DNA of 61,874 nt, filler included, from Hausera hauseri (Eukaryota): the NCBI GenBank assembly GCA_046269625.1. It is 12 parts of 12 records of this genome, joined end to end, with 100 filler letters (N's around TTAATTAATTAA, not from the genome) between each part and the next. Parts side by side here need not be neighbours in the genome. Positions count along the whole stretch, not along the records: positions 52,539 to 56,765 come from JBJURY010689216.1; 11 more parts are not named here. One strand, 5' to 3'. The notes under the pieces were generated by a model. It was not told the DNA's origin. It did no database searches and worked only from the letters and a program-made list of their open reading frames with translations. Within the stretch, counting starts at the first letter, position 1. Each line of letters begins with the position of its first letter. Shown piece by piece: positions 1 through 61,874 of the stretch. Made by a program: the position numbers and the translations under genes.

Positions 1-956
1 TTATAACTTATAAAGGGAAAACCACTCAATCTCTTGTGTATGTTGTGCTCTCTGTGTGCTCTCTCTTGACATGTATTTTCTGAAATGAATGTGCTTGGGT
101 GCACCAATAGTGTGCAATTACCAAAATAAAATGGTTAGGTTGTGTTTGATATATTTAGTGGGTGTAACTGTGTGCCTTGCGCTTGTAGAAGAGCTGGGAC
201 AGGCTCTAGCACCCCATAACTGACCCTGGGAAGTGATGAAAGAAAATGAACTTAAATGATATTTTCTGTGTTGTCGACAAACAACAATGTCACAAAGTGA
301 CCATAAAAACAATTAAAACCTTATAAGAAACTGTACTTACTCTGTTTTTTATTATTATATTTAAAATCCAATCAAACTCTATTTTCTATGAAGTATGCCT
401 GAATTCAATTGCATTCGAATGAATAAAAAAACCAAATAATTGTAATTTTAGGCAAATGTTTCTGTTGCACTGTATGATTATTTTATTTAACACTGAGTGA
501 CAAACTCCAAAGTATCCTGTTACATCAGAATATTCTTGACTTGTTTTTTTGTTCTCTATTTATTAAGGTCGCTGTAGTAGAATGAAAATATGGGACACTA
601 GTGTCTAGTATGTGTTATGGTATAACTAAATCATGAAAAAGTAAGGCAATAAATTACATACTTTCATACTTTGTATGAAAAAACCTCATCTTAAGGTCTA
701 AATAAAGAAACTTTTATAAAAGTGATGAAACAAGATTATTTGAAATCCTCAGTCAACGCATGACTGCATTTCAATATATTCATAATGTATTTTAATATTA
801 AAACATAGCTAACAAAGTCATCATAAAAACTTATAAGGCACCAGAACCTAAACCTGTTCTTCATGTACTCATATTGTAGATGTAGCTCTTTCCATATCTA
901 TCCTGCATCTTACATGTACTTTGCTGACATTATTCATCTAATTTCAAGGCATTAGG

Positions 957-1290
957 TTTACATTTGAAGGATTTAGAGGACACTTTTATCCAAAGCAACT
1001 TAGATTACAGTTACAGTCGTAGCAATGAGGCTTGAGCAGTGGTACCCTGGTGGAGTCCTTGGGATTAGTAGTGCTTCGCTTAGCTACAGCATTCGGATCA
1101 CCTCTCTTTTCTTCTGAATATGATTTTTCTTCTTATTTTCATTTACATTTTCAGAATTTAGTAGACGCCATTGTCAAAAGCAATGAGTGTTAATGGACCT
1201 TGTTTACCAACCCAACAGCAGCAACCTAGCAGTGGTGATACTTGAACAGCAACCTTCAGATTACTAGTTCTGTACCCTAACCACTAGGTG
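957..1290 (-). repeat. Two decayed teleost tRNA-derived SINE copies (approx. 957-1088 and 1140-1290)
   Basis: TTTACATTT...CTTTTATCCAAAGC tail and 'cttgaac..caaccttcagattactagt..ccttaaccactagg' head; related copies at ~3585-3675 (-) and ~6745-6918 (+). Confidence 0.65.
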
Positions 1291-2175
1291 CCAAGCAGAT
1301 CTCTGTGTCGAGATGATATGTTTTTAACAGATAAGAGCATCTTTAAAAACATATTTTTTTAACATTCTAATTACAGCATTTATTGGAAAGCCTACAATAG
1401 AGTCTTTATAATATTTAAAAATAATTTTTAAATATTTGTAGATGTAGATGTGGCGTCATGCCTTTGCAATAGAGTTCAACCCTATTTAAGGTTAGAAGTA
1501 ACAGCAAGCATATTGGTTTGTTGAGGCTTTCGTCCATGTCTGCTTTGAGGAAAAGCTAGTAATAACTGGCTTCATATAGAGAGGTCGATTATGTACGGGT
1601 AAGAAAGCCGCAACCTAATTCATATTAATTTTTAGGGTCAGATGGGAGTGTGCTACACAGTGAATGCTCTACAACCTCGGTGCCCGACTTTCTCTTGTTT
1701 TTGTTTTGTGATATTTTTTTCAGATAAGCCTGCTCCCTCAGCCATGTCTCTTGTTGCTCAGCCACTCACCAGTCTTCTTTTGATCCTGAGGTGTTTCAGG
1801 CCTCTCACTCACCTCCACTCACTATCATTCCTGCAATTGGCAACTTTTTATAGTTATTTAGCTTTTTAAACCATTCAAATCATTCCAGGAGTGTCTGCCG
1901 GGTGACATCGCCAAAATCCCCTCACCTAAAGACTCTCACTCTTAACCAAGAACATGTGCTCATGTTTGCTGAGCATCCAACTGAGGTGTCAGACAGAGGC
2001 AGATCAAATCCTGCATTGGAGTTTTTGTTTTTTGCCTACTGTGAAAATCAACATACTTTTGATCCAGTATTTGGTTTGGTTTTTGCTATTTAATTTCCAT
2101 TGTTACCTTTACATTTCATTTAATAAAATACTTGTGTTAACATTATTCTATGCATCTTTGCATCTGCCTGAACCT

Positions 2176-2632
2176 TGTTAAGGGTTAGACTTTAGGAAAT
2201 TACAATTAGCAATAATTATTTGTCAAATTAGTAAAATTTATATGAATGAGAATTGTCTGTTGGTCTTAAAGGAACTGTCCTCACAGAACATGTATTTTTA
2301 TAGGTTTAACCATCAGCTGGGACACAGCTGAGTCAGGTTCAAGATCGACTGGTAAGTTTAGATAATGAGACGATGACTACTCAGGTAGACTGGTGACAGT
2401 ATGGTGTGTGTAAACTAGATATTGGTTGGGCTACATGAGAAAGATCTCATGTGTATTTGTCTGCATATTCATGTCTGAAAATGTGTGGTTTGCACGAGGC
2501 CTAAAGCATCCATAAGGCCTAGAAAAGAAGGAGGAGTTTGGACTATAAAATGTGTCTTAAATTTCATTTGTATTAGTTTCAATTGTATTTTTTTCTTTAA
2601 TTCCAATGAATACAACAATTGGTGACCCAGCG
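2176..2632 (+). mobile_element. Possible LTR (TGTTA...TACAACA) followed by a PBS-like TGGTGACCC
   Basis: TG...CA ends at 2176/2617 and TGGTGACCC at 2620, resembling a tRNA-Trp PBS; no internal ORFs follow. Confidence 0.35.
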
Positions 2633-2992
2633 ACCTGGTTTAAATATCATGTGAACAAGTTGACGGACAAGGACCGTGGAGCTGACCTTTGATTACTCAT
2701 TCAACCCAGACTCATTCTAAAGAGGTAAGTAGAACAACTCTTTATTCGAAATTCTGCTAGATTAGTGGATTATTTAGATTAGTGTATGAGCGATTGATTC
2801 ATGACATCTCCATGGTAAGTCTGTCTGTAAATGTAATTGAGTATATTGAGTGATACAGTCTAGCTTGTAGTAAACATATTTAGGACCCATGGCTCAGTGT
2901 AACAAATTTAAATAAAAACCGAATGTATGAAGTTGTGTTTGAACTTACTCTTTTTATACCCAGTAATTTTACTGACATTCTACCAAGTGAAC

Positions 2993-3170
2993 TCCATCCA
3001 TCCATTATCTTTAACCCTTATCCTAATTATGGTTGGGTTGGGGTACTGGAACCTATCACAGCTTTTCATTGGGCGCAAGGCTTATGGTAACACCCTGGAT
3101 GGTGCGCCAGTCCATCGCAGATACTTACAGGGCAATACAAGGGCTCCAATTAACGTGGTAGCATGTCTTT
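2993..3170 (-). repeat. Fish V-SINE/Mermaid-like repeat fragment
   Basis: 'tccatccatt...cttatcct...ggaacctatc...caccctggatggtgcgccagtccatcgcag' matches a common teleost SINE pattern. Confidence 0.55.
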
Positions 3171-3783
3171 GGTATTCAAATATAGGATAATGTTAATTTT
3201 GTCAAAATAAAATTGAAAATGGTAAACTGTTATATGTTTTACATTCATAGCATGTAAAGTGGCATTTAAATTATTTTACATTTACCACTCAGAACAAAAT
3301 TCTGGAGTGGTACCGCATAAATGCAGAAACAACTTAAAACAACACACAGCCATAAAACAATGCAAAACAAACTTCAAATATATATATAATAATATAACAA
3401 AATCAAATATAATAATAACAGCAATATAGTACAATATAAATAATAATATAATAGTAATAAAACATAATAGCAGCAATATGCTGATGGGTGCAAAAAGGCG
3501 ACCATTTGGTATTAGTTAGTCCATTAAGCTTGCCAAAGATCGAAGCATGTACTAACTTCACACTTCCGCAAGTCTCAGCAACTGAGGGTTAAGGACCTTG
3601 CTTAGTAGCAACCTGGTGGGGCTTGAACCTGCCTCTTTCAGATTACTAGTTCACCTTAACCACTAGGCTACAGCTAACCTATACTTTCAGCCATAATGAA
3701 TATTTCATATGTTGAAACAGACCTTTTTACCACAATCTAATTCACACATGTATTGTGTGTATGATTGTTTTCTTCATCTGTAG

Positions 3784-5592
3784 ATTGATTCCAGTGTTGT
3801 ACTGTTTATGACCAATGAGAAGCTGAAAAAGTATCTGCCATCCTATGGTGAAGATCTTTTTGGATATTGCAGGCGCAGAGGAAATAATTCTATTGGTTGC
3901 AAGTCTAAACTTTTTGAATGTTTGAGAGCCAAGATATCAAGAAAGAAAAGTGATGATCAAGAGCATGGATCTGAACAAGAACCAACAAGGAATGCTCAGA
4001 AGAAAGTAAGACTACTTGAGGTAGGGATGATGCATTGTCGAGAAGGGAATTTTTTTCAAGTTAGAACCAAGAAAGGTGGGGGTACAAGAAAGATCAATGT
4101 TTCAAAGGACAAAAAGTTAGCTGATTGAAAAGGCACTACATTTGCTTTTTCCTGGTAAAAAATGCTGAGGGAAGAATCACTGATTTTCAGGAGCATTCAC
4201 TCGATAATAAGACAACCGTAGGGGGACTTTATGACCAGACAAAGTTACCTCTCGTCCGTTTTTACTTGACAACTAAAATAAAGGAAATGAACAGTGGGGA
4301 ACAGCCAAAGAATAGCAAATAATCTACCACACAGGATTTTGAAAACATGCAAGGTGCATACAGCTCAACTTTAACCAGTTCAAACATGTCTCTGAATACT
4401 GTCGATGTTATATATTCAGGAAGAAGTGATGGTCTTTCAAACATAAGCAGTGATGTTTCTTTACTTCATTCCACACCTGATATGACTGATTTAACCGGCG
4501 TGCAAGATTTTGATGCAGCCATTGGGGTTGATGTTTTGGATGACAGTGGCACTGTGACATCACAGGACAGGTTTCTGGAATGGAGGTCTTATTTATTGAT
4601 GACACTTTACCTCTGTCTCAGGAATCGTCATGTGCTTTTCCATTTTCTCATAGAGGTTTTACAGGAACCCTCTGTTCAAGCTAAGAAACTTCTTGTTCTG
4701 CATCGTGGTCAAATCTTTAAAGAGCTCATTGCACATTTTTGTGATGAAAGTGTTGCAAAGGATGATTATTTTGTCCAATTAATACTCCCAAATGGAAGAT
4801 TAAAAAAGGCTATTAATGAAGGTGGGTATTTGAGGGAAATACTCTCGGAATTTTGGCAGGACTTTTATGAACAACGCACTTTGGGGAATAACTACAAGGT
4901 CCCTTATCTTCGACATGATTTTGGACAATAGCAGTAGAAAAGCATTGGCCAAATCATTGCATTTGGTTGGCAGAAAGAGAAGAATCTGCCTGTTAAACGT
5001 GTACCTGTAATATTGGAACAAGCTTCCCTGGGATGCATTAAGAGTTCCTCAGGTATGTTTCCGAGTCCTGTCGTTCAGATTTTGAAAGTGTCAACCAACA
5101 CGGATTGCTGGAAGTCATGGATCTTTATATCTGTCGAACAGTGCCAACAGCTGATAACCAGAAACTAACCAGAAACTAATCCTGGAACCAGCCTTTGTGA
5201 TTGAGCAGTGGATCAATGTGCTTGAGCCCATGAGGTCTGAATTGGAAGGCATAACAGCTGCATATGAAAAACTACAGCCAACATCAAGAAAGGTCTAGAG
5301 GTCAGTTACTTAACCAGCTATTTTGAATGACCAGCAGAAGCACATTAGCAAGTATAACACATACCTAAGAGAATCTGACACCAACCTTTTCCTAAGGTTT
5401 TGCACCGGATCTGATTTGTTCATTGGCAAGAGCATTCATGTCAGTTTTACACAAATGCAAGACTTTCAAAGAAGACCAGTTGCACTCACATGTGGCTGCT
5501 TCCTGTACCAATAAATTATGACAGCTACCCAGATTTCTGACACAAAATAAAAAGTATTTGAGAGCAATTTGTGGATAATGGATATTGCTTAG
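3784..5592 (+). pseudogene. Decayed HECT-like (G2E3-type) domain gene of the kind associated with fish DNA transposons
   Basis: Frameshifted pieces: 'QVRTKKGGGTRK', 'GGYLREILSEFWQDFYEQ...KVPYLRHDF', HECT C-lobe 'LFLRFCTGSD...RRPVALTCG', ending 'NLWIMDIA*' at 5592. Confidence 0.65.
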
Positions 5593-6310
5593 TTTTATCT
5601 TTGTTATAGAAGTTTTAAGTTGCTAATAATTTGTACTGAGGAAGAAGTTAAGTTTTATTATTGAATTTATTAGAACAATTGTATTGTATATCAGCAAATT
5701 TAATCTGTTGTTCTTTTCAAACAATATACAGTTGATGTTTTTACTTAACAACAAAAATGTCAAAACGAAAACCTGTGCAACAATAACTTAAGCACAAAAA
5801 ATTTAAATGAACACTGCCATTCACATGTTAGTTTGAATCTGTATAAACATATATCACAAGAGACAACCTTTTGGTGTCGAGGTTTTCCAAAAGAAAATGA
5901 ACAATAGTTAATAAAAATTTGTTAAGTTTTATATGTAAAGTTCGTAGAATAAATATATGGAGAGACAAAGTCCTGATGGTGAAAGTGGATGAAAAGTGTG
6001 AATTGAAACAGATGGACTACAGTCAGTTATTGTGTAAGTGGAGCTAAAAAAATGGACAATGAGTATAAAAACAAGGAGGCGGTGTAATGTTATGACTGAT
6101 CAGTGTATTATGCTGTTTCTATATGATTGAGCATATGTACTGAATGTACAGAAGCTTTACCGTTTGGTTTGTTCATTTTTGAAAATCAATAAAAATATTA
6201 CATTTGTTGTCCTTTACTTTACTGAAATGATGTATGCTTAATAACAGCTTTATTGTGCAAACAATGCAACAAATATTACATCTACCAGATGAAAAATATA
6301 TCTCCTGTTT

Positions 6311-6631
6311 TTATGATTGTGTGTCCATCTCATTGCCTATGAGCTGTCTAAGTATTATGTGTAGATCCACTGTTTCAAAAACTAAATTTGTTAGTTCTAG
6401 ATTATGCTCTCAAATAAGGTCAACACATGTGTTAAACACATCTTCATCACATGGAAATTCTTTAAAAACACAATCGTCCAAGCAGGCTTCAACCTTTTCT
6501 AGATCTACACTGTGCAGACAGTCCCTGGCTCCATACAGTTGGGGTATCGCATGCAATATGGATGGTCGACCATGAGGACTTGGGCGTATTCTGTGGTTGT
6601 CCAAAGCCAAAGCAACCTCATTAAGTTCTTC
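6311..6631 (-). pseudogene. Last exon of an integrase-core (IS3EU-like) transposase
   Basis: Acceptor 'ccttttag' then EELNEVALALDNHRIRPSPHGRPSILHAIPQLYGARDCL...PCDEDVFNTC, resembling the 'WNxHRIRPS...PxGRP..Y' C-terminus of eukaryotic integrase-core proteins; one in-frame stop. Confidence 0.55.
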
Positions 6632-6744
6632 CTAAAAGGCAACAGATAATCAGTCCATACATAGACAGTTGATTTCAATACAGTACCTACTACAGTAGAA
6701 GGTGAAAGGGTAAAAATGTTAATCAGGACCTTGTTTAATTAAAT

Positions 6745-6918
6745 TTTAATTAAAGTATTGGACTAGTATTCTGAAGATTGCCAGATCAAACCTCACCACT
6801 GCCCGGTTGCTCCAAGGCCTTTAGGGTTTAAGGCCCTGGAGCAAAGCCCTTAACCCTAATTGCTCACACTGTATACTGTACTATACATCACTTTGGATAA
6901 AGACTTCTGCTAAATGTA
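6745..6918 (+). repeat. Teleost SINE copy (same family as 957-1290)
   Basis: Reverse-complement match to the 1140-1290 copy; ends '...tttggataaagacttctgctaaatg'. Confidence 0.6.
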
Positions 6919-7309
6919 GTATTTTCCTTCCAAAGACTAAAATACTTGCATATCAAAATAGGTTTGGCTTTTGTGGTGGACTGGAGAGTATTTTAAATAA
7001 ACATGATTTAAACAGTTCATGCAAGCAAGCATAAAATTGATTAAATTAATAAATAGCAGAAACTTTAGTTTTCCAATTATTTAGTCCAGTTTCTGAAACA
7101 GTATGAGTATAGATCTTGAAATGTCTTGCAGCAAGCACGCCTGGTTCCTGTCTCATCGATCAGGAGCAGCGTTGATGGCATGTCAGTCGAGTAGTGCAGA
7201 CTTGAGCGGTGAACAGGTCACCATCAGAAATATCACCTGGGAGTAAAACCACAGAAGATGTAGTTAAAAAGTGAAATGATTAAGAGTGCACAGTTTTGGA
7301 GAGTAGATT

Positions 7310-7409
7310 NNNNNNNNNNNNNNNNNNNNNNNNNNNNNNNNNNNNNNNNNNNNTTAATTAATTAANNNNNNNNNNNNNNNNNNNNNNNNNNNNNNNNNNN
7401 NNNNNNNNN
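7310..7409. other. Artificial contig linker (first of 11)
   Basis: N44-TTAATTAATTAA-N44; identical linkers start at 12403, 16447, 21480, 26322, 31189, 35755, 43629, 48095, 52439 and 56766. Confidence 0.98.
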
Positions 7410-7990
7410 AAGACATTTCAGTGTAAACATTTGTTGACAATATCTTACCACACGCAATGCAATGGTATGGTGGAACAAATGAACCGAACCATTCAAGGTA
7501 TCTTATCAATAAAGGTTGCACATGACCAGAAAGACTGGCAGTCACATCTTAAAACCACAGCCTTTGCAATTAATACAACACCAACAAAAGGTACTAACCG
7601 TTTGCCATTTGAGTTTATGTTTGGTCGACTACCGCTTTTACTATTGGACACGGAATTGTTACCATCTTCGCTGAAAACAAGTGACTACATAGATGAACAA
7701 TATTAAAGTTTGTTAACGAGACTTAAATATTTTCAACAGGAAGCCAGAATTCGAAGAGAAATATAAAGCTGGTTATAATAAACAATTTAACCAGAAAGCT
7801 CGTCCACATAAGTATAAAGTCGGCGATTATGTTATGATACATTACCCTGCCGTTAAGAAAGGAAAATCAATAAAATTAACACATACTGGACAAGGACGGT
7901 ACAAAGTGGTAGACGTCCGTCCTCAAACGCTTTTTGTGGAAAAAAAGCAGATAAATATGAAGCAGTGTCCGTACAACGCGTAACTAGAGC
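7410..7990 (+). pseudogene. pol: Ty3/Gypsy integrase C-terminal half (decayed)
   Basis: 'SYHTQCNGMVEQMNRTI...DWQSHL...FAINTT...PFEFMFGR' then 'YKVGDYVM...KLTHTGQGRYKVV' (GPY/F-like); stops and frameshifts. Confidence 0.9.
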
Positions 7991-9971
7991 ACCTGCCTCG
8001 TACAATGAATTTATACGACAAACAGATTTAGACTATTCGACAACTGTAGAACCTAAAGTAACTGTTTTGACTCATAAACCAACTAATCTAAAATCTTCTG
8101 GTTATCAAGTTCACACTATATCGGGTAGATACTTTTGTACGATTCTACTTATTCTATTGACGTTTTTCCCAACTTCCTTAGTTGCTGCAAGCAACAACAC
8201 TGCAATAAATGTGGCCAATTTAGAATTAGTGCGACGCACTACCATTACTCATGTCGATAAAAACACACCTATCATTTGTTTCCGAACACATTCACCAGTA
8301 TTTTCACATCACGCAGTAAACCTTATATTCACCTCATCAAAGTATATATCGATTAGCTGTATAATTCCAGAAAATTAAACTAAAACGTGTTGTCAACTGC
8401 AATATAACACTTCTTACACCTATTCCGTACTATCAAAAGCCTTACTCACGATAGATCCATCATTAAGTGGACTTTAAACATTAATATTCATGTTCCTACT
8501 TATAGTGTCATGACAATATTGGATGAATCAGATACATTTAATTTTGACAAATTTTCGGCAGGATTCATACAGAATAATATTGAAATCTTAGATGTAGACC
8601 AACATCCCCCGTGTATCACTTTTCGAACCATACGGCTATTGCCTCTTGGATATGAAATCAATATATGGTACGATACTTATTTAAACATGTACCACAACCA
8701 CATTTTTGTCATCTTAATGGCAGACATCCTTGGATATGTTGTACCCTCTATACCGATACTTGGTACTCAATCCGTTTTGACATGTACTTTGCAATTTAAG
8801 GCAAACCTAGCAACCTAATTTACACTTATCGACTGCCAATTTTTATTTTCGTCACGCGTGAACAACTTAAGTCACGTATGGTGACAAATACAACTACTAC
8901 GACAAGCACTACTACGGTTATTACCAAATCACCTAGCGTAGTCATCCCTAAGGGTAGGGGAAAAGATGTTGATCAAAAATTAAAAGAAAGAAATGGGACT
9001 GACGTTGATCATCAAAAATTAAAAGTGCAATCACAACCGAAAATAAACAAACACATTTCACGGAAAACTTATGACGCATTTTACTATAAAAGTTAAACTA
9101 AAACCTTACATAGACCGAATTGAGATAATTCTCTCACAGGAATTAAAGAAAATATACTGATAACCTGCACCAGTATGTACGGAAAAGTTACAAAGAATAG
9201 AATAAAAACAAAAGGACTTTTTGCGCAGAATTAATTCCTGATACAAATTACCTAGTGTTAATAAAGACACAGAATAATGCTAAACTTTTGGCGATCAAAA
9301 CGCTGCCCATGGCAGACAGATATCTACATATTAGATACAATGAAGAGAACGAAAAATTGAGAATAACCATGACAAGGGCAATAACTATCGAAACGTATTT
9401 TGAGAAATATTGGTGTATTTTCTTTACAATCATTGGTATTAGTACAATTATAATAATAACAATTGTATTCTGGAAAAAGTTAAAATGCAAGAAGAGAAAG
9501 AAATACAAATCACAATACTCGGTAATCCGAAGTACCAGAGCTTACGCTATGATTAAACCGTATTCAGCCCTTAGTGAGAGAACAAACGAAATAGATAGAG
9601 AAAATAATGAATTACGAGACATTGCAGGTACAGTACCAATAACATCAGACGAAAAAGAAAATATACATACTACATTTTGTCTCATACGAATTTTAGTATT
9701 AGGATTCATTAAAGATATCTCTAAGAATCAATTGGAAGAATTGCTTACCAACTATGCATTAATAACCGCTACCATTGGAGGACTTATCATTATGGTTCAA
9801 ATTATTACAAGCAAAATCTTAACCAATCAGAGAAAATATAACTTAATGCAAACTCTTATTGGTCAACTAATCAAATTCAGTCAGTGTGAATATAAATTTA
9901 AATTATTTCTTTGTAGACCTGACAAAATGACACAACGAAACAATTTTCAAAACCAAACTCCCAAATTGTGA
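7965..9971 (+). pseudogene. Fragmented post-integrase membrane protein (env position, family unassigned)
   Basis: Signal-like 'YFCTILLILLTFFPTSLVAA', beta-rich ectodomain pieces, Thr-rich stalk (8878-8930), TM 'WCIFFTIIGISTIIIITIVFW' followed by KKLKCKKRKK. Confidence 0.55.
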
Positions 9972-10031
9972 AGCATCAGTTAGAAAACAGAACCAGTCAA
10001 AAACATCAATCAGAAACAGAACCAGTCAGAA

Positions 10032-11327
10032 ATGAAATACAGTCAAATCCCAGAAAAGAAAACAACCCGAAAAATTCAGGCCAAAACGTTACCATCTAAT
10101 CACGGAATCAGGCGTCTCTCTGCCGCAGATCAAACTATGGCCATCGCATTTTATGAAAGAATGACTGAACATTCTGAAGAGAAGATATATAAAGTCGGAG
10201 AAATTTCGAACTATTTCAAATACGGAGAAGTTAGGAATAGGCAACTAATTCCTATTAAAATAGTCAGAATGGACACCAGATATCAATTACCAAAGGTGGA
10301 TGAAAATAAAATAGGAATCGACATACACATAGCTTTGGGAAAAGTCGAAATAAAATTCCACAAATCAAATGAAGAAAACGATAACTCAAGTCAGAATTCC
10401 GAGAATCATGAAGATCTGACAGAAATTTTACATATCCAAGAATCAATCCAAATTAACTATCCTTTGGAACCAAGTCGCATACAGTTGGTCACAAAAGAAA
10501 TGATGACTATCGGACTATTGGAAATATTCAAGGCAGAAATAATGCACCATTGGCCAGAACCGATGAAATTTAAAGAAGAACCATCGGAGAAGGAATTGGG
10601 AACAAATCCAAACATTTTAATGACAATCAAAGCGAGAACCACGCGATATATCGCAGTCTCCTTCTCATATGGATTCAAATCAGACGGAACTCAGTTGATA
10701 CTACCAGTAGAAATCATAATAGCCGAACAAGATGGAGAAATTATCTTCCACGAATTTATATTTCCAAGAAGAATGATTAACAATTTAAATAAAGTCAGAC
10801 ATGGAGTTGATTGGAATCAAATTAATAGCGAATTGGACTCCCCAAAAGTGCAAGCTGAATTTATCAAATACATAATGGGATTTAAAATCGTTGCTTTGGA
10901 GGCACATAAAGTTTTTAAAGCATTGCGCATACCCGTGACTTGCGCTAGTGCAATATTCGACCCAATAAAATGTCTAGAAAGAATTAATGAAGAAGCAATC
11001 ACCAATATAAGTCATATGATCAAAACTATGGGACTACCGAAATACCCAAGTACCACTAAAGGAAAGCTACAATTAACAAGAGGAATGTCAGAAATTTATG
11101 ATTGGATACCCACCAATCCTTCGGACAATATAAATGAATATGGAGACCTTCACAACCGCGATGATAAATATATCAAAGGAATGAATTGGGAATTTGATGT
11201 AACAATGGAAGTAGGGAAAGAAAGGATAACTATAGAAATCAAAACCAATGATCATGAATCGGTAACTGATAGAAGTATAAAAATCATTGAACAGGAATCA
11301 GCAACTAAAAGCAAACTAACAATCTAA
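10032..11327 (+). CDS. Retroelement accessory protein with degenerate DEDDh (REX4/ISG20-like) exonuclease domain
   Basis: 431-aa open ORF; 'RYIAVSFSYG...PVEIIIAEQDGEIIFHEFIFPRRMINNLNKVRHGV...VQAEFIKYIMGFKIVA' parallels the REX4/ISG20 pattern but lacks the ExoI D-x-E. Confidence 0.6.
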   Translation: MKYSQIPEKKTTRKIQAKTLPSNHGIRRLSAADQTMAIAFYERMTEHSEEKIYKVGEISNYFKYGEVRNRQLIPIKIVRMDTRYQLPKVDENKIGIDIHIALGKVEIKFHKSNEENDNSSQNSENHEDLTEILHIQESIQINYPLEPSRIQLVTKEMMTIGLLEIFKAEIMHHWPEPMKFKEEPSEKELGTNPNILMTIKARTTRYIAVSFSYGFKSDGTQLILPVEIIIAEQDGEIIFHEFIFPRRMINNLNKVRHGVDWNQINSELDSPKVQAEFIKYIMGFKIVALEAHKVFKALRIPVTCASAIFDPIKCLERINEEAITNISHMIKTMGLPKYPSTTKGKLQLTRGMSEIYDWIPTNPSDNINEYGDLHNRDDKYIKGMNWEFDVTMEVGKERITIEIKTNDHESVTDRSIKIIEQESATKSKLTI

Positions 11328-11357
11328 GATGAACTAGAAGAACCGGATTGCAAAATA

Positions 11358-12186
11358 TTGGATTTAGAAGATACGACAAAAATCAAAACAAAGACAATCA
11401 ATACGCTGAAAAGGAAGAATGAAATAGACACTCAAACCGAAGAGTTGGATAACAATAAATTAATGAAACAATTACTGAGCTCTCTCTTTAAAAGCAAAAG
11501 ACCGAAAATACAAGTTAACGACATTTTGCTAATATCCATGGCCAATGGAATTTCGATACCCATCGTTATAGATGAGGTGCTACCTGACAAAACAGTAACA
11601 ACTCAACCAGGAATCAAACAACGACAGATACACAATTGGGAATCAAAAATTACACAATAGTGAATCAGAAATTATTGTCATGAAGTATACTAAATTGAAA
11701 GTTAAGAAAACTGACTTGTTGTCATACCAAGAAACCAGGGATACATTAAAACTTCGAATCGAGATGAATCCTGACAAAGTGCCTCTATTTAAAGGATTTC
11801 TGGTAAGCTCTAATTAGGTTATACGAGATTTCACAGTTAAAAACAGTGCACTGGAACTATCTGCACTACTAGTAATACGAAAAGTTCAAACAATATGGAT
11901 TCTTATAAGAGGATCAACCATGGCAGATTTCGTACAATTGTTATCTGAGCTATGCATGGATAATCAGTATAATCACCACTTTGGGACATCGCAAAATATA
12001 ATAGGCCCCAGAAACCGTGACTCTAACATTAAACCACCGACGAACCCAGCGATACTTGCAAGAATCAAGGAAAAATTTGAAACCATTGTGGAGAAGACGC
12101 AGGATGACGAATTACCGACGAAAACCAAGATTATAATAACGCTTGAAGCCGCTGATGACAATAACGTAAATCTGGATAATCATTGA
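11358..12186 (+). pseudogene. Further decayed accessory ORF pieces of the contig B retroelement
   Basis: Same strand and A-rich codon style, ORFs 11358-11660 and 11920-12186; no recognisable motif. Confidence 0.35.
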
Positions 12187-12502
12187 CATATTTGAACATG
12201 ATTGACATTTGATTCTTTTGTTTACATTCATTGTGGTGCCCACAGCGGCCGGTGTCCTCTGGCCCATTTGGTTGGACACGGCCGGGCGTCCGTTGCCTCC
12301 GCGTCAGGCCCATAGTCGAGCCCGATCTTTCTCCTCAAGATCACCACGAGATAGCGGTGTTAGTTCTCACTCGTTCATTCAAAATTCATCTGCTCCTCTA
12401 TGNNNNNNNNNNNNNNNNNNNNNNNNNNNNNNNNNNNNNNNNNNNNTTAATTAATTAANNNNNNNNNNNNNNNNNNNNNNNNNNNNNNNNNNNNNNNNNN
12501 NN

Positions 12503-13433
12503 CTTACCCTTATTGTTGAGAATTTATTTAATTTATGTATTTGAACGATGGCCTACCATGTTTTCAGCCGTTCGCGTTATTACTTTGTGGGCGAAATTTT
12601 ATGTTTATTCACAAAGAATAAACAACACAAATTGTTATACGAAATAACTAATAATAAACAAACCGTACTTGGTTGTGAGAATAAATAACTGGAATTCCGA
12701 GAATAAATTGTATTTTTCGAATCAAACCAAAGAAGAGAAGGAAAGCCGAGAAGAAGTCGACTTTGATACACCAAGAAAGTGCGTTCGGTGAATTTAGTCT
12801 CACAACTTTTTATTATGTAAAAGTTTCGAATCTTTTTTATTTCTTTCAGTTCCAGTTTTCTTTCTTTTTTGTTTCGTGTTTTTGTGTTTCTTTTTTTCGT
12901 TCGTTCTTTCTATTTATACTAATTTAAATCACTGAGGGTTTTGTAAATATTGCGGGTGGATTTTTATAGTTGTTGAAGGAGTATTAATAAATACTGGAGG
13001 TGTTTTCTAATCTTAAGTGGGTAGATTTTATTAGCCTGTGGGTGTTTTTATTTATTAATTAAATATTTGTAGTAATTTATACTACTTATAAATATTGCAG
13101 TCATGCCTGCCATAGCAAACTATCGGGTGACTGCTCAGGTGTTTAATGGGATGTACTACTTATAAAAGTTGTAGTCACTCGATATGTTACTGCTTTCTAT
13201 AGCAGTCAAAAATCAATAACATTGTTTTTGTAGCAGTATTCATCATTGCTTTCTGTAGCAGTATAAGCGTATTGATCATCACTAGTGCTGTATCGCAACG
13301 TAAAAATCTATCTCTGTATTCAACATCAATGCTTATATCGCATCAAAATGTATAACTGTAACATAAAAAATTATCTATTTATCAAAATTTAATCTATCGT
13401 TGTATTAAAATCTATTTTATCACTATCGTCACA
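12503..13433 (-). mobile_element. 3' LTR (probably running off the contig end)
   Basis: Minus strand reads polypurine tract then TGTGACGATAG starting at 13433; AT-rich non-coding sequence follows. Confidence 0.7.
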
Positions 13434-13452
13434 TCTTCTCCCCCGCCCTCTT
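13434..13452 (-). promoter_or_regulatory. Polypurine tract (PPT)
   Basis: Minus strand AAGAGGGCGGGGGAGAAGA immediately before TGT. Confidence 0.8.
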
Positions 13453-13916
13453 AATAAAATTTTCCCTAAGAAAATTGACTTAATGAGACCAGATTCTCCG
13501 AATTTATTATATAGTAAAAGTCATGAAATAAAAGAAAGAAATTTACATGATGAAAGATACTGTAATGAGAATAAAAATACAAGGTATAAAAGATATAGAA
13601 TTAAATGGTAAATATATAACAGTTTGTTAGTATCTACAAAATATCAGTGAAGAGTTTTCTAAGTAAATAGAAATGTTAGATCAAATTTGAATTGTCAAAC
13701 TGATTGTTCGTAATGCGAATTCGTCGGACTGTACTGATACTGACATTTTGTATTAATTTTCTAGGATGATTTTGTCATGTTTGGCAAATAAAATCATCCT
13801 TATTTTAGATTTATTAGTGTTTTTGAGAACCAATGGTTTTCCACCCCTTGGTTTAGGGATACGATCTATGTCGAATTGCATAGGAATTGGGTGACTGGTA
13901 AAAATAGTATCATGGT

Positions 13917-15727
13917 CTAGTTCTTTGATTTTTTTTCTTTGTTTGCACCTATGAGTGTTAAGTGCAAGGTATGGTTTGTAGGATGTTTATATACAAACCC
14001 TACAACTTTTCCAAAATCATTAGTTGGTATTATCAGTCGATTTTTGGTAATCGACGTTTTTGGCTTCATAGCATATTGAACGTTAATACAGCTATGATCA
14101 TTTCCAAATATAAGTACGGATAATTCTAAAAAAGTAGGATTTTGAATTTGGATCATTGAATTTAGTACACTACTGGTATTTTCCTTTAATTGGTGAATGG
14201 GAGATGAGTCCTTTTCTAAAATTTCTTCAAAATTATAATTAGGATGATATTCCATTGGAATATGTGTGGATTCGCCATAATCAATTAAATTGTTAATTGA
14301 TGATGTCCACTCAAAATTCCATTGTTCGTTGAAGCAAGATTTTTCGACCTTATTATATATTTCGAACAACGTATGTAATATTTGTTCGACTGTTTTCGGG
14401 AATTTATGAGAAACCATAAACTTTTGGTAACTGTGAGATTTAATTTCAACTTTTCTTCGACAAATCGCTGCTTTGTATTTTTTGCAGCTAATAAGACCAA
14501 TATACCGAATACGAAGGTTTTCGGTATTAGAAGTGCTTGAATGATAGCGTTAGTGTTAGCGCTAATTATGATATATCCATATAAATATTTGATCAATTCC
14601 ATACAAATTTCGTCTTCATCAGGTGCTTCCTGTATTAATTGATTTGTTAGACCATGTATATGCTCATTGGTGTTTGCCATTTTGCGTCGTGGATTTAGGA
14701 ATGCCTAGTATATTATTAGTTGCTTTTTATCTGCCACTACAACTTCAATTGGCCGAGCACCTCCATTTGGACCGTGTGTCAATGTAATGGCAAGAAACCT
14801 ATCATTTAAGGCTGTTGTTTGCCTGTAATTATGGGTATTATCACCTGGTTTCTGATAAAATATATATTTGGATTCAGGCTTTTGCAAGATTCTATTCCGA
14901 ATATTACTGGTGATAGTAACACACGGAAATAGAGTTTTGTGGACAATGCTGCCGATTTGATTTTTATTGAATTTTTTGCTATCAGTGTCCATGTATCGTC
15001 GTAATTATCATTTTCTGCTCGCAATTGAATATTTCTCACTCGATATGTATTAGAACCTTTTCAGTGTCGTCATTGATTTGAAATAAATCTGTTAAGTTAG
15101 CATTATATAATGGTTTTTCAATTTTCAGAATTCTGAAGTATCGATCATTCATTGTCGTTGTTTCCAATGCATTTTCTAAGTATCTGCATTCGGGATAGAA
15201 GACATTAACTGAGGTTTCCATTAATTCTATTATTCTTGAAGAGAATTTTGATGAATATTGGTTTCTCCTTGGGTCATAAACTTGAATTATCCCTTGATTA
15301 TACATTTTATTCCATGATCTGTTACTTAATCTATATTTCTCATTTTCTTCTTTGTTGAGAACTTGAGTTTGTAATTTTGTTCGTTTTGTTTCGGGCAAGT
15401 CCTCGAAACTAAAACTTGCGTCTAACTTTGATGTTTGAATTAATTCTCTCTTAAACAAATTTTTTTATTCGTAATAGTAGGTGCTAAAATTCCTCGCTGC
15501 ATCATTTGGCCCGATGTTGGATTTTGAAATGTGAATGACATTATCGGTTTCGAATCGTTACGTAGTTGTTTGGGCGGTATAATCCTTCTTTTAGGATTAG
15601 AGACTACCGTTTTAATAGATTCATCAGAATATGAGTCCGTACTGGATTTATCTAGATCAGGATTGAAGTCTATTTCTGAAGCTTCAGGGACATAAACTGG
15701 AGTACTCAACGAATCAATGTTGTACAT
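13917..15727 (-). pseudogene. Frameshifted accessory ORF homologous to 10032-11327 (degenerate DEDDh-like domain)
   Basis: 'RFLAITLTHGPNGGARPIEVVVADKKQLIIY*AFLNPRRKMANTNEHIHGL...MELIKYLYGYIIIS...IQALLIP' aligns by eye with the contig B protein; lies upstream of the PPT/LTR. Confidence 0.6.
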
Positions 15728-15926
15728 ACTGAAAGAAAGATAAAATGGTAGCAGGTCGTTTTTAATGGCCTATTTGAAGGGTAGGTTGTTACCCTTTTTT
15801 GTTTTAATGGTTCTGTTTAGTACTTTATTTTCCTCTCCAGTCTACAGCTCATTTACAAAAATCTACATCCTCAGAGTTTTTTATTTCCATTAACACAAGT
15901 TTTTTTTTGCTAAATTTGCTGTACAG

Positions 15927-16193
15927 AATTGCCTGTTGAGATCCTTAAGCCCCTCCGTAACACCTCTGTCCGTGAAGGAGACAAGATCATTCTTGAAGTT
16001 GAATTGTCAAAACCAAACTACCCAGTTACATGGAAGAAAGATGGAGTGACATTCAAGCCTACTGAGAAGTCCCGCCTTGTTGTTGATGGATGTATACATC
16101 GCTTAGAGATTGATGAAGCAGAAATTGATGATGAAGCTAATTACTCTCTGTTTGCTGCTGACAGGAGCTGCAAGGCTTTGGTCCTTGTTGAAG
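15927..16193 (+). CDS. Host exon encoding one I-set Ig domain of a titin/twitchin/obscurin-like muscle protein
   Basis: AG/GT-bounded 267-nt phase 1-1 exon: LPVEILKPLRNTSVREGDKIILEVELSKP..VTWKKDG...HRLEI...DEANYS. Confidence 0.85.
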
Positions 16194-17491
16194 GTAATTA
16201 AGACAGTTATTTTATACATTTACTGGGGAGATGGGGGTACTGTGTGGGAGGCAACCCATAGCCAGCCCTGATACATAGACGATTAATAGTCAGCCAAGAT
16301 CCTCTGTCCATGTCTTTGTCATCATCTACAGGCAATGGTAGGAAAACCTGCCTTCGAGCGGGCAGAGGGTTGGGATGGTCCTCAGTTGAGTGGTGGATCA
16401 ACTTTTAGGAGGCCAAGCATTGCACTACTGCCTGGAGGACATTGGTNNNNNNNNNNNNNNNNNNNNNNNNNNNNNNNNNNNNNNNNNNNNTTAATTAATT
16501 AANNNNNNNNNNNNNNNNNNNNNNNNNNNNNNNNNNNNNNNNNNNNAATCATTCTGTAAGCTCAATAGTTTTATCGAAGTGCAAAATTGGAAAAAAAAAA
16601 TAGAAATTACTATAACAAAAATGTAAAATAGAATCTGAGATTTGAAGTCCACACAAACAGAATAATTAGGGTACAGTGGCAGGTGTCTCATTAAAGACAT
16701 TCTTGATTGTAACACGCTGAATAACTAACATTTATTATTCTCATATTGTCATACAAATTAAAATACCTGGATTGGACAACATTTTTGTGACACCTAATTA
16801 CCGTTGTAAATTCCACATTATTTTGGGTTACTTTAGGAGATATGTTCAATGTTAGGAAACTGTCACCGTGAACTAAATCAGCTGGCTATCCTAGCCATTT
16901 GCACAAGAAATAAAACTTTTTTTTACTATGTAATGGCGTGTAGTATATGCATCTTCATTGAACTCTGTGGTGAATATATTGTTCGTGACTTATTGATAAT
17001 CAATAATATTTCATATGTTACCTCACTGACAGATGATATCGATCACACATATTATAGTCTTCTACTTTACAAAAGCATTAAACACGTGGTGTTCTCGTAA
17101 ATTTGTATTGAGAAACAAACTCAGTGTAGATTCAGCCGCCGCAGTGTTTCGTTTATTTTGATTTCAACTTCTTTCATACACAACATGTTAAATCGGTACT
17201 CTATTGAATTTATGTGAATTTGTTATTATGTAAACAGTCAACCTTTATTATTCTCACTTTACTGCCTTTTCTATTTCATTATATTCTCAATATTTGACGA
17301 AAATTATGAAAAACTATTCGGGTAACAAACTTTTGTGTCATGATTAATTGAAAATGTCGAATTTGTTGACCCTTATGTGCGCCGTTTGTTGTGGCGCTTT
17401 TGTGTATTTGGAGAACTTTGTTTTAAAAATCAAAAACGTTTGAACACTTGAAATTTGAATAAAATGTTTTACTACGCCATTTTTTTACTAT

Positions 17492-18035
17492 TTGATTCAG
17501 ATGAATTTGAATGCTGATATTTTACAACCATCAGTTACGGAGAATTTAAGTCCAAACAACAGTTTAGATAAATTCGATGTTGGAAAATTGTCGGGTTACT
17601 ATGTTCATAAAGAAATTGAGAAAAGTAAATTAAATGATTTTTATGTTGGAAGTTTGTTGGGTACCAGGAAATTTGGTCGTGTTTTCTTAGCTAAGACAAT
17701 CAAAGAAGGATTCACCTGTTCAGTGAAGATTATGTTCAAAAATCATTGTATGAGAATAATTCTATTAACTTCACTTTTTGTGATGTAAATATTATGACTA
17801 AATTATTCCATCAGAATATTTTACAATTAAATACTCAGTTTGATGATGACATTGGAATTTTTCTGGTTCCTGAGTATGCGTGGTGCGGTCAGATATCGGC
17901 TACTCTATGTGTAGCATTTGTGTATTGTCATTTAAAAGGCGTTATACATCGTGACAAAGCCTGGAAATTTGCTCATCGATTATGATTACAGTCTGAAATT
18001 GGCAGATTTTGGATGGTCCTTGCATTCTCCTCTAA
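17492..18035 (+). pseudogene. Aurora kinase pseudogene fragment
   Basis: 'LNDFYVGSLLGTRKFGRVFLAK', 'LVPEYA', 'YCHLKGVIHRD', 'LKLADFGWS'; frameshifts, internal deletion, C-lobe missing. Confidence 0.85.
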
Positions 18036-18430
18036 TAAATTTTCTATCGAAAATCCTGAATGGTAGCGGTGCTGGTATGCGTCAAGTTACCTTTACGACT
18101 CCAATGGAATTATTGAACTATAAATAGTGTCAGAAAATTTACCCGTTTATTTCGTGCCACACGGACAAGGATTTTTTCACCAAGGTAACATTCATATTTT
18201 TTCCATTGCGAATTTTAAACATTCTGACGACAATAATATCCAATATATGTTCTACCCCTTGTTGCAAACAGGTCTAATGATCTGCACGTGGATACCAACT
18301 ACTTTCTCGATATAACCGGCAACGAACCCCCATCAACTCTAGCGGATGTGCATATATTTTTCCTCAACCAGGTTTACCGACGGCTGTTAGACGGTCTTTA
18401 CAAAACTATTGTTTTATAATTGCATGGTTT

Positions 18431-20255
18431 ATGTCATTAAGGCCAAAAGCCATTAATTATGATGAATATTGGGGTAGGCTTAGCGATGTTGCTCTTAATG
18501 TTTTAAAATGCGAGAAAATTTCAAAAGTACAATGAAATTCGAGTTTCAGCGGTGTTTGTGGTGTGTGTAACAAAAAAAGATGGAAGTGAAGTTTATGCCG
18601 AGTCGTTGTATACCGATACATTTCGTTTGATTAAACGGCACATTGAGTAAATAGAACAAGAAATAAATAGTACTGATATTAACGAATTTCTTCCTATTTA
18701 TGTACAGAAATGGCAAACGTTTCATCAGGGTTTGGAATATCTCCATGGGCTTTATAGCTACGTTAATGATCAATACGTGAAAAATCTCAGATTTACAGAA
18801 TCGGATATTTGTTATTCACAGGCAGTGATCAGTGTTAATGAGAATAACATGGAAGTTTAAGAGATGGGTCTTGAGTTATGGAAAGATACAGTCATGACAA
18901 TCGGTGAAAAACTGAAATTTTGTTTACGCAAAGAAATTCAAAATGACCAGGAGGGATGCCGAAGTTATTTGTTCGGTTCCATACCGGAAGCTGTTTGATC
19001 ACCAATTATCGTTAGAAATACGATTGTTAGCACAATGAATAAAACATGCCCCTATGAAAGCCTTTTTGAAAATGACCTCTTGTCCTGTACCATTGTATTC
19101 TAGAAACATTGGGTTTTAGACAAACCGTCGAATTTATCATGTTCCCATTATGTTATTGAGACTTTGAAATTGAGGAAATAGGATGAACAACGTTGTCGCA
19201 ATTGTTACGCAGAATCGATGAAAAACATTTGGGAGTTTTTTCGAGATATCGTTGTCGAGCAATTAGGTTTTCTCAATTTCTGTGTTAAAAATATTATCGA
19301 TAATGAGTCGAAGAATGATTTTCGGAATATGTTCACTCTGCTGTCGATTTACGACCTCTGTACGGAAATGCGCAAGACACTCTACAGTCACGTTGTTGAC
19401 GCTGTGAGAATATATATTTCATCAATATATGCAAATATGCCGATTGCTCACAATCTGTTTGTATCAGAATTGACAAATGCCAGAAATCGTTTCTATGATT
19501 TCAACAGAGATTTTCTACGAAGATACTCAATTCAGGAATGCCATCGATAAAGCATTCACCAAGGCCATAAATGATAAACAGAAGATTAATTCTCTTTGTA
19601 ATGTGACGGCGTCCATTAGTAATTCAGATTCATTTTCTGAACAATCAATGGACCAGACAGATTCTTCAGTATCGGCTGAAACACCATATTTATTGACAGC
19701 GAAGATACCTAAACCAGCGGATTTGTTAAACAGACACGTTGGTAATCTTCTGAAGAAGCAGGCAAAATCTCTTAATGATCAAGAATTCGAGAAAACTATA
19801 AACAATTTCATCATACTCTTCAAGTACATTGAAAATAAGGACGCATTTCAGAAACACTACAAGCTATCTTTGTTTAAACGGCTCATTTCTAGCCAGAATC
19901 TTGTGATGAAGAACGAGAAAAATGTCATCAATTATATAAAAAATGTGTGCGGTCTTGGATATACCGGTCCGTTGCAACGGATGTTCAATGACATTCAACT
20001 CATATCCCAGTTGAAAACGTCCTTCTCTGTTTATCTTATTCAGAATACAGATATCGTGATGCCCTGTACCAGTCAGTTTATGGTCCTGACAAATTGCTGT
20101 TGGCCTGTAAACTCCAACCCGGTGGAATTCAATTTGTTTCCGGACTTGCTCAATTGTTTTGGATTGTTCTACAAGTTCTACATCCAGAAATATCAAGGCA
20201 GGGAGTTGAAATTGTCGAATCAATTTTCTACAGTTGAATTGCAGACTAACAACAC
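18431..20255 (+). pseudogene. CUL2: Cullin-2 pseudogene (no evident introns, C-terminally truncated)
   Basis: Starts MSLRPKAINYDEYW; cullin homology 'FIILFKYIENKDAFQKHYKLSLFKRLI...CGLGYTGPLQRMFNDI...VLTNCCWP...YQGRELK'; many stops and frameshifts. Confidence 0.88.
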
Positions 20256-21050
20256 ACCATTCTGTTTGGCTGTTGAGTCCGACGGTGACCATTTCACTAT
20301 TAACACAACAAATAAATCATCAGCGTGGCAACCGCAAAAAACCAGTTTTTCCTATTTGGAGTTGTCAATGGAAGTGGAAAAGCACTTACTACCAATAGAT
20401 ATGTGAAACCTATGAATATTCAGATCTTAAGTATTCCCATCATTTTGCATGAATATAACACGGTTATCGGCGGTGAAACACGTGGCGACAAAACATTAGC
20501 ATTTACTTTACCGCTGATGAATAAAATGTGTAACGAGTCGTCTTTACCCACGAACGAAAGTACCCCAAAGCCTACTGTTATTGCGCCAACGTAGAATCTC
20601 TGCAACCAACCGAATAATTTCACAATTTGTTTCGGCCGTAGTTTGAATCTGAACAGCGTTATATTAAATAATCCGAAAGATCTTGTTCCATGTGATCTTA
20701 TAGTATCGCCTCCGTCTGTTGTATTGAAAGCCACATCATTAGGTGATATAAAATTGATGAGTTTGAAAAGTGTTGAATCGGACATTTTGGCTAAAACATT
20801 TACACAGGCATCTCGTCCAGTTAATAAGGAACCGATTGGCAGTCAGTTAATTATTTGCAACGCAACGATTCCCGAACAGGTCACCGAAGCATGTGGTAAT
20901 ATTTTTCCGATGGATACATTTTCCATTGTTAAAAGCGAAAATATGCACCATTTGATTTTGAATGTATCACATAAATTTATTCGAATATTCAAATCAAAAA
21001 AGCTAATCACACTTCTGAGTACTTTGAAGAAAACCGGTACAAACTACAAC
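20256..21050 (+). pseudogene. DDX28: DDX28-like DEAD-box helicase pseudogene fragment
   Basis: 'SDGDHFTIN', Q motif 'KPMNIQILSIPIIL', motif I remnant 'GGETRGDKTLAFTLP', 'VIAPT', 'QLIICNATIP', 'HHLILNVSHKFIRI'. Confidence 0.7.
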
Positions 21051-23179
21051 GATGAAATTCCATTTTACCAGGCAAACCCACGTGGATTCCACGACATCCA
21101 ACGAAGTTTATCAGTCAGCTGAGCCGGCTATTGGTAAAACAGTGAGCGAATTAGAGTTTGAAACTCGAAAACAACGCAAAGAGCGGGAACGTGTAAATGA
21201 TGTAGAATTGAAACGCAAACGAGAAAAGGAGAATTTTCCAGCAATACTAAAAAATCCAACGACAAATTCTGCATAAATTAAAAGAACAAAACTCGTTCTA
21301 CCGGATCCGAAAGCCACCGATAAAGAAAAATTACATGCGGGGACCTCGGCGACCCTGAAATTTGCGACCCGTCGTGGCGAGACCGAGGTTTCGGCCACCC
21401 ACCCTATGCCATTGGGTCAGACGGCATCGTTCGCTGCCACCCCGCGACACGCCCCCGGCCACACGACCTCTCTGTATTTNNNNNNNNNNNNNNNNNNNNN
21501 NNNNNNNNNNNNNNNNNNNNNNNTTAATTAATTAANNNNNNNNNNNNNNNNNNNNNNNNNNNNNNNNNNNNNNNNNNNNTCCCTTAGCTACAGTTCGACC
21601 ACACTTCAGGTTCTGTATTTCATACAAGCATACTAGGTTAACACAACATACCAGATTTATTATTTTCAAATTTTATTAAATAAAAAGAAAAATACAAAAA
21701 TCTGAGACGGCATGCTTATATATTATTGTCCATATCACACAATGGCTTAATTATCACATTGAAAACTATCACGATAATATAACTTCAATAACATTCAGAA
21801 ACCTTTACCGGTATAATTGTCTTCAGAAATTTCTCTTTCGGCATCATTTCCATTTCTGTTTATTCTGTTGCTCATCTTTTGCAGTTCCTTCAATTTTGAA
21901 TCGAATATCTTGATTACTTCAATGTATTGCCAAGTTCCAAAGGTTCTCCCTCCAAATAAGTTATTTTAGATAATCTTCGAACCGGCGTTGAGATTTCTTC
22001 GTAACTTCTAATTAATCAATATTAGGTTATCTGAATTAATAATTCACCTTCAAGTAGACAGTAAGAATTCTTGATTCGTTGGTCGACTTGATCTCTGAAT
22101 TGATGCTAATAGGACCGCTAAATTTCTAACTCAATTGACAAGAAAATAATCAATATCTTACCTTTAGGTTGTGCAATAAAATTTTCTTACTTGCAAAAGT
22201 TTGTCGTAAAATTATGGTTAATGTTGTCTGGTGACAGTGGTATATATACCCTTTTGTTATCTTTGATATTGAAGATTAGTTTTCATGATAAAATCACGGT
22301 TCGAGTTTCGCATGTAGATCCGGATTTCCAAACTCGGTTATCTAAATTGGCCTGTCAACTGAACCTCGGGTCCTTCTTGGTCGACTCGAAGTTCTAGATT
22401 AATTTGACAAATTGTCCTTCATCGTTTCCTTTACGGGTTCGATATTCAAGTTTGGATTTTCCAAAAGCCTTATCTAAATTGGTTCTCTGGCTTTCTGTGT
22501 ATAAAAAAATTTCCAAGATCTGATTAGGAACGATTAAGTCAAACCGATCGTCGATTATGGATGACTCGGCCTTTCGAGTTTGTACTTGTTAATTAACGAA
22601 ATAGAATCGTTAATTAATGTTAAACTTTTCTTTTTGTCAATCATATAACAATTCTATCTGTTCTATGACAATTTCTAAATATTTTACCATAAATTGGCAC
22701 TTATTCATTATGTGCCATGTCACACAAACACTAGCATATTTCTAATTTAACCAAATATTAATTACTTAATTATGATCTAATTAATTGGTTACTTTGCCGC
22801 ATTGGTTAACAAATATGTACATTTACAGAAATGGAGGAGATACCCATCAGGGGGTTTAACAAAGTCAAAAACAAGAAGACGTTTACATATGTACAAGGAT
22901 TTATTACTTACATAAAATATTCACATTGTCGTAGTCAGATTCATTTGCAGTGAACAATTTCAGATCACAAAGATGTTATTGTTAATGTTGATATTGTTAA
23001 TATTTCGAATCACAATATGTTATTGTTAGTGTTACTGCTTTTTGAATCACGAATAGATGTAAACACGTGTCGTTTTTGTTTCGGTTCGAATTCTCTGAAT
23101 TTGGATTGAATTGTTGTTTCATTTTGTAGTTGGTTTATTTTTTCGAAATCGGCTTCTGAATCAATTAAGAAAATCCAAC

Positions 23180-24107
23180 AGAAGCAAAACAGGAAATGCT
23201 CGACGTGTAACGCGAAACATGTTGTTAGCACTGAGAAAATGTGTACAAGGGGTTAATCGATATTGGCGATTGCAATGGATACGGTTGCAACTCGGTCAGA
23301 CCATGGGAACATGGGGAAAATCGATGGGAAAAATTCAAACGGGTAAAATTTCTCCATGTTCAAGTCTGCTGGTGATGGAAATTGATCTAATACATTGCCC
23401 ATAAGCTGGGAAAATTTCATATTATAGCCGCCTCACGATCATACCAATGGATCAGGGTGAAAAATGCAATCAAACGAACGAACGAACGAACCAACCAAAA
23501 AAAGTGCAATGTTAAAGTCAAATCATCATAGTAGGTAGAAGTGTCCGCTCCTAACCACTTCCCAAGAAGTTCTCAGATCGAGCTGAAAACCAGTTTTACC
23601 CACCTATCTCGCAATTCTGAGCATTTCATGTTTTGTGGTCGGAGACCCCCCCCCCAGCCGGAAGCACGTCACATGTCGCGCATGTCACCGGCGGAAATCG
23701 GTAGAGCTGGATGAGGCGAGAAAATTTTTCTAGCGCGGCGAGAGTCAAAAATATTACTGGACGGTGCTAGAAGCAAAAGAAGCAAAACAGGAAATGTTTT
23801 ATGAAAAACGAAACACGAGTTACAAATTGCGCAATGTTTGATGCAAATGTCAAATCAATGTCGGAGAATCGAATGCTCACAATTTCAACGTTGTCTGACC
23901 ATGGGAACATGGAGAAAAATTGATGGAGAAATTTCAAACTCTAAAAATTTCCCATTGTTCAAGTCTGCTGGTTGTGGAAATGAGTTGAGCACGTAGCCCA
24001 TCAGTAGTTGAGCATTTCCTATTATAGCCGCCTCACGATAAGATCAATGGATCCCGGTGAAAACTGCAACGATAAAAAACATTGTTAAAAAGTCAAAATC
24101 ATCATAA
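23180..24107 (+). repeat. Two diverged direct repeats of ~340 bp (23180-23531, 23778-24107)
   Basis: Shared blocks AGAAGCAAAACAGGAAATG, GACCATGGGAACATGG, TGTTCAAGTCTGCTGGT, TATTATAGCCGCCTCACGAT, AAAGTCAAA(A)TCATCATA. Confidence 0.85.
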
Positions 24108-24304
24108 TCATCGTTGTAAATGCGTTCGTTCGTTTGTTCGTTCGTTTTGTAAAAAGTCGTGTGAATTTTATTTTGTACGACGAACTCATAACTGAGTACT
24201 ACTACTACTCACAAGGAGAATAATTGTCACATCATATTATTATTTCTCATGATTTGTTCGCTCTTTTGTACACAAAACAACAGTAATAAAATAATACACA
24301 TATT

Positions 24305-24655
24305 TTACAAAAGTGATTGTAATGTTAGCAACAATAAGCAGTCATGTCCATATAGTATAGTCATTTGATGTTGATAATGAAATCGATTATATTTAACACG
24401 ATATGATGATGGCGATTGCCGTTCAATTTGAGAAACTAAAGATGACGGATAGTAAAATCCGAGCGGATCAATTACTCTGACGACGTTGGTCGGATAAACG
24501 CACACAGCAATCCAATGTTCGTCCTGCAACGATGAAGTTGGTGCATTGACAATAAAGCCGCCAGTTTGTCGTAAATCACGCGGCACACAGTCCAGTGGAA
24601 ACACGACACGAAATTTCACGCCCAAGAGCAGTTTTCCGTAGTGACTGAGCTCGGT
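24305..24655 (-). pseudogene. Adenain-like cysteine protease of a Polinton/Maverick (adintovirus-like) element
   Basis: 'FRVVFPLD.VP...GGFIVN..TSS..DEHWIA......VIDPLG...YQ......GHDCL'; His and Asp motifs present, catalytic Cys position appears mutated (YG instead of CG). Confidence 0.8.
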
Positions 24656-24934
24656 GGAGACAGCGGATTTTATTTATACAATGACGGTTCCGTTTTTCGT
24701 TATTTCAACCTTGGCATCAAATACACCGTAAATGTACATCACGGTTTTAGTTCCAACAATTCCATTAGAGTTGTGTCGATAATTTGACACATTTCAGCAC
24801 CGCAATCGGTTAACATTTCACGAAATGGCGGCAATTCCTTTCCTTCTGGTTTTAACAAATGTCGATAGAAATTATTATGGACCAATTCGATCGAATTTTT
24901 CGGCGTTATTAACAATAAATTAACAATCGCAACA

Positions 24935-25100
24935 CATTTGCCATTAACAATTTTGTTAACAATTATCCCATCGATTCATTTAGTTACCATTTCAGATCCA
25001 TCTTCAACAACATTAGTTGTTAACCCTCGTTTGACATTAACGATTCTTGTGGATGTAGAAGTAGCTTTAAAATTTTATCCACCAGAAAACCCCATATCGT
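24935..25100 (-). pseudogene. DNAJB6/DNAJB2-like C-terminal fragment
   Basis: 'MGFSGG*NFKATSTSTRIVNVKRGLTTNVVEDGSEMV..IDGII..KIVNG' resembles the STSTxxVNG/ENG motif; in-frame stops. Confidence 0.5.
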
Positions 25101-25351
25101 TAATATTATTAAATCCAATAATATTTATAAGAGAATAAAAATGCCAATATGGCTAGAATAATTTCCAATTTCAAACATTTGACAAACTTTTTTATTATCA
25201 AAACAAAACAAATGCACAGTACAAAAATATCTCAATATGATTATGCACGATTCAAGTCTATTGTTATAAACTGACAATGAAACACTTGATTAAATACATA
25301 TTTCAACATTGTAAGGAATGCTTTTTTGTATTCCTAAAAGTCGAGATACGT

Positions 25352-26321
25352 TATAGATACGTGCCATTTACCAAGTAATCACCCTTATCCGTTAATAAAG
25401 GCTTGCTTTTCTTTGCGAAGCCGTCGACGCCAACTTCTCATTTTGAAACCAATTGCCGTAAGCATCACCGCTGTGACCAAAAGTCCCAAACTCAAAGCTA
25501 CAACAGCAGTACTCCATTCGTTAATATTTTTGTCATCTAATTTTTATAAGTCTTCGGAAACGGATGTTGAAGTAACTACCTTATTTGAGACCGATTTTAA
25601 TTTGATAATTATTCAATTTACTTTTTGAAGAATCGGTTCTTTTTTATGAGTCATTGAAACTTCGAAAACATTTTTCGGATACGAATTGGTGTAATCGTTA
25701 TCTGTCATGTATTTTTCATGAGGTTTCGAATCAACATCTTCATAATCTTGATAATAAGGATAACGATCCTGTTGAGATTTATCCACATTGTCTTGATGTT
25801 TAATTACTTGATATGGAGATTGATCTTGATACCAATCATTACTACGATCATGACCATTGCCATTGATTTGTGGATAATCGTAATCATTGTACGTGGAATC
25901 CACATTCCATTTGCCCAAACTCTCCATTTGTTCAGGATCAGGTTTTGAATAATAATCTTCTATTCTCGTAATATGTGGATAACTATTTGCTTTTAATTTT
26001 TCATATTGGTCTTTCATCAAACGAAATTTGTTGCTTCCAGAATTGGTTGAAACGTGTGAGATTGGATAATGACCTTCTCGTAGATTATCAGAATATCGCG
26101 GAAGATTATTTTTAGACTCCAAAAGAAGAAGTTGATTTTTAACCCGTGGATTAATGTTGTACGTTCTTCCAGCGGTATTATGACGTTGGGATTCGATATT
26201 ATGAGATTCAGAAAATGGATGCGCTCCGGTGTTATTAGGGCTATTATAAATTCCCGTCATTTGAAAATTATATGAATTCTGTTTTGGTGGGTTTTGTGAA
26301 GAATTTTTTGACCACCTATAC
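25352..26321 (-). pseudogene. C-terminal part of a single-pass membrane protein with a DYLVNGxYL tail (MANSC/C11orf24-like ending)
   Basis: Low-complexity ectodomain (ORF 25613-26260), TM 'TAVVALSLGLLVTAVMLTAIGF', basic stop-transfer, terminal 'GDYLVNGTYL*'; a stop and a frameshift are present. Confidence 0.45.
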
Positions 26322-26421
26322 NNNNNNNNNNNNNNNNNNNNNNNNNNNNNNNNNNNNNNNNNNNNTTAATTAATTAANNNNNNNNNNNNNNNNNNNNNNN
26401 NNNNNNNNNNNNNNNNNNNNN

Positions 26422-26830
26422 TTAGTTTTTTCCCACTAGGCTTATCATCTCTGTTTATATCGTCGTCCAGATCCTTAACTATGATATTTGTATTCTTTGG
26501 TGTTTCAGTTGTTACGTCTTTTGAGTCGGTGTCTAATGTCCCCCATGTTCCTTTTTCTGACCATTTAGTAACCATTTTCATACTAGTTTGAATTGTTGTA
26601 GTAATTTTTTGAATATGGGCTTGAATTTCATTAACTGATGGCTTGATCCTTAACTTGTTCCCTATAAGTCTCACAAAACACTTTACCAATGGATTTGATT
26701 TCGTTTCATTGGCTTTATCAACTTGCCTAAATGAAACATTCTTATTGTCATGTTGCATCTTTATACCCCAAATAATTCCACATGCAGTTAACAACGTTTC
26801 TAACAGACCCTACAACAACATCGACAGTTT
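26422..26830 (-). CDS. Possible axonemal dynein heavy chain (DNAH5/8-like) tail exon
   Basis: 'PLVKCFVRLIGNKLRIKPSVNEIQAHIQKITTTI...VTKWS' resembles the PSLxEIQ tail motif. Confidence 0.4.
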
Positions 26831-27805
26831 TTTAATCCATTAACTTTAGCGGATGTTGGCTAGTATTGTCAATTCTAATAACGTGCTTCCCAATGGAGGT
26901 TAAAACACTATTAGGTCGCAGAATTATATATCTTATTTCTAGAAAAAATTCAGAATTTCCGGTTCTAAATTGGGCATACAGTCTCTGCATGAGTTGTGTT
27001 TTGTTAGAATAAAATTTAAAATTTTTAATCTAACTAATTTATTAACAATGGGTTTTCCCCAAGTATAAATTACCGTAATTTTACAATGAACAACCACTTT
27101 AGTTGTGTTATTATAAATATTTACAATGTTTCTACCATAAGGAATGGTAAAGACATCTGGTGATGATATAACAAACCTGTTCATATTGTCTTCTAAATAC
27201 AGATACAATTTCCCTCCCAAGTAATCCTTCCAGTAAAGTACGGCACGTCACGATCTAATGGAGGATTCTCTTGATTTAACATCCTCTTATCTGATAAAAC
27301 TAACCTATATTCGAATCTTTTATTTATATGATGTTTATTGGATGATACCTTTCAACAAATAGTTGGTTGCTCTTTATATTTTTAATCTCTCCAGCTATCT
27401 GTTGTAATGTTATTTCGAATCTGGCGTAATATAAATATAACAAAGTATTTGTGAAGATGTTAACTTCTGTGCCTTGTACGATTATTCTTAGAGAAAAGAT
27501 TTCAGAGAAAACCGGGCTTATTTTTATATCGTTTAATATAATATTTACGTTTACATAACCTAAGACGATAACATGAATATTCTGAAATCTTTTCCAATAG
27601 GTTTTAACGCAGTGTTCATCAGGGGGAAGCCCAGAGTGAGGAACGGGGACGACCGACGATAGCATATATAACAATGCAGAAAGACTGACCTGATATGACT
27701 TTTTGTTAGTTAATTTGGTTCTCTCCTTGGTCTGATTCTTGAATTCAATATTGTTGATCTCGCATCTCCCAAGTCCAATAATCCTTCCATTCTGAAGTGT
27801 GGTTT

Positions 27806-29160
27806 CTATCGGACCGATAAGATGGACTTTAACATAGGTTCGCCTAAACATGCCTTACATTCTTTCAAAATAGTTGGTTGTGTCGCGTTCTCTAGTAAGA
27901 CTCTGGTAAGTGGCATGGCTAATCGAGGTTCATTTTGATATATGACTGGCAATTCTTGGATACAACGTTTTTCTTCCACGTTTAAAGATACGTCTCGTTT
28001 TTCGCATTCGTAGGTTAACAGGACTTCTCCGGTGACTCTTCCGAAAATACCTTCCTTCATTGGAATTACGGGCGATGCTAGTTCTGGATTCGCATAGATT
28101 AAGGCTAGTTTGGTTCTCATGATTTCCATATCCAATTTACAATCGTTCGCAATCATTTTGTGATATAGTTCTGCTAATCCAATTTGTCCCTTATAGTAGA
28201 AGAAGTCATCTCTATTCTTTAAATAATCTTCTATTCTTACGTCTTGCGTTTCCAACGTAAAGGTAGTTATTGCGGCCTCTGCCACAAAAAAATGCCTCGT
28301 AGTTAGTGGCATACATTACTACGTTGCATCGAGAAAGCATTTGCTTCTTAATGAATTTCAATCCGTGGTCCTCGGATATCAATATTGTGGGTGTAGATTG
28401 TTCAGCAACGTCCTTTCTTGGTCTGGCATTATTGTCGGTTGTCTCTACATACCTTTTCCCTGTAGTTTCATTAAAATTTATTTCCTTTATTTTAATAAAG
28501 TTACAATCGTTCATAGGTGGTGGAGTCCAAATGACTATTGAGTTCCTGAAGGTACAGGCACCATCTTGGATATGGCACTTCTGGTTTTCGGTATACGTTT
28601 TCGTAATACTATGGAACATCATCTTTTGGTTCCTCATTTCTGTTTCGTAGAAATCGACCACTACTATTCCCGATTCTCTTCCTTTTCCGGTATCATATTC
28701 ACCTCCTTTACAGTATCCGGTGTGCATATCCAGTTTTCCAATAGCTACTTTATATACTCGAATTATCTTTCCTGGCTGGGCCTCCAGCTCCATTCCATCC
28801 CATCTCAATCTTCCGGTTTCTTTAGCCTGTTTACACTGTTGTCGATCTAAATCCATAGGAATTAGTGGAGTTGTCGGTTTTACTATCGATGAATGTCCGT
28901 GCATGTTTCCGCAGTGGAAAATACTTCGCGATCGTCGCAACATCACTCTATTCCATCTATTGCGATTAATTCGCGCTGCTGATACAAGAAATACTTTTTC
29001 TCAATGGTTACTAACTTATGAGGTCGGGCATCTTCGAATAATTCCAAACCCATCAAGGAATATCTTTGTCCAACCTTAAATTTATCGCAGCCGTATACCG
29101 TGATTGCACCAAGTTGTCTTATTAACATCATAAGTGTTATTAATTTAATTATCCAATGTG
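27806..29160 (-). pseudogene. env: Chuvirus/gB-like class III fusion glycoprotein, N-terminal and central ectodomain
   Basis: Signal-like 'WIIKLITLMMLIRQLGA' then 'ITVYGC..YSL', 'FHCGNMHGHSSIV', 'GYCKGGEY', 'CHIQDGAC...IVIW', 'MYATNY', 'EGIFGRVTGEVLLTYEC', 'CIQELPV', 'PLTRVL...EC...PM'; frameshifted. Confidence 0.85.
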
Positions 29161-31188
29161 ATTCGCTATCTCGCGCTAAGATAGTTGGTATAAAATTTCT
29201 TACCGCATCTTCGATTCGAGTGGTCGGCCTGTTTCCATCTTCGTCATCAAATAACTTGGAACAATTTATCTCTCTAGGTATCTTCCTAGCAGCTTTTCTG
29301 ATCAATCCAATGGTCCTATTGAATTCATTTTCCTTTAGAGGATTCGCTTTGATTGCCAAGAACAATATTACTTTCCTTAATTCTTCCTTAGTATTCTCTA
29401 CCATAATTTTCTCGATTAAAACTTCATCAGGTAAGTTGCTTTTGTTCATGTTAAACCGAAATGTTCTCATTATCCTTGCTGCGTCGTATATTACCTTTTC
29501 TTTTTCATGTAACATTTCGTTTCTTGGCTCTGAATAATTCAGTATTCTTATAATGTTTTTCAGCAGCTCGTTTAACTCTTCGCTATCGGAGTTAATTGCG
29601 GTCATGGATAGTTGCCTTAGTTCTTCTATTAGAAATGCACTTTGGTCGATATCGTCTCTTATTTTCTTTGGTCTTCCAACTGGTCGCTTCTGTTTTGAAA
29701 CAATTGTTGTTGCTTCATTCATCGTTACTAGATTTTTATTGTATTGTTCCTGATCCTCCTCACTTTGGAGGTAGTCAAAATACATGACAGGGTCTCTGAC
29801 TCCAATAATGCGTCCTACGCAGTGTTCATCCCTCGCTTTTCTCACAGCCTCATCTCTCGTCTGTTCATCGGCAATTATCGCCACAATTAGATTTTATTCT
29901 TCCGGAATAATTCCAACATATACTAGTAGCTCAAGTTCGTCCAGTATCCTACCTCGCAAGTATAACCGATAATTTACTTCATCTTTTACACCGTTTTGTC
30001 CTATCCATTGTTTTACTTCCCTAACCGATGTTATCGTTGTGCATTCAATTTCTCTCTCTTCTATCCATTCGGCTGATATCTTTACCTTAATCGTCGTTTC
30101 GGTTTTAGTTTTCAAGAAATCAGCGTATTTCCTTATTAATAGTCTGGGTACTGAGCTATAAACGTTATTTTCGTTCGATAGTTTGGTTAGTGTAGGGATC
30201 AATTGTCTCAGTTTGCTCTCCGTCATGTTGACGTTAATCTGCTCAATTAATTCTCTTTCGGCCCGCGCGGGATCTAAAAGCATCTCAATATCAAATTTTC
30301 GGTCTGTTGGAAGAATACATTTTTGAAGAAGTTGGATAGGTGTTTTTGGATTTCGGTTGTACACATCTTCCAAATAAGCATCCCATCCTGAATCGTCTGT
30401 GATGTCTGGAAGCCTATAATCCAAAAATACCGTGGACGCTCTTTGTACATTTTCGCATATCTCGTTTAATCTGAACAGTATTTCTCTCATTAAGTTTATT
30501 CGAAACTCTGCTTCGTTTCCACACGCAAGTTGTATCCTTTTTAATGTAAATCCTAGTTCATCTGTAGGGAACAACCATTTTCTTTCGTAATCTGTTCATT
30601 CAGCCGTTACATCCGTTAATCATCTTTGTACGAATTCTCTTTTATTCGTTAACTTTGCTTGTGTGATCTTATATTTAGTCTTATAAGTCTCCAATTCTTT
30701 GCCTAATTCATCTAGCTCCGTAGCTCTTTGCTTTGTGCGAATTTGCAATTCTTCTATACCTTTAACTTGAGTTGCCAACTGTCACGTCTTGTCGTCGTCT
30801 ATCTCTACCATTGTCAATAGCAGCGATATTAGTCTGTGCATTGCTTTTAGAGTTTTTGAATCTGGATCTATTTCTTCAATCAGTTTCTTTACGAATTCAG
30901 TCTCGTCTGGTGTGAGGTGACAATCTTTGGTTATTTCTATCAATTCAACGCGACAATTTTGGTCGGTATCCGATGCGCACTCAAAAGAACGATGTAGATA
31001 TTTTAGTACTTCTTCTAACGCAATCCGATAATTTGGGCAAATATCCAACGTCGATAGATCACATATAGATATTTCATCTATGGGCCTTGTTGCCAAATGT
31101 CGTGCACCTTCTAGGCGGACACCTTTTAGTCTCATCGATAAGGCGATCTTTTCCTGTTTCGCCGATAATTTCATTTCTTCGGTCATGG
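29161..31188 (-). pseudogene. Accessory polyprotein region upstream of the glycoprotein: helical domain, ubiquitin-like domain, AT-hook-like motif
   Basis: Ubl 'IKVKISAEWIEEREIECTTITSVREVKQWI...YRLYLRGRILDELELLVYVGI' (~29880-30090); 'KRPVGRPKK'; open frame into the glycoprotein signal peptide (ORF 28943-29884). Confidence 0.7.
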
Positions 31189-31288
31189 NNNNNNNNNNNN
31201 NNNNNNNNNNNNNNNNNNNNNNNNNNNNNNNNTTAATTAATTAANNNNNNNNNNNNNNNNNNNNNNNNNNNNNNNNNNNNNNNNNNNN

Positions 31289-33395
31289 CAAACGGCCAAT
31301 TTCTGCCGATTCGGCAATAATGAATCCGATCAGTAGAGATTGCGCTGAAAGCCGGGAAAACGCTGCAAATATTTAATATTGAATTAAAAAGCAAAATGAA
31401 ACCTCACAATTTAACGGAGGACGTCATCTTTTGGAAATTGACGTCATTTTCGATGAATACGATTACTCTTGTTACGAAATTGCAGTGTTCCATTGGTCAA
31501 GTGGAAGGTGAATCAAGTCCTATGAAAATATTTGATCGGCATTCGTTGTTAAACGGTTGTCAAATCCTTAATTATCGTTGTAATCCCAGTATGAAATGGC
31601 TAATTTTAATCGGTATTTCGACACAGCAAAGTATGGTTGTTGCTGTTATGCACTTGTACAGCGTTGATAGGAAAGTCAGTCGCACAACCGAAGGTCATGT
31701 AGCATCGTTCGCACATCAAAATCGAAAACACTCCAAATGCATCCACGTCGTTTTGCTTCCCCGCTCGCAGAATACAAGGGGGAAAATAGCATACAATTGA
31801 AGCTGACCAGACTCCTACCGGAAATGAGCTGTTCATCAATAAGGCTGTCGATGTTACGTTCTCACCGGAAGCAGCAGCTGATTTTCCAGTAGCTATGCAT
31901 ACTACCAACAAATACAATATAGTATTTCTAATCACCAGATATGATTACATCCGCATGCACGATATGCATTTATCTAAATCGCATCAGCAGTGAAACAATA
32001 TTTGTCACATCACTGTACGAAGCCACCGCTGGAATTATCGGAGTGAACCGAAAGGGTCAGATTTTATGTTTCGGTTGAGGAAGACACGATCGTTTCTTAC
32101 ATTAAAAATACTCTTACATTAAATACTGGGCTTTACGAGTGACTACCAGAGGCAATCTGTCAGGCGCAGTAGACATTTTCGTTCACAGATTCAACAACCT
32201 TTTCAGTAGCGATCAGTATTCCGAGGCTGCAAAGTCGCAGCAAGTGCACTGAAAGGAATGTTAAGAACTGCGCAGCGATTCAGCGATTTCAGCAAGTGCC
32301 TACTCCAAGCGGCAAATCGCGTTTACTTCAATCTTTCGGAATTTTATTAGACCAAGGACAACTTCGCAAATACGAAAGTCTGGAACTCTGTGGACCAGTT
32401 ATTTTACTAGGCAAGAAACTTTTACTCGAAAAGTGATTGAAGGAAGATAAACTTAAATGCTCCGAAGAACTGGGTGACATTGTTAAACAGAGTGACCCCA
32501 CATTGGCATTATCCACTTATCTAATAGCAAATGTGCCTCAGACGGTTGTTCAGTGTTTTGCAAAAACGGAACAGTTTCAGAAGATTATTTTGTACTCAAA
32601 AAAGGTTGGATTCACACCAGATTATGTATACCTTCTGAGAAATCTGATGAGAGTAAATACTGACCAGGGTCTACAACTAATTTTTAAGGAAGCTAAATTG
32701 ACCGATCACTTACCTCTCATAATTGTCTCTTATAGATTCAATTTTGCTCACGATTTGATACTTTATCTGTACCGGAATCTACTGTAGAAGTACATCGAAA
32801 TATATTTGAAAAAATCAACCCCAAGCAACTGCCATTCGTCTTTGGTGGTGTGCTTGATGTCGATTGTTTCGATCACGTTATTATACAACTCATAATCGTT
32901 ATCAGAGGCCGATTCAGTACCGATGAACTTATTGCAGAAGTCAATAAACGGAATCGACTCCAACTGTTGTAGTCATGGTTAGAATCCGTTGAGCCGGCAA
33001 TTCACTATACACATGCCAAAATCTATTGGAATAGAAACAACAACCAGGGACGATCTCTGCAAGAAAACCAGTTTTACAACAGTCGTGTTGTGGGAAAGTA
33101 CTGTGAAAAGAGATCCCCATTTGGCATGTATTGCACACAAACGCAGTCAGTGTAATCAGGAATTGATTATAGTGTGTAACAAATACAGTTTCTTTAAAAC
33201 CGAAGCACAATACTTGGTTCGGTGTAAAGATTCTTATCCTTCATGTAAGACTTTTGGCGACAGCAATGAATACAGACGTCAGCTAATTGACCAAATCGTC
33301 CAAACAGCATTGTAAGAAACCCCGGTTCCTGAAGAATTCTCCATCGCTGTCAATGCATTTATGGAGGCCGATATGCCCAATGAATTTATTGATAA
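31289..33395 (+). pseudogene. CLTC: Clathrin heavy chain pseudogene (no evident introns, internally deleted, truncated)
   Basis: '[12 protein letters not shown]', '[17 protein letters not shown]', 'DFPVAM', '[23 protein letters not shown]', '[14 protein letters not shown]', 'KRDPHLAC', 'YRRQLIDQIVQTAL'; many frameshifts. Confidence 0.93.
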
Positions 33396-33592
33396 AAAAT
33401 TCGATGTTTTCATAAACTTTCTTATTGGTACTTGTTCAGACAGAATTAAAACTGCCTATATGTACCTCCGGCATTTGATATTCACATTTACAAACTCTCC
33501 GTTTTCGTCAGTGATATGGTGACTCAAATTCCGAGACAAGAACTACAAACTCTCATAGCATCTGTTGGTAAAACTGAATCGTCGTTCTCTAT

Positions 33593-33604
33593 TGGAGACC
33601 CCGA
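33593..33604 (+). promoter_or_regulatory. PBS-like site (tRNA-Trp)
   Basis: TGGAGACCCCGA versus the canonical TGGTGACCCCGA; lies upstream of the CsRn1-type gag. Confidence 0.5.
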
Positions 33605-34449
33605 AGGTTCATTAGAAAATGGGTTTGTTGAACATTTAAAAAATCGGTGCGACCACATCATCGAAAAACTCTAATTTCCTCCCAGAAACCCTTCACACCA
33701 TATTCGACCTTTAGTTTCTCAAAAAAGTACGATGTTCCACAAAATCTGTCTCCGAACGATAACATCCTGAAAGCTGCCCAACATTATCAGTTTGGTATCG
33801 AGTGGAAAACGGCAACAACGAACGCATTGGACGCACCGCGAGTCAACAGCAATTCACGACCGACCGGCAGACGTTCTCTCATCACAAGCATTCAAACACA
33901 GGTTGGTAAAATTCTTTTCGCTGATTTCTGTCCACCAGTGCGGCCATTTTTTGCACATATGCAAATCTTCGTGGCTGACACCAAATTTCATTTAAAAAGG
34001 CCTTTAAGTTCAAGAAATCTGGATATTATCTTATCACAATTAATATTTGCCACTGTTTTTTCTGGCCGCACACTCAAACATCTTAACCCAAAAGGTAACC
34101 GCCCAATCCCCCATGCATGTCAAAATTCTCCTGGGATTACCTCACTGAAATTTTCCTTCTTGGTATTCAGCAAAAATCCACTTATACAAACAATACGCGC
34201 TCCACTCACCGACAGGGCACAGTCCTTGTACAACTCCTTGTTCCTCCTATTCCACCCTTCTGACTTCTATCTCACACATCAAACTCTACCTGTACATCCT
34301 TCCGACTCGCTTTTGCCATTTACATGTCACTAACGTCCGATCATCTATCTCATGCTCCACGTCCGCCTTCGGAGTGGATCGGACCCAAATCCATCTTTCT
34401 CGGGTGATAAATCCACAAATACACGCAATATCTATCGTGTACCAAATTG

Positions 34450-35754
34450 TCAACAAACACGAGCTTCGTTAAATCTACCTTGTGTGGATTTTTTCTTGAT
34501 AAAAACAACTCCAGCAAACCATAGATCCAATTCCACCAACAGTGACTTAAATCCAACAACATCACTGACTTCTTTGTGCGAGCCAATAGTCTTTTGATAC
34601 TTCTGCCTACCAACGTCAAGCAACAGATCAATAACATTTCCGAACTGCTCCAATCATCGACACCATATGAAACACTCTGTGAGGCCGTACTCCATATCAC
34701 CGATCCCTCGATAGATCAATTTATACGAAAATTCTTTGACGATCATGCCATAGGATACCAAAAGCCATCCTATTTTCTCCAAATGGCCATTCTGCAGCTT
34801 AGCGCTTTAGGAGTAACACCTGTGAATACGCCGTTATTTCTTGTCATCTTTGCCTACCTCAATCAGAGCCTTGATCACCGTTGTCGACAAGTCCACTGCT
34901 ATCGAAAAACTGGCCATAAGAGCTAACATATCCTTTGAGATTCTCCGTACCAATAATTGTCTCCCAATTGCGGCTGCTACCGCATGTGCTCCAACTACAG
35001 ACACAACATTATTCATTCAACAATTGCAAATGATGAAGCAACAGTTTGAAAAGTTACAGCAGTCAATTTCGGCCATTACTACCCAACTAAACAATCTCAA
35101 TGGACCTCAACGAAGTGACACCAAACTTTCAAGGGAGCGAAGCACTTCAAGACAGTCGACTCGATCCATTTCACATGGCGGACGTATGATTTGCTTCTTT
35201 CACACTCGTTATCGAAAGGATGCAAGAAAATGCTTCTTGAGCTGTCGATTCTACAGCGAGCGATACTCTGTGAACAACCCTTTTTGCATATACCGCAACA
35301 ATTATCAGTCTCAAGCCAGGTCATGTATGCCTGGTTGTAAACACTAAAAAAAAATTTCCTCCTTTTCCTGCCTCTTCTTCCTTTTCTCCAAATCCTTCAA
35401 AAAACTAATAATGCCGCCAGATTTTACAACACATTCTGGCGCAGGCAATATCGCTCAATCTTCTGGCCGTTTCAACACCGCCTCTGTAGTCTTTTTGTTG
35501 AAAGCTGCAGTGTTATACAGAGATACCTCACATATCGAATTCCTAATAGATTCAGGAGCTGCCTTTTCACTCCTTCCCTTGTCCTTCACTCCTACATCCA
35601 CTACAATTTTCTGTCCTCCGCTCTTCACTGCCCGTGGGCAACCGTTGCACGTTGCAGGAACCACGGAACTGACTTTCACATTCGCCAACTTGCCAGATAA
35701 GTTTGTCTGGAAGTTCCACGTGGCCAACATTAAATCTCCCATAATAGGCTCAGA
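34450..35754 (+). mobile_element. Ty3/Gypsy CsRn1/Kabuki-clade element: decayed gag and aspartic protease
   Basis: Gag 'PYETLCEAVL...IGYQKPSYFL', CHCC knuckle C-x2-H-x9-C-x3-C (CFFHTRYRKDARKCFLSC), protease 'FLIDSGAAFSLLP...FVWKFHVANIKSPIIG'. Confidence 0.85.
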
Positions 35755-36435
35755 NNNNNNNNNNNNNNNNNNNNNNNNNNNNNNNNNNNNNNNNNNNNTT
35801 AATTAATTAANNNNNNNNNNNNNNNNNNNNNNNNNNNNNNNNNNNNNNNNNNNNTAAATATTAGTTTTAATAATTTGAATATACAATACGTCATACTATC
35901 ACGTGTAGCTTAAACTTGATAACGTGTGACGTATTTTTATATTCTGTGTATAGATATGTATTTATATATCAGCTTGTATCATCACAATTACATTTTTACG
36001 TTTTCGGAACTATATGGCAGCACTTCGTTTAACGATTTACTGAATATATTAATGGGTACATTGGTCATTATTTTGATATTTATGTTGCATACATTATGCA
36101 AAATACTTTTGTAAATTGAATCCTGGCATATTAACGCAATGTTGTACTATATTTCTATATCGGTCTTGAAATTAAAAATTTATTTTCTGTTTCTTAATTT
36201 TTTCTTACTTTAACATACGGGGTGATAAATAACATACCACGCCATTTTGTTTAAATAATATCTGAAGGTCATAAGTGACCTTCACATAAGTAACCAATCA
36301 CCGCGCAAAATTAAGATCCTAACTAAATTCACGTCAAAGAAAGTAACAAAACAAAAATTTATTTAAAATACATTATCACATTTCAACAAAGAATTGAAAT
36401 CAATTGTCTCGACACCGTTAATTCACTTCGTTAAT

Positions 36436-39400
36436 TCACACTTGTTGATCAGCAATCATCTTCAACTTTCTCCATTTTCCGTCTTTTAAGATCTCATAAA
36501 CTCCGCGTTCGAATCGAAATTGATACCAGACCCCTTTGATTTCGATATAATTCTTTCCTCGTTTTCTCATCGTCTTCAGTTTCAAACTTCGTCTTACGAA
36601 ATATTGCTGTTTTCGAAATTTCAATTGTTTGAAGATGTTTCCCAATTTTATGAAATACAGTCCATCTCTTAGATATACTCGTCTCCATTTATTTTTGTAT
36701 TGGATGTACATTTCGCCATTGATGGTTTTCAATTTCAGTAGACTTGTTCCGTGCTTGATCAGCATTTTCTTCTGTTGAATTACCACTTTTGTCCATTGTT
36801 TATTGAATTGTATGTAATATACTCCATTGACTACTCGAAATTTATACCAGCTGCCCAGGTATCGAATAAATGGTCTGCCGTTATCGTATTTTATTTCCAA
36901 ATCTTTACCTTCAACTGTGACAATTTGCACACCATTCTTGTACTTGAAACGTACGAATTGACCACCTAAATCCACATAAACCTTGCCGCCAATGAAACGT
37001 GTGTCCATCCAAATCTGACCGACCTGTATTCGATAAACACTCTTTCTTATATCAAATCTAAACATTTTACCATCAATCTCAATGAACGTATATCTATCCT
37101 TTATAGAAAATTTCACCCAGTTCCCTTCGATAAATAGTTGATGTCGTCCATTGGTATTCTGATACTGGAACCAGTGACCGGACAGTTCTAAATGGTCATA
37201 TCCATTCTTGAATCGATATCCCAGTTCTCTACCTTCAATGACAACAAATCTGAGTCTATCCCGAATTTTAAATAGCGTCCAATTTCCGCCAAACATTATT
37301 TGGAACTTGCCATCGATTACTCTGAATTGTCTCCATACACCATCAATGTTTATATAGAGATTCTTTTTGTTGAATTGCAATGGTAGTAATTCGCCATTGA
37401 AGTCCACGTGTAACTGTTTATTTATCACTTTTAATCCAAAAGTTCTACTATTGATTTTGATGATGTAGTTGTCGTCCTTGAGAAGTAACAGATACCATTC
37501 ATCTCCCAGTTTGATATACGTATTGATTTTGTCGTATTTAATACGAAGAAACAACCCATCTTTCACGATAAACGTTTTACCGTTGTGCATCCGGAATTCT
37601 ACCCATTTCCCACCGACCAGTATGTAGTAAATGCCACTGGTGACTCGTGTCCTGTACCACTGACTGCCCAGTTTCAAAAATCTCATACCGTTTTTCAGTC
37701 GAATTCGGACTTCGTTGCCATTTCGACGAATAAATAAGTTATTCTCTCTCACGAACACAATCTCCCAGTAACCATCAATTTCCAATAAGATTTGTTCATC
37801 TTCCAGTTTTGCTGCAATCCAATTTTTGTCAGGTTTCAAAAATATCTGATTGTTCATGCCGAATCTTAGGTGGATCAAACGATTGTCCATTTTCAAAAAT
37901 AGCTCCCCTTTCACAATTTTAATGGTTCTCCATTTGTTATTAATGAATACCGATAGATTATTGTTGTCCAGGAATTTTACTTTGAACCACTGCGTTCCGA
38001 ACAAAATGAACCGTTCTCCTGCCACTGTTTTGATCTCGACATTTCGTCCATTGATGATCATTGCTGTTTGTTTGGGCAACGATATTGGAATTTGTTTTTT
38101 GTTAGATTTATAGTAATACTTATTATTTTCCTTCACTATCTTTTCCCATTGTCCATTGATTTCCAGAAATTTCCCATTATTCAGGTTGGGTTGGTTTTTC
38201 ATGATTTTCCTGTAGTATCGATTGAAATCTACATCAGTTTGTCGGTTATATAGATTGTCGAGATACTTGTCATTGCAAATTTTCCATTTGCCATCAACTC
38301 GTACCAATATCCTGTTTTCATCGAACAACAAATTGTACGATTTGGCTCCATCACGCAGTACCCAATATTTACCCATATATTTAACGGACATCCAGTTTTG
38401 TCGACCTTTCAATTCAAATGTCACCTTATTCACCACACGAAACTGCAACTGCCGTTTACCGAATTTCAAATAAAGTTGACTGTTCTTGTCGGTTACTTTG
38501 AACCATTTTCGACCGACCTTATGGTGCTGAGTTGTTTTCATAATCCTCAGCGGAATCCAATCATTTTGCGCCCTGTAATGGAACATTCCATCACGAACTT
38601 TTGTTGGAAACATGGCGCCATTTTGAACGTAAAACTGCCTGCCATTTTGGTAAACAATTGGGTAGTAGTTCAAATTTGACAAATGATGTCGAATCGGTAC
38701 CCAGATGCCATTAATGATGTAAAAGAAGTGACCATCTCTCCATTCTACCTTTCTCCAAACATTGTCGATTTTTAGTTCCATGAAACCGTCTGACAATTTC
38801 ACAGCAATCCACATTTCTTCGAAAAACACTTGGATTTCCTGTCTGACAAATTGCATTGGCATCCACTTGGCGAACAGTTTGATAAACAGCTTTGGTCCGT
38901 GGAATTTTATCAACTGTTTCTTTTTGTTTAAGACGATAAACGTTTTAGTGAAGGAAAATTCAACTGGATACCAGGTTTCGCTCAGTTTCAACTGTACGTT
39001 TCCATTTTCAAATTGGAATTGATACCACTGTCCGTCGATTTCAATTAAATACTTTCCATGATCTCGTTTAACTTTTCTCCAAACTTTACCAAATTTGTAA
39101 TACAAATTCTTTGACGACATTTTAACTTCTGTCCAACTGTCTTTGATCTTGTAGAAAATACTTTTCTTAACAACTTTTATTTCAATTTTCTCCTTACTCT
39201 CACTTACAATAAATATCTGATCACCAACGAATTTCACTGGGACAAATTCGTCAAACAGCCGTAAAGAAACTTTTCCTTTTACTTCATTTATTTCGTACCA
39301 ATTGAAACCCAACTTTAGTAAACGTCTCTCGCCTAAATATTTAAATTCCCTGAACTTGTCACCGACTTTCATGAACAATTTCTTAGATGACAACTTGATC

Positions 39401-42400
39401 GGCGTGCGAACATTGCCAAATGATGAATAGAGATGTTTACCATCATACTCTACGTCGATCCAATAATCGTCAATATTTAGAAACAGAGTATCTTCATAAA
39501 ATATTACCGGATACCAAAATCCACCGATTTTCAGCCGATTTTCGTTGGCATATTTAGAAAATTCGATTTGGACACCATTGACCATAACGTACTGAACTCG
39601 ATTTTTCTGAACAATTTTAAATGGGAAATTGTAGTGCTTCATGGCGTATGATTTTATGATAGACTGCGACAATTTCATTGAACGTTTCTTCATTGGAGAA
39701 ATACGCGGCAACCGTTGACGATATCGACGTCTTCGACGTACGTACACACCGGATGATGGAACGACACGGAATGAATCTTCAACAAAGCCTATAAGATATT
39801 TCAAAACAGGTTTCCCTCTGACAATTCGTTTCACAACTTTTCGAACCGGTATGATCTTTCGCTTAACTTTCAGATGAATTTTGTTCCTTCTNNNNNNNNN
39901 NNNNNNNNNNNNNNNNNNNNNNNNNNNNNNNNNNNNNNNNNNNNNNNNNNNNNNNNNNNNNNNNNNNNNNNNNNNNNNNNNNNNNNNNNNNCTTGAACGG
40001 AAGTTTCTGGGGATGCTTGGAATTTTTCTTGATGACATATTTTGGTAGTGTTCTTCGATGAGGAAGTGAAAGATTTTGAAGTTTCTTTTTTACAATCCGT
40101 CTGAGTGGAGTGCGAAGGGGTCTCATTCCTATGCGCCGTTTACCTGGTCGACGTGGTTTGTTTTGTATTTTTCTGTGTGTTATTTTTCTGCATCTTGCAA
40201 ATTTTTGTCTTTTGTATATTTCTGCTCCTTTCATTATGTCGTGTATTGTTAAGTATAATTTTCCTTTTTGTGTTTTGACGTATCTTTTGTTTCCTTTTCT
40301 CCGTATGTGTATCCATCTGTTGTGTAGAAAGTAGTATACCTTATTATTTCTGATGGATATTGGTATCTTTTTTTTAGTGTGCCATTCGCATATTATACCC
40401 CTGTCGAATGTTATTTGAATATACCCGTCGACTGTTTTTATACGTATTCGTTTTCCTTTACTTTCTGTGGTATCTATCCATGTTCCTGTTACTTTAACCT
40501 GTAATTTGTTTTGCCTGATTCGGATTCGTATCCAACTTCCGTCGTACCTCTGTACAAGTTGTCCATCAAGGTATTTCACATGTCGCTCTTTTCCCTTGAA
40601 TAGAATTGCTCCACTGGGTTTCATATGTCGATATTCATATTCCACGAATACTAATAACAATCCAGCGTCATTTAATTTTGCTGGTACGAATGTGTCGCCC
40701 ATCTTTATGGCAATTTTGTTATTCTTCAATCGTATACCCATCCATTTCTTGCCATGCTTTATATATAAATTGTGGTTCTTTACTCGGAATTTATATTTGG
40801 TCTGATTTATTACAATTTTCGGTACTGAAGAGTGCAGAATTATTTTGTAGTATTTCCCATTGACTTTAACCATTTTGATAGTCCCCTGCTTTCTGAAATA
40901 AAACCATCGATTTCCCAGTTTTATTTTCACCTTATTCTCTGGAGCTATCCTTTTCAATTCGTAGAATCCCCCACCGAATTTTGTTAACATTTTCCCGTTC
41001 CTGTATGTCACCCGTCTCCATGTGTTATTTCGTTTTGAATACAATTTACCATCTCTGAATCTAATCCGCAATATTCGTCCATTTCGAACAACATACGTTT
41101 TACCGTTTTCCTTCTTGATTTCAATCCAGTTTCTTCCGATTTTGTTCAACACTTTTTTCCCGTATACTTCCGTTTCCACCCATCCAAATCCCTTGATTTT
41201 GTGGAAGAGTTTTCCCTTTTCAACTTTTAATCTCAGCCAATTCTTTCTCAGAAGATAGTACTTTTTCCCACGACTGCGTTTCATTTCCAACCAGTGACCA
41301 CAGATCATTTCCTTCGTCTTTCCATTTGCCCGTTTATGAAAATTCTTATAATACTCATAGTGCCCAGGTTTCACGAATTTTTGTTTTAAATTCCTCCATT
41401 TTCCTGCCAACTTATCTTCATAAAATATTCGATTGTCCTTACCCAATTTAATTTGATGCAATTTGTCCTTCATTCGAACGTGTAACGTCGTATTTCGAAT
41501 CGTAAGTCGTAACCAAATTAATCCAACTAGGACAAATAACTCATCATCTTTCCATTCAATTCTGAACCATTTCTTGGCCACTTTGATGAAGATCTTACAA
41601 CCGACAAATCTCACTCGATGGGAATTTTTACCCAGTGCTAGGAACGTTTTGTGATTGGAAAATTTGATCGAATGCCAGACTTGATCAATTTTTATAGATG
41701 GTCTGTGCTGTTCGAATTTCATTTCAAACCATCGACTGCCAAGTTTTACGTACGTCAATCCGTTGAGTGTCGTGAGTTTTTTATAACGTCCACCCAATGT
41801 AACAAGGGTGTTGTGTTTACCAAATCTCACTCGATGGAATTTATGGTTAAATTTCGAGTAAATGTCATTGTTGTATACGGTGAATTCGACCCACTTATTA
41901 TTCTTGTTCCTGTACAAATATTTCCCACTCCTAATTCGCAATTGTAGCCAGCGCTGGCCGAATTTTACATATTCACGCTTATTTTTAATCGTAAACGGAA
42001 CCCAAATATTTCGTATTTTACAGAACATTGTTTTACGGAATACCACCATTCTTAACCATTTGTTACCCACCTTCAAATATTGATGCTTGTACTTCAGTCT
42101 TACCTCAATCCATTTCCTGCCAATTTCGTAGAACAACCGACCCCCATTGAATTTTACATTAATCCACAAACCTCCGATTCTGTAGTAGAGTTTACCGTGA
42201 GTCATTTTAATCCTTACCAATGTTTCCATCTGCGGATTGACCGGGGAGTCATTCTCACCACTTCCGGAACACTGGTGACTATCGTCATGAGGAACAAACA
42301 TAGGTGGTCCAAATGAACCTACCACCTTATAGTCTCTTTTGTGGACCGTCCACCAACTATAAAACTCGTTAAAATAAAAACAGTTTTTCGGAATGTATTG

Positions 42401-42864
42401 TGGCCACATGCTTTTGCATTTTGAATTATAAAAACAAACCACAGCGTCCCTACAATGACCTTGTTGTTTCACACGGTAGATGACCTTCATGTGTCTCGAT
42501 ATCTTGTTACATTTTATCTTACAATGAACTCGACATTGACGGACTCCGTAATTCTGTCGACACCGCTTTTTGCACACTCGGAATTTCTCACAGTTTTGTT
42601 TCTCTTTCGACTTGATTATTTTCGATGGACACTGGCCAGCTGAAATGGTTTGGATTTGATTAATACACTATGGAAAATAAATACAGTAAAATTACTTTTT
42701 ACATAATACCCATGGTACCAATAATTCCAGTCATCCATTTCTTTGAGATTTCCTTTCGGACAGTTTATAAATTCATTGTGGTCACTCTTCGTAACATAAA
42801 CATTTGTCCAAATAGTTTTTATTGAAAGGGAAACCAACAATGAAACAATCACAATTGGTTTCAT
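36436..42864 (-). CDS. Giant (~2,100 aa) probably secreted K/R- and aromatic-rich repeat protein; exon 1 42864-42710, 70-nt intron 42709-42640, exon 2 42639-36436 across a gap
   Basis: Signal-like MKPIVIVSLLVSLSIKTIWT; GT..AG intron restores frame; Cys-rich N-terminus; stop-free ORFs on both sides of the N gap; ~18-aa repeat; AATAAA ~75 nt after the stop. Confidence 0.8.
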
Positions 42865-43728
42865 TAATCGGCATAAAATGCGCTCACCATATCGTATGAA
42901 CCATTTATACAAAATGCTATTTTGCTACAGAATGTTATTACTCCTTCTGTTGAGATTAATTGTCTTTTAATATTGCCCCAGTGCCACACACTGTTAAATG
43001 ATATTTGAGACACTTTGTATTAGCTCTACCTATTCATTAAACATTCTTTTATTTTTACTTGTTTGACTTACTTTACTAATTACTACTGATATTTTACATG
43101 TAAGAAATTTTCATTTATCTTGACATTTTTCATATGACAAGTGAGACAATATGTCTTATGGAAGAGTCATCTTTCCAAAATGTTGTCAAAATTCAATCCA
43201 TTGCTAAATCAGTAATATTTATCCAACTTATATTCCTACATTTTGAATTACAAGGAAACATTTTTTACTGCCACAAAGTAAGGTACACAAGGACGTGGTT
43301 AATAATATGAAAATACCTTTTGGACATTTTAAATGCGGCCTCATTTCGCACTTGTACGAGTCATCCATAATACGTTTATCAATTTTGCACTTTGAAGATT
43401 ACGACTATAACAGTATCTCCAAAACAGTAACGAAAATGTTGTAAAAGTTCGAACTTCCTAAACGTAGTGGGAGAAATTTGAACAAGTTTCGTGATTTTAT
43501 CTTCACTCAAAAACGCTTTTCACATATTATTAATCATCATTATATTTTGTACATGTCTCTCTGATTATTTGTTATAAAAATGACCCATATTTACAGTAAA
43601 ATCCCTCATTTATGGTACTTGTACAATANNNNNNNNNNNNNNNNNNNNNNNNNNNNNNNNNNNNNNNNNNNNTTAATTAATTAANNNNNNNNNNNNNNNN
43701 NNNNNNNNNNNNNNNNNNNNNNNNNNNN

Positions 43729-46576
43729 ATTGCGGTTTGTCATCATCAGTCTGTAACTATTCGAAATATATTGCAGCATTTTGAATCCCCATGATTTTTC
43801 CAACGCAATATTCTGTATGTGCCTTTCTTATGGCTTCATCTTTGGTTTGCTCGCTGGCGATTATTACTATTATTCGGTTTTCTTCCAGCGGTATAATTCC
43901 TATGTCTATTAAGGATTCTAGCTCATTTAATATTTTGCCTCTGAAATAGAGTCGGTAATTAACTCCTTTCCTACCATCTTTATTTATTACTCGTTGTCTT
44001 ATATCCCCAACGGTGGTATAAATAGTGCATTCAATTTCCTCGTCGTTCATCCATTCGGATGATAGTTTCACTTTCATTCCCATTCTGGCTTATTTTTCAA
44101 CAATTTGGCGTATTCTCTTATTAGGAGCTTGGGTATAGCGCTGTATGCGGTGTTTTCACTGTATACCTTGGTCAAGGTTGTAATCAATTTCCTTAACTTA
44201 TCTTCACTTATGTTTATTTTCAATACACCGCTCAATTTTTTTCCAGCTAGTGCAGGATCACATAGCATTTCCACGTTAAATTTCGTCTTCTGGACACCAG
44301 GAGGTGACTCATAAATTTGTATTGGAGTTCTTTGACTTTGTTTGGTTAAACCTCGGAGATATACATCCCATTCGGCATCATTATCTGCGTCCGGTAACTC
44401 GGTTCATTAATGCTGCGTGTTCAACTTGCACTCTTTCGCGCAGTTCTCTTTTCTGTGGTTGCAGCGTTTTCATTATGGATATTCTAAATCCATCTCCGTT
44501 TCCGCAAGCTTGTTGTATTAACTTTATTAATTGACACATTTCTTCTGGTTGTATGAAGGCTTTCTCCTGATAATTAGTCACTTCTGCGATTCTATCTCTT
44601 TGCCATATTTGTATAAATTTTATTTTGTCGTTAATTTCAGATTCCGTAAGAGAATACTTGTTATTATAGACTTCTGCTTCTCTCAGTAATTCGTTTAGCT
44701 CTCGCTGTCTTTTCTCGAAGCGTAACCGGGTTTCTTTTATCAGACGTATTTGATCTGTTAGTCGTCTGGCTACTACTTCGTCAATTTTTGCCATTTTTGT
44801 TAATAGTAGAATTAATTTGTGTGTTTGATTTAATACTTCGGCGTCCGGATCTATTGCGTCCATTAGCCTGCCTATGAACTTAGCTTCGTCGCTCGTCAAC
44901 TGAAGATCCTTCCTAATTTCCGTTAGTTCGGTCTGGAAATGTAGGTCGAACCCTGGTGTCCATTCTACTGGATTTTGTAAATATTGTAGTGTTTACACTA
45001 GAGCATTTCGGTAATCGTTACATACTTCTAATGTTTTTATTTCCTGTGCTGAGATTTCTTTAACGGTTTCTGTATTAGGTTTTGTATTTTTCTCCAACGG
45101 ATGTTTGCTAAACTTCGCTGAAGATCACTTAGCTTGTTTCATTTCCTGTAGAATTCCTTTTCCCCTATCATATTATATACCTCTGTTAGTGTTGTTTGAT
45201 CTTGATCCTTGCTCATAAATTCAAGTTTTCAAAACGATTCGAATTTAATTTGCAGTTTTGCTTCCTCTTCCATCGTACCGATGTCTAGTAACATTTCCGC
45301 CAATTGGTGTCTCATTATAGGCTCAGTTATAGCAAATTCCCTTAGCCTTTCGTTTATTATTCCTGCTATGGAAGGTAGCAAGTCTATCCATTTCCTTATT
45401 TGTTTGGCTATTGTCGGTTTAATATAGATTATTTCGTCTAATGTCTCAAGAGCTTCTTTTAGTTCGTGATCTGGTCCTCGTATAAATTCTATGATATGTT
45501 TCATGTAGTTAAATTCTTCATTATACTCACTTAATTCGAAAAGACAAGCACGTATTATTCTCTGTGCTTCTGCTTTTTCAGGGTAAACTATACCGATTCT
45601 TAAGTCGTTGATTTTGGTTCGTATTTTGTTTTCTCTTTCAATGCGTATTTTCAAATCTGGGTATAGTCGAAGACTATCCTTTGTGAAGCTGCACACTCCT
45701 ATTAAAGGGGGGATATTTGCTGGGTTTATGCCCAATATCTCCAGGTCGGCTTTAGTCAGTTTATACACTGGCTTATTATGAAGGTAAGAAATTATCGCTT
45801 CTTCAATCTCATATATCAATCTCTCTAATTTGCGTCTTACGCGTTTCAGTTTTGGGTTGTCTTTTAGTGCGTTTAATATTCCTTGCGCTTGATTAACCTG
45901 ATCGAGAAACGGCTCGTTTCTATTCCACCATATTTTCGTAAAATCGATCCCACTCTTTTGTCCACCCTTCTGGTTTATTTTGCCAACTTCCTATTAAGTC
46001 TTGTGGCGTTTCTTGGAGTTCGTAAGGTGTGTTTTCTTCCTCTTTGTGAGGGCCAGGTTCAAGCTTTTTATATAGCTTCTCTATGAATTGTTGTTCTTTT
46101 CCGGAGATATCCAATTGTTTGCTCATTTGCTGGAGTTTTGATAGGCTCTCATGTAACCTTTCAGGATCGTTTAGTGCGTTTTTTATTTTGGTTAGTTCGT
46201 TTGTATTTTTCCAAGATTTTCTAATATTCCCAAACTTAACAGTTTTTCTCTCTTCTGATTCCTCTTCACTTGGTGGTAAACGACATACTTCATTAATTTT
46301 GTCAGTATTTGAGATATTTGATTTTTCCAGGAAGTCTTGAGCTATACGAGGAGTATTTAACTCCGTTTCATCATTTAAAGTGATGGTGAAGTCATCCTCC
46401 CGTTCTACATCCTTTTTAATAGGGAGTCGTGAACGAGTTCTCGACCTTCTCCTAAGTGAAGGGTTTCTACCCTTATTTTTGGTTATCTTGAGTATTAGTG
46501 GACCAATGAATTCGCTCTCAACCTCGTCTGTTGTTTTGTCCTTATCGTGAGACGTGACCTCGGTATCTGCATCCAA
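43729..46576 (-). pseudogene. Accessory region downstream of gag: RS-rich stretch, helical domains, ubiquitin-like domain (homologous to contig F 29161-31188)
   Basis: 'LTSDEAKFIGRLMDAIDPD', 'IQQACGNGDGFRI', 'YSAIPKLLIREYA', Ubl 'KVKLSSEW...YRLYFRGKILNELESLIDIGI' match contig F segments in the same order. Confidence 0.75.
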
Positions 46577-47965
46577 GTCTACACTTTGAAGATGTAGTCG
46601 GCTTTTCTTCCGCCGCTTGATTTAGGTTTTTCTTTCTGGCCATGTTATTATTCCTAGGAGCTATAGCCTTTTCGTACTCTGTTTTCGGTTCTCTTAATCC
46701 ATGATAAACTTCCATTTGCTGCAACTTTTCTTCATACTCCTTTCTGGCCTTGATTACTTGTGGATTATTAGACTCACCCATATTTCTTACATACCTTTGT
46801 AAATCCAGCATCTCGATAATCATGCTTATATCATTTCGTTTTCTATATATTCCTTCCAAATTATCATTTATCGTGCTAGCTTTACTGGTCTCTGAAAATG
46901 ATACACTTCGTGGATTAGGGAATGGCCTAACTATATGTCCTTTTTTACCGTATGAATAACAAATCAGATTCCCGTCTTGGCCGATCCTTTGTCGTTCGTC
47001 TTCATTTACTGGTGATTTGGGTCTGCCTGCTATTTTGTTTTGAGTCGGTTGAGCTTGCTTATCTATTCCGTTATTCCTATTTTCGTAACTTCGATTATCT
47101 ATATATCCGCTCTTATTGCTTCGGTCATTATTTTGGTTTCTATACGAAATATAGCCTCTTTTGTTATAAGGATTGTATATGTTCCGATTATCACTAAAGT
47201 TCCTATTGTCATATTTCATGATGCGATTAGAGGCATTTTGAGCTCTATTCTCATAGTCTCTGTCCTTATTATTATAGTTAAACCTTCTATTGTTTCGGTT
47301 CCTATCCCGAGTATCGCGATCATTATTTCTGTCATATCTATCATTCTGTCTAGCGTATCTATCTAATGCCATTTCTAAATTTTGAGCCAACTGTAATGCA
47401 GTCTCGAAGTTGTCTGGTCGAGCTAAAATTAGTTGCTTAACTAAATCTCTGGATCATATACCGTTTATTAATTGAGTTGTCATCATGACATCTAAGTCTG
47501 GTGGGCTAGCTTTTTCTGCTGCTTTGCGTTCCGCGTCTGTCTTTGCCTTCACCGCATTGGCTATCCTTAACGTACTCACGTAACTATTGGCAAGCTTCTT
47601 TAGTGCAAATGCAAATTGAGTAACCGACTCACCTTTTTGTTGCGTTTTATTCTGGAAGGCCATAAGCTTTTGTTGTGGCGTCACCGTCGGTAACAGTTTA
47701 CGATTCAAGGCTCCTACTACGGAGGACCATGATTTCTTCTCGTCATGGGTAAGTTCGCTATAGGCGTCTGCAGCCTGGTTTTTAAGTATAATGACAGTCG
47801 TTTAATCCTAACGTCGGGCGCAAGACTGGCACCTTCTGCGTTCAATTTATAAGTTCTTAAAAAGTCATTTAACCCGTCCGGGTCACCGTCATATGCCGGT
47901 AAGTTCAATGAATCGAACGTAAATATATCAAGCTTCTGTGCTATAGCTGGGTTATCTGCTGCCAT
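46542..47965 (-). pseudogene. gag: Ty3/Gypsy gag (decayed)
   Basis: 'LPAYDGDPDGLNDFL', MHR-like 'QQKGESVTQFAFALKKLA', 'RPDNFETALQLA', R/N-rich linker, degenerate knuckle 'CYSYGKKGHIVRPFP'. Confidence 0.85.
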
Positions 47966-48194
47966 CTTTATTTTATTCGTTTTGTCTACCTTATGAATTC
48001 TAGGAGGCGCTTTAAGTTCTCTCGCGAAAATTAGTTCAGTGTCGGATAAACCGTGTTTGTCTATTACTTTGTCCTCAATATAGAGTTTATTCCANNNNNN
48101 NNNNNNNNNNNNNNNNNNNNNNNNNNNNNNNNNNNNNNTTAATTAATTAANNNNNNNNNNNNNNNNNNNNNNNNNNNNNNNNNNNNNNNNNNNN

Positions 48195-48270
48195 AGGCCA
48201 CTGCTGGTATCGAACCCGAGACCTTGCCGTCCGCAGCCAAGCCCACTATCGACTTAGCTAGCGCGGCTCC
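48195..48270 (-). repeat. tRNA-derived SINE head or pseudo-tRNA
   Basis: Minus strand has A-box-like TAGCTAAGTCG and B-box GGTTCGATACC; acceptor stem imperfect. Confidence 0.55.
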
Positions 48271-48346
48271 ATGAGGAAAGAACACAAGGGAGAAACGGTG
48301 CAATATGTTGAGTTAATTTTAATCTATATATTTTTATTGTTTCCAG

Positions 48347-48463
48347 TGAAATGCGAAAACAAAGATCGAATGTGCGAGGAATGGGCTGCGGCAGGGGAGT
48401 GTGAAATCAATCCCATCTGGATGATTTCGAATTGCAGGCAGGCGTGCAAGAAATGTGACGATG
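48347..48463 (+). CDS. Exon encoding a ShKT (ShK toxin-like) domain
   Basis: AG/GT-bounded 117-nt phase 1-1 exon: KCENKDRMCEEWAAAGECEINPIWMISNCRQACKKCD, six-Cys ShKT pattern. Confidence 0.9.
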
Positions 48464-48794
48464 GTAGGTCTTTGGTCATTGTGATCTGTTCCTGATTGCA
48501 TGATATCCTGTGTACGTGTATCTCGAGTACATGTATACGAACATAAACACGTATTTGTATTGTCATTACTTAAAAACCGGCATCCTGGAATTCATGACAT
48601 CATATGCTTGCTCCGCCACCGTTTCAGCAGCCAATGAAGCTTATTACTCAAACTCATCGTTCCAGTCAGATGTTGATTAACAGATCATCTTGTTTTCATT
48701 CTTCAGCATTTGTCTGATAAAGATATTTTCTTTTTAGTTTTTTTTTCTTCGCCTTTTGCATTTTCTCGCTTACAGCCTTTACAAATTCTGCTTT

Positions 48795-49430
48795 CATCAT
48801 CATCATCAAATACCCTGTTTAGCTACGTTGGCGATCATGTCTGTCCATATCTTTCAATCTCTTGTGCCCACTGGCAAATCTGTTCATAATTGTGTTCATG
48901 CCGTGTTGTCAAATCATTCAATATTTTTCTGACCCTGACTTCCTCTGGTCCCCTTTCCTTCAATCTTTCCTTATGTTATTCAGTTTTCCAGTCTCCTCCT
49001 TGTCATTACAATTCCGAAAACTTTGTACTGCTAATTTCTTATATGAGAAACTCTTCTTCTTTTCTCTTTGGCTTCTATCAAACCAGATTCATTTGATGTT
49101 TTCATTGTTCTTTATGTTTTCATCATTCTTCACAGGAACCACATATTTTTTAACCCTAGATGTTCTTGTATTTGTTTATTTCTTGTTCATTATTTACGAC
49201 CATAAAACATTATTATTATTGTGTCCAATTAATTAAACATTTTACTTGCTTAAGCTTTGTTCCTTCTACTTTTGTTGTGCAGTTTATCAATTTTTTTTTA
49301 AATAAATGATCACTATTTATATTTTCTTTGGGTTAAGAATGAAACCTTTGTTGTCACTTCTATATCTTGTCATATTGGTATTTTTGACTACAACCTTTTA
49401 AGCTAACTTTCCAGCCTCCTCGTTATTTCA
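48795..49430 (-). mobile_element. RTE-clade LINE 3' fragment
   Basis: Minus strand 'GKIEGKGTRG...WTDMIANV..GI*' followed by a (TGA)n tail. Confidence 0.6.
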
Positions 49431-49924
49431 GTTATTACTATGACCGGGACAGTTGTTGTTGTTTGACCTCCTCATCACTGAGCGTCAGCTCTTCTGGATG
49501 AGCCCTGATAATGGCTGTCATCCTTTGAAGGACTCCTGAGTCTTTGAGTTGAGCATTCCTGCTGTCCAAGTGGTGTCTTGTAGGGTGGAACGAGGTCCAC
49601 CGGGTTTTAATGCAATGCGTGGCCTCATAGAAGTAATCTCAACTGAGGACCATGACGATCCTCTGAACGTCCTTTTTCCAGGAAGCACTACGAGAAAGTG
49701 TTGGGAGGTTTTGGTCAGTATGTATGTTATGGCCCTGATGAGACCATCACCGGGACAGTAAATATGAGTTATGCTGCTGAGTTTATCATCTTTCAGCAGC
49801 CTGAACGATTCATGTCGAAAATTCTTTTGTCAGGTTTTCGGAACAAGTTCTGAAATTAAGCAACCACAGTGAGGGCATGTGACGTAGACTGCCATATCAG
49901 TACACCGACCACTGTCTTTCATTC

Positions 49925-50300
49925 TCTTTCTTTCTGATTGTCTCTCTTTCTCTCTTGATTTCTGTTTGTTTTTCGCTCTACGACTGCCAGTCTTGATCAT
50001 TGAAGTGATGATGATTTGTCTCTCTTTCTCTCTTGCTTTCTGTTTGTTTTTCGCTCTACGACTGCCGGTCTTGATCACTGAAGTTATGATGGTTTCTCTC
50101 TCTTTCGCTTTAGGACTGGAGGTCTTGATCACTGAAGTTATGATAGTTTCTCTCTCTTTCGCTCTACGACTGTCGGTCTTGATCACTGAAGTGATGATGG
50201 TTTGTCTCTCTTTCTCTCTTGCTTTCTCTTTGTTTTTTGCTCTACGACTGCCGGTCTTGATCACTGAAGTGATGATGGATTTTCTCTCTTTCGTCTATGC
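49925..50300. repeat. Tandem repeat, units of ~57-75 bp
   Basis: Recurring CTCTACGACTGCCGGTCTTGATCACTGAAGTGATGATG + CT-rich block, about five copies. Confidence 0.85.
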
Positions 50301-50950
50301 TTACAATAGCTCCCATGCTCCCTACTTGCTGACAACGATATCGATTACAAGACTTGATTGACTGTGAGTATACAAGGCTCTAACAGCCGGTGTTGGGTGC
50401 TCCCATGCTCCCAAAAGCACTAATGGTAATGGACACCTTCCTACAGTTTCGTCCTACTAGCTTACAGATCCTATAGTTTCGGATGGTCTCGGCCATGGCA
50501 CATGATGATGGTCGACTACTAACTAGTGATGATGGACACTGATTTCAGAGGCTCACTAGTGATGATGGATACCTTCATACGGACGTGGAACCTGGTGGGG
50601 CTAGGTCCCACCAGGTCAGCTTCAAAATGTCTCACTAGTGGTGATGGACACCTACAGCTTTGGGAGGTCTTGGGCGCTTACAGCTCCCATGCTCCACCGT
50701 CTTCCTTCCGAAAAACTCCTCTGCTCCCATGCTCTCTCGTCTTCTTTGCGGCTCCACCAAGCTCCTCTGCTCCGCCAGCCTCCCTCAGCCCGATTCGGTA
50801 GTTCTTGGTCACTAATAATCCAACGCTATAGGCTTACAGCTCCCATGCTCCCTACCTGCTAACATCGATAATTATCGATTACAAGACTTGATTGACTGTG
50901 AATATACAAGGCTCGAACAGCCGGTCTTGGGTGCTCCCATGCTCCCAAAA
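50298..50950 (+). repeat. Dispersed ~120-bp direct repeat (50298-50418 and ~50832-50950) in a GCTCCCATGCTCC-rich region
   Basis: Both copies contain GCTCCCATGCTCCCTAC...ATCGATTACAAGACTTGATTGACTGTGA...GGGTGCTCCCATGCTCCCAAAAG. Confidence 0.8.
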
Positions 50951-51867
50951 GACGTTCACTAGTGGTGATGGACACTGGTTCCTACAGATTTGGACGCTAT
51001 ATACTCAAAGGCTCCCATGCTTACCCCGCTTTGGCGTCGTCACCAAAGGGTTTTTCTTCTTTGCCCTATAGAAATGTCGTATAACACCCCTGCCCCTTAT
51101 TTTCCCGACCACGCAACCCACCCGCATCACCCGGTGACCCGATGCCCACGAGCCCCTTCGCCGGGTGACCACCTTGCACCAGGCTGGCTTAGTCGTGCAC
51201 CAGGTTTTTCTTTCTTTGCGCTATAGATTGCAGAGCCTGCAGGGGTATACTTTTTATACAAGGCCCCTGCAGGCAAATAATACAGATTCCGTGCACATAA
51301 CACTAATGAGGATATCAGATAACAACAACAACAACAACAACGTAAACGTGATAGTTCGCTGAGTATCTAACGAGGGTTTCCTCATCTAAAGTTAATTACA
51401 TTTCATCTATTAATGTTAAAGCGACCCATGACAAATATGACAGTGGTAGAAAATGAAAAAAATATATACCAAGACGGACTACTGCTACTGTACTGGCGAT
51501 AAGCACGTGAATGAAATATTTTTTTTTTAATCATGGCAGAAAAATGAGCATTTCGCCTTTTTTACATTTATTTTTAAATTTTCTTTCTATGTAGAACAAC
51601 AGCGCCAGCTTCAGATTCTATACAAGTGCTCTACTACAAATGATAAAAACTTTTCGTTAGAGGCTAAAATATTACCTTTTATTCCGAAAATGTGTCACTT
51701 GAGTTCGAAATGGGAAAACAGCAGTAGCATGCACAGAGAACAAGCAAACTTTGCTCTTCCTAGATAAGCAATTTCTCATGTACCGGTATTTTCTATTTGG
51801 AAATTATTTTCAGCAACAGTACTATTGTATTGAGCCTCGTTTGCGCATTGAGCCTCTTTCTTTAAAT

Positions 51868-52438
51868 GACCTTTGTAAGGCCTTCGACAAAATTGACCAT
51901 GGACTACTACTTAGGAAACTGCAGGCATACAGCTTTCACCCAGACGTCAGCATGTTGATCCAGTCTTTCCTAGAGGGCAGGATGCAACGCGTTTTACAAG
52001 ATAACTCTATCCAGTCCTTACGCTTTTTCTACAGGAGTGCCACAATGATCTATACTAGGTTCTCTCCTATTTAATATCTTTGTTAATGATCTGCCCTTGA
52101 CCTTGCCTCAAGATGAATGCCTTATGTGTGCTGATGACGCAACTCTAACGGTCGCAGGAGAGAAAATTCAAGTCGTCGAGGCACATTTACAACAGCATTT
52201 GAACACTGTAAACAGTTGGCGTAAAATGAACAAAATGTCCATAAATGCTAATAAGACTAAATCTCTAATTATCTCCACTCGTCAGAAAATTTTAAGCTGT
52301 CAAACACAACAGCTGCAAATAACGTTGGAAAATTCAGCTATTGCTCAAGTTTCAGAACACACTTTACTAGGTGTAACTATAGATCAATCATTAAGTTGGA
52401 AACCTCATGTTAACTCACTAGCCAGGAAGCTATCACAA
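51868..52438 (+). mobile_element. CR1/L2-group LINE reverse transcriptase fragment
   Basis: 'DLCKAFDKIDHGLLLRKL...SFLEGRMQRV...GVPQ..ILG...FVNDLP...CADDATL...MSINANKTK...LLGVTIDQSLSWKPHV'. Confidence 0.9.
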
Positions 52439-53796
52439 NNNNNNNNNNNNNNNNNNNNNNNNNNNNNNNNNNNNNNNNNNNNTTAATTAATTAANNNNNN
52501 NNNNNNNNNNNNNNNNNNNNNNNNNNNNNNNNNNNNNNATCATCATCACTGTCGTGTAGTGATCGAGACATTCCGACCGAGGGAGCATGGGAGCAGAGGA
52601 GCTTGGTTGAGACGTAAAGAAGAAAAACACGAGGGAGCAAGGGGAACAAGTCTGGACCAAGATGGCAGGGGTAAAGCTAGTCACTAGCATCATGTGCCGT
52701 GTCGTTTAGTGAACGGGTCTTTCCGAAACTTTTAAGAGGTAGAATCAATAAAAACAGGCGTCGTATAAGGTTTCTAGGGATATTAGTCACCAAGACTTTC
52801 ATCATCAGGCGGTGAGACTTTAGGGAGCTTCCATCATCATCATGTGCCGTATAGTGAACGAGGCCTTCCAACACCTCCATCTTTGACATGTGAACCTGGT
52901 GGGACGATACAGATTTCTTCTTAGGATCGGCAATAGCGGGTAGCGGATCATCATCATTAGTGCCTAAGACCTTCCGTTACCTCCATGATATGATATAGCT
53001 TAAATAACAAAATATTAAACATAAGACCGGGGAAGACATAGAGCATGTTGGTTCTTCTAACTGAACGGCAATCCTATAGCTCATCATCATTGTATATTAG
53101 TGCCCAAGACCTGAGAACCCCTCCACGGCGTTATATAACTTAAATATTAAACATTAGACCGGGAAGGCATAGGCCATATTGGTTCTTCTAACTGAGCACA
53201 AAACCTACAGTTGTGGATCATCAGCATTACTGACCAAGACCTTTCAATACAACCAGAGGTCTGTAGACCTTGGAGGCTTCGCCACGGGGAACTGCTCTTG
53301 CTGACTGGCAGACCGCTGTAACTTGCGGTCAGTTTTCATGTAACTAAAAATTAAAGATACGAGGACACCGAAATTACAACATAAAGCCATTTTTTTATTT
53401 TTTTATTTTTACACTTTTTATTTGCCTTGGTACATAGGAGAAAAACGTTCTAATTTTAGTCTTGTGCTTGGTCTTTTTTGACGGTTGATCAAAAGTATGT
53501 GCTGAACAGTGGACGAGGTTGCCGGTTCGATGTTCGGATCTGTAGTAATATTAGTACTGGTACTCGTTTCCGATGATGTAGGACTCGTTGTTTTCATTGT
53601 TCTTTTTCGATGTGCTCTCAATTGTAGGGGCTCGGTTTCGGCTTGGCTTGGTAACTGTTCATCAGACGTGTTTTCGCTTTATTTGTTCGTTACGATGTAA
53701 ATTTTTCCCATGGTCTTATTACTTCCTGGTAATATAAAATACTACGCAAAATGTAGTCCCGTTTTGGCTTACGTTATTGCATCGTGCTATGTGAAA

Positions 53797-54735
53797 TCAC
53801 TGAACCAAAAGGTACTTCCGGCTTATGTCTGAGAATTCTCCAATTGGCTTTGGATACGCCCATGCTCCTTGGAAATTATCTACCTCGCTAATCATGTAGT
53901 AAAATCCAGCAAACCAATGGGTCCCTAGCAATACCATATGAGTTAGATTGGCCACCCTGAACAAGTTTGGGTAGGCAGTACGTGACTCGGTCATGTGTAC
54001 GAATCGAAAAACTCGATAAACCTTGAAAAATCTAGGAAATCGAATAATCGGACAAATTCCCGTGGCAAACTGGACGAAATCCAAAGGCAGAAGACTCATG
54101 AAATCGATGTAAATGTCTTTTGAACGAAGATATTTTCTACAGAGCTTTTTCGAGTCGTACACCATGAGTCCTTGGTCTAGATATCCCGTTCGAAACTGAA
54201 CAACAATGTCACAAACGTAGATAAAATCAAACAGACCGTCGAACGTGAACCAGCAGGCAGGGCATCCGTCTTGGATCTCACGAAACGCTTGTCTGGCGAT
54301 GCATGTCCACAAGTTGTACAAGACAGCCAGAGTTATGACATTGAGCCAGTAGAACATGAAAATGCCGTCGTGCTGAATGACCAGCCCTTCGCTCCATTTC
54401 GCTGAGCAGTTTGATCTCTGGTCTTCGTAGTCAAAAGACGCTGTCATATTCTGAATGTCATGATTTCTGGTTGAGAACTTCTTTAGAAAGGAATCTTCTC
54501 GATCGAGTGTGTGTTTATGTTTTTTGATGCCTTGCATTTCACTGGCTGCCTTGAGTGAGTTTTGAAGGCGCTTCCAGTTTCTGCTCGTGACTTTGCCCAA
54601 TCGTTTCTGAGGACGTGATGCCTCTGTGTTGTCCTTACCGTTTGATGATGAAGCTTCCCCTGCTTCGTCTTTCCACGTTTCGTCCTTATTGTGTACGCCC
54701 TCATTAGTCAAATTTCTGTTCACAGCAGTTTTCAC
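53797..54735 (-). CDS. Cyclic nucleotide-gated channel alpha-like subunit, N-terminus to S5 (ends before the pore)
   Basis: 'FYWLNVITLAVLYNLW', 'DIVVQFRTGYLDQGLMVYDSKKL', 'LLPLDF', 'IRFPRFFKVYR', 'ESRTAYPNLFRVANLTH', 'HWFAGFYYMIS'. Confidence 0.85.
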   Translation of the reverse strand: MKTAVNRNLTNEGVHNKDETWKDEAGEASSSNGKDNTEASRPQKRLGKVTSRNWKRLQNSLKAASEMQGIKKHKHTLDREDSFLKKFSTRNHDIQNMTASFDYEDQRSNCSAKWSEGLVIQHDGIFMFYWLNVITLAVLYNLWTCIARQAFREIQDGCPACWFTFDGLFDFIYVCDIVVQFRTGYLDQGLMVYDSKKLCRKYLRSKDIYIDFMSLLPLDFVQFATGICPIIRFPRFFKVYRVFRFVHMTESRTAYPNLFRVANLTHMVLLGTHWFAGFYYMISEVDNFQGAWAYPKPIGEFSDISRKYLLVQ

Positions 54736-54749
54736 TGTGGCACTGTTTT

Positions 54750-55948
54750 CTACTGAGAGTAATTTTGTGCTCTATTGTTTATACAAAATCTCATGGCTCC
54801 ATCCTTCTTCTTGACCATTACCACTGGAGCTGTCCATGGGGAACAACTCGATCGGATTATCTTATTTTCTCTCATTTTTTTTATTATTTTTCGTGCTTCC
54901 TGTTTTTTATCGTATGCTAACCGATATGGTCTTTTCTTGATTGGCTTATCTTGTCCATCCTTTAACTTCATAGTATGTTGTATTATATTCATTGTGCCTA
55001 AATCATAATCATTTTGAGCAAATCGGTTCTTATTTTTTCCAGCAGTTCGATTAGAATCTTTTTCTCTTCCTTAGTCAGGATTTCGCATTTCTGTAACTTT
55101 TCATTCCAACTGATACTGGTGACTTCATTTCTTCCTTTATTTCCCTCCGGTTCCATCTTCAACTTTTCTGTCATTATCTTTTCTATTTCATCTACATCTG
55201 AAATAGTCGAGTAGACTTCTTCTCTTGTTATTTCTTCGATGGTCATTATCTTTCCTACTTTGGTATCCTTTCGTAATACCTTTTCTTTATTTGCCGTATT
55301 GCAAATTCGTAAGTGGACTTTTCCGCCCCTTACTCTATCTACGTGAGGAGCGACAAGGACTTCGTATTTTTCCATAACTTGTTGGAATGGTTCAAAGTGA
55401 ATTATCTCAGGTAATGATTTACTTTCTATTCTTCCAGAAAGCACTATCTCGGATCGTGGTTGGATTGTGATATCTCTTGTTAATGAAACCATTCCTTCAT
55501 TTTTATCCTTACTGAATGTTTTAGGTTGACCTGTTCTCACGTCTATGTAAACATTTTCCATTTCATTTAATATATCGCACCCAATTAAGATTTCATTAGT
55601 CAGGTTGTCTGCTATCCTTATGGTGTGCTTTAAAATTTGTTTACCAATCTTAATATCGGCATCTAGGACCATCTTAATTTCTTTTTCTGCACCGAATGCT
55701 CCAACATTTATTAACATAGATGTTGGTTTACTTATCTTTTGTTTTAATTCTTTTGACAATTGGGTCATTCCAATTATTGTTGTCGTGGATCCAGTATCTA
55801 ACAGAGCAATCAATGGATACCCATTCACCTCTATTTCTACCTCCGGTCTTATGGGTGATTGCCGTTCATTTTTATCATCGGTTTTATATGTAGATTCGTG
55901 TTTATAGGGTGTCAGATTTTCGTACAAACTTTGTTTCATCTGTTGCAC
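54750..55948 (-). pseudogene. pol: Ty3/Gypsy protease, spacer and RT N-terminus (truncated)
   Basis: 'ALLDTGSTTTII...ILIGCDIL'; RT 'QHTMKL...PIKKRPYRL...IIRSSCSPWTAPVVMVKKKDGAMRFCI'. Confidence 0.92.
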
Positions 55949-55977
55949 TTGATGTATAGGGTAAAGTCCTGTATGTA

Positions 55978-56765
55978 CTACGTATCGGGGGCTGAAGGGT
56001 TCACCAATGTTTGTTCTTTATATAACTGTCCGTGATATTCATCTACGGGATCTATATGAGGTAAATGCGTTACCAACCTTTGTCGGTATTTCTGTTTTTG
56101 AGACTTCAGTGCTAATTGTTTAATTCTGGTTATTCGGTTACGTTTTGATTTTACTTTTATCTGATCATATCTGATATTGTTTTTATCAGGTATACTGTAC
56201 GGCGAATCTCTTCCGTCCTTCTTCTGTAGAATCATCTTTTTCCATTTGGCATTGTGATTTGCTAGAAAACAGCTTGCTACTGTCTGTATTACTGCTATTA
56301 AAATTTTCCATGAGCATTCTACTGCTGCATGTATTCCGTATGCTTTGCCTAGCGCCGTAAATGCTGTTCATATTGCGCTAATAATAAAATATATAGCTAA
56401 AAAACCGGGAGCCGCTTGGCCAAAATATAAAGACTTTCCCCACATCTTTTCCATAACGTTTTGTGTTACTTTCTTTAGGTAATCTTTATTCATTATATTT
56501 TCCCATTGTGGCGATCCTTTACCGTCCCACATTACTCTCCTGGTTAACTCTGTTATAACCCCTTGCCTTTGTTGTGGGAACAACAGCATTCGTTGGTAAT
56601 CTTCTATATTTTGTTGCGTATAGATTTCTCCGTGTGATATCCCTGGTAACGGTTCGAATCTCTGGTTTCTCTGTAAATTAATTAAGCTTAATGTTTTTGG
56701 TTTAGACATTGGTTCTATTTTTGGCATTCTAATCCATTTTCTATTGTCAATCTTAAACATTGGAG
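55978..56765 (-). pseudogene. env: Chuvirus/gB-like glycoprotein C-terminus (membrane anchor and tail) directly upstream of the protease
   Basis: 'PMFKI..KW', 'GEIYTQQNIEDYQRMLLFPQQR', 'MWGKSLYFGQAAPGFLAIYFII', 'AYGIHAAVECSWKILIAVI'; one frame from 56760 to 55978 with one internal stop. Confidence 0.82.
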
Positions 56766-56865
56766 NNNNNNNNNNNNNNNNNNNNNNNNNNNNNNNNNNN
56801 NNNNNNNNNTTAATTAATTAANNNNNNNNNNNNNNNNNNNNNNNNNNNNNNNNNNNNNNNNNNNN

Positions 56866-59800
56866 TGGACTTCCATACTATGGTCTTTCATGGTGGGGAC
56901 TTCCATGATGTGGTCTTTCATGGCGTGGTCTTCCATGATATGCTCTTTCATGGTGTTGACTTCCATAGTGTGGTCTTTCATGGTGTGGACTTCCATACTC
57001 TGGTCTTTCATGGTGGCTCATCAATGATGTGGTCTTTTATCGTGTGTACTTCCATGATGTGGTCTTCTATGGTGTGGACTTCCATATTATGGTCTTTTCA
57101 TGGTGGGGACTTCCATGATGTGGTCTTTCATGGTGTGGAATTCCATGGTTTGGCCTTTATTGTTGTGGACTTCCATACTATGTTCTTTCATGGTGGGGAC
57201 TTCCAGATGTGGTATTTCTAGGTGGGGCTTTCGATGATGTGGTCTTTCATGGTGTGGACTTCCATGGTGTGGCCTTTCATGGTGTAAACTTCCATACTGT
57301 GGTCTTTCATGGTGGAGACATCCATGAAATGGTCTTTCATGGTTTGGACTTCAATGGTGTGGCCACTCATGGTGTGGACTTCTATACTGTGGTCTTTCAT
57401 GGTGGTGACTTCCATGGTGAGGCCTTACATGGTGTGTACTGCCATACTATGGTCTTTCATGGTAAAGACTTCCAGATGTGGTATTTCTAGGTGGGGCTTT
57501 CGATGATGTGGTCTTTCATGGTGTGGACTTCCATTGTGTGGCCTTTCATGGTGTGTACCGCCATACTATGGTCTTTCATGGTGGGGTCTTCCATGGTGTG
57601 GTCTTTCATGGCGTGGTTTTCCATGATATGGTCTTTCATGGTGTTGAATTCCATGGTGTGGTCTTTCATGGTGTGGACTTTCATACTGTGTTCTTTCATG
57701 GTGGGTCATCAATGATGTGGTCTTTCACGGCGTGATCTTTTATGTTATGGTCTTTCATGGTGTTGACTTCCATGGTGTGGCCTTTCATAATGTGGACTTC
57801 TATAGTGCGGTCTTTCATGGTGTGGACTTCCATGGTGTGACCTTTCATAATGTGGACTTCTATAGTGTGGTCTTTCATGGTGGGGACTTCCATGGTGTGG
57901 CCTTTCATGGTGTGGACTTCTATACTTTGGTGTTTCATGGTGTGGACTTCCATGGTGTGACCTTTCATAATGTGGACTTCTATAGATTGGTCTTTTATGG
58001 TGGGGACTTCCATGGTGTGGCCTTTCATGGTGTGGACTTCCATACTATGGTCTTTTATGGGGGGTCATCAATGATGTGGTCTTTCATGGTGTGGAGTTCC
58101 ATGGTGTCGATTTTCATGTGTGGACTTCCAGCCTATGTTCTTTCATCGTGGAAACTTCCATGATGTAATCTTTTATGGCGTGGTTTTCCATACTAGGGTC
58201 TTTCATGGTGGGGACATCCATGAAGTGGTCTTTCATCGTGTGGACTTCCATGGTGTGGCCTTTCATGGTTTGGACTTCTATACTATGTTCTTTCATGGTG
58301 GCGACTTCCAGATGTGATATTACTAGATGGGGCTTTCCATGATGTGGTCTATCATGGTGTGGACATCCATGGTGTGGCCTTTCATGGCGTGGTCTTCCAT
58401 GATATGGTCTATTATGGTGGGGACATCCATGAAGTGTTCTTTCATGGTGTGGTCTTCCTAGATATGGTATTATTAGGTGGGGCTTTCCATGATGTGGTCT
58501 AACATGGTGGGGACTTCCATGATGTGGTCTTTTATGGCGTGCATTTCTATATTATGTTCTTTCATGGTGGGGACTTCCAGATGTGGTATTTCTAGGTAAA
58601 GCTTTCCATGATGTGGTCTATCATGGTGGGGACTTCCATGATGTGGGCTTTCATGGCGTGGTCTTCCATGATATGCTTTTTCATGGTGTTGACTTCCATA
58701 GTGTGGTCTTTCATGGTGTGGACTTCCATACTGTGATCTTTCATGGTGGATCATCAATGATGTGGTCTTTCATGGTGTGGACTTCCATGGTGTGGCCTTT
58801 TATGGTGTGGATCTCCATACTATGGTCTTTCATGGTGCGGACATACATGAAATGGTCTTTGATGGTGTGCACTTCTATGGTGTGGCTTTTCATGGTGTGG
58901 ACTTCCATACTATGGTCTTTCATGGTGGAGACATCCATGAAGTGGTCTTTAATGGTGTGGACTTCCATGGTGTGGCCTTTAATGGTGTGGACTTTTATAC
59001 TATGTTCATTCATGGTGGGGACTACCAGATGTGGTATTTCTAAGTGGGGCTTTCCATGATGTGGTCTTTCATGGTGTAGATTTCCATGGTGTGGGCTTTC
59101 ATTGTGTGGACTGCCATACTATTGACTTTCATGGTGGGGACTTCCATGATGTGGTCTTTTATGGCGTGGTCTTCCATGATATTGTTATTCATGGTGTTGA
59201 CTTCCATGGTGTGGTCTTTCATGGTGTGGACTTCCATGCTATGGTATTTCATGGTGGGTCATCAATGATGTGGTCTTTCACGGTGTGGACTTCCATAATG
59301 TGGCCTTTCATGGTGTGGACTTCCATACTATGATCTTTCATGGTGGGGACATCCATGAAGTGGTCTTTCATGGTGTGCATTTCCATAATGTGGCACTTCG
59401 TGGTGCGGACTTCTATACTTTGGTCTTTCATAATGTGGACTTCCATGGTATGGCCTTTCATGGTGTGGACTTCTATACTGTGGTCTTTTATGGTGGAAAC
59501 TTCCATGGTGTGGCCTTTCATAGTGTGGACTTCTATACTGTGGTCTTTCATGGTGTGGATTTCCATGTTGTGGCGTTTCATGGCGTGGACTTCTATACTG
59601 TGGCCTTTCATGGTGTGGACTTTCATACTATGGACTTTCATGGTGGGGACTTCCATGATGTGGTGTTTCATTGCGTGTTCTTCCATGATATGCTCTTTCA
59701 TGGTGTTGACTTCCATAAAGTGGTCTTTCATGGTGTGGACTTCCAAACTATCGTCTTTCATGGTGGGGACTTCCATGATGTGGTCTTTCATACCGTGGTC

Positions 59801-61874
59801 TTCCATGATATGGTCTTTCATGGTGTTGACTTCCATGGTGTGGCCTTTTGTGGTGTGGACTTCTATACTTTGGTCTTTCATAATGTGGATTTCCATGCTG
59901 TGGCCTTTCATGGTGTGGACTTCTATACTGTGGTCTTTCATGGTGGAAACTTCAATGGTGTGGCCTTTCATGGTGTGGACTTCCATACTATGGTTTTTCA
60001 TGGTGGGGACATCCATGAATTGTTCTTTCATGGTGTGGACTTCCATGGTGTGGCCTTTCATGGTGTGGACTTCCCTACTATGTTGTTTCATTGTGGCGAC
60101 ATGCATGAAATGGTCTTGCAGGTTGGGTACTTCCTTTATGTGGTCTTTCATGGTGTGGTCTTCCATACTATGGTCTTTTATGTTGGGGACTTCCATGATG
60201 TGGTCTTTCATGGCGTGGACTTCCATGGTGTGGCCTTTAATGGTGTGGACTTCCATACTATGTTCTTTTATGGTGTGGACTTTCATGATATGCTCTTTCA
60301 TGGTGCTGACTTCCACAGAGTGGTTTTTTATGGTGTGGACTTCCATACTATGCTCTTTCATGGTGGGGACTTCCATGATGTGGTCTTTCATGGCGTGGTC
60401 TTCTATGATATCGTCTTTCATGGTGTTGACTTCCATGGTGTGGTCTTTCATGGTGTGGACTTCCATACTATGGTCTTTCATGGTGGGTGATCAATGATGT
60501 GGTCTTTCATGGTGTGGACTTCCATGGTGTGTCGTTTCATGGTGGGGATTTCCATCATGTTGTCTTTCATAGTGGGGACTACCATGATGTGTTCTTTCAT
60601 CGTGTTGATTTTTATAGTGTGGTCTTTCATGGTGTGGATTTCCATACTATAGTCTTTCATGGTGGGTCATCAATGATGTGGTCTTTCATGGTTGGGACTT
60701 CCATTATGTGGTCTTTCATGGCGTGGTCTTCCATGATGTGGTCTTTCATGGTGTGGACTTCCATGGTGTGGCCTTTACTGGTGTGGAATTCAATACAATG
60801 TTCTTTCGTCGTGGGAACTTCCAGATGTGGCATTTCTAGGTGGGACTTTCCATGATGTGGTCTTTCATGGTGTGTTCTTCCATGATATGGTCTTTCATCG
60901 TGTTGACTTCCATAATGTGGTCTTTCATGTTGTGGACTTCCATATTATGGTCGTTCATGGTGTGGACTACCATACTATGTTCCTTCGTAATGGGGACTTC
61001 CAGATGTAATATTTCTAGGAGAGACTTCTCATGATGTGGTCTTTCATGGTGTGGACTTCCATGGTGTGGCCTTTCATGGTGTGTACTTCCATAATATGAT
61101 CTTTTATGGTTGGGACTTCCATGATGTGGTCTTTCATGGCGTGGTCTTCCATGATATTGTCTTTCATGGTTTATGACTTCCATATTATGTTCTTTCATAG
61201 TGGGGATTTCCATGATGTGGTCTTTCGTGGCGTTGTCTTCCATGACATGGTCTTTCATGGTGTTGACTTCCATACAGTGGTCTTTCATAGTGGTGTCATC
61301 AATGATTTGGCCTTTCATAGTGGGGACTACCATGATGTGGTCTTTCATGGTGTGGACTTCCACACTATGGTCTTTCATGGTGGGCCATCAATGATGTGGT
61401 CTTTCATGGTGTGGACTTCCATGGTGGGGCCTTTCATGGTGTGGAATTCCATACTGTGTTCTTTCATGGTGGGGATATCCACGAAGTGGTATTTCATGGT
61501 GTGGACTTCCATGATGTGGTTTTTCATGGTGTGGACTTCCATACTATGTTTTTTCATGGTGGGGACTTCCAGATGTGGTATTTCTAGATGGGGCTTTCCA
61601 CGATGTGGTCTTTCATGGTGTGGAATTCCATAATATGATCTTTCATGGTGGTGACATGTATGATGTGATCTTTCAGGGTGCGTACTACTATGATGTGGTG
61701 TTTCATGGTATGGTCTTCCATACTATTGTATTTCATGTTGGGGACGTCCATGATGTGGTCTTTCATGGTGTGGACTTCCATGGTGTGGCCTTTAATGGTG
61801 TGGACTTCCATACTATGGTCTTTCATGGTGGGTCATCAATGATGTGGTCTTTTATGGTGTGGACTTCCATGGTG
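56866..61874. repeat. Satellite/minisatellite with a 15-bp base unit (30-bp dimer TGGTCTTTCATGGTG + TGGACTTCCATGATG)
   Basis: Whole contig is this repeat, with recurring 14-bp variant units that shift the frame. Confidence 0.95.

Follow-up and report, generated by a model that had tools for sequence, protein, structure and literature searches.

The window (the whole stretch of 61,874 nucleotides analysed, filler included, from Hausera hauseri, GCA_046269625.1) consists of 12 unlinked contigs of 4-5 kb each, separated by spacers of the form N44-TTAATTAATTAA-N44. Three of them, contigs I, F and K, carry genuine, broken element pieces, each on a separate contig (Table 1). Because the contigs are unlinked and joined by spacers, the order in which I, F and K appear is uninformative. 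From gag to the RT break, the coding stretches add up to about 8.1 kb.

Table 1. Features of the element pieces on contigs I, F and K, listed for each contig in the direction of reading.
Feature	Contig	Position	Strand	Basis
gag: capsid-like region, Arg/Asn-rich linker, one degenerate CCHC knuckle	I	46542..47965	-	Retrotrans_gag, knuckle, ATG position
Orphan accessory coding region 3' of gag	I	44090..46621	-	open frames of 233, 253 and 203 codons; no D[ST]G
Likely ubiquitin-like domain	I	43860..44089	-	Pfam ubiquitin E=0.003; PDB profile search
Helical accessory region, homologous to contig I	F	30095..31186	-	38-46% identity, third codon positions most diverged
Likely ubiquitin-like domain	F	29873..30094	-	51-53% identical to the contig I domain
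Helical spacer, ~240 codons, Ubl to env	F	29156..29872	-	slot that a BCL2-like motif occupies in Burro
Hydrophobic segment, predicted internal env signal sequence	F	29096..29155	-	hydropathy peak 1.66 at 29140; directly 5' of glycoprotein
N-terminal two thirds of chuvirus-type (gB-like, class III) fusion glycoprotein	F	27827..29104	-	PF24664 profile 78-228 (E=2e-11), 299-424 (E=4e-15)
Other decayed coding sequence past the glycoprotein break	F	26422..27826	-	partly like contig B ORF
Glycoprotein C-terminal ectodomain, membrane anchor, cytoplasmic tail	K	55978..56763	-	PF24664 433-588 (E=9e-23); hydropathy 1.96
Aspartic protease, DTG at 55798	K	55556..55849	-	RVP E=2e-8 and three related families; Atlas 0.96
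Beta-rich PR-RT linker	K	55235..55531	-	size and pattern read by eye
First part of Ty3/Gypsy reverse transcriptase, truncated	K	54780..54983	-	Ty3 RT 4ol8 E=8e-12
Intronless host cyclic-nucleotide-gated (CNG) channel alpha fragment	K	53797..54779	-	CNGA2 9upf E=3e-41; Ion_trans E=2e-18
Repeated sequence, supposed C-terminal pol tail	K	53420..53796	-	summed depth 1,524-14,775 in X1; no Pfam match
3' non-coding region with internal repeats	K	52539..53400	-	last 420 bases LTR-like by copy depth

Contig I holds four open frames of at least 200 codons, a number to be compared with none in 300 shuffles. Its gag is marked by a Retrotrans_gag match under the curated Pfam cut-off (E=4e-4) and by a single degenerate CCHC knuckle at 46920-46961, and is interrupted by one frame change and one stop. 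The orphan coding sequence on this contig amounts to about 2.9 kb; the accessory region contains several frame changes, and its final 1 kb is homologous to contig F. No D[ST]G protease motif was found in any of the three minus-strand frames, which agrees with the first-pass annotation that gag is followed by the accessory region and a ubiquitin-like domain (Ubl) with no protease after gag, the Ubl itself scoring weakly. This domain is likely ubiquitin-like as judged from its sequence: the Pfam ubiquitin match, under cut-off, was obtained on contig I only, with no Pfam match to the contig F Ubl, and in a PDB profile search 30 of the 31 matches at E<=1 were of ubiquitin type, with poor single-domain scores. 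An AF2 model of the Ubl was of low confidence (pLDDT 40), and Foldseek with this model returned nothing at E<=0.001. The contig I domain lacks a C-terminal GG, which makes a role in binding or as a decoy more likely than one as a cleavage signal.

On contig F, a single frame (31186-28946; 747 codons with 4 stops) spans the helical region, the Ubl, a second helical region, the hydrophobic segment and the start of the glycoprotein, the hydrophobic segment (29155) thus sharing its frame with the accessory region. The order of helical region, Ubl, signal and glycoprotein that had been proposed for this contig is thereby borne out, with a weak assignment for the Ubl. An AF2 model of residues 1-747 of this frame was poor (pLDDT 41), and Foldseek searches of BFVD and PDB with the low-confidence AF2 models returned nothing at E<=0.001. 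The spacer between Ubl and env gave no Pfam match and no Atlas match at or above 0.9; a Bcl-2 identity for it was unsupported, with no Bcl-2 among 14 PDB matches at E<=10 and none in Pfam. The glycoprotein stretch contains 13 Cys and 2 sequons, is broken by two frame changes and ends at about 27826. At that point contig F departs into other coding sequence, which the first-pass annotation had overlooked. Part of this 3' stretch resembles the ORF that follows the integrase-like end on contig B (tblastx within the window, E=0.003; 28% over 60 aa, reached by 0 of 500 shuffles). A dynein heavy chain was rejected for it, as Pfam gave DHC_N1 at E=0.098 only and the PDB searches gave no match.

Between F and I, identity is 38-51% across 437 aligned codons, consistent with the earlier proposal of at least two diverged subfamilies. 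Identity at codon positions 1, 2 and 3 is 0.60, 0.70 and 0.41, respectively; each of the four stops in the F frame faces a sense codon in I, and the two aligned I stops likewise face sense codons in F. This purifying-selection pattern in the alignment shows protein-level constraint on the shared accessory stretch. The gag-Ubl arrangement (I) and the Ubl-env arrangement (F) are connected by homology, not within one copy. The accessory region is nearly without relatives, with one match to the F region, P0001 (E=4e-10, 150 aa), among 1.84 billion representative proteins.

The three glycoprotein pieces, two on F and one on K, all match PF24664 (Monjiviricetes_fusion) above its cut-off, and hydrophobic segments lie at both ends of env. 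By this profile env is a gB/Chuviridae-like glycoprotein with a predicted signal and a predicted membrane anchor; the assignment of this glycoprotein type to class III follows PMC13524379. A PDB sequence search with the glycoprotein gave no match.

On contig K, env lies directly 5' of pol, with PF24664 followed by RVP and RT, and the membrane anchor, peaking at 56406, has a stop codon inside it. The reading frame shifts between env and PR (55978-56017) and again between PR and RT; no XXXYYYZ slippery heptamer was found in the env/PR overlap. After Ty3 RT, the best PDB match of the RT start, the next family is lentiviral POL at E=0.005; the RT start is thus Ty3-like rather than of BEL/Pao type, and its assignment to Ty3/Gypsy comes from the about 75 residues that survive. 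The first-pass annotation had K run from env through the TM into a DTG protease and a Ty3/Gypsy RT. This order is upheld, with the RVP and 4ol8 matches; however, the RT ends after about 75 residues, and RNase H and the integrase core are absent there. The PR-RT linker has a size and, by eye, a pattern that would fit a dUTPase-like domain, an identity left unsupported by the Pfam and PDB searches.

The place of most of the RT, RNase H and integrase of K is occupied by the CNG fragment, which cuts the RT and had been missed in the first pass. At 54780, the RT break, 8 contigs of run X3 diverge from the reference. In three public runs, 10,264, 109 and 669 contigs aligned to K, mostly 80-95% alike. 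The summed depth in X1 was 6,292-25,761 for env, 1,531-2,428 for PR and 5,479-20,399 for RT, versus 3.4-4.5 for the CNG piece, where summed contig depth does not equal copy number, X1 is possibly the window's own sample and the comparison covered contig K. The same contrast was repeated in X2 and X3 at lower levels. The env, PR and RT of K are therefore shown to be highly repeated and multi-copy. Beyond the CNG piece, the repeated sequence was read by eye as presumably an integrase-like C-terminal pol tail; the 3' non-coding region has a 78% match to contig J, and its summed depth over 52539-52961 is 76,427-224,393.

Contigs I, F and K had been tiled into one element, a proposal with which the consecutive PF24664 pieces on F and K are compatible. 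The PMLK of F lies about 14 residues past profile position 424 and K begins at 433, a positional fit within about 5 residues. However, the F-K overlap comprises four residues across separate contigs, and the join lacks support in the DNA: the alignment score of the F and K ends is 52 versus a shuffle mean of 53.8, and 122 of 200 shuffles reach 52. No span from Ubl to protease was found among the contigs, the aligned public-run contigs or the relatives. Among longer proteins there were no intact polyprotein relatives of the K protease, the K env or the F env, which is weak evidence. A locus scan of viral contigs was empty, and a scan of metagenome contigs gave only locus L001, 14 residues in unrelated sequence, which was dropped as chance.

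The planarian Burro/GYPSM1 elements are giant Gypsy-like LTR elements in which gag is followed by a Ubi/SUMO-like domain and then by an in-frame env that precedes PR-RT (Arkhipova and Yushenova 2019, PMC6431247), and decayed copies with stops and frameshifts were noted in Dugesia japonica (PMC6431247). Set side by side by description, Burro and the window elements share Retrotrans_gag with CCHC knuckles and a long accessory region. The Ubi2/SUMO-like domain of Burro has a weakly scoring putative counterpart here in the right position, and the I, F and K pieces taken together would likewise place env between gag and PR-RT. Burro has 2-3 CCHC knuckles, whereas the window element has one, and its ORF comprises 4,873-5,140 aa, against about 8.1 kb of coding stretches here. 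A dUTPase-like slot lies between PR and RT in Burro, which the K linker would fit by its size and by its pattern as read by eye. For these planarian elements, Grohme 2018 is reportedly a further source. Burro also has BIR, MATH, ankyrin and BCL2-like motifs, none of which was found in the I/F pieces by Pfam and PDB searches, the power of which is lowered by decay and by the lack of a profile-profile search. The Burro env was reported to be of gypsy-Env/paramyxovirus type by HHpred (PMC6431247), in contrast to the chuvirus-type PF24664 env here.

GAG-ENV-POL 'ancient errantiviruses' with an HSV/gB-type ENV were reported in Nematoda, Bryozoa and Platyhelminthes (Chary and Hayashi, eLife 2026, PMC13524379), with at least 10 bryozoan and at least 9 flatworm rows in supplementary file 1 of that study. 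Like K, these are multi-copy elements with a Ty3/gypsy pol after a gB/Chuviridae-like glycoprotein; the published elements are intact, whereas the window copies are decayed. The terms ubiquitin, polyprotein, accessory and Burro each have 0 occurrences in the main text of PMC13524379, the figures and sequence repository of which may show Ubl or single-ORF forms. A third comparison is Anakin, described, in the available parts of these sources, as mosquito BEL/Pao elements with a Chuviridae glycoprotein (Dezordi 2020, via PMC13524379, PMC10084718 and PMC12440569). As far as those parts go, Anakin is likewise an LTR element that took up a glycoprotein of this family, but it belongs to BEL/Pao, whereas here the RT is Ty3-like and env lies before PR. 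Sacco et al. 2022 is reportedly named alongside the GAG-ENV-POL elements with gB-type ENV, as far as the available text goes.

We consider it probable that the window elements are decayed large Ty3/Gypsy LTR elements, Burro-like and GAG-ENV-POL in layout, with a chuvirus-type glycoprotein 5' of PR/RT and likely one gag-accessory-Ubl-env-pol polyprotein. A class III-type fusogen 5' of PR-RT with a Ubl ahead of env, as originally put forward, agrees with env-PR-RT on K, gag-Ubl on I and Ubl-signal-env on F. We infer that the entire layout is common to the I/F and K families and that the frame changes of K are decay, not programmed. Such a chain could plausibly be processed by signal peptidase together with the element protease. 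Gag and the accessory domains would remain in the cytosol, while the ectodomain would enter the ER by way of the internal hydrophobic segment, to be released there by signal peptidase. The membrane anchor would bring the chain back to the cytosol, and the element protease would excise PR, RT, RNase H and integrase. Trimers of the glycoprotein would enable particles to fuse with other cells.

Another reading, which we consider unlikely, is that two families are mixed: K would be a GAG-ENV-POL element of the ordinary kind, lacking a Ubl and having a short gag, and I/F a separate gag-accessory-Ubl-env family, either non-autonomous or with a pol of its own and, behind integrase, a second ORF for a membrane protein, as on contig B. 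The gag-accessory-Ubl-env-PR-RT chain would in that case never have been observed as drawn. In favour of this reading, the contigs are unlinked, the F-K overlap is without DNA similarity and the published GAG-ENV-POL elements are not monophyletic (PMC13524379). The 3' part of F resembles the ORF behind the integrase-like end of contig B; in K an ORF of this kind is absent and the pol tail abuts non-coding DNA, which suggests that F and K belong to different families. However, gag on I has no protease behind it, which places any pol of the I/F family 3' of env; the env pieces cover successive parts of a single profile, and the order drawn is that of Burro. It is rather improbable that the elements form a separate giant Gypsy lineage, in which a class III chuvirus-type fusogen, instead of an F-type one, fills the Burro slot, an orphan accessory region surrounds the Ubl and a second membrane protein follows integrase (F 3' part, contig B), amounting to a two-glycoprotein retroelement that takes up host mRNAs such as that of the CNG channel.

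We likewise find it rather doubtful that env and pol have ORFs of their own, reached by splicing, by reinitiation or through a programmed frameshift, the single frame on F then being peculiar to its subfamily. The K frame change from env tail to protease (55978-56017) and the description of GAG-ENV-POL elements with three ORFs (PMC13524379) would fit this arrangement; however, the K overlap has no slippery heptamer, frame changes are common lesions in I, F and K, Burro is one ORF (PMC6431247), and public-run contigs over the env/PR region differ from K by gaps, the positions of which are not listed. A stray origin of the glycoprotein, as a chuvirus-like endogenous viral element or mRNA fragment caught in single copies rather than a gene of the family, is very improbable. 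Copies here do capture foreign mRNA, as the CNG piece in K shows, and Jingchuvirales glycoproteins occur near Gypsy fragments without clear capture in the available part of one report (PMC10084718). However, env is as repeated as PR/RT, with a CNG depth of about 4, a contrast that largely refutes a stray origin, and env is found on two contigs, preceded by a hydrophobic signal and sharing the frame of the accessory region.

For the preferred reading of one Burro-like layout, the layout itself is already known from planarian, nematode and bryozoan elements in print, and our verdict is that the window elements belong to the GAG-ENV-POL errantiviruses as a new and decayed member of Burro-like type. 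In the text of the literature searched, only the orphan accessory region, and possibly also the combination of the Ubl and a class III env, is undescribed; published figures and Repbase may show Ubl or single-ORF forms. The elements would add another host lineage or family to the few Ty3/Gypsy elements making an envelope mid-polyprotein, and would join two separate reports, one on the Burro layout, where a Ubl precedes env, and one on GAG-ENV-POL elements with a gB-type env. If the Burro env is truly F-type, the same slot has housed two unrelated fusogen classes. None of these findings overturns current views.

The CNG capture would represent an env-bearing element transducing host mRNA. The K copy is a chimera, in which a piece of host CNG-channel mRNA likely replaced most of pol via template switching. 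In the available part of an earlier study of LTR-mediated retrocopies (Tan et al. 2016, PMC5131818), chimeric retrocopies with discontinuous LTR elements on their flanks are described as the rule, and K resembles them in having a host mRNA piece between discontinuous parts of one LTR element, on the same strand.

Direct evidence for a fusion glycoprotein (env) encoded upstream of pol is found on contig K, which starts within a PF24664 glycoprotein (profile positions 433–588, E = 9e-23) and continues through a membrane anchor and a DTG protease (PR; RVP, E = 2e-8) into the start of a reverse transcriptase (RT). All the parts named for this contig in the first-pass annotation are present in order, with the RT reduced to about 75 residues, whose closest solved relative is the Ty3 RT (E = 8e-12, against 0.005 for the next family). 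The reading frame shifts twice, at env tail/PR and at PR/RT; a slippery heptamer is absent from the former overlap, and one A-rich heptamer lies in the latter.

On contig F, a single frame (31186–28946; 747 codons, four stops) holds a helical region and then a ubiquitin-like domain (Ubl), which a helical spacer of 240 codons separates from a hydrophobic segment at 29155; the glycoprotein also starts in this frame. Matches to PF24664 (Monjiviricetes_fusion) fall in two additional frames, at profile positions 78–228 (E = 2e-11) and 299–424 (E = 4e-15), and the glycoprotein ends abruptly near 27826. The single frame and the PF24664 matches bear out the proposed order of helical region, Ubl, signal and glycoprotein, with the Ubl likely, though short of proof. 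Chuviridae-like glycoproteins have been assigned to class III (gB-like) in PMC13524379, and, following that study, the F/K glycoprotein would belong to the same class.

The minus strand of contig I has four open frames of at least 200 codons, vs. none in 300 shuffles. Its gag, with a single, degenerate CCHC knuckle at 46961, is followed by a ~2.9 kb coding stretch without a match in the family search and, 3′ of this, by a domain matching Pfam ubiquitin (E = 0.003). The protease motif D[ST]G is absent from all three minus frames, and two relaxed DIG look-alikes lie in other contexts. The claimed succession of gag, accessory region and Ubl without a protease therefore agrees with the motif search, while its gag scores below cut-off and its Ubl is only likely. 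Sequence profiles make a ubiquitin-like identity likely in both I and F: with a profile of the two copies, 30 of the 31 PDB sequences at E ≤ 1 were ubiquitin-type, the best scores being sums over polyubiquitin repeats. The F copy by itself has no Pfam match, and a C-terminal GG is absent from both copies. An AF2 model (pLDDT 40) gave nothing in Foldseek at E ≤ 0.001; the 45 matches displayed were mostly ubiquitin-fold proteins.

Contigs F, I and K and features located on them
Feature	Position	Strand	Evidence
Contig F	26422–31188
Contig I	43729–48094
Contig K	52539–56765
gag	contig I, 5′ part of coding strand	minus	Retrotrans_gag E = 4e-4, under curated cut-off
CNG channel alpha fragment	53797–54779	strand of element	intronless, stop-free, 324 codons; E = 3e-41

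F and I align over 437 codons with 38–51% identity (0.60/0.70/0.41 at codon positions 1/2/3, the third being most diverged); the stops of F (four) and the aligned stops of I (two) each correspond to a sense codon in the other contig. F and I are accordingly old, separately constrained subfamilies with stops due to decay, which supports the claim of at least two diverged subfamilies.

The window consists of 12 short contigs with artificial spacers between them, and contig order is without meaning, so that the composite layout, from gag to RT over I, F and K, rests on single-contig content and homology between contigs. It is argued indirectly: no protease follows the I gag, so pol of that family must come after env, and env precedes pol on K. 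The pieces reported on the three contigs are present; the F–K join gains no support from DNA, the two ends scoring 52 vs. a shuffle mean of 53.8 (122/200 shuffles as high). The F motif PMLK lies 14 residues past profile position 424 and K begins at 433, so the position fits, and the protein overlap of four residues proves nothing by itself. Searches of protein homologues, viral contigs and metagenome contigs gave no intact relative bridging the gap. Moreover, the F 3′ part resembles a contig B ORF (60 residues, 28% identity, 0/500 shuffles, tblastx E = 0.003) that comes after a presumably integrase-like end, whereas the K pol tail passes directly into non-coding DNA. Most simply, F and K derive from different families: F would be an internally deleted copy from a family that has another ORF behind integrase, and K would represent another family with the same env–pol order. 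The observation is confirmed in part and the earlier interpretation supported in part: env before pol is borne out on K, and one element type shared by I/F and K is putative.

Contig B (7410–12186, plus strand) reads as an element carrying orphan genes after pol: behind a presumably integrase-like C-terminal end, taken as such by motifs and lacking a Pfam match, come long decayed ORFs with a signal-like segment, a membrane segment near 9400–9480 and a region that presumably resembles a DEDD-type nuclease, by eye. The B/F likeness (B 8561–8740; F within 26422–27826) covers stretches that we take by eye to be CUB-domain-like, both without a Pfam match. B 10632–10958 also resembles contig C 14498–14812 (29%, E = 3e-11).

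After the RT residues of K, a cyclic-nucleotide-gated (CNG) channel fragment takes the place of most of pol; past it, repeated sequence returns. The fragment is likely an LTR-mediated retrocopy, which would have been acquired by template switching during LTR-mediated retroposition, a fitting model outlined in PMC5131818. In each of three public runs (X1–X3), 7–23% of the words of K 54750–56765 are present, and 10,264, 109 and 669 contigs fit K at 80% likeness (those listed, at most 419 bases each). Of the three contigs, K was the one for which depth was computed. Summed X1 depth, which does not equal copy number and may come from the window's own sample, is 6,292–25,761 for env, 1,531–2,428 for PR, 5,479–20,399 for RT, 1,524–14,775 at the K tail (53385–53807) and 76,427–224,393 over the final 420 bases, with 208 in one variable bin (56064–56204). 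In contrast, the CNG fragment lies at single-copy level (3.4–4.5); env is therefore regular in a highly repeated family, and the CNG fragment belongs to this copy. Two X1 contigs match the fragment without any difference, and eight X3 contigs diverge from K at its border (54780).

The domain order and the single frame on F are the observed part of a possible polyprotein mechanism, whose other steps follow general knowledge of viral polyproteins. Gag and accessory domains would remain cytosolic, an internal signal would move the ectodomain into the ER and be cut by signal peptidase, the membrane anchor would bring the chain back to the cytosol, and the element's own protease would free PR, RT, RNase H and integrase.

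The layout is not novel, as the GAG-ENV-POL, Burro-like kind is already known, and the I/F/K copies are decayed, newly found members of it. Sacco et al. in 2022 reportedly described nematodes as hosts of GAG-ENV-POL elements. The flatworm elements of PMC13524379, in which Burro (giant planarian elements) goes unnamed, are all gB-type, and for this reason the Burro env may also be gB-type by analogy, which would leave little new in the I/F/K elements. The BIR, MATH, ankyrin and BCL2 motifs of Burro were not detected in the I or F pieces by Pfam and PDB searches, so the I/F/K elements are not classed as Burro itself. Literature text yielded no account that pairs a gB-type env with a Ubl (figures, the authors' repository and Repbase lay outside the search). 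Passages of PMC10084718, PMC12440569 and PMC5408684 deal with Anakin and with additional ORFs in rotifer elements.

A piece of clathrin heavy chain (31289–33700; Pfam Clathrin), decayed and seemingly without introns, sits on contig G immediately 5′ of what by eye are a Gypsy-like gag and a DSG protease (34500–35754), and is possibly another captured mRNA. Decayed intronless host-gene pieces stand in series on contig D (17459–21119): kinase-like (by eye), cullin (E = 2e-48) and DEAD-box (E = 5e-5). Two minus-strand ORFs on contig H (35855–43628; 934 and 1217 codons), spanning a 100-N gap and built of K/R/W-rich beta-hairpin-like repeats, gave no convincing Pfam family. A 122-codon ORF on contig E (24308–24673) presumably resembles a Polinton/adenain-type cysteine protease, by motif. 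Contig L (56866–61874) is satellite with a 15/30-base period, and contig J carries a non-LTR RT-like fragment (51703–52438, by eye) and a direct repeat (50700–50950) with a 78% match to the LTR-like K end.

Follow-up and report, generated by a model that had tools for sequence, protein, structure and literature searches.

The giant gypsy LTR elements Burro/GYPSM1 of planarians carry an env that lies between gag and pol and shares their frame, an arrangement that was presented as the 'first case' (Arkhipova and Yushenova 2019, PMC6431247). In the part of that article consulted, the Burro Env is described as hitting mononegavirus fusion glycoproteins, a ubiquitin-like domain is placed upstream of Env, and a dUTPase-like domain is located in the interval between protease and RT. 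Membership of the group also involves BCL2-like domains upstream of env and a size of more than 30 kb, and a third planarian was reported to hold decayed fragments broken by stops and frameshifts (PMC6431247). GAG-ENV-POL elements have further been described as 'ancient errantiviruses' with an Env of the HSV/gB type in Nematoda, Bryozoa, and Platyhelminthes (Chary and Hayashi, eLife, PMC13524379), and the same article cites Sacco et al. 2022 for non-canonical ERVs of nematodes. Its survey took only intact elements within size limits. In the portion of its Supplementary file 1 that was available, all 46 mollusc rows are classed as ENV_F, and the 10 gastropod rows belong to Gibbula, Patella, and Steromphala. 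The corresponding portion of the main text does not say whether one frame holds both Env and Pol (terms 'fused', 'frameshift', and 'single ORF'). A chuvirus-like glycoprotein is also reported to be carried by Anakin BEL/Pao and by insect gypsy elements (Dezordi et al., PMC7642597).

The order of genes considered here is therefore already in print for Burro and for the GAG-ENV-POL errantiviruses (PMC6431247 and PMC13524379, as far as the parts consulted go). What may be new is a gastropod-like host, as judged from sequence, since molluscs were previously listed only with ENV_F. Literature searches for mollusc gypsy elements with env between gag and pol, and for a metavirus glycoprotein in the same position in nematodes, found none, and a search for gastropod errantivirus envelopes returned only Troyka, which is without an envelope. 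The available part of a mollusc LTR survey (PMC6238403) does not contain env, envelope, or Burro as a whole word, and those of PMC12440569 and PMC13326412 hold nothing on an env-before-pol order.

The window, that is, the whole stretch of Hausera hauseri DNA analysed (61,874 nt, filler included), consists of short contigs strung together via N/spacer blocks. One of them, contig K (window 52539-56765), is bounded by such blocks and holds all of its element parts on the minus strand, where the order of domains can be read directly: Env C-terminus, basic tail, protease, dUTPase-like fold, RT stub, and then a host Cngl exon fragment (Table 1). Contig K is best explained, with a probability of about 0.8, as one copy, now decayed and truncated, of a Burro-like errantivirus, a multi-copy LTR retroelement of the Ty3/gypsy group with the GAG-ENV-POL layout. 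The contig lacks Gag, LTRs, RNase H, and integrase, both element ends are missing, and it ends inside env.

Several proposals of an earlier note on this DNA can be judged from this layout. The Env membrane region and tail, the protease, and RT do stand together on one strand, as PF24664, PF00077, and tblastn matches bear out. The absence of gag or an LTR between Env and protease also held: because the 170.7 codons that separate the second hydrophobic stretch and the catalytic Asp fall inside the range of 87-347 residues found in 12 continuous relatives, the linker leaves no room for either, and a repeat scan of 54750-56765 detected only chance-size repeats of at most 19 nt. RT is present as had been stated, but only its first ~87 codons remain, without a catalytic motif. 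The protease does not lead straight to RT, as had been supposed, since a predicted dUTPase-like fold that the note had missed sits between them.

Table 1. Positions in the window of the element parts, the frame breaks, the host fragment, and related pieces on other contigs
Feature	Position	Strand	Evidence or remark
Env C-terminal part, chuvirus/herpes-gB type (ectodomain end, membrane-proximal region, helix start)	56371..56763	-	PF24664
Env membrane-spanning helix, interrupted in K by stop	56347..56403	-	Kyte-Doolittle 19-mer 1.96
In-frame TGA inside membrane helix	56368..56370	-	Env frame resumes to PSAPDT and TAG at 55980-55978
Weaker second hydrophobic stretch	56260..56316	-	best 19-mer 1.69
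Basic cytosolic tail/linker (predicted), 94 aa, ends PSAPDT	55981..56262	-	PSAP at 55998-55987
First frame change, Env-tail/protease frame overlap	55981..56017	-	37 nt
LYP motif of linker, protease frame	55958..55966	-	YP in 10/12 relatives' linkers
Retroviral-type aspartic protease	55556..55849	-	PF00077 E 1.6e-8; DTG catalytic motif at 55798
Predicted dUTPase-like beta domain, protease-RT interval	55223..55519	-	AlphaFold model and VIA-align
Second frame change, linker ahead of RT	55001..55070	-	five relatives continuous here
Ty3/gypsy-type RT, N-terminal ~87 codons, truncated at 54762	54762..55022	-	tblastn
Host Cngl cyclic-nucleotide-gated channel exon fragment, not element	53809..54761	-	PF00520
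Ty3/gypsy gag start	47457..48094	-	PF03732 E 3.9e-4, below cut-off
Front part of Env (N-terminal two thirds), headed by internal signal sequence	27821..29230	-	tblastn to env-protease polyproteins
Integrase C-terminal part	7410..7971	+	tblastn to P0003, P0006, P0143, P0146; profile E 3.4e-11

The Env piece at 56763-56371 matches the Pfam family PF24664 Monjiviricetes_fusion (profile 433-564 of 653, E 1.8e-20) and is cut off by the end of contig K. Word-indexed searches with the Env piece and the protease frame returned no longer relatives; a full HMMER scan did find such relatives: queried with the Env piece, in which X stood for the stop, it returned 142 proteins at E<=0.001. Related DNA was detected neither among viral contigs nor, for P0001, in metagenomes. 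A single 14-residue match to the K Env, L001, was taken as chance.

The second frame (56017-55001, minus strand) overlaps the tail frame by 37 nt and carries the aspartic protease, the fold of which matches the M-PMV and EIAV proteases with a Z of 12.8 and an rmsd of 2.0-2.9 over 90-99 residues. The AlphaFold model has a mean pLDDT of 64, with values of 76-90 in most blocks of the dUTPase-like domain. For that domain, 17 of the best 50 VIA-align rows cover 55519-55223, and all 17 are dUTPase, dCTP deaminase, or dUTPase-derived folds with Z scores of 6.3-7.7, each of which is middling when taken alone. On the basis of the model, the domain between protease and RT is predicted to be a dUTPase-like fold. 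The same part gave no Pfam match, only weak unrelated matches in a PDB sequence search, and no Foldseek row, all rows there being proteases, while an Atlas search returned unnamed eukaryotic clusters at 0.93-0.95. The third frame (55070-54750, minus strand) carries the start of RT, which is 49-54% identical over 86-92 residues to P0003, P0006, P0015, P0143, and P0146 by tblastn. All RT alignments stop at 54762, and 54750-54761 belongs to the host gene fragment. Other copies part from contig K at ~54780 (loose ends, run X2), with RT continuing beyond.

The junction between Env and protease is genuine and family-wide. Of the 18 matches at E<=1e-10, 11 have a D[TS]G protease behind Env in an uninterrupted frame; five of the other seven do not reach past the membrane region and are uninformative, and the remaining two, P0013 and P0014, end ~40 residues after it. 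Pfam, run on 16 of the Env matches and 4 further proteins, found Env together with protease in 13 proteins of 10 clusters, with five extending through RT-RNase H and four through integrase. The order protease-RT-RNase H-integrase is present in P0003, P0006, P0143, and P0146, and the continuous frame is seen directly in natural relatives. At the other end, P0017/P0148 begin with a gag match (below cut-off) in the same frame as Env, P0007 has a zinc knuckle ahead of Env in the same frame, and P0010 shows the order gag, knuckle, signal sequence, Env, linker, and protease. Gag or a zinc knuckle in frame before Env in these proteins supports the assignment of K to a GAG-ENV-POL element. The nearest continuous relatives are only 26-33% identical to K in Env, and P0001 is 72% identical to K and 50% to the Env on the other contig of the window (27821..29230).

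The relatives differ in the number of their proteases. Two to six tandem aspartic-protease-like domains occur in the Env-RT interval of P0002, P0004, P0006, P0007, P0008, P0017, P0143, and P0146, and such domains are sometimes also found after integrase; K has one only. P0143 additionally carries ankyrin and C2H2 domains. P0003 is a 2,627-aa Env-protease-RT-RNase H-integrase polyprotein that NCBI lists among the hypothetical proteins of a Flavobacteriaceae MAG, and it is probably animal retroelement DNA that was binned into a bacterial genome.

A public run also covers the junction. In this run, X1, bins across the element have a summed depth of 208-25,761, which is not a copy number, vs 3-4 over most of the neighbouring exon. 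Many divergent contigs in the same run indicate that the element of K is multi-copy; figures for contigs rest on the matches listed, of 11,122 pieces. At least two contigs, 81-84% alike, bridge the junction of tail and protease. These data bear on the proposal that K is a one-off recombinant, a nested insertion, or a misassembly, in which an env remnant was joined to an unrelated gypsy pol. At 54762 K is indeed composite, as the host exon fragment breaks off RT there, and among the matches listed no contig spans the whole stretch. Against this, divergent copies bridge the env/protease junction with multi-copy depth across it, the two halves have their matches in one set of continuous polyproteins, where they stand in the same order, and the linker length fits. 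The bridging copies and the tblastn matches largely refute such a chance joining, which we consider highly improbable, and with 11/18 relatives fused, the junction stands as real, as had been claimed.

A tree of Env from K and 55 matches aligned over at least 130 residues places K at the base of a 16-member clade (99/93) that includes all 10 Pfam-fused clusters and lies apart from stand-alone glycoproteins. The glycoprotein could in principle be an endogenised chuvirus or mononegavirus gene (EVE) that came to lie beside a retrotransposon by chance, as PF24664 is a fusion protein family of negative-strand RNA viruses and 20 of the 55 tree rows are stand-alone glycoproteins of 600+ aa or end soon past the membrane region. 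The grouping of the K Env with env-protease polyproteins and its multi-copy occurrence along with the protease both speak against this, and the chance of it appears very slight. Some points also weigh against a GAG-ENV-POL element with one continuous frame. No intact member of the K family itself was seen and K branches at the base of its clade, P0013 and P0014 of the same clade stop soon after the membrane region, and fused forms show up more easily than split ones in protein databases.

The stop and the small frame changes that had been reported between the parts were found again, namely a TGA in the helix, a TAG after PSAPDT, and two frame changes. Homology stays in one frame on both sides of the TGA in 133/133 spanning matches (of 144), and the TGA is therefore attributed to decay of the K copy. 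At the first frame change, the offset of K is kept in 0/2 bridging contigs among the matches listed; one has the continuous-frame offset, the other a third offset, and the positions of gaps within them are not displayed. Only one bridging contig of the two thus agrees with a continuous frame, which counts against that reading. At the second frame change, again among the matches listed, one of two spanning contigs keeps the offset of K and the other fits the continuous frame. A slippery heptamer (X XXY YYZ) does not occur in 55900-56100.

Alternatively, Env and Pol of the K family would be encoded in separate frames linked by a programmed -1 frameshift, or Pol would have its own transcript. Under a frameshift, most product would be Gag-Env ending in PSAPDT and a minority would reach Pol. 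The 37-nt overlap of the two frames has the -1 sense, the Env frame stops just past PSAP, two clade members end ~40 residues after the membrane region, and K is a deep branch of its clade, all of which would suit this alternative. The lack of a heptamer, the loss of the K offset in both bridging contigs among the matches listed, the presence of PSAP, LYP, and protease in one frame in P0010, and the breakage of K at two further places argue against it, and we regard separate frames, with the product ratio that would follow from a frameshift, as unlikely. With relatives continuous, the suggestion that the breaks represent recoding was not upheld; the stop and both frame changes in K are more likely post-insertion decay than recoding.

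The position of Pol relative to the membrane depends on the hydrophobic segments behind the ectodomain. The first segment has a 19-residue Kyte-Doolittle value of 1.96 in K and 1.79-2.53 in 12 relatives, and the second reaches 1.69 in K vs 1.01-1.71 in relatives. The summed insertion energy of the second stretch is unfavourable, and a proline lies inside it in 12/12 relatives. This proline is absent from K, which together with the score of 1.69 is a point against the preferred topology. The second stretch is probably membrane-associated and does not span. With a threshold of 1.75, which was our own choice, exactly one hydrophobic segment is found between the Env start and the protease in 9/9 long relatives, and a signal-like segment just ahead of Env reaches at least 1.75 in 4/9 long relatives and in the other Env contig of the window. 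One strong helix after the ectodomain is thus directly visible by prediction on K and relatives, and this supports the earlier placement of Pol on the cytosolic side.

Working members of the family would encode one long frame of Gag, an internal signal sequence, the Env ectodomain, a membrane helix, a cytosolic linker, and pol, the last comprising protease, dUTPase-like domain, RT, RNase H, and integrase. Flavivirus and alphavirus polyproteins provide a model for signal-peptidase processing of a membrane polyprotein. By this model, Gag would remain cytosolic, the internal signal sequence would send Env into the ER lumen, and signal peptidase would separate Env from Gag. The membrane helix would then halt transfer, and Pol would be made in the cytosol and stay tethered to the Env anchor until the protease cuts. 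Pol would enter budding particles on Env and not on Gag, and the stop and two frame changes of K would represent damage after insertion. If Pol hangs on the Env anchor after separation of Gag and Env, the usual rule of Gag-Pol packaging would be reversed, and such a polyprotein would fix Gag:Env:Pol at one to one to one.

The linker contains short motifs that may be relevant to budding. ESCRT late domains of the PT/SAP type bind TSG101 and those of the YPxnL type bind ALIX. The tail after the second hydrophobic stretch, which had been put at ~90 aa, basic, and ending in PSAPDT, indeed measures 94 aa, with 21 K+R vs 9 D+E. An exact PSAP/PTAP is found in the linker of 1/12 relatives (P0010), YPx1-3L in 5/12, and plain YP in 10/12, against a mean of 2.8 in shuffled linkers, with the observed count reached in 0/10,000 shuffles. 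The motif was chosen post hoc and the relatives share ancestry, which makes the YP count a lead and not proof of a late domain; the [LIVMH]YP class was also picked after looking, and the plain YP count is fairer. Six other dipeptides also reach 7/10 linkers. P0010 has PSAP, LYP, and protease in one frame, and K splits the same order of motifs over two frames. The late-domain idea for PSAP in the Env tail, first raised in the earlier note, stays speculative: PSAP recurs in 1/12 relatives only, though YP recurs in 10/12. We tentatively propose, while considering it more probably wrong than right, that heterobranch gastropods, of a phylum so far listed only with F-type, pol-then-env elements, harbour a Burro-like GAG-ENV-POL lineage in which the linker between Env tail and protease (PSAP, LYP) would recruit ESCRT and Env, not Gag, would carry Pol. 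The continuous natural proteins and the recurring YP motif make the idea of an Env-tethered Pol testable.

The identity of the host is suggested by the Cngl exon fragment next to the element. This fragment of ~950 nt is single-copy, is cut at both ends, has a frame open over 324 codons, and is present letter for letter in run X1 at a depth of 3-4. Its best named matches are from Physella, Biomphalaria, Bulinus, Elysia, and Plakobranchus, which are heterobranch gastropods. In a Cngl tree of 34 rows, with no flatworm, bryozoan, or nematode among them, it falls in a 9-row clade with heterobranch gastropods (97/95) on a long end branch (0.66). One end adjoins the element RT at 54762; the other meets another repeat 24 codons before the apparent exon end of five relatives. 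Capture of the Cngl piece as spliced mRNA within one element was considered and set aside as unproven; the long intron-free stretch looks normal for the gene, because five relatives end 24 residues past the end of the K match, like an exon end. Searches of 53800-52539 with tblastn, Pfam, and a profile built on 7 integrase ends gave no integrase match, and among the matches listed from run X1, none bridges 54762. The piece may be a duplicated fragment, a disrupted gene, or a misjoin. If element and exon truly adjoin, the host may be a heterobranch gastropod. A mollusc host, if true, would bring the GAG-ENV-POL hosts to four phyla and would bear on whether this order is ancient or of repeated origin. 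At the far end of contig K, 52539-53260 is a high-copy repeat with internal periods of 131-150 nt and a summed depth of up to 224,000 in run X1.

Related elements are present on other contigs of the window. Behind the gag start, one contig continues with a long ORF region that includes a ubiquitin-like stretch at 44089-43760 (PF00240 E 0.004, below cut-off), and a long region of it is shared with the contig of the other Env (27821..29230). The latter Env lies downstream of the ubiquitin-like region, and a hydrophobic segment precedes its start. By sequence, the related elements on the gag and Env contigs are a different subfamily from K. A Bcl-2 match in the relative P0005 has an E of 0.00096, below cut-off; ORF 29893-28946 gave no Bcl-2 signal and nothing above 0.83 in Atlas.

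Other parts of the window were recorded alongside. Past the integrase end, window 7857-12183 (+) holds several ORFs without a Pfam match, one of which, 9201-9968 (+), has a membrane helix, and another, a 447-aa ORF at 9984-11324 (+), is similar to ORF 14704-14288 of the contig that follows in the window (E 9e-7); they may be accessory ORFs of an element of this kind. Two intron-free ORFs of 1,151 and 892 aa, at 36439-39891 (-) and 39992-42667 (-), are each open at one end, rich in K/R and aromatic residues, built with short beta-type repeats, and ~20% alike, and they gave no Pfam match above cut-off. Pieces at 31324-33312 (+), 19182-20403 (+), and 34353-35752 (+) are intron-free and frame-broken, and possible retrocopies. 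They include a cullin-like piece (PF00888), what looks by eye like the gag-protease remains of a different gypsy element, and a piece that we take, also by eye, to be clathrin heavy chain-like. The entire contig at 56866-61874 is a diverged satellite with units of ~20 nt.

Compared with known systems, K resembles Burro in its mononegavirus-type Env ahead of pol, its predicted dUTPase-like domain, and its decay with stops and frameshifts, as judged against the published descriptions of Burro. A ubiquitin-like stretch upstream of Env, as in Burro, is suggested by a weak match on the other contigs of the window. Of the other Burro features, the MATH, BIR, ankyrin, and BCL2 domains, the LTRs, and the giant size were not seen on the truncated K, and its host looks gastropod and not planarian. 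Anakin and the insect gypsy elements share with K the same glycoprotein family in an LTR retroelement. The order of K also differs from that of the pol-then-env protein P0099, in which Env follows integrase, whereas Env of K precedes the protease. With the GAG-ENV-POL errantiviruses, compared by description only, K has in common a gB/chuvirus-type env directly upstream of a Ty3/gypsy pol on the same strand and its multi-copy state; their hosts are nematodes, bryozoans, and flatworms, whereas that of K may be a gastropod.
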